From Laetmonice hystrix (Eukaryota), in contig OZ249436.1 in assembly GCA_965235115.1 (NCBI GenBank), forward strand, positions 4,218,001 through 4,282,000: a DNA stretch of 64,000 nucleotides, given 5' to 3'. Below, piece by piece: positions 1 to 64,000 of the stretch. A program made the position numbers and the translations under genes. Under the pieces are notes generated by a model. That model did not search any database. It was not told the DNA's origin and worked only from the letters and a program-made list of their open reading frames with translations. Every line of letters begins with the position of its first letter. Position 1 is the first letter of the stretch.

Positions 1-1192
1 CCTGGAACCGTGTCGTCTGGTGTCAAGATTCTCCATTCGGCAACCCTGGAACCGTGTCGTATGGTGTCGGGATTCCCAAGTCGACAACTCTCTGAACCGT
101 GTCGTCTGGGGTCAGGATTCCCCGGTCGACAACCGGTCCCTGAACCGTGTCGTATGGTGTCAGGATTCCCCAGTCGACAACTCCCTGAACCGTGTCGTAT
201 GGTGGCAGGATTCCCCAGTCGGCAAATCCCTAAACCGTGTCGTATGGTGTCAGGATTCCCCAGTCGGCAACTCCCTAAACCGTCTCGTATGGTGTCAGGA
301 TTCCCCAGTCGACAACTCCCTAAACCGTGTCGTCTGGTGTCAGGATTCCCCAGTCGGCAACTCTTGAACCGTGTCGTCTGGTGTCGGGATTCCCCAGTCG
401 GCAACCCTGGAACCGTGCCGTCTGGTGTCAGGATTCCCCAGTCGGCAACTCCCTAAACCGTGTCGTCTGGTGTCAGGATTCCCCAGTCGGCAACTCCCTA
501 AACCGTGCCGTCTGGTGTCAGGATTCCCCAGTCGACAACTCCCTAAACCGTCTCGTATGGTGTCAGGATTCCCCAGTCGACAACTCCCTAAACCGTGTCA
601 TCTGGTGTCAGGATTCCCCAGTCGGCAACTCCTGAACCGTCTCGTATGGTGTCAGGATTCCCCAGTCGGCAACTCCCTGAACTGTGTCGTCTGGTGTCAG
701 GATTCCCCAGTCGACAACTCCCTAAACCGTGTCATCTGGTGTCAGGATTCCCCAGTCGGCAACCCTAGAACCGTGTCGTCTGGTGTCAGGATTCCCCAGT
801 CGGCAACTCCCTGAACTGTGTCGTCTGGTGTCAGGATTCCCCAGTCGGCAACTCCTGAACTGTGTCGTCTGGTGTCAGGATTCCCCAGTCGACAACTCCC
901 TGGAACCGTGTCGTCTGGTGTCAGGATTCCCCAGTCGACAACTCCCTAAACCGTGTCATCTGGTGTCAGGATTCCCCAGTCGGCAACTCCTGAACTGTGT
1001 CGTATGGTGTCAGGATTCCCCAGTCGACAAATCCCTGAACCGTGTCGTCTGGTGTCAGGATTCCCCAGTCGGCAACCCAGGAACCGTGTCGTATGGTGTC
1101 AGGATTCCCCAGTCGGCAACTCTCGAACCGTGTCGTCTGGTGTCAGGATTCCCCAGTCAGCAACTCCTGAACCGTGTCGTCTGGTGTCAGGA
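1..1192. repeat. Minisatellite, ~46-47 bp unit (aaccgtgtcgtctggtgtcaggattccccagtcggcaactccct…), about 25 copies, truncated by window start
   Basis: Direct inspection; source of ORFs 10..1261. Confidence 0.97.
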
Positions 1193-1499
1193 TACGTGAT
1201 GAGTTGGCAGGTAGTAGTTGATGTGTGTGGGGCGAGGGTGTCTCACGGACCACGGGACTGACTGAAGGGAGTATGGACGGGCAGATCAGCAGGAGTGAAG
1301 ACTAGTGCACGTATTGTAATGAGGGCAATCAGCCCCTGATTTTGATGAAGGAATCACGATGCTAGATTTGATCAGCCTCGCCCCAGGCTCCACGGTCTCG
1401 ACAGAACCCCAAGGTTAACCCACGTAGGTGGTGGCCACCTGGTTTAATTCACAGGAGATGTTTGCTGAAAAACTGACCGAGTTCTCATAGTTGTGAGAG

Positions 1500-2080
1500 A
1501 AATGTGCCATTAATGATCAACTCCTCTATTGGAATAATCACGCCGTAAACACTTCATTGTCTACAATTAGAGACTTGTTTGGGGTGTGATTACCAGATAT
1601 TTGATACTGACAAGACTGAAACCATACGTCCTTAAATGTCCAACCCACCCAAGATTGGATCTGTACCAGAGATAACAATGGGCTACGTCAAACGCACTGG
1701 TACGATCGGCAAAAAACGGCCCAATCGACTTGGTGGGGACTTCCTCATGAAACAATCACTAGCAAGTATCACTCCTGTCTTAGAGCGATTCAGAGAACGT
1801 TTAAAAATTCTGGACAACGCAATCCAGAAAGCTGACAACACGCGGCAGGTTCACGTTGAAGATGGTTTGGCCAGCCGCCAACAGGGGGCGACAGCTGTCC
1901 TCCAGAAATACGTCATGGCAGTGACGGATGGGTGCGGAGACCGCCAGGGGGCCATGGAGACCACCATCCCGGTGTCGGTCGTCAAGGAGACAACCAGGCC
2001 CGATATGGGACGCCGGGAGAGGACAGTTCTTCCGGTCGGGATACTGCCCACCATACGGAGGACAAGAACAAGGTGAAACA
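1500..2080 (+). mobile_element. Possible highly degraded RTE-like non-LTR retrotransposon C-terminal fragment
   Basis: Scattered, frame-broken motifs: HWYDR (~1695), R*RWFGQ (1854-1874, cf. RLRWFGH), GWVRRPPGG. Weak. Confidence 0.3.
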
Positions 2081-2349
2081 TGAATGGCAAGGTCACGCAA
2101 GGTCGTGGTAAACATGGCCTTGTTAAACAGATACATTCTCAATATAGTTTTGTCGCAGATACCATATAACATAAATATGAGTGTGCTAATGTTATAGCCC
2201 CCCCGTTTCTTCTTTTGGAACACTTCCCTAAGACATCTTTTTTTGCATCGTTATAATAGATAGAATGAACAGCCGTGAAGTTGCCCTTTTGACAGTGTTT
2301 GAACACACCCATTCTACACAAGTGTTACTTACTTTCATTAGCACCACTT

Positions 2350-2820
2350 GGGTCCATACTGTGTAAGGTAGGTTAAGGTCGCCGAGTACACTGTTCGGTT
2401 TGGCCAACGTAACCGTCAGAACACTAGAGGTATCAGATTATCTGGGTCCATACATGTAAGGTAGGTTAAGGTCGCCGAGTACACTGTTCGGTTTGGCCAA
2501 CGTAACCGTCAGAACACTAGAGGTATCAGATTATCTGGGTCCATACATGTAAGGTAGGTTAAGGTCGCCGAGTACACTGTTCGGTTTGGCCAACGTAACC
2601 GTCAGAACACTACCAGAGGTATTAGATTATCTGGGTCCATACATGTAAGGTAGGTTAAGGTCGCCGAGTACACTGTTCGGTTTGGCCAACGTAACCGTCA
2701 GAACACTAGAAGAGGTATCAGATTATCTGGGTCCATACATGTAAGGTAGGTTAAGGTCGCCGAGTACAATGTTCGGTTTGGCCAACGTAACCGTCAGAAC
2801 ACTAGAGGTATCAGATTATC
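2350..2820. repeat. Tandem repeat, ~93-96 bp unit, 5 copies
   Basis: gggtccatacatgtaaggtaggttaaggtcgccgag… recurs at ~2350, 2444, 2537, 2632, 2729. Confidence 0.95.
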
Positions 2821-3129
2821 GTAGAAACCAAGCAAATGACTTTAATCCAAAACGTTCTGTAAACTGATCTTTGATCCAATGGAGAATGCTTACGCTAATT
2901 CAATCTAAGTACTCTTTAATCGTCGGGTTGGGGATCTAATATGGATCTTATGTGTTCATTCTACTGTTTAATCGTCGGGTTGGGGATCTAATATGGATCT
3001 TATGTGTTGATTTCTGGATCAGAACGGATTAGTTTAGTGGATTTAGGGGTAATCCGTCGAACTGGTTGAGAGTGGCATGGGACTTATTGTCAGTGATGGA
3101 GGGATGTGGCCGGCACCCCCGTGTGATCC

Positions 3130-3850
3130 CAGGCAATGGTAACAATGGCACAGTTTTGTGTCAAGGGAATGGTAGTAATGGCACAGTTTTGTGTCAAATG
3201 AATGGTAATAAGGGCACAGTTTTGTGTCAAGGGAATGGTAATAATGGTACAGTTTTGTGTCAAAGGAATGGTAATAAGGGCACAGTTAGCTAATGGGTTT
3301 GTGTCAAGGGAATGGTAACAGTGGCACAGTAAGCTAATGGGGTTGTGTCAAGGGAATAGTAACAGTGGCACAGTTTTGTGTCAAGGGGATGGTAACAATA
3401 GCACAGTTAGCTAATGGGTTTGTGTCAAGGGAATGGTAACAGTGACACAGTAAGCTAATGGGGTTGTGTCAAGGGAATGGTAACAGTGGCATAGTAATCT
3501 AATGGGAAATAGGGAATAGAACTAAGAGTGGCATAGTTTTGTGTTAAGGGAATGACAACAATAGCACAGTTTTGTGTCAAGGCAATGATAACAATAGCAC
3601 AGTTAGCTAATGGGATTGTGTCAAGGGAATGGTAACAGTGGCACAGTTAGCTAATGGGGTTGTGTCAAGGGAAAGGGGACAATAATACCGTTAGTTAATG
3701 GGTTTGTTTCCAGGGAATAGTACAGTTTTGTGTCAAGGCAATGATAACAATAGCACAGTTTTGTGTCAAGGCAATGATAACAATAGCACAGTTAGCTAAT
3801 GGGTTTGTGTCAAGAGAATTGTAACAGTGGCACAGTTAGGTAACGGGTGT
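3130..3850. repeat. Degenerate minisatellite (~33/44 bp units, gtgtcaagggaatggtaacagtggcacagt…)
   Basis: Direct inspection. Confidence 0.9.
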
Positions 3851-6800
3851 ATGTCCCGTGGGCGGGGCGGTTACAATGCATGCTGGACCTTAGGCAGACT
3901 GATGGAAAACGCAAGTCACTTAAAAAAGAAATAAAAAAAGACGACCCCATAAAAATAGGTGCCTAAAGCCGTCATTGTTTACAAACATGCACCTAAAGCT
4001 TTTAGACTGCACTGGTCTAACAAGTGGACCACCAAGCCCTCATCGTTTTGTTTAGTGAAACGATTTTTATTGTCAGATTGGTGTTGAGTGCTCGTCACTA
4101 GGATCTATAGAAGGAGACACCGAGTTTGAGCCAGCGCTACCACCGATTGCCAATACAATTTTCCAGACTGCTGTTGACCTAGCTGTTCAGCACCCCCTAA
4201 TTAATATTAATTAGTTAATAGTAAGCCGTGGTTAGAGCGGGGTACTCGTACTGGAATGTTATCGGAACAATCAGACATACCATGGCCTCGGCCAGGCAGA
4301 ACTGGTGGCAAAGTCCACTAACACTATCCACACTGGAGGACTGACACGATTTTATAGGACCCACCATCTTCTAGGGTAGAGGTTCTGGTAGGTGTCTGCC
4401 GTTCGAGGTAGGCTAACCAGACGAAAACATCTGGGACTATTAGTTGCCTACCGTCCAGGGCCAAGCTTCCGTTAACCCCCATGGAGTAAATATTGAACAT
4501 TCTCCAGGACGGAAGCGTGAATGTAAATTTTGAGGTTCTCCAGGACTAAGCGCCTCCATGCCGGTGCCCCAGCGTCCTCCAGTTCTACCACTTTCAAGTG
4601 GTCGCCAGGTGAATTTCTCTAGTATCGTGGAATATTCCAGGGATGTTGTCCGGCTAGAAATGCCTGGATAGTGACATATGGTCTGTCATCGACATGCGAG
4701 GTTGAGGTCAACATGTGTGGCTCTGACCATTCCCGACTGAGGGTCATACTCGACACCTGAGGGCCTTGAAAAAGCCACAAGATGACATCAATGGCATCAG
4801 GGATGTCCCTGGATGAGATGCACATCTATTGACAGACCAGGACCAGCAGATGTACCGCCAGCTGCCCCTGACGCGGGCAGATGCCCAGCAGATGTTGGGA
4901 ACAGAGTCCCTACAGCTGTACGTCCGGCGGTCGAGCTCGAGAGGGTCGTCTGCGGAGTACCGCCCCTCTCCACCGCCAGGTGGCAGGGAGGGCCGGGTCC
5001 TCCCAAGGCGGGCCCAGTACATAGAACAGAAAAGGTGCGGCATGTTTCAGCAGCACGTGCCCACAAGGGGGCGTAAGTTGTCACCTCTATATCCTCACAG
5101 CATACTCACTGTATCTCCCTGAACTTTTCTGTCTCAGTCTCTTTTATTTTATACACAAACAGTATCTTGAAATAGTGCTTTTTAGTGATATTCTGTTTTA
5201 CTGGTAGACAGATTAGGTTTAGATTTCAGATGTTTTTGATCTCCAAGTTGTCAGCGGGCCCGGAAGGTGATATAACATGAGACCTTTAGCCGGCGTGGAG
5301 ATGTTATTCAGAGGGTAGTATTGTCCTAATTAGTTTGGTGGAAGGTTTGGCCCAGGGCCAGGAGACCGACACGTGTAATAGCAGGGACTGGCAGTCAGTC
5401 AGTACGGTCATCATTTATTTATACAGGGTTATGGGCCCTCGTGTCTGATCACTGATGACGCAACAATCGGACTGTGCGCATGGTTCACCGGAAAAAAAGT
5501 TGTTTATCATGTTAGGTTATGTTGTAGGCGAAATTACAAGATTACCCATGTGACATATCAAAATTACAAGCTTCCCCATGTGACATATCAAAATTACAAG
5601 ATTCCCCATGTGATATATCGAACATCTTTCTATCCATGATAAAACAGAGTTTTATTGTATGGCCGACATACTTTTACACATGCCAATATGGGTCTTATTT
5701 CTGAAGATTGGCCTTCATTCTTCTAGCTCCAGATAGACTAGAAACAAAGGCATTCATAAGGACTGGTTTTACTTTTATATAACCAACTCGCCCCCCCCCC
5801 CCCCACCAACTATCAATAGCTTCCGACACCCCTGAGAGGGCAACAGTTTCGTCAGTGTTTGCTAGCCTGGTCCCCGGTGCCTACCATACGCATCCGCTTG
5901 ATGTTAGGCCCGGTGATGGCTAACAGAAAGCTGTAAAACGGAAGTGGTGATCTCCAAGCACTTCCGCCTCGGAGCTAATCACTTCCGCCTCCGGTCCGTT
6001 GGTCAGCGTTAACAGAGTGATTGACTTCTGCTTGGAGCGTGGCCGGGAGTGGCCAACAATAGCAACATGCCCCTGCGTATGCAGACCGTAGCAGGTGTGG
6101 GGACTGCTGACGCTATGTTTACATCCAGAAAAGCGAGGACATTTAACACTTGTATTTTAAAGGGATTGACGAAAATATTTGTGTCTTGTTGGAGAAATAC
6201 GGAGGGTACGGAACTATACCTCGTTTGCGTCCATGTTTTCGATGGGCCAATCACAACGCTTGCTTCGATTGGCCATCACCAGGCTCCATATACGTAGTGT
6301 ATACGTAGTGTTTAGACCGGGGACCAGGCTAATTGTTTGCTTGTGTTACGGTTCTCAACAAAATTAGATACGATGTATTTCTTTGATGTTACATTTTGAA
6401 GTTATGATGCGCCATATTGCGTAATGTACATGATAAAAACTTGGTGAACTATTGTGGGTGAAGGTAGCCTTCAGCCGGGGTTCCCTGTGTACGTTTCCGT
6501 TATCCGGTTCCGATTCGATCGGTTATACCTAGTTCCTATGGGAGCGTTTCCTTGTCTACGTTTCGTAGTCTGATTGTAACCATGGAAACGCCCTCGGCAC
6601 ATGGAAACGCTCTCGGTTCCATGAATCCAGGATGATGTAAGATTCAGGAGTTGAACAGTCTCGATGATCCAGACCCTCAGGCTTGGTCGGAGATGGTTGA
6701 AGGTGCAGACCAGAGAAACTGGAACCATTACAAAACGGTGACAGAAAACAGGATGATTAATGATATCTTCCCGAACTGAACTGGTTGGTCGAGGTCCGAG

Positions 6801-8276
6801 GGCACGAGACGGACCCTGTGAAAGTTTGAACAAGAAGAATTAGAACACTCAAGATGACTCGAGTCACCGAGATGGTTGGCTGAGAGAAAGGAAACTAAAA
6901 CAGACTTTGTCACCTGTCATTGGTCATTACGGTGACCTCATGACCTTGACTGTGGGGTTGTCGGGATTTATTTGGTGTTCTCCATGTTACAGACATGTGG
7001 AGTGAGTTACCTCAGCTAAGAGGAACCTTGTGTTTAGTGTTGGCTTGGTTTGAGAGTCATACACTCATTGACACATCCACTGGGACTGTTGAGTGTGTTA
7101 TCTCACGGCTGGATTACTGTGGCTTCCCCGTCTTGAGGATATACTGATTGTTGACGTCAGAAATATATCATAACGTGATAAGGATTTACTATAATCACTC
7201 GTCAAAATTCTTGACCTTAGTGTTCTAGCAGTCTAAATGAACATTGCAGCCGTGCGGCGTGCTAACCTCATTCCACGGTCGTCTACGTGGATGCCTGTAG
7301 CCATGACCATGTTGGAATGACTGTATACAAGTGATAGCCCACCCTAGGATTACATAAAGCAATGAATATATCGGGCTGGAATTACACCGTTTATGTGTGA
7401 ACGCGCGTAGGATTGTAAAAAGAACCAAGGGGAAGTGGAGACTGGACAAGGTGGCAAGGACCAGGATGGCACAATAAGTTTCTTTCTCTGTCGGCCTTCG
7501 TTTCTTACCAGGGCACCAGTCTGTAAAACATGGAATTTTACCACAAATAATGACTGAAGTGAAAAATGCATCGTCCAGTTCAGACATGAGAAAACGGCTT
7601 TCAGGAGTAGGACAGTCGAACACATTCGTCTTCTCTGAATCGTAGTGTATTGTCATTTGGAGACTAACTCGATCATGGCAAGATCCGGCCAACCTCCTCC
7701 CGGAGAAATCCTACGTTGGACGTGTTTATTCCCAGCATGCCACATAGGTGACGTCAGATCAGGAGCAGACGTACGATGTACCGACCGTCGCGCGTCCACG
7801 GCCCCGGCCTGTCAACGTCACGCGCCACGGGCACGTCATAGACGTGGATACATGGTCGTGACGCCAACTAGTCGGTATACGGGCTCTGTACTTTACAGAT
7901 TAGAACAATATAAGAGCAGGCACGAAACTTATGTAGGGGAACGATTAGGGAACGGGGGAAAATAGGATTCTATGAATGACGATGGCGCCCTGTCCCTTTG
8001 ATCGCGCTTGACCCCATCGTCCTTCACCTTCATCTTTAAGGCTTGAAGGTCATTAAAATTTGACGTCAATATGTTTGAGCCATTTTTATAGAGTATTACT
8101 TTGGCTGAAGTTTAAGGTAACTGTGCCTTGATATCTTGGTTTGTGGGGAGCCAAGGCCAATGATGCTGAAAAAAAAACTTCTGTGCACAAGTCTATCCTT
8201 TCTTAGTTCATCCTGGCCTACCCCACCCATTCATCCATGTTGATTAAAATCTCCGCACTTTGCCAACTGTTGACAG

Positions 8277-8424
8277 TTTTGATGACATCGCCTGTGTGGG
8301 GGAGTCGCACAGTTTGTCAGAGATCTCACTCGATGGCAACCCGTTCTCCCAGGATCCGGCCTACAAACAGGCTGTACTCCGGCACATGCAGCAACTCCGG
8401 CAACTCGATATGAAGAGAGTCACG
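8277..8424 (+). CDS. LRRC49: LRRC49 exon (LRR-cap region: FDDIACVGESHSLSEISLDGNPFSQDPAYKQAVLRHMQQLRQLDMKRVT)
   Basis: ttgacag|...acg|gttagt; 148 nt, phase 2 to 0. Confidence 0.92.
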
Positions 8425-11400
8425 GTTAGTCACACATAAATCCAGTAAAACCGCATGTTCTTTTTCTCTATTTTCCCCCGCTTAGAGTTCAGTACGGTGA
8501 TGACGCACACGCAGGTGACCTACCACCAGCCGCTAAGCTGGTGGTAGGTCAGTCATTAGCCACCCATGAAAATATGGGGGGGGGGGGGGTCTTCAATATT
8601 CGTGAATTTGAGGCCCTAAGTTTTAGCTAACCTACTCATGTAGGTGAAGTACCATTGCAGAATATTGATTGATGTTTTTCATGACCACCTGCAAGTCCGC
8701 ACGCAGTGTAACTGGAAATTAGAAACCTCATGATTTATTGCTGATTGGCCTTGCTAATTAGTCTGTAATTAGGGAATTGAGCGGTTGGGTGGGGGTGGGG
8801 GAGCCTAAGGTACCGGTAGGCATTTTGAAAAATAATAAAGCCAGAAAACTTTGTGGGGAGTCCTGGTTGACTGGCTCCCTGTGAATGTTGACCGTCTGCC
8901 TGTGAATGTTGACTGTCTGCCTGTGAATGTTGACCTTCTGCCTGTGAATGTTGACCGTCAGCCTGTGAATGTTGACCTTCTGCCTGTGAATGTTGACCGT
9001 CAGCCTGTGAATGTTGACCGTCAGCCTGTGAATGTTGACCGTCAGCCTGTGAATGTTGACCGTCAGCCTGTGAATGTTGACCGTCTGCCTGTGAATGTTG
9101 ACCGTCTGCCTGTGAATGTTGACCGTCAGCCTGTGAATGTTGACCGTCTGCCTGTGAATGTTGACTGTCAGCCTGTGAATGTTGAACGTCAGCCTGTGAA
9201 TGTTGACCGTCTGCCTGTGAATGTTGACCTTCTGCCTGTGAATGTTGACTGTCAGCCTGTGAATGTTGACCGTCTGCCTGTGAATGTTGACCGTCTGCCT
9301 GTGAATGTTGACCGTCTGCCTGTGAATGTTGACCGTCTGCCTGTGAATGTTGACTGTCAGCCTGTGAATGTTGACTGTCAGCCTGTGAATGTTGACCGTC
9401 TGCCTGTGAATGTTGACTGTCAGCCTGTGAATGTTGACCGTCTGCCTGTGAATGTTGACCGTCTGCCTGTGAATGTTGACCGTCTGCCTGTGAATGTTGA
9501 CTGTCAGCCTGTGAATGTTGACCGTCAGCCTGTGAATGTTGACCGTCTGCCTGTGAATGTTGACTGTCAGCCTGTGAATGTTGACCGTCAGCCTGTGAAT
9601 GTTGACTGTCAGCCTGTGAATGTTGACCGTCTGCCTGTGAATGTTGCTGCAGGAAGACGAACGGAGGATTGCCAGTGTCATGGCCCGTAAGGAGGAGGAG
9701 AAGAAACGGGAAACTAACAAGGTGCAAATTATGAAGGTGAGTTCAAACTTGTAATCTAAGCAAAGATTGTACTAGTACAATCTTTGATCTAAGGCCGGGT
9801 GGTACCGGTAGTCAACTTGTGACAGTCATTTGTCACATAAGGGGGTTTTCTGGTAAATTATAGGGTTAGGCCAAATCAACAGCATGATATCAAGGTCAAA
9901 AGTCGTGTATCAAATGACAAATGACACGTTTATTTCGAACATGAACATCAGAGTTCTACATTGTTTAGTTTTAAAACTGTTGTCAAATCTGTGATACAGT
10001 AGGGGCAGATCTAGGAAATATTACGGAGCTAGAACCCCCGTCCCCCTTTCACCATTTTTTTTCTACTAAAGTTTTCAAAAAATGCCTGTTGGACCACACC
10101 TACCAGAACCCAGGATCTGCGGTTATACAATACTTGTTAGCTGCCGTAGAGAATGAATTAATGATTTATTACACAATAATTCTAGAGGAGGGACATTTTG
10201 TGTTGACATTAGGAGCGGCGCCGACTAGCCATCAACAATGCCCGCCGACAGTGGGATGTAATGCAAGGTTCAATCATGGCTCGTACTAACAAGTTAGTAC
10301 GTGGGGCCATGCCTGACCTGGTCGCTAGCCACGTCGGTAACATCCCAAACTCTGACCTCAATGACGACGAGGAGGATGCCGGGTCAAGGTCAGTCAGAGG
10401 TCATTCACTCTCAGGGTCAAGGTTAGGCAGTGCTCACGGGGTGGGCCACTGTAATCCAGACACTGTACAGCGTGGATGGTCCTGATATGTTTGGTTGCAG
10501 AAATTTCATCTCAGTATATTTCAGTTTTCTTTAGTTTGCATGTGTAATTGTGTACCATGTCCTGTATACTTGACCATGCATGTGACCGAGTGGTTTTTAG
10601 TAGTATCTTTTGCTATCTACCCTCTGACAGCATGTGTTTTTTCTGGATCTAAAACCCAAGAGTAGTAGAAAGTCCTTGTTTCAAACCCTGCGCCCCAACC
10701 AGTACCTCACTCCCCCACTGGGATCCAAGTGCAGTTTTGAAAACAACGCATTCATTTCTTTTGCTTACATTTATTGTTTTCATTGCCTGTTGGCTAAAAA
10801 TGAGGAGACATAAGAATTGTGACAAGGTTTCGGTTCTAAAGAAATATGTAATGATATCAAATTAGCCTGTTCAAGGCTGCTAGGTGTACAACCGTCAAAA
10901 ACCTGATATTTCTGTGTTCCAGATGGCTGAAAAACAATTGGCCCCGGGGGTATGTAGATGTTCTGTGTGTCCGCCCCTAACAACAACAACCCCTAGTGGC
11001 CAAAACTGGCATCACATGAGAAATTCAATGTTTCGGTCTTGTAATATACCTCGGACTCTAGTCTCACGTAGACAGATTTCATGTTAACCCAGTTATCCTG
11101 TAAATACGGAGGGTAGCCATCTTAAAGGCAGGGTAAACACCCACGGCAAATAAGGTTCATACACCAAAAGAAACACCAGCATTTACCTCAGGGCAATAAA
11201 TGCCACAATTACGTTGTCTGAATGAAGTAATTAACGTGTAAACGCCCGATGTATGACGCCGCTGGTTCTTACCTTGACCTTCTTGTGTGTTCATCAGAGC
11301 CGAATGCTGCACACCGCAGCGTATTGCGTACCATTACGTGTTACTCTGCTCACAGACCTTGTCTACACGATGTTTGGAGTCCCAACGTTTGTAAACGTCC

Positions 11401-14400
11401 GAGGTGTTGAACACACAAGCAGAACTAGTTGTGTCACACATCGGGCAGTTACACGTTAATTACTTTATTCAGACAACGTAATTGTGTCATTTATTGCCCT
11501 GAGGTAAATGCTGGTGTTTCATTTGGTCTACGAAACCTTACTTGCCGTGGGTGTTTACCCTGCCTTTAACGTTTCACATAGACGGATTTCATGTCAACCC
11601 AGTTATCATGTAAATACGTAGGGTGACCATCAAATCGGTCCCGGCCGCCTTGGTGCTACCCCTGCCCTGTCGTCTGGACCCCCCCCCCCCCACCCCCACC
11701 CCACCCCCACCCTCCCGGCCAGGCCCGGGCTAGCCCATCCTACCCTGGCTGTACAAAGTGAGCACACCACCTCCCATCTTCCGGCCAAGGAGCACCGCTG
11801 TATGTGAGGAAGCATGATTTCTCGCAGTATCAGCGCACAATAATTTTAAGTATGTCACCAGATTTAACGTGTCGTTGTTTATACCATTTGGAAATATCTG
11901 AAGCCTCGAAGGTTTAAAACAGTCATTTGATCATTCCGTGTTTTTGTTAGCACCATTCCTATTGGCCGTCAGTGGGCCAACCAGCATCTGTACCCCAGGA
12001 CTACTAATGCCATCTAGCGGTATAGGTTTCACATTGGTGTATGGGTGTTATATATTTTATGGTGTTTTCAATCTTGACGCGGAGTGTTAAATCAGGTTGA
12101 GTTATACTAAATTCATCTCATCTTTAATTAATTATTTCATATGTTGACAGTGAAGATGCCGTTAGCTGACGTTTTCCACATCAGTTCTGGATCCATGTAT
12201 CATTTACAAGGGCTATGATGAATATTGTCCGTACCGATATCGAGGACTGACATTTTTGTTGTTGTTGTTCCCCATCCTCCAGTAGTGGCAGTCGGCCGAC
12301 CAGCGCCAAGAGTATGGTCTCTGACAGGGACGGTCAGCCAGGGTCACGTGATCCTTCGGCCAGCTCATCACGTGGTACGACTCCCGACAAGGATAAGATC
12401 ACCATCAGGTGGGTGTGTCATCTTCTCACACAGCTTCCTGGCAACAGTTTTCGTCAATGAACTCTTCATTTATTGATATACATGCAGGGTTTCCGCCAGA
12501 GGGTAAAATGGGTAAAATTCCTTACCCTAAAATTTTTCCAGGGTACGGATCCGTACCCTAAAAATCGCTGGGTAACCATTTTTCCATGAAGTGATAAAAA
12601 ACTCCTGATGATGCCTTGAGCAACTTGGAGGAATCAAACAGTATAATGCAGTCTTTATTTGATTAATCCACATATTTGTAACAGCAGTTAGGGTTAGGGT
12701 TATGCTAATCCTAACCCTCACCCTAACCCTCCTCTGGTCCGTACCCTAATTTTTTTTTCTGGCGGAAACCCTGACATGTAGGTGTACACGATGCGGGAGA
12801 GAACTATTAAAAGACTTGTTGTATAGATTGAGTGGTGATTTTCGATACACAGGTCCGTGATTTTGACTTATTTTACCCTTGATGGCGCTGTGTATGTTGA
12901 TGATTTGATGGTGGTGTTTTGACTTATTCTACCCTTGATGGCGCTGTGTATGTAGATGATTTGATGGTGGTGTTTTGACTTATTCTACCCTTGATGGCGC
13001 TGTGTATGTTGATGATTTGATGGTGGTGTTTTGACTTATTCTACCCTTGATGGCGCTGTGTATGTTGATGATTTGATGGTGGTGTTTTGACTTATTCTAC
13101 CCTTGATGGCGCTATGTATGTTGATGATTTGATGGTGGTGTTTTGACTTATTCTACCCTTGATGGCGCTGTGTATGTAGATGATTTGATGGTGGTGTTTT
13201 GACTTATTCTACCCTTGATGGCGCTGTGTATGTTGATGATTTGATGGTGGTGTTTTGACTTATTTTACCCTTGATGGCGCTGTGTATGTTGATGATTTGA
13301 TGGTGGTGTTTTGACTTATTTTACCCTTGATGGCGCTGTGTATGTTGATGATTTGATGGTGGTGTTTTGACTTATTCTACCCTTGATGGCGCTGTGTATG
13401 TAGATGATTTGATGGTGGTGTTTTGACTTATTTTACCCTTGATGGCGCTGTGTATGTTGATGATTTGATGGTGCTGTTTCAGCGGGCCAGTAGGGAGTAA
13501 CTCCTCACTAAACGTTGACTACCTGGCAGAGCTGGATGGCGACACCCTCAACCTGTATGGTTCAGGCGCCCTGGAGGCCCTCGACAAAAACTGGGGCATG
13601 GCGGCCGCTGGCGCTGTCTCAACGATTGTCTTCAAGTTTGTCGACTTTGACGAGGTCTGCAAACACCTGCACAAAATACGGGCGCGGTTCCCTAGCGTAC
13701 ATGTGAGTAGATGAGACGGAGGGTGTGAATAGATGAGGCGGAGGGTGTGAGTAGATGAGTCTCAGGGTGTGAGTAGATGAGGCTCAGGGTGTGAGTAGAT
13801 GAGGCTCAGGGTGTGAGTAGATGAGGCTCAGGGTGTTCCAGTGTCATCTCTCCATCCTCAACGAGAAGGTTCCTGCATGTTTCTTGGTTAGAGTGTAATT
13901 ATCTTAATCACATATCGGAATCCTGTTTTTGTCAAGCACAAGTCTTTGTGTAAATGTATTGTTCTATGAGTTACGGTTCACATTGTTGGTAAGGTCATAC
14001 GTTTAGATACCTGCGTTACCAAAAAACAAAAGTTTTTCTTCCTCACGTCTCGTTCTCACACACTGCCTGCCCTCTGGTCGGCCAGTCAGAGGACCTGGAC
14101 ATGCAAAGGTCATCATGTCCAGTCTGCACTGAAAAAATGACCAATACTTGCTATTTCTGGAGGAATTGACTGCATCCATTGGTTGCGATTTAAAACGTTC
14201 TGGAAGCAAGAGTTGATTTAAGATATATTTTTGGGAAGTACATGGACGTCACCTGTAGGTGCTATACGTCGGGTGAGTGCGTGACATTTTAGTTCACAGT
14301 TTTACCGTTGGCAGGCATGGAGTTGTATAGATTAATACATCTTGGCGAGGACTACTGTACAGTTATATGGTAATAGAAAAGAGAGAAGGCTGCAGGCAAT

Positions 14401-17400
14401 TTTGCCTTGAAACTTATACAGGTGAGGGTCGACTTTGGCTGGCTTGTACTGTGCCAGGAACGCTATGGAACTGGTCAAGGGGCTCGCTACAGCCAGACTG
14501 GGCAGGTCAGGGGGATGTTACAGCCAGACTGGACAGGTCAGGGGGATGTTACAGCCAGACTGGGCTGGTCAGGGGACGTTACAGCCAGACTGGGCAGGTC
14601 AGGGGGTGTTACAGCCAGGCTGGGCTGGTCAGGGGGATGTTACAGCCAGGCTGGACTGGTCAGGGGGTGTTACAGCCAGGCTGGGCTGGTGAGGGGGTGT
14701 TACAGCCAGGCTGGGCTGGTCAGGGGATGTTACAGCCAGACTGGGCTGGTCAGGGGGATGTTAAAGCCATGCTGGACTGGTCAGAGGGTTGTTACAGCCA
14801 GGCTGGACTGGTCAGGGCGATGTTACAGCCAGGCTGGGCTGGTCAGGGGGTGTTACAGCCATGCTGGACTGGTCAGGGGGTGTTACAGCCAGACTGGGCT
14901 GGTCAGGGGGATGTTACAGCCAGGCTGGACTGGTGAGGGGATGTTACAGCCAGACTGGGCTGGTCAGGGGATGTTACAGCCATGCTGGACTGGTCAGGGG
15001 ATGTTACAGCCAGGCTGGACTGGTCAGGGGGTGTTACAGCCAGGCTGGGCTGGTCAGGGGGTGTTACAGCCAGGCTGGGCTGGTCAGGGGATGTTACAGC
15101 CAGACTGGGCTGGTCAGGGGGATGTTAAAGCCATGCTGGACTGCTCAGGGGGTTGTTACAGCCAGGCTGGACTGGTCAGGGCGATGTTACAGCCAGGCTG
15201 GGCTGGTCAGGGGGTGTTACAGCCATGCTGGACTGGTCAGGGGGTGTTACAGCCAGACTGGGCTGGTCAGGGGGATGTTACAGCCAGGCTGGACTGGTGA
15301 GGGGATGTTACAGCCAGACTGGGCTGGTCAGGGGATGTTACAGCCATGCTGGACTGGTCAGGGGGTGTTACAGCCAGGCTGGACTCGTCAGAGGATGTTA
15401 CAGCCAGACTGGGCAGGTCAGGGGCAGGGATGAAAGTTTTCAGGAAATTTCCTGAAATCAGGAAATTTGAAAAAATCCCCCCCCAAGAAATAACACCCAA
15501 AAAAGGAAATAGGCCTAGATCTATAGGCAAAAGAGGTAGGCCTAAGCCAAGGCTAAGTATTGCCCTGGACTGTGTGGTGGGCAATTAATATCAAATGAAA
15601 CAATATCCCCTTCCAGGACGTTTTTTAACACCATGCAGCTCAATATATCTCTACCTGCCAAAGTTCGTTTATAGATGGGGATATTAGAGTGTCTCAAACC
15701 CGTTCAGTGTCACGGGTGCCACCGTGCATAGGCCGGTCTGCCGGGGGTGCTGGTCCCTGTAGCTGTGGTGACATCGCTCACATAGACCGGCCCGCGTGGG
15801 CTGGCTTCTACCGGCACGCGGTGGCGTCTGTCCCCTCTGGCAGGCACGGCCCCGTGTCGCTGTGGTGAGAGCGACTCACCTCAGGTAATGACTTCAGGCA
15901 AAATTGATGGTCAGGCAGCTGCGAAGCCCGTTGATTCAGGCTTGCCATTATGCCATATCCATGCGCGAGTTTTGCCTGAGCGCTCACTTAGTGAACGAGA
16001 CTATAGTATAGACAGACCGGTCTGTCTAGTCCCGGCGTTGGTGATAGTGATTAGGCTGACGAACTTTGCACCATCACAATGTCACTCCTCACAGGAAACT
16101 GGGTCAATTTAGTTCTATGAATCTGCCTAGTATATATGTCAGTAAGTTCTCATAATGTGTTCTTGCATATAAATTTGAGGATAGTGGCATTACGTAAGTG
16201 GTTTTCACTGAAGTTTTGGGGTTGTCAGGACTTTTCATTACATTTGTCGATCAGTGCAGGTGTCCTGATAAGACCGGAAGTGACAATTTTCACAACAACA
16301 TGAGTGGCACATGGACACACGGGCTGAACCACTCGACTCAGCGAAGCCTGTGTTGCTTGGCTGAGAGCCGCTGAGGGTCGTGACTGCTGAGGGTCAAGAC
16401 TGATGGACAGCCTGTGTGGTCAGTCTAACACATGGAAGCTGTTTGACAACGTAATCGGTTGCATTTTGGACGCTAAAAGCCGACTGGATTCCAATGTTGG
16501 AGAGAGACGGCAGAGCCAGGCAGAGGTTGACATGCACTGACTGTGACTGAGTGACAGGCAAGCAACAGCCTTGAACAGGGGCATGGACTGATGAGTGATG
16601 GAGTCTATCCAGCAAATTTGCAGGGGTGGGGGGTTGACTAAATACTGAGGGCTAGGCCCTATAATATATAATAGCTAGGAGGCCTTATCGGATCATGACT
16701 GTCTGCTGTTCATAGCCTGACTTTTTAAGGGGGGGGGGGGTAAGCCTTGGATGTGCGCATGAACAAATATTAATTATGGACATTGGCCCCCGCCGCTCCC
16801 CCCCGGTCAGAATTTCAGGAAATTTTACAGCTGGCCACTTTCATCCCTGCAGGGGGGTGTTACAGCCATGCTGGACTGGTCAGGGGGTGTTACAGCCATG
16901 CTGGACTGGTCAGGGGGATGTTACAGCCAGACTGGACTGGTCAGGGGAATGTAACAGCCAGACTGGGCTGGTCAGGGGGATGTTACAGCCAGACTGGGCT
17001 GGTCAGGGGGATGTTACAGCCAGACTGGGCTGGCCAGGGGGATGTTACAGCCAGTCTGGACTGTCCTGGGGGCTGTTACAGCCATGCAGACCTGGCCAGG
17101 GGGACTGGCCTGCCAGTCGGTTACAGCCAGTCCGAACTGTCTGGCCTGGCAGTCGGTTACAGCCAGTCCGGACTGTCTGGCCTGGCAGTGGGTTACAGCC
17201 AGTCCAGACTGTCCTGGCCTGGCAGTCGGTTACAGCCAGTCCGGACTGTCTGGCCTGGCAGTGGGTTACAGCCAGTCCGAACTGTCTGGCCTGGCAGTGG
17301 GTTACAGCCAGTCCAGACTGTCTGGCCTGGTAGTCGGTTACAGCCAGTCCAGACTGTCCTGGCCTGGCAGTCGGTTACAGCCAGTCCAGACTGTCCTGGC

Positions 17401-20400
17401 CTGGCAGTCGGTTACAGCCAGTCCGAACTGTCTGGCCTGGCAGTCGGTTACAGCCAGTCCAGACTGTCCTGGCCTGGCAGTCGGTTACAGCCAGTCCAGA
17501 CTGTCCTGGCCTGGCAGTCGGTTACAGCCAGTCCGGACTGTCTGGCCTGGCAGTCGGTTACAGCCAGTCCGGACTGTCTGGCCTGGCAGTCGGTTACAGC
17601 CAGTCCGGACTGTCTGGCCTGGCAGTCGGTTACAGCCAGTCCAGACTGTCTGGCCTGGTAGTCGGTTACAGCCAGTCCAGACTGTCCTGGCCTGGCAGTC
17701 GGTTACAGCCAGTCCGGACTGTCTGGCCTGGCAGTGGGTTACAGCCAGTCCGGACTGTCTGGCCTGGCAGTCGGTTACAGCCAGTCCAGACTGTCTGGCC
17801 TGGTAGTCGGTTACAGCCAGTCCAGACTGTCCTGGCCTGGCAGTCGGTTACAGCCAGTCCGGACTGTCTGGCCTGGCAGTGGGTTACAGCCAGTCCGGAC
17901 TGTCTGGCCTGGCAGTGGGTTACAGCCAGTCCGGACTGTCTGGCCTGGCAGTCGGTTACAGCCAGTCCAGACTGTCTGGCCTGGTAGTCGGTTACAGCCA
18001 GTCCAGACTGTCTGGCCTGGCAGTCGGTTACAGCCAGTCCGAACTGTCTGGCCTGGCAGTGGGTTACAGCCAGTCCGAACTGTCTGGCCTGGCAGTGGGT
18101 TACAGCCAGTCCAGACTGTCCTGGCCTGGCAGTCGGTTACAGCCAGTCCAGACTGTCCTGGCCTGGCAGTCGGTTACAGCCAGTCCGGACTGTCTGGCCT
18201 GGCAGTGGGTTACAGCCAGTCCAGACTGTCCTGGCCTGGCAGTCGGTTACAGCCAGTCCGGACTGTCTGGCCTGGCAGTCGGTTACAGCCAGTCCAGACT
18301 GTCTGGCCTGGCAGTGGGTTACAGCCAGTCCGGACTGTCTGGCCTGGCAGTGGGTTACAGCCAGTCCGGACTGTCTGGCCTGGCAGTGGGTTACAGCCAG
18401 TCCAGACTGTCCTGGCCTGGCAGTCGGTTACAGCCAGTCCAGACTGTCCTGGCCTGGCAGTCGGTTACAGCCAGTCCGGACTGTCTGGCCTGGCAGTGGG
18501 TTACAGCCAGTCCAGACTGTCTGGCCTGGCAGTCGGTTACAGCCAGTCCGGACTGTCTGGCCTGGCAGTCGGTTACAGCCAGTCCAGACTGTCTGGCCTG
18601 GCAGTGGGTTACAGCCAGTCCGGACTGTCTGGCCTGGCAGTGGGTTACAGCCAGTCCAGACTGTCTGGCCTGGCAGTGGGTTACAGCCAGTCCAGACTGT
18701 CTGGCCTGGCAGTGGGTTACAGCCAGTCCGGACTGTCTGGCCTGGCAGTGGGTTACAGCCAGTCCGGACTGTCTGGCCTGGCAGTGGGTTACAGCCAGTC
18801 CAGACTGTCCTGGCCTGGCAGTGGGTTACAGCCAGTCCAGACTGTCTGGCCTGGTAGTCGGTTACAGCCAGTCCGAACTGTCTGGCCTGGCAGTGGGTTA
18901 CAGCCAGTCCAGACTGTCTGGCCTGGTAGTCGGTTACAGCCAGTCCGAACTGTCTGGCCTGGCAGTCGGTTACAGCCAGTCCAGACTGTCTGGCCTGGCA
19001 GTGGGTTACAGCCAGTCCAGACTGTCCTGGCCTGGCAGTCGGTTACAGCCAGTCCAGACTGTCTGGCCTGGTAGTCGGTTACAGCCAGTCCGAACTGTCT
19101 GGCCTGGCAGTGGGTTACAGCCAGTCCAGACTGTCCTGGCCTGGCAGTCGGTTACAGCCAGTCCAGACTGTCCTGGCCTGGCAGTCGGTTACAGCCAGTC
19201 CAGACTGTCCTGGCCTGGCAGTCGGTTACAGCCAGTCCGGACTGTCTGGCCTGGCAGTCGGTTACAGCCAGTCCGGACTGTCTGGCCTGGCAGTCGGTTA
19301 CAGCCAGTCCGGACTGTCTGGCCTGGCAGTCGGTTACAGCCAGTCCGGACTGTCTGGCCTGGCAGTCGGTTACAGCCAGTCCGGACTGTCTGGCCTGGCA
19401 GTCGGTTACAGCCAGTCCGGACTGTCCTGGGGGCTGTTACAGCCATGCAGACCTGGCCAGGGGGACTGGCCTGCCAGTCGGTTACAGCCAGTCCGGACTG
19501 TCCTGGCGGCTGTTACAGTCTCCGTGATGGCACATCGAACAGTCAGGGAGGGTTGTGCCCCCAGAGATTGTGATGAGTTAGAAGATGATGTTGTAAGGAG
19601 CACGGTAAACAACCCGACCCTTGGCACACACCCAAACACCGCCTCCATACACAGACGGGTATTGGTGACGTAGGTTTGCTGACGTCACAATGAAACGGGT
19701 GGATTGTTGAAAACTCCCCTGGATAGAAAGATGCAGCATGGTTGACGGACTGACCAGTAAGTAGCGTACCCAAGGGGGGTACTTGGGGTGCGCAAGCACC
19801 CCGCTCAATTTGCCCATTTTTTTTTTTTTTGGTGCGCTTGTTGCCCACAGCCCCCTCACAATTTGCAGCGCCTACAACGTTGGTTATTTCCAGCACCCCC
19901 TTGGGTCCAGTTTCTGGGTACGCCACTGCTGACCCCAGCGTCTGTGGAGGTCAGTGAAGAGGAGCTGGATGACTCCATGATCCATGATCAATAAGTCCGG
20001 TGTCCGAGTGGCGCAAACACTTTGATCTCAACCCGTGCCGGGCTATCAGAGGCTGCCAACTGTTGGTAGAAACAGTAGCATGTCTACAAACCGACTAGAT
20101 GGGCCTTCAACCGGACTACACCAACATACTGGTCTTAGTTACCGGGCAGTGGGGTCAGTCAGCGGGAACCTACCGACCTCACCAATGCCGTGAGGGGACT
20201 GACAGTGGGTAAAATGTCACATTTTAAAAGGTTAGTACCGTTATGTACCAACTCCCAAAACTTCGGTTCACTTAGGTTTAGTTACTCTTCTACTTCTTAT
20301 AAAAACGCAACATCCAGGCTTGCCGTTATATTTTTTTTATAAAAGCAACCTGGTCATTGTTTTCCAGGGGATACCGGCGATCCCTTACTTTATTAAACTG

Positions 20401-23400
20401 CTCAAGTTTAAGTCTTGTAATCTTAAAGGGGCAATTGAAAGAATCGCACTTTTCAACAGTTTTTGAATCTTTTGTGAGGCATTCTATAGTTAAATACGAA
20501 ACATAAAAAATTTGGGCGAATGCTGTTGTCTTGGCCGAGAAATGGCATCACTTCCAGCGGGGTCACTTTGGTCCACGCCCTCACCACAATGATTAATTAC
20601 TGAATGTCGATATGTATACACCGACATTCACTTTGTGGGCTCCCTGTGGCTTGATTACACGCCAATCAACGCTATTCTCAGGGTAGAAATATTTATTTCG
20701 GACGTTTTTATGCTATCATATAAGAAAACGTCAGTCGAAAATTTGTGCCCTTTTGTCAAAGTTTGAATAGGAAACGTGAAGTGAAGGCGAGGTAAAACAG
20801 GGGGACCTAGAATAGAGGTGTGGCCTTGGCCGTCCGATTAGATTTGATGTATACAACATGTATGAAGCAGTGTGGTCACTCTGCTAGCCTCCTGTGATCA
20901 GCGTGTGAATAATGGAGAGCTGAGAGACGCTAGCAAAGGTCATGACTCTTGAGGATACCTGGCGCCAGGAGTGATGTAGCGTCAGCGTCAGTAGTGCCAG
21001 CCTCGGACCCTCACACCGTATGAGCTAATCGCGGGGGTGAGGGTGGGGACCCTGGGGTGTGGGGTGGAGACCCTGGGGTGTGGGGTGGGGACCCTGGGGT
21101 GTGGGGTGGAGAGATTGCCGTAAATCATCTGTAGTGCTGAAAGGAAGCATGTATGTAAGAGTTGACACAGTCCAGCAAACAATGGTTACTTGTATGTAAG
21201 GGTTGACACAGTCCAGCAAACAATGGTTACTTGTATGTAAGAGTTGACACAGTCCAGCAAACAATGGTTACTTGTATGTAAGGGTTGACACAGTCCAGCA
21301 AACAATGGTTACTTGTATGTAAGGGTTGACACAGTCCAGCAAACAATGGTTACTTGTATGTAAGGGTTGACACAGTCCAGCAAACAATGGTTACTTGTAT
21401 GTAAGAGTTGACACAGTCCAGCAAACAATGGTTACTTGATCATTGATTTGCCATCACTCTCCAGCAATCGATGAGGGCCTCATGTTGCGTGACATCCTGG
21501 CGGTAATTATTCTAACGATGATAATTATTCATGAGAGGGTCAACTTAGCAGTTGTGTGTATGTGATTAAAACGATTGCTTTATAATCGGCTGTCGTAATG
21601 GAAGCGCAGACATGTACTGAATAGTATCGCCAGCCATGACTGAATAGTATCGCAGCCATGACTGAATTGTATCGCAGTCATGACTGAATAGTATCGCCAG
21701 CCATGACTGAATAGTATCGCAGCCATGACTGAATAGTATCGCAGCCATGACTGAATAGTATCGCAGTCAAGACTGAATAGTATCGCAGCCATGACTGAAT
21801 AGTATCGCAGCCATGACTGAATTGTATCGCAGCCATGACTGAATTGTATCGCAGTCATGACTGAATAGTATCGCCAGCCATGACTGAATAGTATCGCAGC
21901 CATGAAGCAGCTGATGTGATGAATAGTCTGTCTCCATAATTGTGTTTTTCCTTCCTAGACCCTGAACTTCAGTGCCACCAACATCCACAGTTTACAACAG
22001 TTGAATGCCCTGGGTGCCCTCCGTCGCCTTGACAACTTGTTCATCCAACCCGAGGGAAACGCCGTGACGTCATTCGCGTTGTGGCGACCTTACGTCCTCT
22101 TCAGGCTGGCACATTTTGCACTGAAAAAAATTAATGATGTCGAGGTAAGTTTGGCATTTTGCCAAGAGTTTAAAATTAAGTAAATAAACCGAAACCCACA
22201 AAAAAAGTAATAAAGTTAGGAGTGGAAACAAAGTCAGCATGAAGTCAGGATGATAACTTTTACGTTTGGCGTTCAAATAATCTTGTTGTTCCAGATTACT
22301 GCCGGAGATATTGTCAACGCAGAGAAGTTCTTTGGGCCATTGGCGCAGATCACGACTTCCCATCTTCCTTCTTCACGGCTGTCCAATCTACTGGGAGAAA
22401 ACAAGTAAGTTTGTTCACTGCAGTCCAGATTTATCAGTTATAGGGCATTTTGTAGTTACAACGGGCACTATTTCCCGGAATTATGGTTGTGGTGTATTTT
22501 GATAGCAGAAAGTTGATTTAGTGTTTTCATGTTACCGTTTGTGTGATGATTGTAATGGAGGTTGTCATTGGTTACCAGGAGGAGGCAGCGATTGGCTGTT
22601 ACCGACGACAAACTGCGCAAGGCGTATTTTTATAGCAGAAAGTTGATTTTGTTGTTTCATGTTACCGTTTGTGTGATGATTGTAATGGAGGTTGTCATTG
22701 GTTACCAGGAGGAGGCAGCTATTGGCTGTTACCGACGACAAACTGCGCAAGGCGTATTTTGATAGCAGAAAGTTAATTTATTGTTTCATGTTACCGTTTG
22801 TGTGATGATTGTAATGGAGGTTGTCATTGGTTACCAGGAGGAGGCAGCGATTGGCTGTTACCGACGACAAACTGCGCAAGGCGTATTTTGATAGCAGAAA
22901 GTTAATTTATTGTTTCAATCTTTCATGTTACCGTTTGTGTGATGATTGTAATGGAGGTTGTCATTGGTTACCAGGAGGAGGCAGCTATTGGCTGTTACAG
23001 AGGACAAACTGCGCAAGCCGACAGACACTAAGTTGACTGAGAGAACGTCGGTGGAATCGGTTGGTCGGGCCGGACTACTTTATGCTGCGCCAGACACGCT
23101 CCATCAAAAACTTCACGTGAGTGATCAGGCACCTCTGCCAAAACCTTCTGCGCAAGATGGTCCTATTTTCCTGGGTCAGCGTATTTCTGAAAGCTTTAGT
23201 TGCCAGTTTGCTGTTTGAACTTTCGTCAAACGATTCACCAAAGGCCAAGTCAGGACCATTTTGAAAACCAGTTCTCGTGCCATATTTTGACAGTTCTAAC
23301 GTTAGTTTTTATATTGTGTAATTTTTTGGCGTGTGAAAAGTGTATTTTTTCATGTTGTAGGAGCAGCAGAGTCGGCAGGATTTCGTGAGGTCCTACATAA

Positions 23401-23561
23401 AGGACTTGTCTCGAGAAGCTTTAAATGTTAACCAAAAGAGGGCAGCACTGCGGCAAGCCTGGCCCGCAGTGTTGGAGGAAATGGTACGCAGTGCGTTAGT
23501 CGATATGTGGGACATTTCAGCTTACATGAAACGTTGTCTGGAAGACTTAGAAAAGAGCTAG
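8277..23561 (+). CDS. LRRC49: Leucine-rich repeat-containing protein 49 (tubulin polyglutamylase complex / centriolar satellite protein), 3' part. Coding exons 8277-8424, 9653-9736, 10213-10388, 12283-12408, 13483-13702, 21959-22144, 22295-22404, 22975-23116, 23361-23561; 5' exons upstream of window
   Basis: Hand-spliced at GT-AG sites with consistent phases into one open frame. Peptides DGNPFSQDPAYKQAVLRHMQQLRQLDMKRVT|EDERRIASVMARKEEEKKRE, YLAELDGDTLNLYGSGALEALDKNW and LWRPYVLFRLAHFALKKIN match vertebrate LRRC49 as recalled (no search run). Confidence 0.93.
8878..9646. repeat. 21-bp minisatellite (cctgtgaatgttgaccgtc[a/t]g), about 36 copies, abutting LRRC49 acceptor 9652
   Basis: Direct inspection; explains ORFs 8735..9727, 8758..9720 and 8851..9690. 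Confidence 0.97.
9653..9736 (+). CDS. LRRC49: LRRC49 exon (EDERRIASVMARKEEEKKRETNKVQIMK)
   Basis: gctgcag|...aag|gtgagt; 84 nt, phase 0 to 0. Confidence 0.92.
10213..10388 (+). CDS. LRRC49: LRRC49 exon (ERRRLAINNARRQWDVMQG...DDEEDAGS)
   Basis: acattag|...ag|gtcagt; N-terminal part resembles vertebrate EKKRLTINNVARQWD; 3' end inferred from donor and phase. Confidence 0.85.
11126..11565. mobile_element. Non-autonomous TIR element (MITE) with ~130-bp imperfect TIRs and TTAA target site; Kolobok-like termini
   Basis: TTAA(11122-25)|AGGCAGGGTAAACACCCACGGCAA … TTGCCGTGGGTGTTTACCCTGCCT|TTAA(11566-69). Confidence 0.85.
12283..12408 (+). CDS. LRRC49: LRRC49 Ser/Gly/Arg-rich linker exon (SGSRPTSAKSMVSDRDGQPGSRDPSASSSRGTTPDKDKITI)
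   Basis: Pyrimidine tract ctccag|...cag|gtgggt; 126 nt, phase 2 to 2, open. Not conserved by recall, so supported by splice signals and frame only. Confidence 0.7.
12485..12773. mobile_element. MITE, 16-bp perfect TIR CAGGGTTTCCGCCAGA, 5-bp TSD ACATG (hAT-like termini)
   Basis: ACATG(12480-84)|CAGGGTTTCCGCCAGA…TCTGGCGGAAACCCTG|ACATG(12774-78); internal TACCCTAA/TAACCC subterminal motifs. Confidence 0.85.
12861..13476. repeat. 56-bp minisatellite, 11 copies, abutting LRRC49 acceptor 13482
   Basis: ttttgacttattctacccttgatggcgctgtgtatgttgatgatttgatggtggtg. Confidence 0.97.
13483..13702 (+). CDS. LRRC49: LRRC49 exon (…YLAELDGDTLNLYGSGALEALDKNWG…RARFPSVH)
   Basis: gtttcag|...cat|gtgagt; 220 nt, phase 2 to 0. 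Confidence 0.93.
13703..13834. repeat. 22-bp tandem repeat x6 starting exactly at LRRC49 donor (gtgagtagatgaggctcagggt)
   Basis: Direct inspection. Confidence 0.93.
14488..17060. repeat. 30-31 bp G-rich minisatellite (gttacagccagactgggctggtcaggggat), interrupted by a transposon at 15425-16849
   Basis: Arrays at 14488-15424 and 16850-17060 have the same unit. Confidence 0.95.
15425..16849. mobile_element. 1.4-kb non-autonomous DNA transposon, 13-bp TIR CAGGGATGAAAGT, apparent 6-bp TSD CAGGGG (hAT-like)
   Basis: CAGGGG(15419-24)|CAGGGATGAAAGT … ACTTTCATCCCTG|CAGGGG(16850-55); subterminal TCAGGAAATTT motifs at both ends; no transposase ORF recognised. Confidence 0.8.
17110..19505. repeat. 36-37 bp minisatellite (gttacagccagtccggactgtctggcctggcagtcg), about 65 copies
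   Basis: Direct inspection; explains ORFs up to 564 aa. Confidence 0.97.
19755..19928. mobile_element. Short MITE, TIR CAGT(AAGT)AGCGTACCCA / TGGGTACGCCACTG, 5-bp TSD CTGAC
   Basis: CTGAC at 19750-54 and 19929-33 flanking inverted termini. Confidence 0.65.
21150..21439. repeat. 41-bp tandem repeat x7 (tgtatgtaagggttgacacagtccagcaaacaatggttact)
   Basis: Direct inspection. Confidence 0.95.
21615..21905. repeat. 22-23 bp minisatellite (catgactgaatagtatcgcagc), about 13 copies, ending ~50 bp before LRRC49 acceptor 21958
   Basis: Direct inspection. Confidence 0.95.
21959..22144 (+). CDS. LRRC49: LRRC49 exon (TLNFSATNIHSLQQLNALGALRRLDNL…FRLAHFALKKINDVE)
   Basis: cttcctag|...gag|gtaagt; 186 nt; overlaps ORF 22001..22183. 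Confidence 0.93.
22295..22404 (+). CDS. LRRC49: LRRC49 exon (ITAGDIVNAEKFFGPLAQITTSHLPSSRLSNLLGEN)
   Basis: gttccag|...aa|gtaagt; 110 nt, phase 0 to 2. Confidence 0.9.
22494..23017 (+). repeat. ~130-bp tandem repeat x4 spanning an LRRC49 intron/exon junction
   Basis: Acceptor ggttaccag|gaggaggcag at 22578, 22708, 22837 and 22974. Confidence 0.95.
22975..23116 (+). CDS. LRRC49: LRRC49 exon (RRQLLAVTEDKLRK…VGRAGLLYAAPDTLHQKLH)
   Basis: ttaccag|...cac|gtgagt; 142 nt, phase 2 to 0; uses the last of four duplicated acceptors. Confidence 0.85.
23361..23561 (+). CDS. LRRC49: LRRC49 terminal coding exon (EQQSRQDFVRSYIKDL…AYMKRCLEDLEKS*)
   Basis: gttgtag|; TAG stop at 23559-23561; WP and YMK motifs as in the vertebrate C-terminus. 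Confidence 0.92.
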   Translation, partial: EQQSRQDFVRSYIKDLSREALNVNQKRAALRQAWPAVLEEMVRSALVDMWDISAYMKRCLEDLEKS

Positions 23562-26500
23562 CAGCGGCTGGCATACAGAGGAAATACTTCCTATTAATGT
23601 TATGTGTTCGTCGGAATGTCGACAGCCATCATTTCGACACAACGGTTCTGAAATGGGAATTGGGATGTCTTAGCTTGTGTAGAGTGCAAGCATGGACGTC
23701 AAACTTACAATTAGGTGAATTACATGATATAAAACAACATTTTGGATCTCCATTGAGATGATCTCAGCAGTAGAACAGTCAATGATTGTAAAACTGTGAA
23801 CATACCCCCCCCCCCGACTTATTTTACTTGTGTTGTCTTTGAGACATGGTGGGGAACTACAGGCTGTTGTTACCGGGCACGGTTGGTAAGTCTGCCGAGA
23901 GAGGGCAGCACAAACTGTCTTACCGACTGATGGCTTCCTCGGTTATTTGTCTCTGAAGGTCCCATAAAACTCTAATTTCTCCCGCACCAACCTCAACAAA
24001 ATAGTTGTTGCGAAGTACAGATTATATTAAGATACATGTGTATGGGAAGCAATATTTTGTTTACATGTGAATAAGCTGTGATATCACGCTCAGATACGTC
24101 ATGTCAGAATTTGATACCCATCCATTTTGACATAATGACGTGTGGTTGAACGTATGTGTTGATCCAATCCGTCCATACTTACTAGAGCCTCTCTCGACAT
24201 TCCTAAAGGGTGAACATGGGTTATGCTGCATTCTCCCACCTACAGATCCTCCATGGAAATTTTGAAAAGGAAACTTTAGCCGACTTACCAAAACCAGTCA
24301 GAGTTCATGTGTCGGTGCGCGCCATACTGCGGAGTGATACAACACGTAGATCCTCGGCCGTCTCAATGGCCGCGGATCTCCGAGATAGTTTCGTAGTTTT
24401 CCGTTACCACCAGATGGCGCCAGTGATAATGTTATAATACGCTGTCATCGAGTGTTCCCCATACCCCAGTATAATCATCTGATGATGATAAGTAGGCCTA
24501 TTCACCAGAAGTTTCTGCCTTATCTTACGATATAGCTTAGTCCTAGACTCGGATCGACAGCTGCATATCGAGTCGAAAGTCAAAGAAACGGGGTTAATAA
24601 CGTTTATCGGCATCTGCAGTCAATCCCTGTGACGTCAGGAATGTGATGGTCTCATTCCCCAAACGGTCAGTAGTGTTCACAGAGCACGACATTGGCCTGT
24701 TGTGTTTACTGAGGAGGACCCCACCCCCCACCCCCTACTCGATGAAATATGAACGCGGTTACTGAGCAGAAATGTATAGATAAGAAGCTTACGGCAGCGG
24801 AGAGGTTGGTTTATTCCTGACTGAATAAATGATTACTAGCAGTAGGCCTACGTAGATATTCTGTCATTTATTTTTGTCACAGAAATAATCGTATCTCACA
24901 GATGGCATGATTCTAAGTGTGACGGGGGGGGGGGGGGAGTTTCCCCTCCCCCCGTCCTTTAGAAATCCGAGGTCGCCCTCTCGTTCGAGATTGGCGCAGC
25001 AGTACAAGAACCACAGGAAAGCAACTGGGTTGGACCAACTTGCTAGCATTCATCGTAAGGTGTCGCCACCTGTCGGTGGACGGGCTTCCCATCGCTATCG
25101 TCGGAATGTGACAAGGAGGCTTGAGCTTCTCTCCGTCTTACATTCTGATGGTTCGTGTTGAAAAAAAGGGAACCAAGACGGTTTAGTTCCCATATGTTTC
25201 CATATCGCACCGAAAGCAGAAAGCGTACTGCACCTGCCTAGGGCGCCACCTGGTTAGTAAAAATAAAAACAGTCGCATAGGCTTTCATCTCTTTCCGCTA
25301 GATGGCGGTAGGTGCGACAGCGCTCGCTGGGGCGTGACGAGTTTGACTTGGTAGTGGCGTAGGGTAGGCCCTATAGCTTATGATATAGCGTAGGGCCTAT
25401 GGTGTAGAGAAACTGTATTAAAATGGCATAAAGATTCTGCGCCTAACACACACTAGGCATATAGGGCCTAGTAGTAGACGGTCTAATTAGTCAGCATTAA
25501 TCCAAAATAACCGCAAGATTTCAAAATGTGAAAGGCCTAAAAGTGACTGTTAGTAGGTAGATCTCCATATCAGAAATGCTACATTTTGCAGGGTGAAGTA
25601 TACGCCTAATATATTAGGCATACATAATATTATGAGTCAGTCGGATGGCTTCACGTACTGACAGATCTAGGCATAGATCTACAGGCCAAACTCTCATGCA
25701 TGTCTCAGATAATTTTAAATTGCGAAACAGTATGAGCAGATATTAGGCCTAGACCTACTTTAGGCCTATACGATGGCCGACTGACAGTGCTAATAGACCT
25801 AGAGATCTACAATTGTAACCAGATTTGTAGCACAAAATATATGTTTCCCATTTGAAAACTACTCGACCGAATTGGATGATTTTGGTGTTATTCATTAAAA
25901 TAATCCTTACACCATTTTCTACCAGAGGTTTGGGTATTGGGATTACGATGTTATGCTTTTCTGTTTTATTTTATGTGCCCATTGGAAGCTAGGCCTGGAA
26001 CCCAACCTTCCAAAGTGAGACAATCACTCACCGCACCTGGCCCACTGTAACTAACCAATAGGTCTAAAAGCCCAAGGCCTTGTATCTGAATTGGTCGAGC
26101 TAGTGAACCTTTACTGGCAAACTTTCATCATTTGGCCACCAGTCCGTGTTTACAAAGTCAACAAAAAGATTCTACTGCGCACCCTCATCTTATCCGTCGT
26201 TATGCACCCGCACGCACATGCGCAGTTTGTTTGTAGACCACACGAAAATGTGACGTATCAAACATCGTGTGTGGCCCGGATGTTATCAAGGTCAAGGAGT
26301 TGCACGTGACTTTATAAAGACCTCCACCCTTATTTTTGCCCTTAGCACCGCATCACAAAAGTTGGGTTCGTCCCTTTGTGGAACTCGATTCAAACACGTG
26401 TGTATTGTCATAACTTTCTAATTCACATCCACCTGTGAATGTTGTAATAGATTGCCTGCCATGTTCTATAGTGTCAACAGTCGGTTGTTTCCTTTAGCTC

Positions 26501-28616
26501 TGCCACCCAGCTCAGACGTGAAGTGCCCGCCACCAGAGTACGCCTCTAAAGTGTTCTCGATATTGTACACGCGGCAAAAGGGGGTCAAAATAAACATTTT
26601 CAATAAAGCCTCTTACGGTATAAATGCTAACTATATTGATATCAAAGACATATTTATTCAAATGGGACTGATGCAAGTCACGCGCATATCTCGTCAGGGC
26701 TAGTTATCAATATTCATGGGGTGATCAGTCTCCTTTAGTCTGAGGTCAACTTCAGGTCCTACTGATGTCAACCATTGATCTGGCTAAAAACTGCACCAAC
26801 CCGTTACAACGGCAGTGGGTCATTAACACCCTCAGAGACTGAGTAACCTACCGCACGCATGGACCATAGATCACTACACATCTATGCATGGACCATAATA
26901 AAAGGTCCGTTCACATTCATTTTGACAAAATACTAAAGCCTTGCATCTTCAAGAATGTACTCTGAGGCTTTATAAGTTAGGCCTACTCCAGTGGTGTAGG
27001 GGTTTCTATAGAACCAGTCCTCTATATTACTGACATTGTCAGAGAATTAGCACGGCTGATAACATTTTATAGGGCTATGACGTTTTGAACTCAAGCTGAG
27101 GTTCTGAATCTGTCATCATCCAACGAATAGTCCTAAAGGTTACCATGGGACCAACAGGAGGACACCAACCATCTCCTGCTGACAGGATATATGTGAACGG
27201 TGTTAAAAAGTAAAGTTTGGGTCTGACTATAGATCTATACCCGGTTTCTATACACAGGGTAAGTGTCGGGACCGAATTTTGGCCTCTGAGGATCTTAGAG
27301 TGTTTTGTCAACAGGTGGCGCCCTATGTGGTAGGTACACGTGTAGGGATATTGGCACTCGCCCATTCGATTCCACCCAAACCAACACCAAATTAAAGACC
27401 CCTCGTGGCTTACTTTTTTTCTCCCCTGAAGGGTATCCAAAGGTCACCAATGGGTCATAGATTTGGGCGCAATCAGATTTGCCACGTGGCAGGTGACGGC
27501 AAGGGCGCTGCGGGGTCGACAGATAGAATTACACGGTTCTGTGTGATCTACCAGTCATAACCCCCCGCCCTCACTGCCAACAAAAAATAAAACGACCGTA
27601 GTCATATCATTTACCACGCTCGTCGATACGGACGGCTGAGTGGGCACTGCCGGGAAACCCACCAACCGTTAACTAGAGCTCTCAGTAATTCAGCAAGTCT
27701 CACTTTGAGGGCAGTGCTGGCGTTTGGGGATTATTCCAGCTCGTGTTTTCCTGGCTCCAAATGCGCCCGAACTTTTAATGGAATTAGATTATGCGACGAT
27801 CTACCTTTGTTCAACGCTTCCGCGAATTGGACTGAGTGCTTAATCTGATTTAGCTATCCCTTTGAACGACCCGATACCTGTATTCTTTATATCCTGGCGG
27901 CAAATGGTGATTTCTATCATTTAACTAACTGGACCCGGAGCCTGGGGCTGTCAGATCGGGGCATGGGACCCTAAGTCGGCAACGACTGGGGCTATGTGTT
28001 CGATATGGCGTGGGAAGGTAAACATGTATTTTTGTTACAGATCACTGAGTTTGCTTTCATGAAACATTGGTTGCTGTTTCACTGCTGGGAAGATTTTAGA
28101 GGAGAGACTGTAGGGGACGTGCATGTTAGGTCTTTTGTCTGCAATAGGGGCCTACTGATGGAAGCGATCGGCGTTACCATAAAATTGAAGTTGTATCGTA
28201 AAATAGATGACTACAACTTCGGTATAGACAGTAGAGTAAAAGGTATTTCTAGAAATTCTACATCTTAATTTGTTTTACAAGTTATTAATGTGAGCTTGAT
28301 AGTTAATTCCGCTCCCTATCTCGGTCGACTGCATGCTGTTTCTGATCGGACATTGAATGAGCAAGAAACGAATCAAAGCTTAACATGGCTTCAACCTTGG
28401 ACTACGCTACATGACACGCCTCTACTGGAAACATATCCCTTGTTTATAAACCAGACTTTTGGAAGGGATTGGCATCAAACCTGGGCGTGAACAAGCAGGC
28501 GGACACAGAGTCCTCTATAGGGCCTACCCAGCAGGGAGGCAGCCAAGTGCAAGACAATAAAAGTGCCTTTTTTTCGGAGGGTAGTCAATGAGCGAACCAC
28601 AGAAAAACCACAAGAC

Positions 28617-28781
28617 AACCAAGGCCTTCAGAAGGGCTGTAGATGGTCCGGGAATAGAACCAAGGCCTTCAGAAGGGCTGTAGATGGCCCGGGGATAGAA
28701 CCAAGGCCTTCAGAAGGGCTGTAGATGGCCCGGGGATAGAACCAAGGCCTTCAGAAGGGCTGTAGATGGCCCGGGGATAGA
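28617..28781. repeat. 41-bp tandem repeat x4 (aaccaaggccttcagaagggctgtagatggcccggggatag)
   Basis: Direct inspection. Confidence 0.93.
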
Positions 28782-31700
28782 AGTGAGCAGCACATGTTAT
28801 CACCGGCTTACTGCGTTTAACAACGACTTCTAATGTTGACGAAGGTTCGCGTGTTGTTACCGAGAGTTCGACCAACCCTATAATTACAGGAGCCCATGCC
28901 GGGTCACGTGAGGTGGTATTGACCTTGAAATGACCATCGTCCGGTGCATGTCAGGGCCATGGTGAACATGGCTGTATTCAACATGTGACAACGTCCCGAC
29001 CTGGTCAGTCAGAGAGGACCTTTCGTCTTGACCTTCCGACATGGTGACGTGAGTGATAAGACGTTGCCATGGCGGTTTCATGCACGTGTGCAGAACATGA
29101 CGTATGAACGCTCGAGGCTGTGTCATCATGTCGTTTCATTACGTTAAATTATTTGCCGCCCGAGCGTGTGTTTTTGTTGTCACCCACGGAGCCGGTACTT
29201 GAAAGATGTTTGTACTACATTCGACCTGAAATTAAAATGCTTCTTCAAACTTACACCAGCGGCCAACGCGCTGGTGGCCACACGTCTCTGCATGCATTCA
29301 AAAATCTGAAACAAATGGCTTTTAACATGCGAAGGCAATTTGATGGGTAGGCCAGTAGGTAAACTTGTGAGACAGCCCGTACGTCTATACGTCAGCCAGC
29401 TGACCCTCAAACAAACCATACATAGCGTCTCGGCCTATTACACGAGTTGTAAACGCTGGAAGCCATTCCTTTTATCAATCTGTCGATGTCTGATCGTGCT
29501 CATCATACAGTGAAACGCTGGGCCCAGGTGTGGAAGTATCGTTGGTACCATTATTGCCCCATAGGGGGCAGCACCATAGAATGACGCCTTCGTCGTGAAG
29601 ACACAGAACGTTCGGCCCGTGTATTTTCGATGCGTTTTGGAAATTACGACATAGATCTAACGCAATAATTGCATCTATTTGGAAAATTAGCTTTCTCTAG
29701 TATACAAAGCTATAATGTCATGAGAATGTAGTCGTAACCTATACGTATTCTTCGCTAGAAATCACTGTGTTGCACACTATATCATAATAACCAAATATTA
29801 CAAGAGACCCCCGAGGAAGATGTCGACAAGTTTTTAGGCTCTCATATAGGACTTCATATCTTATTTTCCATTTTTCTTTTTCTTTTTTTTTGGGGGGGGG
29901 GGGGGGCTAGGTAGGGGTTCCCATGGGTCTGCATGGGCGGATCCAGGATTTTGGTAAAGGGGTGAGGGTTAGTGAGGGGACCCCCGTGACCCCCCCCCCC
30001 CCCCGCTAGTGGTTTGCATTGAAATCTTGTCATATAGACAGAGATTTAATTGCACAACGTGAGCACGTGGCAGATCTCGGATCTACTTCTGTCGACTCCT
30101 GTCCTCAAACACCCATACCTTCGGCGTGACGTCACTGGCTGAGGTGTACCAAGGGCGCGTGGACGCTCGTGCTGCCCTCTATCGGTTGGACTGGTAGATC
30201 TGTGATCGGCGTGCTCCATGGCGTGTGTCTGGGGCGTGCCTCCCTGACGGAAGTGGGGCCCCACGGACGCCGAGGCTGACATCAGAGACGTTCTCTGGTC
30301 CCCAGGGGCGGCCACAAGAAAGGCGCCTTTCATGTCCGCCTTTCATAAGTCACTGCCGCTACTTAGATCAGCTAGTCTATAGGGCACTGAGGCCCTAGAC
30401 ATATACATGTGTCCCACTTCCATTTGCGTTGAGTTGAAATTGAATTGGATGATTTATTTGAGCTCGCGTATTTATGTCTTTTCAGGATAAATGTAAAGAA
30501 ACTAAACTTGTTGGTAACGGTCCGATGCGCTCTGTGCCCTGAGGTGGTCTCCGACTGAACGAATGAGTAGAAATGGGGTGTAGGCCTAACTACCAAATCT
30601 TCCCAAAACTTCTTACCATTGAAAGGATCAGAGAACATTTGAATAGACCTGTTTGAATAGGTCTAGATCTCTATAGGCCTACCGTTAGGAGTGGTGGCTG
30701 AGATATAAAGTTTTCAGACTTTGAAAGAATTGAGGCCTGTGCAATAAGTATTGCGTCTTTCCTCGATCTGAGTGGTGGTCTCTGTGAGTAGAGATCTATG
30801 GTTTGTATATCTATAGACGTGGCTGCAATCTCGCCTTTCATCTACTCGCGATCTTTGTAAGTAGGGAGCGTGGCCAAGTGACCTTGGGGATGTCATGTTA
30901 ATAGGGTCAGCAGGGTCAGGTGGGTGGGTACCATACATCACCAGGTTCTCTACATACTGACATATCACTCCGCCCAGTGAGACGGTCTGCCCGACCATCG
31001 GACGACCACAGTCCCGTACCACAGACAGGTGCTACCACTTATATATTATACTGAGTATAATATACAATCCAACCTTTTTAAAACATCTAAATGAGTGAAT
31101 TTCTGAACCTTTGCAAATATTAGGTCTACATATAACCGGCGGATTTTTAAAAACTATCACTATAATGTAAAGATAATATAGCTCTCTGCTGTAGACTCTA
31201 TACAGTCGGGTAATGGTTGTAATATTAGATATAAAGGTTTGCCATTTCACTTAAGGATTTTTGAATGATAATGCTTAAATTCGGCTAGCCCCGGTGGGCC
31301 TACTTTACACGTGCCTGTGTCATTAATACATGGTAGGTATAAGGTCCCGACGTGCCAAATCGGTCATGCAGTCTGAGTCCTTGGCAGCATTTAAAAACCT
31401 TTCTTTAAGCACCACTAGAATATAAATGCACGCCCTGATTTCCAAGCGTTGGTGAGTTCTGACCACAAGCAGTCAAGACCGAGATTATAAAACTGACGCT
31501 TGTGTCCAATGGTGATGGATGACGCCACCAGGTGCAAGAAGCGCCACCGCAGCCGCCTTTGGCAGGTGAGGGGCGGCCGAGATGCGGCCTAGCGTCGGCT
31601 GATGAGATGATGTCAGCGCCATGAAAGCGCCATGTCAGACTCTGGGTTATAATTGCGGAGCGCGACCGAGTGCTTCTTGAAAAAGGGAGCCGAACGGGTA

Positions 31701-33317
31701 TAGAGGTCGACGGGGGGCAGGCGACTTAATCGAAGTGAAAAGTTGTGATTTCCCTGTCGTGGACAGAAAGGGTCGGGCAGGCTATGGCATTATAGCGCCC
31801 GAATACTAATATAGGCCTAAGCCATTGACTGCAATTCTAATGTTGGCACGTATTTAATGGCATACCTACTTTCACGAAGGTCGTCCTATAGTAAAGGCTC
31901 CTACCCCTGAGAGCTAGAATGCCCTGTTAATGGATGCCTAGTGTTATTTGAACCCCTGACAAAATTCCATGAGTAGCCTACTACATTCGCTATAGAAAGA
32001 CGAATCGAGATAGGCCTAGTATATCTTGCAAAAGAAACCTATAACAATTTTCACATGCACATTTTTCATGCCAGCCATGCATGCATGAATGTACTAAACA
32101 CTTGGAAAATGTGTACATTTTTTAATGAAATTATAATAAGATGTTATAAAGCATTCTTTGCTTGTTTATCTTCAATAATCATATACATGTATCTCCTATT
32201 ATCAGAGATAAAGCATTTTAACTTTGGCTACTTCTACATTTTTTCAAAATAAAAACGCTTAGTTTTTGGCCATAAATTGTCGGGCTTGAATAAAACACGC
32301 GTACATTGTACCACACATCCCTGCATGCACGCATCATAACATGTTTAGGTCTATATTTAAATGTTGTACATGTGTGTATACACGCTACCCATGTCCTTTG
32401 AAAGCAGGCGTGGTGACTATAAAAATTACCAAACGTGTGCGCCTGACACTTAGAACGTGGTAAGTGATAGGAATGAGATCCTCTCCTTCATTACAAGGCT
32501 ACTCTGAACATAGATATTTACAATTAACATGCATTTTCTGCCCGTGTGCGCATGTGCAGTGATGTGGGCGCGCGGCGGGACTGCGCATGCCTGAGGTGAA
32601 GTCTCGCAGCGAATGGAGTCCAGAAAGTGACGCTCTCAGGGCGGCGTGTGTCTGACCCCTGGCGGCAGCGTCCCATGGCACGCGTGCTTCCTTTGACGGC
32701 CTGTCAAGGTAAACGTCAGGTTAGGTTTTGGAGGACGGTGAGGGGGATTAGTCCACCGAACCGAGTGCCTGCCCCCCACCGACACGCTCAACCAAACAGC
32801 ACACTCTACACCATACTATGTCAACAAAATATAAGAACAAAATATGTAAGCATGTCAGTTAATACCGCCGATACAAAACAGTAGGCTGGAGATGTCTGGT
32901 TATTTCGATTATGAATACGGTTTTTTAAATTTCCTTTTTTAAACGAAAAAGAAAGTAGGACGCAAATGTAGGCTATGAAAAGAGAATGGCACCATGCACA
33001 TCAGTGACATGCATGCATGCATGCATGGCATGGCGGCATGGCGTTGACATATTACCTTGGAGGGAGGACGGGCGGGGGAGTCATTCCTTTATCATGTTTG
33101 AGAATATACGGGTACATTGATGCTCATGCATGCATGATCACGTGGGGGGGCGGGGGTCCCATAGAGAGTTCCCATGAAACTGCAATAGGGGTTAGGGTTA
33201 TAGGGCTAGGGTTAGGTTTTGAGATGGGGATAGTGCTAGATTCTTGTATCATACATGCACTTCCACGAGGTTTTACCCTCATGAATGTGGCCTCGTACTC
33301 GGTGAAATCGGAGTCTA

Positions 33318-34190
33318 TCTTATGATGGACATGGGCAATACCTTATGATGGACATGGGCAATACCTTATGATGGACATGGGCAATGCCTTATGATGGACA
33401 TGGGCAATGCCTTATGATGGACATGGGCAATGCCTTATGATGAACATGGGCAATGCCTTATGATGGACATGGGCAATACCTTATGATGGACATGGGCAAT
33501 ACCTTATGATGGACATGGGCAATACCTTATGATGGACATGGGCAATACCTTATGATGGACATGGGCAATACCTTATGATGGACATGGGCAATACCTTATG
33601 ATGGACATGGGCAATACCTTATGATGGACATGGGCAATACCTTATGATGGACATGGGCAATACCTTATGATGGACATGGGCAATACCTTATGATGGACAT
33701 GGGCAATACCTTATGATGAACATGGGCAATGCCTTATGATGGACATGGGCAATGCCTTATGATGAACATGGGCAATGCCTTATGATGGACATGGGCAATG
33801 CCTTATGATGGACATGGGCAATACCTTATGATGGACATGGGCAATACCTTATGATGGACATGGGCAATACCTTATGATGGACATGGGCAATACCTTATGA
33901 TGGACATGGGCAATACCTTATGATGGACATGGGCAATACCTTATGATGGACATGGGCAATACCTTATGATGGACATGGGCAATACCTTATGATGGACATG
34001 GGCAATACCTTATGATGGACATGGACAATACCTTATGATGGACACGGGCAATACCTTATGATGGGCATTGGCAATACCTTATGATGGACATGGGCAATAC
34101 CTTATGATGGACATGGGCAATACCTTATGATGGACATTGGCAATACCTTATGATAGACATGGGCAATGCCTTATGATGGACATGGGCAAT
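33318..34190. repeat. 23-bp minisatellite (ccttatgatggacatgggcaata), about 38 copies
   Basis: Direct inspection. Confidence 0.97.
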
Positions 34191-34700
34191 AAATACCTTT
34201 CGCACACTTTTGTCAAATGTTTTAACACAGGAGCATATCGAACAATTCCCACACACGAACAACTTTTATAACTTCTAAATATATACAGCATGGAGATATT
34301 AACCTAAATACATGCCCCAAACCTGTGATACACACATGTATGCAATCATAAAAATCAACTTCTCCGATTCTTCACTCTTCACGTGAGATTAAGGCCCATT
34401 GTGGCGTGCTTCTTTAAAACTGGACGTTCGCCTTTGATGGGAGTTGACAACCCTCGCTGTCAGGTAGAGTTTGCGCATTCTCTGGTCTAAGATACCAGAC
34501 ATGACGGCGCCCAGGTAACCAAGTCAGTCGGCCTTCATTTTGGCAGGTCAATGGAGGGTTGTTGAGGTGGAAAGGTCTGGGAGCGTCATGGAGCGCCAGG
34601 GAGCGCCAGGGAGCGTCAGGGCCAAGTGGTGGTTGTCTTCGGGACTGGTGACGCTCACAGCGGGGAGCGACACTGACGTCCGGCGCCACACACTGGGCGA

Positions 34701-35003
34701 GGGTACTGGCCAGTCGGTGGTCACGGCTGATCGGCCGCGGGGAACCAGACCTCGGTATACCGGGGGTACTGGCCAGTCGGTGGTCACGGCTGATTGACCG
34801 CGGGGAACCAGACCTCGGTATACCGGGAGTACTGGCCAGTCGGTGGTCACGGCTGATCGGCCGCGGGGAACCAGACCTCGGTATACCGGGGGTACTGGCC
34901 AGTCGGTGGTCACGGCTGATCGGCCGCGGGGAACCAGACCTCGGTATACCGGGGGTAGGCCTACTGGCCAATCGGTGGTCACGGCTGATCGGCCGCGGTA
35001 TAC
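34701..35003. repeat. 63-bp GC-rich tandem repeat, about 4.7 copies
   Basis: tactggccagtcggtggtcacggctgatcggccgcgg… at 34704, 34767, 34830, 34893. Confidence 0.93.
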
Positions 35004-35304
35004 CTCCGTGCTAAAATCCCCACCAAAGTGGCGGTATCGGTTAGGAACAGGTCATCGAGAGCAAAGGCAGGGGCGGATCCAGAGCTGGTCCGCCGGCCAT
35101 GTTCCCCCAGAAAAAAAAATGAAAAATTGGATTGCTTTATTGTGTTTTATGTAAGAAAATGACAAAAAAATCAGATTGAAAAAAGCTTAGAAGCTAAACC
35201 TTTGACTAGTTTCCAGAAAACGGTCGAAACCCCCCTAGAAAGGAATACATTTTTCGGGTGCATGGGTAAGGGTGAGCAAGGGTACCTGGATAAGGGACAG
35301 ACAC

Positions 35305-35440
35305 ACCCCACGGCCCCACATCAGGGCCCTCACGGCCCCACATCACGTCCCTCACCGCCCTACATCACGGCCCTCACCGCCCCACATCACGGCCCTCACC
35401 GCCCCACATCACGGCCCTCGCCGCCCCACATCACCGCCCA
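35305..35440. repeat. 22-bp C-rich repeat (cggccctcaccgccccacatca), about 6 copies
   Basis: Direct inspection. Confidence 0.85.
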
Positions 35441-38400
35441 CAATCACTGCTCACTTCACGCCGATCAGGGGTCGACTCGAGCGTCTTTCAACACTACTCG
35501 CAAATAATTGCTTAATCAGCGAATACCAATCGGTGAGACCAGTGTCAGTCAGATATATGTCAGATCAGGGACTCACGAATTGTGTGAATTAACCAGGGCG
35601 TTTTGTGTGCACCTTTATAAATACAATAATTAGGTTCATTCTGTGCTCACAGCCCGTGGTAATCCTAGTGTTAATTCACGGGTACAACCCCTGCAGGGGT
35701 GAATACAATAGGGTGAATGTTGGGGGTTGGTGTCGTAACACTGGGCTGGGTGGTTCTCAAGTAACAATGGAACCCTCCCCAGGAGAGATCCAGTTAGATG
35801 GCAGCACACTAATCCGTGTCAAGGTCAGTCCCAAGGGTAAACTTTGACATGCTGATTACTCTACTATAATGTTATATCAGGTCGCGTTTATACAGCTCGG
35901 GATAGGTACACGTATAGATCATTGAGTGGCGCACTTAATACATCAAATTAGGCGTACAATTCTATGTACTCATGGTTTGACTATACGATGCTGCCTCTCT
36001 GGGTTTCACAAAAACATTTTTCAAGAAATAAAAGTATCAAAATTGTCAGGAAAAAGTATTTAAAAAAGTGTTAATAGCACCAATTGCTTTGTCACGATTT
36101 GCTCCCATATTACGTTTCTCGATACAAAGCTTGATATTATACGGAATGATGTATAGTACATTGTTGGGAAATGTTTAGCTTATAGTGCGGCAAATTTCTC
36201 TGTGATGCTCAGCGAAAAAAATCCATTCAACAAAACACGTACCATTATGAGACTAACCAAACCTCGCCGTCTCAGCATATTCTTGTCTGTAGAGTGTTCA
36301 AACCAGATTTCGCAGAACAAAAGTACAAAAAAGTATTTGCACCTATAAAAAGCATGGAAAAAGTATAAAAAGTAGTTTTCCCCTTAAAAATTATATACTT
36401 TTAAAACAAGTATAAAGTGGCAGCACTGCACTTACTAAAGTCTATGGACCGTTTTTATATCATGGGTCTGTGAACTATGTGAAGAGGGTCCATCAATCTG
36501 TGAGTGTGGGCTCGCCTATTAAAGTGACCAAGCGTGGGCGAGTTGTCCAGGACGTTCTGCCCGACTCCCAGCAGCAAACACGCTGGGTCAACATACTGAC
36601 CAGTGGTGAGTACAGAACACACGTGTCATCCACCAGGTCAGACTGCCCGTTATCACCACTCCGGCCAATTCATATTCAGTTAGATACATTATTAGCTGAT
36701 ATAATTATCATTATCAGAATGTCTCCGACATGGATGGCGTTAAAACTAACACACAGATTGTCCAAGTCTGTCGCCGGAAGGCAGCGGCTAATGGGACGGG
36801 CAAACAGAGCGCATGCGCATCCACTCCTGGCGGCGGAAACACGCACAATGACAGGAAAAGTGGACACAAAACATAACAAAACCCTCTCCAACTACTCCGA
36901 CACATATTTAAAGACCTGTCAGATGAGTAACACGATAGCCGAGGTCGGTGGAAATTAAGCGAGATTAAAATCCGATAAGCCAACCGTTGACGGGTTTGAT
37001 ACGTCGTTGTGTATAAATGTTGGGGGACGGAGTATTGTGTGGACTCGGGTCGTGTACATATTCATTAGCATTTCCACGCGCGGTCGTCATTATGGAGACT
37101 CACTTTGTTGAAAAGGAAAGGTACTTTGTCAAAGTTGCTAGCAGATCGTACGTGATAATCTATCGGGATCCACATTTTAACGGTATACATGTTCTTGTCA
37201 CTGAAAAGGCAAAAAAGTCTTTCTGCATGACAACGCTGATTTACATAGGCTGTCGTTTCCTAAAGCCATGGCATCAACTCCGTCCAACTGTTGTTTTACC
37301 TTGAACCCCCTATCCAGAGCCAGTCGGTTGGGCGAGGCGGGACATGGTGTTCAAGCCATAAAGACTAGTTGGATGGGGTAATTAAGTCAAGTCGGGTCGG
37401 TACGTGGAGTACTATGACACTAAACGCACGATTTCCTATTTAAAATGCGCGGCAAAGATCCATGTGTATAATATAAGCACAGTACAAGTATATAGAGACC
37501 GTGCAATACTTTCTTTATTGAATGCATCGTTTGCAGTTGAATGCATTAATCAAACCTTTGTTCTCATGTGCAAGAAAGTCCTTTGACTTTGCAAGAATAG
37601 GACCTACAAAATAGGTCATGAGGCGATTAGTCGAATGATGTATATTGGAGGGAGGTTTAGGCCGCCTACACTTCAAAACGGATCTTTCAAAATGTTAGCG
37701 GTGAAGAAGTTAATGCACGATTTTGTCCTTACATAACTTATGATTTAAAATTACTGATGGCAGGACTATATAAAAGGAATTTTGATGTACTTTTGCTGGA
37801 GTTGAAATATATTTCGTTAGGCTATAGACGAATTGCGAAGAGGTTTTTATTTGTTTTGACCATTTAAACTATATTACGATTCAAACAAAGGGAATAGAAA
37901 AGATATCTCTGTCTGCTATATACAGGTTATATTCTTTGATGAATTTGAATTAGTCTGTTTGTTATTTTGAACAAAGTATAAATCGGACAATTTGACCACT
38001 CATCCAAGAGAATTTATAATTAGAACAGCCTTCAGAAACACAACTATAACGATGTCAAGTAACAAAGCAGTGTGGCATCCCTAGCATTTCCACAGGACTT
38101 CATTCTTACAATGTGCTCAACAGAACCTACAATTTGTGAGGTTAACGGATCGAAGCGCCACTGTTTGAACAGACAAGCGTCAGTATTTTGATGCATGATG
38201 CCTTGTTAATGCAGATTACCTGATGTGCGTGTGGCATAGAACCAAAAATTAGGTTCATTCGGATCCGTAATTGACTATCGTGAGCGGGATGACCACATTT
38301 TGTCGCATCAAGGCCAAGTCGATTTGTACCATTACTGAGAGTTACTCAACCGCGCCAGAAAATGTCGTCCGCTACGTCAGAGAGCGTATGTCGAAAAGTC

Positions 38401-38826
38401 ACCCCCTGACCCGACCACCGCCCTATTTCCACCCCGAACGCTGGCACGCGCCAGGGACGCGCTACTGAGTGCACGTGCACGACTGGCTATGGCGGAGAGC
38501 ATGATGCCGGGAACCCTCGTCAAACAACGTGCAGCGCGGCGAGACACCAACATGGCCGCCTCCCATGAATGCGGCCATTGTGTCCGCGGGGGTAACATGA
38601 CGTACGGTTGCTTTCAATGACGCTGTCAGAGAGCATGTCTGTTTTTCCACCCCAGGGGACCCGACCCCCTCGGCTGTTTTCATAAGGGCCCGATCCGAGC
38701 CTCTCCTATGATCCCGAGTTTGACAAACGAGGGCAAAACACGTGCGGTTAATTTTAGAAGTCGCGTGCAGCCCGGACGCGCGTACGTCTCGGTATAGGTC
38801 AATTAATAAGGAAAGTGTAATGTTAG

Positions 38827-41384
38827 GAGGCAGGTAATGTCGGATAGGGGCTGTACTTGATCTGTACCATTGAGTCAGGTAATGTCAGATAGGGGTTGTA
38901 CTTGATCTCTACCATTGAGTCAGGTAATGTCAGATAGAGGCTGTACTTGATCTGTACCATTGAGTCAGGTAATGTCAGATAGAGGCTGTACTTGATCTGT
39001 ACCATTGAGTCAGGTAATGTCAGATAGAGGCTGTACTTGATCTGTACCATTGAGGCAGGTAATGTCGGATAGGGGCTGTACTTGATCTGTACCATTGAGT
39101 CAGGTAATGTCGGATAGGGGCTGTACTGGATCTACCATTGAGTCAGGTAATGTCAGATAGAGGCTGTACTTGATCTGTACCATTGAGTCAGGTAATGTCA
39201 GATAGGGGCTGTACTTGATCTGTACCATTGAGTCAGGTAATGTCAGATAGAGGCTGTACTTGATCTGTACCATTGAGTCAGGTAATGTCAGATAGGGGCT
39301 GTACTTGATCTGTACCATTGAGGCAGGTAATGTCGGATAGGGGCTGTACTAGATCTGTACCATTGAGTCAGGTAATGTCAGATAGGGGCTGTACTTGATC
39401 TGTACCATTGAGTCAGGTAATGTCAGATAGGGGCTGTACTTGATCTGTACCATTGAGTCAGGTAATGTCAGATAGAGGCTGTACGATCTGTATCATTGAG
39501 TCAGGTAATGTCAGATAGAGGCTGTACCTGATCTGTACCATTGAGTCAGGTAATGTCAGATAGGGGCTGTACTTGATCTGTACCATTGAGTCAGGTAATT
39601 TCAGATAGGGGCTGTACTTGATCTGTACCATTGAGTCAGGTAATGTCGGATAGGGGCTGTACTTGATCTGTACCTTTGAGTCAGGTAATGTCGGATAGGG
39701 GTTGTACTTGATCTGTACCATTGAGTCAGGTAATGTCAGATAAAGGCTGTACTTGATCTACCATTGAGTCAGGTAATGTCAGATAGGGGTTGTACTTGAT
39801 CTGTACCATTGAGTCAGGTAATGTCAGATAGGGGCTGTACTTGATCTGTACCATTGAGTCAGGTAATGTTAGATAGGGGCTGTACTAGATCTGTACCATT
39901 GAGTCAGGTAATGTCAGATAGAGGCTGTACTTGATCTGTACCATTGAGTCAGGTAATGTCGGATAGGGGCTGTACTTGATCTGTACCATTGAGTCAGGTA
40001 ATGTCAGATAGGGGTTGTACTTGATCTCTACCATTGAGTCAGGTAATGTCAGATAGAGGCTGTACTTGATCTGTACCATTGAGTCAGGTAATGTCAGATA
40101 GAGGCTGTACTTGATCTGTACCATTGAGTCAGGTAATGTCAGATAGAGGCTGTACTTGATCTGTACCATTGAGGCAGGTAATGTCGGATAGGGGCTGTAC
40201 TTGATCTGTACCATTGAGTCAGGTAATGTCGGATAGGGGCTGTACTGGATCTACCATTGAGTCAGGTAATGTCAGATAGAGGCTGTACTTGATCTGTACC
40301 ATTGAGTCAGGTAATGTCAGATAGGGGCTGTACTTGATCTGTACCATTGAGTCAGGTAATGTCAGATAGAGGCTGTACTTGATCTGTACCATTGAGTCAG
40401 GTAATGTCAGATAGGGGCTGTACTTGATCTGTACCATTGAGGCAGGTAATGTCGGATAGGGGCTGTACTAGATCTGTACCATTGAGTCAGGTAATGTCAG
40501 ATAGGGGCTGTACTTGATCTGTACCATTGAGTCAGGTAATGTCAGATAGGGGCTGTACTTGATCTGTACCATTGAGTCAGGTAATGTCAGATAGAGGCTG
40601 TACGATCTGTATCATTGAGTCAGGTAATGTCAGATAGAGGCTGTACCTGATCTGTACCATTGAGTCAGGTAATGTCAGATAGGGGCTGTACTTGATCTGT
40701 ACCATTGAGTCAGGTAATTTCAGATAGGGGCTGTACTTGATCTGTACCATTGAGTCAGGTAATGTCGGATAGGGGCTGTACTTGATCTGTACCTTTGAGT
40801 CAGGTAATGTCGGATAGGGGTTGTACTTGATCTGTACCATTGAGTCAGGTAATGTCAGATAAAGGCTGTACTTGATCTACCATTGAGTCAGGTAATGTCA
40901 GATAGGGGTTGTACTTGATCTGTACCATTGAGTCAGGTAATGTCAGATAGGGGCTGTACTTGATCTGTACCATTGAGTCAGGTAATGTTAGATAGGGGCT
41001 GTACTAGATCTGTACCATTGAGTCAGGTAATGTCAGATAGAGGCTGTACTTGATCTGTACCATTGAGTCAGGTAATGTCAGATAGAGGCTGTACTTGATC
41101 TACCATTGAGTCAGGTAATGTCAGATAGGGGCTGTACTTGATCTACCATTGAGTCAGGTAATGTCAGATAGAGGCTGTACTTGATCTGTACCATTGAGTC
41201 AGGTAATGTCAGATAGAGGCTGTACTTGATCTGTACCATTGAGTCAGGTAATGTCGGATAGGGGCTGTACTTGATCTGTACCATTGAGTCAGGTAATGTC
41301 AGATAGGGGCTGTACTTGATCTGTACCATTGAGTCAGGTAATGTCAGATAGGGGCTGTACTTGATCTGTACCATTGAGTCAGGA
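38827..41384. repeat. 45-bp minisatellite (gtcaggtaatgtcagataggggctgtacttgatctgtaccattga), about 57 copies, with a 1119-bp higher-order duplication
   Basis: Direct inspection; ORF pairs are offset by exactly 1119 bp. Confidence 0.97.
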
Positions 41385-42393
41385 TAGAAGGTAGATCTAC
41401 GTCAATCATCTGCAAAGTTTGATGTTGGATAGAAAGTAGATCTTATACCATGTTGGAATCCTATTCACGATGTTTTTAAGGGCACTACAATAAACCCACA
41501 CCTATTTTATTCACTGACTATTAACATGGGACATGAAACGGACCCGATTTTAACTTTACAACGTACAATTAATATACCTGCCCGCTCCTACACACCTTTG
41601 TGTACAGGTAAGGGTGTTAAACATGTATGTCAGGCGGGGTCAAGGCAGGTCACCGTTGGTTAGTAGTTCACTCTCCATTCTATGGTCTATAGCACTCCGT
41701 GAGGACCCACAGGAGTGGAAAACAAATATAAAGTTAACTTAACCTCTTCATTGGTCTGAAACACAGCAAAGGCGAGGGGGCAGTTTTGATTGAAGTCAAT
41801 GGGGATGGAACCGTACACCAAGTATGAAGATACCTGGATTTAAAGGTAAATGTGATTTATGTTTGTCAGGTATATACACTCAGAGAGGTTTGCAGGTCAC
41901 TCAGAGAGGTTTGCAGGTCACTCAGAGAGGTTTGCAGGTAAAAGGAATGAGAATCTTTATTTATCAACAATGTGAACATTGAGTGAACATTGAGATGGAC
42001 TTTAGCACACTCCTGACATAGGACACCAACTTGGGATGATCGACAACACATACACCAAGACGTGCCCAGGTATATGTAGGGACTGACTGCGTTATAGCCC
42101 CTCCCCGCCCCGAGTTGAAGGGATAAAGTTAATATATTAGGTTTCTTCATGGACAATGACATTGAAGTGCCCTCCTATTTCATCCCCTCATATGTAAGTA
42201 TATGGCTATATGATCTGCTCATGGTGAATTCTCGGACACATGCATGTTGCATGCCCGTCATTTTGTGTGGGATTGATGGAATGGAAAGTGAATGTTCTTT
42301 TTCAGACTTAATTTACTTTGTCAAACTTTAAAGTTTTTACGATCAACAACTGTCATCGAGGGGCTCATGGTTTTACATTATTGGGACACTATG

Positions 42394-42800
42394 TCATGCC
42401 TTTCCTTCAGAAACCCGGTCGTCGCAGCGAACACCCGTTAGCCGTACACTGAGTAAACACCTGAATAATACACAACGCTTCTTGAAGCCTAGAAAGGCCA
42501 ACTGAACTCCACATTTCCCATCAAAGTATTCCTGTGTTCTGTATACAATGACGCGCTGAAGAAGTGAAGGGCGGGCCGTTACCGTGACATAAAGCATGCT
42601 CCCGCCTCCTGGTTTCAAAGCTCAGCTGAAGAGGTTCGAGCCGGACATGGTGACTGCCCCAGGGTGAGTGGTAGTAGTCATCCTTGACCTCAGCCTCTCG
42701 GACCACAGTCCAGAGGTCCAGCTGTGTCACGGCCGGCCGCGCGACCCTCACCTCCAACCTCCAACTGACCACGGTATACACCGGAAACACCGACTTGGGC
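42394..42800 (-). mobile_element. Possible degraded LINE ORF2 3' end
   Basis: Minus-strand ETRRREHALCH (degenerate Zn-knuckle-like) and, in another frame, terminal ATTGFLKE; weak. Confidence 0.25.
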
Positions 42801-42930
42801 ATGCGCGGAGGGCCTTGTCAAAAGCTCCCGGCAAGCACCACTTCACACGACGGTCATGTCAACGTCCGACCCACGACCGCGTTTTGTTTGGTTGTCTTCT
42901 ATCACAGACCATTTCCTGATCACTTGAGCG

Positions 42931-43397
42931 TTTTGTTGCCAGTTACCGTTTCTAACCGAGCCCATTTACCTAGATATGTTGCCAGTTACCGTTTCTAACC
43001 GAGCCCATTTACCTTGATTTGTTGCCAGTTACCGTTTCTAACCGAGCCCATTACCTAGATTTGTTGCCAGTTACCATTTATAACCGAGCCCATTTACCTA
43101 TATTTGTTGCCAGTTACCGTTTCTAACCGAGCCCATTTACCTAGATTTGTTGCCAGTTACCATTTATAACCGAGCCCATTTACCTATATTTGTTGCCAGT
43201 TACCGTTTCTAACCGAGCCCATTACCTAGATTTGTTGCCAGTTACCATTTATAACCGAGCCCATTTACCTATATTTGTTGCCAGTTACCGTTTCTAACCG
43301 AGCCCATTTACCTAGATTTGTTGCCAGTTACCGTTTCTAACCGAGCCCATTACCTAGATTTGTTGCCAGTTACTAACCGAGCCCATTTACCTATATT
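42931..43397. repeat. 42-43 bp minisatellite (tttgttgccagttaccgtttctaaccgagcccatttacctaga), about 11 copies
   Basis: Direct inspection. Confidence 0.95.
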
Positions 43398-45531
43398 TTA
43401 AACAAGGAAATGCTCAAGAGAAGATCTGGATACCAAAATGAGCTGTAGTGTCAGTTAGGTCTTTACGACACCTGTTAGCAGCTGTAAGACAATTCATAGG
43501 TCTGACCTAACAAGCACTCCTTTTTGAATGACTGCTCAAAACAACAGAATAATGATGCCTTATTTCCCTACTCTCTTTTAATTATATATGTATAATCTTT
43601 AATAAGGTTTAATTATAGGTAAGTATCTCACATGCATTAATATCGGGACGTGAAAATGTAGGCCCTTTAATGTATACTTTCCTTCTGTAAAAGAAGAAAG
43701 TACCCTCACTGAGTTGAGTATTAAGCATTTCTATTTTGCTCTATGTATATAACTCTGTGTTTTACACCTTGCTTGTTTTACAAGAAGAATATTGTGGATA
43801 CACATCGCATTATGTGTGCACAGGGGTACATTTCGCTTAATAAACAGATTATTGGTATATGCCAATATAAGTTTATTCCTGATCGTGCTTTGTCATAGCG
43901 AGCCGGGTGAATCGGTCGGATTTGCGATGTTTGTCAGAAGACTATAGCTGTCCTCTGATCTATAATTTGTGTGTCTATTTCTCAAACAAAGTTTGGTGTA
44001 GACTCAAGAGATTTACGGCTAATGTCGGCGAAGGCACGCGCGCTCTGGTTATGTTTGACCACTGAGTATGAGCCCAAGTAACAAAAACCCACCCCGCACA
44101 GTTTACGCCTCTCAAGCAACTAAAATTGAAAATACGGATTAGCATTTCAGGCAATGCCGTCCGTTGCTGCTGAACCTCCGGGCGGTCACAGCACACAAAG
44201 ATTGAGGGCTGAAGATGAGTAGGCTGCATTCATGAATTCTGCTCGTTCGAGAGACCAACCAACGCCCGGAATAATCGTTCAGGTCAATATAGGGAGCGCT
44301 TCATTCGTACCCATGCTTTGTATTCCTGTCCGCAGGTATAGTTGTAGGTATATGAACCTATATCTATATGCTATCCGTTTCACATACACTCACTGTTACG
44401 TTCAGGGTATAAGTCAGGTTCGAAACATCTTCTGTAAGCCATGCAAGCAACAGTTAAGTGGTTTTTATAAAGTAGAAAAAGGCTCAGGATGGCTACTGTT
44501 ACGTATATAATTTTAAACTATATTTAAGTTCGGTATAAGGGACAGTGGGCGGATTATTTACATCTCTTGAGATTCTCAGTTTAGAAGTTTAAAGTTTAGT
44601 GTCAGAGATGTTATCAAGTTCAGATATCCATCTGTTGCAGCGCCACCTGTCGTGTTCCGGCACAGCGGCACCAAGCGGCCGTAGACAGAATCACGAGGAG
44701 ATTATACCAGAACCTGAAAATAAACCAAATTAAAAAAGGACCATATTCATGGACGTTCCCAGCTAAGCTTCTTTAGTTTTTAATCCACAAACTATGTATA
44801 ATCTCGTGTTTGGTTGCTGGGAGATGTGTTTTAAGGTAACAGATGCCTGTGTTCTACACATCAAACGTTGAGAGATGAGAGAAAGACGAGATGTGGGGAT
44901 AATTCATCGGATATTGTTGTCTGCCGCTCTGAGATAGACGCGGTCACATTACCCCTACACAAACACTATCATGTGTCCTTCTGATTGCAATGTCAGAGAA
45001 CAACAAAGAACTAAGGTTGGATATTACACTTACCAGTGTACAATGGATATCATCTCTTAGCCTTGCTCCTCGTGCATGGCAGGTCTCACCTACTTGTCAG
45101 GGACGTCTGTGACTCCTGGCGCAAGCTGTTTGTTTGTTCACTGTCACAACCTAACCATTATGATCGTATAAAAAGTACAGAACCATGGATATAATTATAC
45201 ATGGAGGTCTACACATGGATTAGACAATAAAAAGATAATTTCTGATTTGTAAGCAGTCAGGTTTGAGCATGATCGTGCTCCTTCTCTATATGAACTTACA
45301 CCGACATGTCTACAAGCAACGGGTGCGAAGAGTGCTTTATCCAGAGAATGGCTTTCTCAAAATTTTTGGTCACCTTTTTTTAGTTTTTGAACGGTTTCTT
45401 TTTAATTATAGACCTCATCATCAGATGTGAGGATGAACTCCTTGAATGCTATCTTACTTGTATTTAGACCGCAGGCTGTGCATGCACGAATACTTCCTAA
45501 TACATCGAGAAACCCGAGAGGCAGTGACCGG

Positions 45532-45745
45532 GGCCCGTTTTTTTTTTTTTTTTGGGGGGGGGGTTACTTTTCCACCGTGAGCAAGGCCAAGGGTGAACTG
45601 AGCTGAGCAGGGTGAGCATGATGAGTAAGCTCACAGGGGAAACAAAGAAACAAAATAAAACGGTGAGTATGAGCTCATGCTCAACCTTGCTCAGCTCAGC
45701 TCACCCTTGCTCACGGTGGAAAAGTATAAACACAAAAACTGGACC
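45532..45745. mobile_element. Palindromic MITE (foldback) with putative 3-bp TSD CGG
   Basis: TACTTTTCCACCGTGAGCAAGG (45565) pairs with CCTTGCTCACGGTGGAAAAGTA (to 45726); outer GGCCCGTTTT/AAAACTGGACC; CGG on both sides. Confidence 0.7.
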
Positions 45746-47559
45746 CGGGAACTGACGAGCAATCGACGCCGTGTCATACTTTCCACTGTTCACGAGTCTT
45801 CCCAACCCTTATAATTGCTATCATACGTCACAGTGAACGGGTTGTAGTAATTGTATATAAGTTATGAGAAGTAATTACTCGACCACCATTCGTTAATCAT
45901 GGTCTTGTACAACCGTCGACCTGCGCCCCCTGGTGATGGTCTATACCTGTCTATACACCGCCAGGTGTGGCGAGCGCCCCGTGCGTGGGCGGCTTAAGGT
46001 GACATGCGACCTTGACAACCCCCCCCCCCCCCCACTCCCGCCCACCGAATCTAACCCCCCAGTAACAAGATGGCCACTTGGATGTCCACGCGGCCCCCGG
46101 ACGGTGTGGCGGCGGGCAGCGGGCTCGTGGCCGCGGGCGGTAACTTGACGACAGGCGGGCGGTGGGTGAGGGGGGGGGGGGGGGGCAGCCGGGGACCGGT
46201 CAGGGCGGGCAGGGAGCGGTCAGACCCGGCCGGGCGGTCAACGTGCGGCCAGGTAAACCGCACTGCCCGGCATGTCACACCAGTCCAACCATTTGTAGGT
46301 GTCATAATACCTGCGTGTTGTGTCGTCATCCGACGTCACGATCCCGACCATGCCCAGACAACCCCACCCCCAACCCTCCCGGGGGGCATGCACCGGCGTA
46401 ACCCTGATCACGGCGGGGTAATTACCCCCGTCTCAGGGCGTTTTGGAGACCATGGACGAGTCTGGCCACGAGAGGTGTCGATCCCTGCCAATAGGTGTCG
46501 CTGCCGCCGGCAACCGACCGTCAAGGTTGGGAATCCGCCCCGCCCCGCCCCCACCCCCACCCCCGGCGGGTATTTTAACTGTTACTCCGGGTTACATGAT
46601 CGCCTCAGACGTGACGTCTGGGCGTCTCACAGACGTCACCAAGGTGATGATTCTACCGCCACTAGGGGGCGTGTCGGAGATGTTAAATCCTCAATTAGCA
46701 CTCACTGCAGGGACAAGGACCCCGTGGCATCTTTGATTATCGGGGGCGGAGCCCAGATTTCACGAAGAATGTTGGAGGGGGGGGGGGGATTCTATTGGCC
46801 CCTTAGATCAATGGGATCCGAGGGCAGGTATAGCTTTAACTGGCTGATGAGTAAGTCAGTGGTTGTTTTCATATGCTGCACGTGTTTAAGCGGTCGATAT
46901 TTATTATAACCCCCCCCCCCCCACCCCCCACCCGAATTAATTTTGGGTGGTGGGTGTAGGGCACATCATGAACGTGGTTCCATTAGTGCCGCAGGCCTAT
47001 AGCCATAGGATATGGGGGAGGGGGGGGTCCTCTATAAGATATAGCCTAAGCCGTATGGACAGTTAATCTTCCATCATAGAGAGGCCAAGTTGACCATGGC
47101 ATTGATTCTGTAGGCCTCCTTACGGATTTAAATCTTTAGAAAGGATTTATTGATAAGATCTGGTGGTGATAACGCAGCAACTAAATATCTATACACATGG
47201 CCTTTTCAACGGTCCGGGGTGAAATAGTCAAAAATCACGTACAGGCCCCCATTCTTCCCCCTACAAATAAAGCTACTTGGTCTAGACAATATATTCGACG
47301 CATGCATAGATACACTGTATAATATAGCCATGCAGATAATTATTTGTATAATCAAGGTCATATTGCAGGATGGGTGTAGCCATAGAGAGATGCCAGTGGC
47401 GATTTGAAATCTTCGTTGTGCAGGGCCAGCGCAGAATTGAAAACTTCGTTGTATACAGCAGGGCAAAGGTCGTTATAGAGAGCTAGGGTCGAGTTAAAAC
47501 GTTGGTAATTGAGGACCGCTCAAGCTGCAGCGAGAAGAACAATTAAACCATCCAGAAAG

Positions 47560-47924
47560 TATATGCATCCGGTTCAGAGCGTCTTAAGACGACGTTGGCT
47601 TTCAATGTCGTGTCGTCATTGACGCTGTCTCCAGCCTTCTCTACGACCCGGCAAGCCGCCCGGCCAGACTGGACGACCGACTCTTCACCTGTCACCGGGT
47701 ACAAAGAGACCATATCCGGCACGTTAAGGGGCACACCCTTACTGTCCGTGACCACCTATACTTCTCCTCAAAAACAACTACGTGTTTCCTGCCAGACATC
47801 CGGTTTCCTATAAGTCTTCTTGTTATAGGAGATGAGCATTCGGCCATCGTTTCTGTTTAGGCCTATAAATACCTCCAAGACACGGGGCTAAACATCCAGA
47901 CATTCAATCTTTGTCATCTGAAAT
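47560..47924 (+). mobile_element. Possible degraded LINE ORF2 3' end directly followed by the 76-bp array
   Basis: DSSPVTGYKETISGTLRGTP (cf. DSP-C-CG--ET--H-L--CP knuckle) and terminal YKYLQDTGL, typical of non-LTR ORF2 ends; frame-broken. Confidence 0.3.
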
Positions 47925-50382
47925 GTAATGGTCCCATTCTGATGATGTCCGGTGATGGTATACAGGAAAGTTTCCTCCTCAAACACGCAGGGATAACCAA
48001 GTAATGGTCCCATTCTGATGATGTCTGGTGATGGTATACAGGAAAGTTTCCTCCTCCTCAAACACGCAGGGATAACCAAGTAATGGTCCCATTCTGATGA
48101 TGTCTGGTGATGGTATACAGGAAAGTTTCCTCCTCAAACACGCAGGGATAACCAAGTAATGGTCCTATTCTGATGATGTCTGGTGATGGTATACAGGAAA
48201 GTTTCCTCCTCAAACACGCAGGGATAACCAAGTAATGGTCCCATTCTGATGATGTCTGGTGATGGTATACAGGAAAGTTTCCTTCTCCTCAAACACGCAG
48301 GGATAACCAAGTAATGGTCCCATTCTGATGATGTCTGGTGATGGTATACAGGAAAGTTTCCTCCTCCTCAAACACGCAGGGATAACCAAGTAATGGTCCC
48401 ATTCTGATGATGTCTGGTGATGGTATACAGGAAAGTTTCCTCCTCAAACACGCAGGGATAACCAAGTAATGGTCCCATTCTGATGATGTCTGGTGATGGT
48501 ATACAGGAAAGTTTCCTCCTCAAACACGCAGGGATAACCAAGTAATGGTCCCATTCTGATGATGTCTGGTGATGGTATACAGGAAAGTTTCCTCCTCAAA
48601 CACGCAGGGATAACCAAGTAATGGTCCCATTCTGATGATGTCTGGTGATGGTATACAGGAAAGTTTCCTCCTCCTCAAACACGGAGGGATAACCAAGTAA
48701 TGGTCCCATTCTGATGATGTCTGGTGATGGTATACAGGAAAGTTTCCTCCTCAAACACGCAGGGATAACCAAGTAATGGTCCCATTCTGATGATGTCTGG
48801 TGATGGTATACAGGAAAGTTTCCTCCTCCTCAAACACGCAGGGATAACCAAGTAATGGTCCCATTCTGATGATGTCTGGTGATGGACAGGAAAGTTTTCT
48901 CCTCCTCAAACACGCAGGGATAACCAAGTAATGGTCCCATTCTGATGATGTCTGGTGATGGTATACAGGAAAGTTTCCTCCTCAAACACGCAGGGATAAC
49001 CAAGTAATGGTCCCATTCTGATGATGTCTGGTGATGGTATACAGGAAAGTTTCCTCCTCAAACACGGAGGGATAACCAAGTAATGGTCCCATTCTGATGA
49101 TGTCTGGTGATGGTATACAGGAAAGTTTCCTCCTCCTCAAACACGCAGGGATAACCAAGTAATGGTCCCATTCTGATGATGTCTGGTGATGGTATACAGG
49201 AAAGTTTCCTCCTCCTCAAACACGCAGGGATAACCAAGTAATGGTCCCATTCTGATGATGTCTGGTGATGGTATACAGGAAAGTTTCCTCCTCAAACACG
49301 CAGGGATAACCAAGTAATGGTCCCATTCTGATGATGTCCGGTGATGGTATACAGGAAAGTTTCCTCCTCCTCAAACACGGAGGGATAACCAAGTAATGGT
49401 CCCATTCTGATGATGTCTGGTGATGGTATACAGGAAAGTTTCCTCCTCAAACACGCAGGGATAACCAAGTAATGGTCCCATTCTGATGATGTCTGGTGAT
49501 GGTATACAGGAAAGTTTCCTCCTCCTCAAACACGCAGGGATAACCAAGTAATGGTCCCATTCTGATGATGTCTGGTGATGGACAGGAAAGTTTTCTCCTC
49601 CTCAAACACGCAGGGATAACCAAGTAATGGTCCCATTCTGATGATGTCTGGTGATGGACAGGAAAGTTTTCTCCTCCTCAAACACGCAGGGATAACCAAG
49701 TAATGGTCCCATTCTGATGATGTCTGGTGATGGTATACAGGAAAGTTTCCTCCTCAAACACGCAGGGATAACCAAGTAATGGTCCCATTCTGATGATGTC
49801 TGGTGATGGTATACAGGAAAGTTTCCTCCTCAAACACGGAGGGATAACCAAGTAATGGTCCCATTCTGATGATGTCTGGTGATGGTATACAGGAAAGTTT
49901 CCTCCTCAAACACGCAGGGATAACCAAGTAATGGTCCCATTCTGATGATGTCTGGTGATGGTATACAGGAAAGTTTCCTCCTCAAACACACAGGGATAAC
50001 CAAGTAATGGTCCCATTCTGATGATGTCTGGTGATGGACAGGAAAGTTTCCTCCTCAAACACGCAGGGATAACCAAGTAATGGTCCCATTCTAAAGATGT
50101 CAGGTGATGGTATACAGGAAAGTTTCCTCCTCAAACACGCAGGGATAACCAAGTAATGGTCCCATTCTGATGATGTCTGGTGATGGTATACAGGAAAGTT
50201 TCCTCCTCAAACACGCAGGGATAACCAAGTAATGGTCCCATTCTGATGATGTCTGGTGATGGTATACAGGAAAGTTTCCTCCTCAAACACGCAGGGATAA
50301 CCAAGTAATGGTCCCATTCTGATGATGTCTGGTGATGGTATACAGGAAAGTTTCCTCCTCAAACACGCAGGGATAACCAAGT
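47925..50382. repeat. 76-79 bp minisatellite (gtaatggtcccattctgatgatgtctggtgatggtatacaggaaagtttcctcctcaaacacgcagggataaccaa), about 32 copies
   Basis: Direct inspection. Confidence 0.97.
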
Positions 50383-53300
50383 GTACCGTGTGTAATCGGT
50401 CAAGACGTTCAGTCTAATCTCTGTTTCGACCAATTACCCACAGTGACATGAATGTCAGTCCATGTATTTTGACTTGAATATCATCAGTTAAAAGGGGGAA
50501 TACCTTTTGGACAGTCAGCTGGTAACTATGGTGACGATACCACAGCATGGCCTCACATGCACTGGATAATTATCTCGATAAGGTTTCGAAAAGGGGTTAA
50601 AAATTTAACAAAGACACGCCGTCAATGAACAATGCATACCTGCCCTATACCTGACCTAATTTCATTAACGTATACCTTCATAGAAATATTTATTTTCATG
50701 TAGATGTATTGACCAATAAATAAATAAACATAAAAAAGTTCTGGCCATCTTCAAGCCAGCCATCGTATTTGCCGCTCGCCATGGTTCAACAGTGGCGCCA
50801 CCTACGATGTAAGACGCCCTCTATCGACCGTAGTGGGTGTATTTGTGGCGCAAGGGCCTTCTTAATTCACGACATCCTGCAGAGAAAATTAAGCACTGCG
50901 CTTGAAATCTATCTGATAGGATGACACTGGTCCAAGTCAAGACAAGAGTCGAGCAGGTACTTTGAAGTGATCCACGTGGTGCCCAGCTCATTCACTATGG
51001 TAATCGTGAAACAGGACCCTCACCAGCCGACACGCAACCTTGGCCACGCTTTCTCTCCCTCCTTTGTAAGCGCCCCTTGAACACCCAAGTGATCAACACG
51101 ACAAAGGACAGCTCGGGCCGGTAGTTGTAACAGTAGCCGTGAACTGATCAGACTGTGGCTCAGTGGGCGACCACAGTGGGACGATCGGCAGCCGTCCGCT
51201 CAGCCATGGACACAACCCCGGCCCGGGGAGACCGACTTACAATAAAGGCACAGACATAGGGATGATTTGCAAGCCGACACGAGACAATCGGAGATGTCCT
51301 GTTGATATGTCACACGAAGGTGTCTTTAGACACTGCCCTTTGTACACATTAAACTGATGATCACAGCCAACACTAAGGCACCGACTGACGATGAGCCAAC
51401 AATAGATAAAGCGCTTAAAATAGTATAGTTGGTCTATACATAACGAAATTACCACGAGTGTTGTGAGAAACACCCGCCTACCTTAACCCTATACACTAAA
51501 CCACTTTCTGACCGCACGCCGCCTACAGTGGTCTCAGTTTAAAGGTAATCCAAGGCGGCGAAACCAGACACGACAACATAGGAGTAAACGTCTCTGGAAT
51601 ACACCTATTGTACAAAATTCACTTTTTATAGCGAATACCCTGTCACTCAGGCTTTTCGTTTTGAGGGACGCGTCTGTGAGAGATTGCGCGCGCCAATAGA
51701 GCGCCAACTGGCTATAACCTTGTGCCAACTGCAAAGAAAGGGCACCTACCGGTAAGAAAGGTTATAAATTTGCAAGCTTGGTCGATTTCCTCTATAGGGA
51801 GTTTATTATATTTAATTTGAAAATAAACTTTGGAATATCGGCAAGAATATTGGGATTCCAGTATTATTGATAGTCCTGAATGACGCCCTTGTGGTTCGTC
51901 CGTGATGTCGTTCGTCCATGTACTGCATTCAAGTAAACTTTAAACTGTTAAATCAGCCGTGCGTGATATTGTGCACTATACGCTAATTCACAATATCCAC
52001 AATATCCCTCTGCTCACAATTTTGTTTCCAATAAAGCTTTTTTTATATGTTGTTCTATATATAAACTTATAAAATTCGACTCTCCTAACAAATTGCTCCG
52101 CATGATGTATACGTAATGTGCCCGTCACAGTAGACCGCCACTTTCAAAAATCTACTTCATTTCCCCGGGGAAAATTCAAAACAGACTCTTAGAGCTAATT
52201 TGTTTTACCAGTACAAAGGTAATTGGCACTCAGCGGGAAACACTTTGCCAGTTTGGCGCCCCGTTTTAAAAGTCCCATTATTTCTACGTTTGCAACATTG
52301 AATTCGCGCCATTACGTAACGACTTAAATAGCCCCTGATTGGTCCTAAAGCGTGGGTGAGGAAGTCAGCTGCCCCTGGGCAAGGGGTGGACGCCGTGAAC
52401 TGGTCAGGGCAGCCATGCACCCTGAGGGTACGGGAAGAGTCACCAAACAACGTAACATTAGATGTACGAGTCTAAGAACCTGCATACTGCAGGTCGGGAG
52501 GTGACTTGACGACAGCTCCAACTCGCACGCCTACAGGGGGCTAACGGGACCCCAGAGATAAAGGGGCAAAGAAATTAAATGCGCGGGAGATCTATGCGAT
52601 GTGCCAAGCTTAACCGGCTTTCCCCTCCGTTTACAGAACATCAGTTAAAAAAAACACCTGGCGAACTGGGAATATTGGGTGAACACCATGCACCCTTGCC
52701 ATCACCTGCTTCCGTTGTCCTTGGTCAGGATGCTGCAAGCATGCAGTGCTCAGCGCCCTCTGTTGGATACTGTGTGCCGCTGGCTCCCTGCCTTGATTCT
52801 TACCGTTAGACGGGGCGTGATCACGTAACGTTCACACACTGACTACTGACAGCTCACTCCGGCACACAAACAATGGGACGCTCCTCGCCGGCAACATCAA
52901 AGGCATTCTGATTTCATGGGGTTACGTGAAGAGTCGAAGTATTCGGGTCCCCAGGGAACGTCTTCCTCAGGGACGGGGGGGGGGGAGGTTATTGAAGCGA
53001 CCACGCCATTAGATGGCTTTCCCGCTTTGGCAAACTTCTATGATTCCCTATACTCTATTACTCCTATAACTCAAGCACGTCCAATCTCATATATATAGGC
53101 GTCTATATATGAGAGGAGGGCGCCCCCTTTAGCCAACGGAGCCAATATAACTTCCAAGATTCTTTGGTGTAAAACGTGCAAAAAGGAGTTAATTAAAGCG
53201 AAGACTATAGTAATAGGCCTATAGGCCTACAATATATTCGACACAGCCAACAGTGCATTCATTTTGCTCGTATTTGTTCCCTTCTGTATATTTTCTGCTG

Positions 53301-53949
53301 ACCAGGTGCGTGCCCCCTGAAGTCGAATTCGACCTCCACCCCCTTTCGAAATCCTGGTGGCGCCTATGAATCCGCTAAAAGATGAGCTTATAAAAATTCA
53401 TATAGGCCTATAGGCCTAGGTCTATTGTTGCCTTTCTGAATCCGTTAAAAGATGAGCTTATTTTACCTTTCTGATTTCCACAGTGAGATCAACGATAGAA
53501 CATCAAATATTATAACGTAGGTTATATGTATAACCTATACGTATGCACGTTTCTCATGGCTATATGATTACTGGAATTTCATTACACTACCTGAATCAGC
53601 CACTACATTAAATAAAAGGTTTACAGCTGAATCCTGTCGTCCAGTTTAACATGCATGACGAATACAGGTCCATGTCCATGTGATAATGACAACATTATGC
53701 CCGTCAATTATTGCAGTCTACATTACTGTTAGGTCTAGGCCAACATCTCTAGATCATGTGAATGTCTAAGTCTCCTCCAGTGTTTCCATTTAGATTGCAC
53801 GGCTTGAACTAAATCTATAGATCTAGACCTAGGCCTATATATAAGACTCTATAGGCCTACACCTGTTTATAGATCGAAGGTCAAAAAGGATAGAGCAAAT
53901 GCTTCTCTGTTTTCAAGCATTTAAAATGTAATTGCCTGAGAAAGGGAAA

Positions 53950-53954
<5 letters not shown>

Positions 53955-54040
<86 letters not shown>

Positions 54041-54121
54041 AGAGAGACAGAAAGAGAGAGACAGAGAGAGAAAGAAGAAGAAGAAGAAGAAGAAGAAGAA
54101 GAAGAAGAAGAAGAAGAAGAG
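53955..54121. repeat. Compound (GA)n-(GAA)n microsatellite
   Basis: Direct inspection. Confidence 0.97.
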
Positions 54122-55439
54122 ACATGGTTAGATCTAAGCCTAAGGCCCAGAGGAGAAAGAGGGGGGGGGGGGGGTTAATGGGGCAAATGGGCGAGGGAAG
54201 AACATTTTCCAAGAAGAAAGGAATTGGAGGGAGGCAAGAGAAATGAATAGGAATATAATGACAGTGATATGAAAGACAGCGTCATATAGCTAGCCTAGCT
54301 CCCTGATGGCATAGATCTATAGGTCTACGACTAAAGCAATTTTAGTCTATCAAAAGAAATCATGGCCAGGAGGTCCAATGAGTTCATCGAAGCGGTTTGG
54401 CCTAAATCAAAACCGACCAGTTTTGTCCCGCCCCCTGTAAAGGGTGGCCAATATTTCCCCCTACCAGGGGCGCGTGCCACCTTGCTCGGAGCCCTCGCTG
54501 GGCGGCTCGAGTCACATTAATCACGCTGTCGTCTGCTCGTGTGTCGACTGCCGTCATGACGTCCACCGTCATTCATCATGGCGTCCGTCATTGGTAGGAC
54601 AATAGCGAATGGTTCAGTAGACATGACCAGTAGTTAGAGTTCGCGTTGGCCCTGCAGTTACTGCTGGCCAGACCCCAAGGGGTAAGGGAGATTGTGACCA
54701 GGCAAAAGTAAACCATGGTCCTGGTATGCCGATAGGTCTAAGTCTGGGCCAAACGCCGGTAATGATGCTCCTTTAATTGGGGGCCAGGAAAGTTCTGTTA
54801 AATTGGCCATTTAAAACTACCCAGGCCTATTTTTCTTCTTCTCAACGAAAGCTAAAAATTCTTTCTCTCTCATGTTTCGAAAATCTTAGAAACACTATAG
54901 CTATCTTAAAATGTCTCTTTCACTTGGCCTATAGGCCTACGCCCTTTTAGGCCCTTGGGTAGGCCTATAGAGAGGTATCTAGGCTAGACTCCATCGTCCA
55001 GAAGAAAAGAAGTGCAGACTTTGTTCGAGCTAGGCCTATTTAGGGCCTACTAATTTAGGCCTAGGCCTATCAATGCCCAGACCTAGGCCTGATGGTCTGA
55101 GGGTCTGTCTTAGGGGCGGACCATTTTATAGGCCTACCTGTTCTGTTCTCCAAACACCTAGGCCAGGGGGCTAGGGGGGGGGGAATAGTTTGTTCATCAA
55201 ACTAGTAGGCCTAGGCTATAAATCTACATAAAAAAATAGTTTCTTTCATATGTAAAAAAACAAGATATATAGGCCTAGGGCCTAGTATAGTCGAAATGGG
55301 GGAGAAATAGTTTGATTAGGCCTACCTAATGGTATAGCAGAAAAAGATAGCTCCGGCCTGGGAGCAAAAAAAAAAAAAAACAACCAGAGGCTCCCGTGCG
55401 GATCATGCTATATGACCCACTTTATATTTCATGAACGTA

Positions 55440-55490
55440 GTCATGATGACGTAACCAACTCCGTTTCGTGGCACGTCACGTCATAAGAAG
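55440..55490 (+). promoter_or_regulatory. CRE-like motifs (TGACGTAA at 55447; ACGTCACGTCA at 55473) about 100-140 bp upstream of the CatSper3 ATG
   Basis: Motif match by eye only; function not shown. Confidence 0.3.
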
Positions 55491-55587
55491 ACGACATTAC
55501 AAGTTTGTTAGCTCCATGTGCTAATATTTAGTACCTACGAAAGCGGGAAAGGTTATTGTTAATCCATAATACACGAAGGAGGTGAAG

Positions 55588-56112
55588 ATGACGCCTACAA
55601 CAGTAGATGGAGAGGGAGAGGGCCTGACACTGGGTGACAGAATCGTCAAGTCAGTGACGAACAACCTGAACAGTTTCTCCCGTTTTAAAAAACAACAAGC
55701 CCGAAGACGCTGCGATGCTCAGTTTCACAAAACCATCCGCAGAATCACGGAGTCATCATCTTTTAACGGATTCATCATGTCCGTTATTTTTATCAATGCT
55801 ATTATTATGGCTATGGAGAGCGAGGACGTGTTCGACGTACCTGATTGGCAGTTCGCATTTAAAGTTTTAGATTACACATTTCTGTTGATCTACCTGGTGG
55901 AGTTCCTGCTCAAGGTGTACGCCGAACCGGTCAATTACTGGAGCAGTGGATACAACATCTTTGACTTCACGACTTTGGTGACATCCATGGCACAGGTGAT
56001 CATATCGTGGGCACATCTGGGCGGCGAATCACGACTCCAAGCTCTCAGAGTACTCAGAGCTCTGCGAACTCTCCGAATGTTGAGGACCGTTTCCTTCATC
56101 CGGGGACTTCAG
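55588..56112 (+). CDS. CATSPER3: CatSper3 exon 1 (N-terminus, S1-S4)
   Basis: ORF 55582..56148; ATG at 55588; cag|gtcgga donor; start codon is inferred. Confidence 0.88.
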
Positions 56113-59100
56113 GTCGGACTCAGGCAGCAGCCTTTTCTAACTAATTAAAATGAAATAAATACAAATACTAGCAGATCAGGTAGAATATCATGAAGATAAA
56201 TGTAACTTGCATTGACCAGGTTCTGGTGGTCTGTGTTTTTCATGTGGTAGAATATGATGATAACTGTAACTTGCATTGACCAGGTTCTGGTGGTCTGTGT
56301 TTTTCATGTGGTAGAATATGATGATACATGTAACTTGCATTGACCAGGTTCTAGTGGTCTGTGTCGTATACTGTGGTACAATATGATGATAAATGTAACT
56401 TGCATTGACCAGGTTCTAGTGGTCTGTGTCGTATACTGTGGTACAATATGATGATAAATGTAACTTGCATTGACCAGGTTCTAGTGGTCTGTGTTTTTCA
56501 TGTGGTAGAATATGATGATAAATGTAACTTGTATTGACCAGGTTCTGGTGGTCTGTGTTTTTCATGTCATACTGTGGTATAAATGTAATACGGTACTTGC
56601 ATTGACCAGGTTCTGGGGGTCTGTGTCGTATACTGTGGTAGAATATGATGATAAATGTAACTTGCATTGACCAGGTTCTAGTGGTCTGTGTCGTATACTG
56701 TGGTAGCATATGATGATAAATGTAACTTGCATTGACCAGGTTCTGGTGGTCTGTGTTTTTCATGTGGTAGAATATGATGATAAATGTAACTTGTATTGAC
56801 CAGGTTCTAGTGGTCTGTGTTTTTCATGTGGTAGAATATGATGATAAATGTAACTTGTATTGACCAGGTTCTAGTGGTGGCCCTCATTGACACCATCAGG
56901 AAGTGGGTGATCAGCATCCTGGCCCTCCTTCTCCTCCTCATGTTCCTGTTCGGTATCATGGGGTATTACTTCTTCGGTTACCCGGATGTCGGTGACAAGG
57001 AGAACTGGGGGACACTTGGTGCTGCCTTGCTAACCTTGTTCAGTTATGTGACGGTAAGCTAAACACACGCCCATCTTATGGCTATAGACTACAGTATGTG
57101 TATCATAAATTAATATTTCATTAACAGACATTTACTGATTTAGTACTGTTAACACTCCTGAAAATAAAGTATCAGGCACCATATTGTTCAAGAAGGTGCT
57201 CTTTTTCTCTTTTTCTTTTCACTAAAATTAGATGCACAACGTTTTTGTAGAATCCCGAGAGAAATGTTTCCATCGGACGATGATAAACATGATGAATTTA
57301 TTGATAAAGGTATTGTTAGTATAGATCATTGACACTACAGGTTGACGGATGGACCGACCAGCAGGATCGACTCGACAATCTGAACTTCGGAGCGGCTTCC
57401 AGGGTTTACACCATTATTTTTATCGTTCTTGGTCACTTCATCTTCAGTAACGTTTTCATCGGTGTGGTCATCATGAACATATCGGAGGCCACCGAGCTCT
57501 ATAAGGTACGTACAGGTATCGGTGTGGTCATCATGAACATATCAGTATCGGTGTGGTCATCATGAACATATCGGAGGCCACCGAGCTCTATAAGGTACGT
57601 ACAGGTATCGGTGTGGTCATCATGAACATATCGGAGGCCACCGAACTCTATAAGGTACGTACAGGTATCGGTGTGGTCATCATGAACATATCGGAGGCCA
57701 CCGAACTCTATAAGGTACGTACAGGTATCGGTGTGGTCATCATGAACATATCGGAGGCCACCGAACTCTATAAGGTACGTACAGGTATCGGTGTGGTCAT
57801 CATGAACATATCGGAGGCCACCGAGCTCTATAAGGTACGTACAGGTATCGGTGTGGTCATCATGAACATATCGGAGGCCACCGAACTCTATAAGGTACGT
57901 ACAGGTATCGGTGTGGTCATCATGAACATATCGGAGGCCACCGAACTCTATAAGGTACGTACAGGTATCGGTGTGGTCATCATGAACATATCGGAGGCCA
58001 CCGAACTCTATAAGGTACGTACAGGTATCGGTGTGGTCATCATGAACATATCGGAGGCCACCGAACTCTACAAGGTACGTACAGGTATCGGTGTGGTCAT
58101 CATGAACATATCGGAGGCCACCGAGCTCTATAAGGTACTCACTATACTGTACTCATAATCCTGTTCCCCTCGGTCAAATCTCAGTTTTAATTCAACTTTA
58201 TTTAGGTAAGTTTCTTAATATTTTGCTATTAAGAGTCAGAAGGGCGACCCCCCGCCCTCCCATTAGATATAGATTGAAATTGTGGAAATAAGTTTTCAGA
58301 TTTGCAAGTAAACATACATAAGTAGAGCCTCTATATAAATAATAATTTAATAAATAAAGCAGTGACATAATTGTTATTACGATTTTTATTGTAATAGAAT
58401 GAATTCACTCTCAGTGGCAGTATCTCAGTATCTCACGATGTAGTATGGTATTATAGTAGAATGAATTCACTCTCAGTGGCAGTATCTCAGTATCTCACGA
58501 TATATTATGGTATGGATATACGGATAAACAATCTACATCTGTCATTGCCATGATATGACGAGAAGAATAGATATAATGTACATCTAGACCTATAATTCCA
58601 TTAATCTCTGTCGCTTGTCGCGTGTGGCCATACAGACAGAGCAGGAGTCGGAGCGGGCAGCCATCCTACACAACAAGAAGGAATTCATGATGATACGTCA
58701 ACATAACGATGTCAAACAGATGCTCGAACGCCAGGTGATGACCGTTAGCATGACCACGGCATTGTGTCCACCGTGGGAAAACCCTAATTAGAACACAATG
58801 GTTAATTAGAAATATATCTCAGCCGAATCATCAGGCATTGCGTGTGGATGTAATCAAAGCCAATACCGGATTTATTCTCTCCGATAACATCTGAAAGTGA
58901 GCGTTAAGAAATCATTTAGCGAGTCGCCATAATGAAGAGTTCGCCTGATGTACTTGGAAAAAGTATTTGACCTTTTCTTTATCTTTTTCAATTATTCCGT
59001 CTAGAAACGAGGAAAATACTCGAATTTTGAAGAGATGGTGCACGAGTTCCAGAAGGGTCTTTGTCACAACGATGTGGTCTTTATGACGGATTTGTGCGCC

Positions 59101-59809
59101 AACCTTTTCTGGCTGGAAGCCTTCATCTTAACACTAGACCACATGGACACCACCATGGGCAGGTACACTCCGTTATATCTAAGTATATCATCTGGTCAAA
59201 GTAATACTAACACTAGATCACATGGACACCACCATGAGCAGGTACCAACTCCGTTATATCTAAGTATATCATCTGGTCAAAGTAATACTAACACTAGATC
59301 ACATGGACACCACCATGAGCAGGTATACCAACTCCGTTATATCTAAGTATATCATCTGGTCAAAGTAATACTAACACTAGATCACATGGACACCACCATG
59401 AGCAGGTACCAACTCCGTTATATCTAAGTATATCATCTGGTCAAAGTAATACTAACACTAGACCACATGGACACCACCATGAGCAGATACCAACTCCGTT
59501 ATATCTAAGTATATCATCTGGTCAAAGTAATACTGCTATTACTTTACTATATTCTCCATGTTGTTTGTATAATATTTTACAATTCGACTATACAGGATCA
59601 ATAGTAAACCATCAGTATAAGATCGCTTTTCAATTTTTGCATATATAACTTGCCATGTAACGACTGTCCATTCCTTGGTGGTGCCACGATAAACTGACGG
59701 ACTGTAGTTCCGAGATTCCGTTTCCAGGGTGCAGCAGCTGCATTTTGAGGTTGCCAACGTCTTGGCTGTCGCAATGGAAACGAAGCTGAGTAAAAAATAC
59801 GGCATGTAA
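55588..59809 (+). CDS. CATSPER3: Cation channel sperm-associated protein 3-like (CatSper alpha subunit), 404 aa. Exons 55588-56112, 56868-57053, 57341-57505, 58636-58734, 59005-59162, 59728-59809
   Basis: Spliced frame is open from ATG to TAA. Single 6-TM channel domain: S4 LRVLRALRTLRMLR, pore TLFSYVT|VDGW, S6 FIFSNVFIGVVIMNI, coiled-coil C-terminus. TVDGW is the CatSper3-type filter (CatSper1 TLDDW, CatSper2 TLDHW, CatSper4 TQDGW). Confidence 0.9.
56178..56878 (+). repeat. ~64-65 bp tandem repeat x11 containing the CatSper3 exon-2 acceptor
   Basis: …aatgtaacttgcattgaccag|gttct[a/g]gtggt repeated; the last copy is the functional one. Confidence 0.95.
56868..57053 (+). CDS. CATSPER3: CatSper3 exon 2 (S5 and pore helix)
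   Basis: tgaccag|gttcta...acg|gtaagc; 186 nt. Confidence 0.9.
57341..57505 (+). CDS. CATSPER3: CatSper3 exon 3 (VDGW filter and S6)
   Basis: actacag|...aag|gtacgt; 165 nt. Confidence 0.9.
57458..58138 (+). repeat. 60-bp tandem repeat of the last 48 nt of CatSper3 exon 3 plus donor: exonic original, one truncated copy, 10 full copies
   Basis: Donor-like aag|gtac at 57506, 57595, 57655 … 58135; ORF 57553..58158. Confidence 0.97.
58636..58734 (+). CDS. CATSPER3: CatSper3 exon 4 (TEQESERAAILHNKKEFMMIRQHNDVKQMLERQ)
   Basis: catacag|...cag|gtgatg; 99 nt; coiled-coil-like. Confidence 0.85.
59005..59162 (+). CDS. CATSPER3: CatSper3 exon 5 (KRGKYSNFEEMVHEFQKGLCHNDVVFMTDLCANLFWLEAFILTLDHMDTTMG)
   Basis: cgtctag|...ag|gtacac; 158 nt. 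Confidence 0.87.
59128..59535 (+). repeat. ~80-bp tandem repeat x5 spanning the CatSper3 exon-5 donor
   Basis: …ggacaccaccatg[g/a]gcag|gta at 59163, 59242, 59323, 59406; fifth copy has ag|at at 59487. Confidence 0.95.
59728..59809 (+). CDS. CATSPER3: CatSper3 terminal exon (VQQLHFEVANVLAVAMETKLSKKYGM*)
   Basis: tttccag|; phase 2; TAA at 59807-59809. Confidence 0.87.
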
Positions 59810-62441
59810 AGGTATACAATACTCTGAACTACTACTTCATACACAACCCCAAACAAGAAACGGTTATGATGTGTGCCATGGTTTAAAATAACCTTTGGAT
59901 AGAACTAAATCTTGAAGCATGCAGTATTAAATGTATCCAAGCAACAGAGAGAAATGTCCAGAAAGTGTCGCCTTGCCTTAGACGTTAACATAGCGAATTT
60001 ATTCACTCAACCGCTGTCATCTTCTGATTATTTCAGCAGTTTCTCAGGTGTACAGACTTTGCCATCAGACACTGACGTCGTATTTTATTAAAGATTTCCG
60101 TGTCATAAAGACTAGTTGTCTGTTTACACTTGGATTGTGGCAGCTGATTTAAGTGGTATTTAATTGGTCCGACCCGCCAGGTTCACTTGGTGGAATTCGA
60201 TTTAGACGACTGATATAAATTATCAAGGGTGTCGCTATAGACGGACGTCGTTTCTCTTCGAAACGACTCGTCTGGATTATCCAAGAAAAGTATTTTATGG
60301 CACATGCCCTGTAACTCTAAATTACCATATTCAATTACTGAATTAGCAATCCCAAATAGCTGCTCGGATCTGGGAGGCGAGCGCTCGTGGGGGCCATAAT
60401 GTGGACCGCAACTAGAGGCGGATATTCATTCTCAAGTGTGACAACTTGAATTTTATTGCATTGGGAGAAATTAGATTACAATTGAAGGAGGAATGTACGT
60501 GTAGGACGGAGAGTTGCTCTGTAAATGTGGGGGTGATTGAATCCGGAGGTCTAAGGCTGGGGTTTTAATCAAGGACCTGTGGCTGTAAGATTTTTAAAGG
60601 CTCTCATCTTTAACAAACAGAATGTGGTATACTGTAAGTGTGTGGACGTTTGACACGCGTGGCACGGGCGTGGCACGCGCCCTGCTTGGTACGGATGGCT
60701 ACCCTCACTGCCATACCCCTCATCCTCTATACCTCCAACCCTATACCCCCCCCCCCAACCCTACCCCTCACCCTCTGTCCCGGAGGAATTTAAAAAAAAA
60801 CATTCGGGGAAGACGTTTTTACCCCGATGATGCCGGTATGTACTCTTGGCATTTAACCTGCAATGCTTGGAGTGCAGGATCAAAGACTTGAGGCCGTTGG
60901 TTGTACAGATACATGCCACTTTCGGTGATTTGCTAAAGTAAATTTGCTGTGAGCGGTGGTGAGAGGGTAGGAGGTGACAAACGACTGCCCAGCACGATTC
61001 CTTTTGTTATCAGTGGCCTGATTTCGGCCGCCATGTGATGTGGCCGGGTATATATATCGGAGAGTTTTGATATTCTCTCCACGGTCCACTGACCCTAGGT
61101 GGGGGTTGTATCCATGCAGCCGTCAGACGTGGGGGTGTGGGGTTGGGGGTATGACCGGCTCCCGACCACCCTCGGCAGGTGCAGGTGACCAGGGGTCAAC
61201 AGGTCGCGACGACCCTTGGTCAGTGGCGACCAGAGGTCAACACAGGCAATTGGGTGCGTCCGCAGGTAACACCCCTTCTATGGACGCACCCTCCTGGGGG
61301 AGACGGATTCCTGTCTACCTGTATATCTACCAATTCCCAGGGTAAATATATATCTCAAAGTGCTCTTTTTGTGTCTGACACGGACATCAGGCAGCCTGGA
61401 CAGGCGGTGGGGGTATGCAGTAAATGTGATACTTAGGTATTTTAGATTTAGGTATGGGGAATTAAGGGTTTGGTAGGTTAAGGATTGGGGGTAAGAGTGA
61501 GGGGTAAAGTATTTTACCCTGAGCGTGCGCACAGTTTGATAAGCTGCCGTTTACCAGGGGTTAACCCACCCCCCCACCCCCCTCAAACCATCGACAGCTC
61601 CACCAGGGTCCACCTCTCGTCGTGTGGTCCGCAGCAGACACCGCGAGTCGCCACCAGACGTCGCTGCTGTCCGCGACCTTTTGAACCACTCAGCTATTTG
61701 TTGATGGGAATTGTCACACTGTTTTGTCGCCCACCTCCGAGAGCGGCCGGTAGTAAAAAGTATTCGCGCCCGGTGTAACCCCATCACCCCACGTCCTCTC
61801 AGCAACCACCTGATGTGAAGAATGCCAAGAAACGTTAGGGACCCCTCACACTCGACCGCTATTTGAAGGTGAACTCCTAACCTTACACCATTGTCGGCGG
61901 GGACAACTGGTCAGTGGCACGATTCCGGCCCTTTCATCTCACGGAATCCGTCAGGTGACCAGTGGTCAGTAGAACGCGGGGCTGACCGCTGGCCGGGGTA
62001 AATGACCAGCTATGTCATGTAAAGTTCAGGACTTCCTTAATCTGAGCTGGAGGGGAGCGTGTCTGGACCACGTGGTCACTCGATAGGTCCTCCGCTAAAT
62101 CAGCTCCTTTAGTGACAATAGATCAGGTCAGTATGGATGAAAGGTCCTACAACATCCACATTAGGCGACTTCTTTATACTTAAAACTGGTCGTTCCTATC
62201 GTCTTCCATTTCTGTCTGCAACTTCTCATATTGCCTCCTTTTAGAGGAACCCGAAGTACAAAACCCGAATATTATTTGAGGCCGTATTGAAGACCCACCA
62301 ATGAGTAATGTAAATTGTGTGATCAGACAGTTTGCAAAGTTTCAAAATGTCACTAACTTTTAAATGGATGTGCAGGTGGGAGTGGTCATGGTACATCGGA
62401 CCTGAAGGTAAACGTTTAGGTAATATCAAGATTTCGTGTGG

Positions 62442-63654
62442 ACTCTATAAGATTGGTGTAAAACTAGACCGGTTTCTGTAAGACCTCCGTGAGACTATAG
62501 GGACCTAGATCTATACGCCTGTATGGGGGTTGGGCAGTCGGATACTCTATAAGATTGGTGTAAAACTATACCGGTTTCTGTAAGACCCCCGTGAGACTAT
62601 AGGGACCTAGATCTATACGCCTGTATGGGGGTTGGGCAGTCGGATACTCTATAAGATTGGTGTAAAACTATACCGGTTTCTGTAAGACCTCCGTGAGACT
62701 ATAGGGACCTAGATCTACGCCTGTATGGGGGTTGGGCAGTCGGATACTCTATAAGATTGGTGTAAAACTATACCGGTTTCTGTAAGACCTCCGTGAGACT
62801 ATAGGGACCTAGATCTATACGCCTGTATGAGGGTTGGGCAGTCGGATACTCTATAAGATTGGTGTAAAACTATACCGGTTTCTGTAAGACTTCCATGCGA
62901 CTATAGGGACCTAGATCTATACGCCTGTATGGGGGTTGGGCAGTCGGATACTCTATAAGATTGGTGTAAAACTATACCGGTTTCTGTAAGACTCCGTGAG
63001 ACTATAGGGACCTAGATCTATACGCCTGTATGGGGGTTGGGCAGTCGGATACTCTATAAGATTGGTGTAAAACTAGACCGGTTTCTGTAAGACCTCCATT
63101 AGACTATAGGGACCTAGATCTATACGCCTGTATGGGGGTTGGGCAGTCGGATACTCTATAAGATTGGTGTAAAACTATACCGGTTTCTGTAAGACCTCCG
63201 TGAGACTATATGGACCTAGATCTATACGCCTGTATGGGGGTTGGGCAGTCGGATACTCTCTAAGATTCGTGTAAAACTATACCGATTTCTGTAAGACCTC
63301 CGTGAGGGACCTAGATCTATACGCCTGTATGGGGGTTGGGCAGTCGGATACTCTATAAGATTGGTGTAAAACTATACCGGTTTCTGTAAGACCTTCGTGA
63401 GACTATAGGGACCTAGATCTATACGCCTGTATGGGGGTTGGGCAGTCGGATACTCTATAAGATTCGTGTAAAACTACACCGGTTTCTGTAAGACCTCCGT
63501 GAGACTATAGGGACCTAGATCTATACGCCTGTATGGGGGTTGGGCAGTCGGATACTCTATAAGATTGGTGTAAACTATACCGGTTTCTGTAAGACCTCCG
63601 TGAGGGACCTAGATCTATACGCCTGTATGGGGGTTGGGCAGTCGGATACTCTAT
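62442..63654. repeat. ~102-bp tandem repeat, about 12 copies
   Basis: actctataagattggtgtaaaactataccggtttctgtaagacctccgtgagactatagggacctagatc… recurs. Confidence 0.96.
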
Positions 63655-64000
63655 GTGATGCAGACTACATGTATTCCCTGCAACACCACATGTTGCCTCA
63701 GTAAAATCTCAATTTTACGTCAACTGTAGGCTACCCAGGTAAGTCTAGTAAAATTTTACTATTTCAACTGAAATTCAAGTCGAAGACGTTTGATTACGTT
63801 TAATCTTTCATGGCACAATGTTTAATATAAAATTATGTTTAAACCTCATAAATGATATCCTAAGATGACGAAACAGTTGGTATGGTCCGTTTTGAAGGCG
63901 GAAGGAAGCACAGATCCTGCATGTTGCTTTGGTTTCCTGGTCTGATAAAGAATGTATTTGTCGGAGAGCTTTCACTGCTTCACCTTTAGACAGGCACCCC

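Follow-up and report, generated by a model that had tools for sequence, protein, structure and literature searches.

Mirage minisatellites at splice junctions of LRRC49 and CatSper3 in the lophotrochozoan Laetmonice hystrix probably arose without targeting of the junction

Five of seven tandem arrays located at splice junctions of the genes LRRC49 and CatSper3 in Laetmonice hystrix are mirage minisatellites, a known repeat class which is found here in a lophotrochozoan. All five have a unit of minisatellite size (approx. 10–160 bp) that spans an exon boundary and repeats the GT or AG signal; the units of the two other arrays (21 and 56 bp) do not span the boundary. We consider it probable that arrays of this type were made without targeting of the junction and without a function of their own, and an independent test in unselected genes gives no support for a junction-directed origin.

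The window, i.e., the whole stretch of DNA analyzed, is 64 kb long and corresponds to 4218001-4282000 on contig C1 of an assembly of 627 Mb in 35 contigs; tandem repeats occupy approx. 30% of the window. Both genes, and all features given below, lie on the plus strand. Of LRRC49 (8277..23561), the nine 3′-most coding exons lie in the window and earlier ones upstream of it; homology and spliced alignment place the nine at 8277-8424, 9653-9736, 10213-10388, 12283-12408, 13483-13702, 21959-22144, 22295-22404, 22975-23116, and 23361-23561. CatSper3 (55588..59809), modeled by homology alone, is present with all six coding exons (55588-56112, 56868-57053, 57341-57505, 58636-58734, 59005-59162, 59728-59809). 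Splice junctions were determined using a purpose-written spliced protein-to-genome aligner with the orthologue queries P0023 and P0003, by which all 27 junctions of the window were recovered. Two of three LRRC49 queries displaced some poorly conserved junctions, P0023 being free of such shifts, and the resulting LRRC49 model agrees with three exon joints and one loose contig end from a sequencing run (X4, see below). In a quick tree with 28 relatives (one annelid, no brachiopod), the spliced LRRC49 protein clusters with lophotrochozoans (SH-aLRT 98); it falls into neither the molluscs nor the nemerteans, its placement next to Owenia is unresolved, and the three Branchiostoma entries stand apart from it. 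An amphioxus affinity of LRRC49 was ruled out by this lophotrochozoan grouping. Pfam gave no match for 128 open frames of at least 62 codons outside repeats in the window, a weak negative, since an LRRC49 exon control was likewise without a match.

TRF detects all seven of the arrays which the initial annotation had reported at junctions of these genes, at junctions confirmed in the spliced alignment, with units of 21–130 bp, 4–37 copies and 89–98% matches. The unit sizes reported earlier are roughly right, except at the CatSper3 donor 59163, where the unit measures 81 bp and not 80. In the LRRC49 intron 8425-9652, approx. 37 copies of a 21-bp unit (8866..9646) stop 6 nt short of the last intron base; an internal TCAG is found in 17 copies and is absent from the last full one. 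Eleven copies of a 56-bp unit (12861..13479), entirely intronic and without the acceptor AG, stop 3 nt short of the last base of the intron 12409-13482. At the LRRC49 donor 13703, a 22-bp minisatellite with six copies (13702..13836) begins at the final exon base, and hence includes 1 exon nt, and carries five spare GT donors whose exon-side context is weaker. A 130-bp mirage with four copies (22494..23017) covers the acceptor 22974 of the same gene, including 43 exon nt and three intact spare acceptors. In CatSper3, a 64–65-bp mirage with approx. 11 copies (56190..56878) at the acceptor 56867 includes 11 exon nt and 10 intact spare acceptors, and makes up most of its 755-nt intron (130 nt when collapsed to one unit). 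The 60-bp mirage at the donor 57506 (57458..58138) includes 48 exon nt and 10 spare donors; a 29-nt partial copy following the first unit places a stop ahead of all distal donors. Finally, five copies of the 81-bp mirage (59129..59534) at the donor 59163 include 34 exon nt, three intact spare donors and one mutated donor. Five of the seven arrays cross a junction, as had been claimed for the presence of the GT or AG signal, and 31 intact spare GT/AG sites were counted in total. All seven likewise reach into the intron and spare the exon, as had been stated, but this is built in geometrically, because a tandem duplication across a junction always keeps one whole exon, which stands before the first copy at a donor and after the last copy at an acceptor. 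Choice of the site adjoining the intact exon therefore restores a normal mRNA.

The seven units are indeed unrelated to each other (pairwise local score at most 10). Their description as private amplifications holds for five units, which match their own locus only; the two shortest, of 21 and 22 bp, have look-alikes of 65–78% at six and two other genomic places, respectively, numbers which are lower bounds given the way the genome was searched. No unit was found at many unlinked loci in this search, as would be expected of a dispersed or mobile satellite family. Besides the junction arrays, eight arrays with units of 30, 16, 31, 36, 31, 21, 41, and 22 bp lie within the 8.3-kb LRRC49 intron (14470..21905), none of them within 50 nt of a junction; these eight are missing from the count of the initial annotation. 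A two-copy duplication of 62 bp is located in CatSper3 intron 3 (58387..58513), 122 nt from the acceptor. Altogether, nine of the 16 intronic arrays in the 13 introns of the window are mid-intron arrays.

The presence of the arrays in DNA and the use of splice sites were assessed in four sequencing runs (X1–X4) of one sample, whose short contigs were compared over 21900-24200. In the DNA-like runs X1–X3, the word depth of the 130-bp unit is 174.5, 260.2, and 240.6 versus 51.9, 57.6, and 63.3 in the flanks, i.e., approx. 3.4–4.5 times higher, which fits about four copies, word depth being a rough guide only and the sample of these runs possibly the same as that of the assembly itself. An assembly artefact was ruled out by this multi-copy depth for the 130-bp array, the one array tested. 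Run X4 is RNA-like by its behavior (exons only) and is not on record as RNA. Its contig 25 covers only exons of LRRC49 and skips three GT..AG introns, thereby joining 22404 to 22975 and bypassing all three spare acceptors of the 130-bp array. A loose contig end before 21959 matches the final 30 nt of exon 13483-13702, from which it follows that splicing takes the first donor in the 22-bp array. A normal mRNA is thus formed from the authentic site at the 22-bp donor array and the 130-bp acceptor array, two of the seven, as seen in one contig of one run; low-level use of decoys is invisible in X4, as contigs drop rare forms. The initial annotation had proposed an unusually strict exon definition which ignores identical decoys. 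Identical decoys are ignored at these two LRRC49 arrays, but no unusual strictness is needed, because use of the first donor only has already been shown experimentally for the 37-bp VNTR in intron 7 of human F7, where mutagenesis revealed that the identical pseudo-donors are functional and only the most upstream one is used (PMC1557585).

Since the window had been picked for the pattern, the frequency of junction arrays was determined in an independent set, namely dynein heavy-chain genes, which were chosen without regard to repeats, found by Pfam search and annotated by protein alignment. This set comprises 17 gene stretches (two whole genes, one part gene, 14 short stretches) with 50 arrays and 210 introns, 176 of which are flanked by good alignment at either end. 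Once each array is reduced to a single unit, the median intron length is approx. 197–200 nt. As null, the ancestral unit was placed at random over all positions overlapping the collapsed intron. Arrays with units <10 bp or with >75% of one base were left out, and so were eight arrays whose introns are truncated at a stretch end; two of these eight span a junction versus approx. 1.3 expected, which brings the inclusive count to roughly 11 versus 11. Nine of the 50 arrays span a junction, compared to 9.6 expected within introns or 9.5 pooled, and 11.4 if the partial terminal copy is counted in the footprint. Similar values were obtained for confident introns only (7 versus 8.2 expected) and when at least three copies were required (8 versus 8.3). 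Arrays ending within 10 nt inside the intron number 6 versus 2.8 (P = 0.05), and arrays touching a junction within 10 nt number 15 versus 12.4 (P = 0.19). Spanning arrays are thus carried by approx. 2% of the dynein-gene junctions (9/420), and one unit in about five is expected to cross a junction by chance because collapsed introns have only approx. 200 nt and units 20–130 bp.

Consequently, neither the proposal that junction arrays occur above chance as a general property nor that of duplication nucleated at exon borders finds support, as the spanning rate in dynein genes is the chance rate. In these unselected genes, no excess of spanning arrays over random placement was found (maximum-likelihood rate ratio 0.88, 95% interval 0.35–2.0), an interval which is wide, from one gene family and 50 arrays, and compatible with a 1.5- to 2-fold bias. 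A bias in junction placement below approx. twofold, or one confined to acceptors, is possible. The check suggested in the initial annotation, i.e., shuffling full-length arrays in present introns, gives a false enrichment (15 versus 4.7, P = 6e-7), misleading because the array itself is often most of the intron; the naive shuffle was rejected as a null for this reason. A mutational bias toward junctions offset by selection against them would yield the same spanning count.

The shape of the arrays bears on how they were made. Of the 59 arrays that have three copies or more and match at ≥90%, 27 have a length which departs by no more than 3 nt from an integer multiple of the unit, compared to 11.4 expected (P = 1.4e-6). 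This suggests that the duplications were clean and had little repeat at their flanks, at junctions or elsewhere. The exon share of the 15 spanning units ranges from 0.05 to 0.80 with an even spread (KS P = 0.28), and spans over donors are about as frequent as those over acceptors (7 and 8 among 77 arrays), as random breakpoints would give. That exon-internal arrays are removed by selection was confirmed in the dynein set, with two seen versus approx. 17 expected, both of them short, in-frame and two-copy. No such depletion is seen for spanning arrays; 14 of the 15 have intact decoys, which in most arrays score like real sites. The exception is a 61-bp array on contig C18, in which the AG is lost in all nine inner copies. 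Two of the 15 spanning arrays, a 72-bp one at an acceptor on contig C10 and a 78-bp one at a donor on C18, have in-frame, stop-free decoys, and NMD is therefore not a precondition. Selection for frameshifting or stop-bearing decoys was considered as well and left no signal, 3 of 15 nearest extensions keeping the frame versus about 5 expected. In none of the 229 introns, with 77 arrays, do donor and acceptor both lie within a single array, and therefore we see no sign here of ongoing intron gain.

Some signals of enrichment remain and invite other explanations. Duplication might be nucleated at junctions by splicing- or transcription-coupled breaks or R-loops, with a modest bias which is clearest at the 3′ splice site. 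We regard this as unlikely. In its favor, 7 of the 16 intronic arrays in the window touch a junction versus 3.3 expected under the collapsed null (P = 0.004) or 2.3 pooled (P = 0.003), a result from 13 introns of a region chosen for the pattern. In the introns concerned, three of these seven arrays would touch a junction with a probability of 0.57–0.92; the value is 0.02 for the 22-bp array on the donor of an intron of 4.1 kb when collapsed, which speaks for nucleation. The touch ratio of the 77 arrays together amounts to 1.98 (1.03–3.7). Five arrays end 0–6 nt before the acceptor end of the intron versus 1.1 expected overall (P = 0.005); however, this bin is one of several and was chosen after looking, the dynein genes alone give 3 versus 0.9 (P = 0.06), and the excess is not significant minus the window (P = 0.04–0.06). 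Array density per collapsed kb is likewise higher in the two genes of the window (1.2–1.6) than between them (0.44), but gene/flank densities in three dynein regions are inconsistent (0.37/0.46, 0.17/0.34, and 1.93/1.42). Against nucleation, spanning arrays of the independent set match their expectation, and no pile-up of breakpoints at the junction accompanies the uniform exon share. A bolder reading would combine a real 1.5- to 3-fold breakpoint bias at or just inside 3′ splice sites, due to germline splicing- or transcription-coupled damage and partly masked by selection against decoys, with near-neutral stacks of identical decoys at approx. 2% of junctions in 200-nt introns, amounting to thousands of natural constructs for studying splice-site choice and intron origin; we give it little credence.

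The same arrays near acceptors could reflect a barrier instead, a reading with a rather small chance of being correct. Arrays would originate at any intron position and, being unstable, would erode or convert the flank as far as an essential signal (branch point, pyrimidine tract or AG), which halts the process; that array ends would gather at acceptors in this manner we likewise hold to be improbable. The five flush ends agree with a barrier, as does the finding that no array ends 1–10 nt inside the exon at acceptors, and in three of the five the terminal copy seems to be shortened or to have diverged immediately ahead of the authentic AG. However, the bins on both sides of the AG sum to near the expectation, the excess of flush ends may come from TRF trimming a diverged last copy, which could mimic a barrier, and the clean whole-unit ends of most arrays argue against much erosion. 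Least probable, in our view, are arrays with a function in regulated unproductive splicing or stepwise intron removal, or as raw material for new exons or introns. Intact decoys scoring like real sites would fit a function, mirages have been proposed as a route of intron gain (PMC3087553), and human genes using the nearest pseudo-sites are listed in PMC1557585. On the other hand, the units are unrelated and arbitrary in length and frame, array frequency equals the neutral expectation, none of the 229 introns is bounded by one array, and the single RNA-like contig, in which rare forms would go unseen, displays normal joints only.

We therefore return to mirage-type arrays made without junction targeting, for which the following course can be envisaged. 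Many short local tandem duplications (approx. 15–130 bp) whose ends are clean and adjoin little repeat or none, a pattern which is observed, would provide the seeds; their rate differs tenfold between regions, and end joining or slippage, for example, may be the repair route. A two-copy seed would then grow via unequal exchange or slippage, whereby inner copies would homogenize and the terminal copy with the real site would be excluded, a step which fits the shared differences among inner copies and the amphioxus globin data. Introns of approx. 200 nt before expansion, as observed in the dynein genes, would let a random unit cross a junction in about one case in five. According to the counts, selection clears wholly exonic duplications and hardly affects those spanning a junction. 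Finally, the spliceosome would pick the site adjoining the intact exon, i.e., the first donor or the last acceptor, which is observed for two LRRC49 arrays in one RNA-like contig and is assumed for the others by analogy with F7. Arrays appear anchored at intron ends because their expansion swells the intron.

Mirages are known from amphioxus, in Adh3 and the globin genes BflGb6 and BflGb9 (PMC3087553) as well as in PGBD5 and troponin C (PMC3902484), where they show length polymorphism and somatic instability (PMC3087553, PMC3902484). The arrays described here share with them a boundary-spanning unit of 10–160 bp at donors and acceptors, AG/GT kept in many copies with normal splicing, and homogenized inner copies with the terminal ones excluded (PMC3087553, PMC3902484). 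They differ in occurring in a lophotrochozoan and in that two of the seven arrays lack the junction; further, a count against a null is given here and none in those parts of the amphioxus accounts on which we draw (PMC3087553, PMC3902484). Repeats similar to the F7 VNTR were reported in human 6-16, CBS, LMNB2, and PDGF (PMC1557585). In common with the F7 VNTR, a first unit spans the donor and identical downstream sites are silent (PMC1557585). In contrast, the human repeats concern few loci and donors only according to the material from PMC1557585 used here, compared to the percentage of dynein junctions given above, with acceptors hit as often as donors and introns of approx. 200 nt. Amphioxus mirages have already been proposed as a substrate of intron gain (PMC3087553), and the model of intron gain by tandem duplication (Rogers, 1989; Zhuo, 2007; Gao and Lynch, 2009; via PMC3087553) likewise involves duplicated AG/GT-bearing segments within genes. 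However, this model requires a new donor and a new acceptor inside the duplicated segment (via PMC3087553), whereas the present arrays are at existing introns. In earthworm metallothionein, intronic minisatellites and untranscribed exon duplications are described, not called mirages in the portion of PMC12783039 considered. Neither a count of junction arrays against a null nor a lophotrochozoan mirage was found in a literature search that had most subscription papers outside its range.

The finding is modest, as the class is already known and the dramatic reading fails the test, and it adds one more lineage, with clear cases, to those in which this class occurs. To account for the observed rate of mirages, it is enough that introns are short, that local duplications are frequent, and that selection acts on copies inside exons; a special mechanism is not required. 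Shuffling of present-day arrays in present-day introns is an unsuitable control, and junction arrays can mislead gene prediction. Stacks of identical decoys seem to be near-neutral even in introns of approx. 200 nt, which makes this genome a panel for the study of splice-site choice.

Upstream of the window, in the stretch that carries earlier LRRC49 exons, an eighth LRRC49 mirage (a minisatellite whose unit spans an exon-intron boundary) was found approx. 2777–2114 nt before the window start. Its 112-bp unit, present in six copies, spans the acceptor and includes 47 exon nucleotides, and five spare AGs are intact. A 29-bp and a 24-bp array precede it and occupy the remainder of that intron. 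Further inside LRRC49, the 30-, 31- and 36-bp mid-intron arrays (window 14470–19527) have the core GTTACAGCCAG in common. These arrays appear to have seeded one another and, therefore, some LRRC49 arrays would not be independent events.

The 9.9-kb LRRC49 intron harbors a 45-bp array of 30 copies (window 1–1210 plus the last 150 nt of the upstream stretch), which is preceded by acceptor-like sequence and followed, 17 nt downstream, by donor-like sequence. Together with an open frame of 146 codons (1636–2076) and CCGGAAG-rich DNA near 5940–5990, these features could point to a transcript nested within the intron. A Pfam search here gave no match, but it was weak, as it left an LRRC49 exon control unmatched as well. 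At the 3′ region of the gene (23553–24200), a contig of X4, a sequencing run behaving as RNA, has a depth approx. 20 times that of the spliced LRRC49 contig. This may represent another, overlapping transcript; the contigs carry no strand.

Between LRRC49 and CatSper3 lie two large arrays, 45 bp × 57 (38827–41383) and 76 bp × 32 (47925–50382). The units of both contain the donor-like GTAATG, and no known exon is located there. Across the window and the stretches with dynein heavy-chain control genes on contigs C10, C18 and C29 of the assembly, array density varies approximately tenfold by region (0.17–1.9 per kb, with each array collapsed to one unit), and tandem repeats make up 9% to 47% of the bases.

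The 60-bp unit at the CatSper3 donor (57506–57594 region) is open in the exon frame, giving a 20-residue repeat. Directly after the first unit, a 29-nt partial copy shifts the frame and, consequently, all distal donors would reach a stop if used. Eight additional bases at the unit junction look copied from the neighboring donor sequence. Dead decoys were found in only one of the 15 spanning arrays, namely a 61-bp acceptor-spanning array in a C18 dynein gene, where all nine inner copies read GG instead of AG, the latter being retained in the terminal copy only. In two further junction-spanning arrays of dynein genes (72 bp, 36 copies, on C10; 78 bp, 16 copies, on C18), the decoys are in frame and stop-free, and their use would insert in-frame, stop-free repeats.
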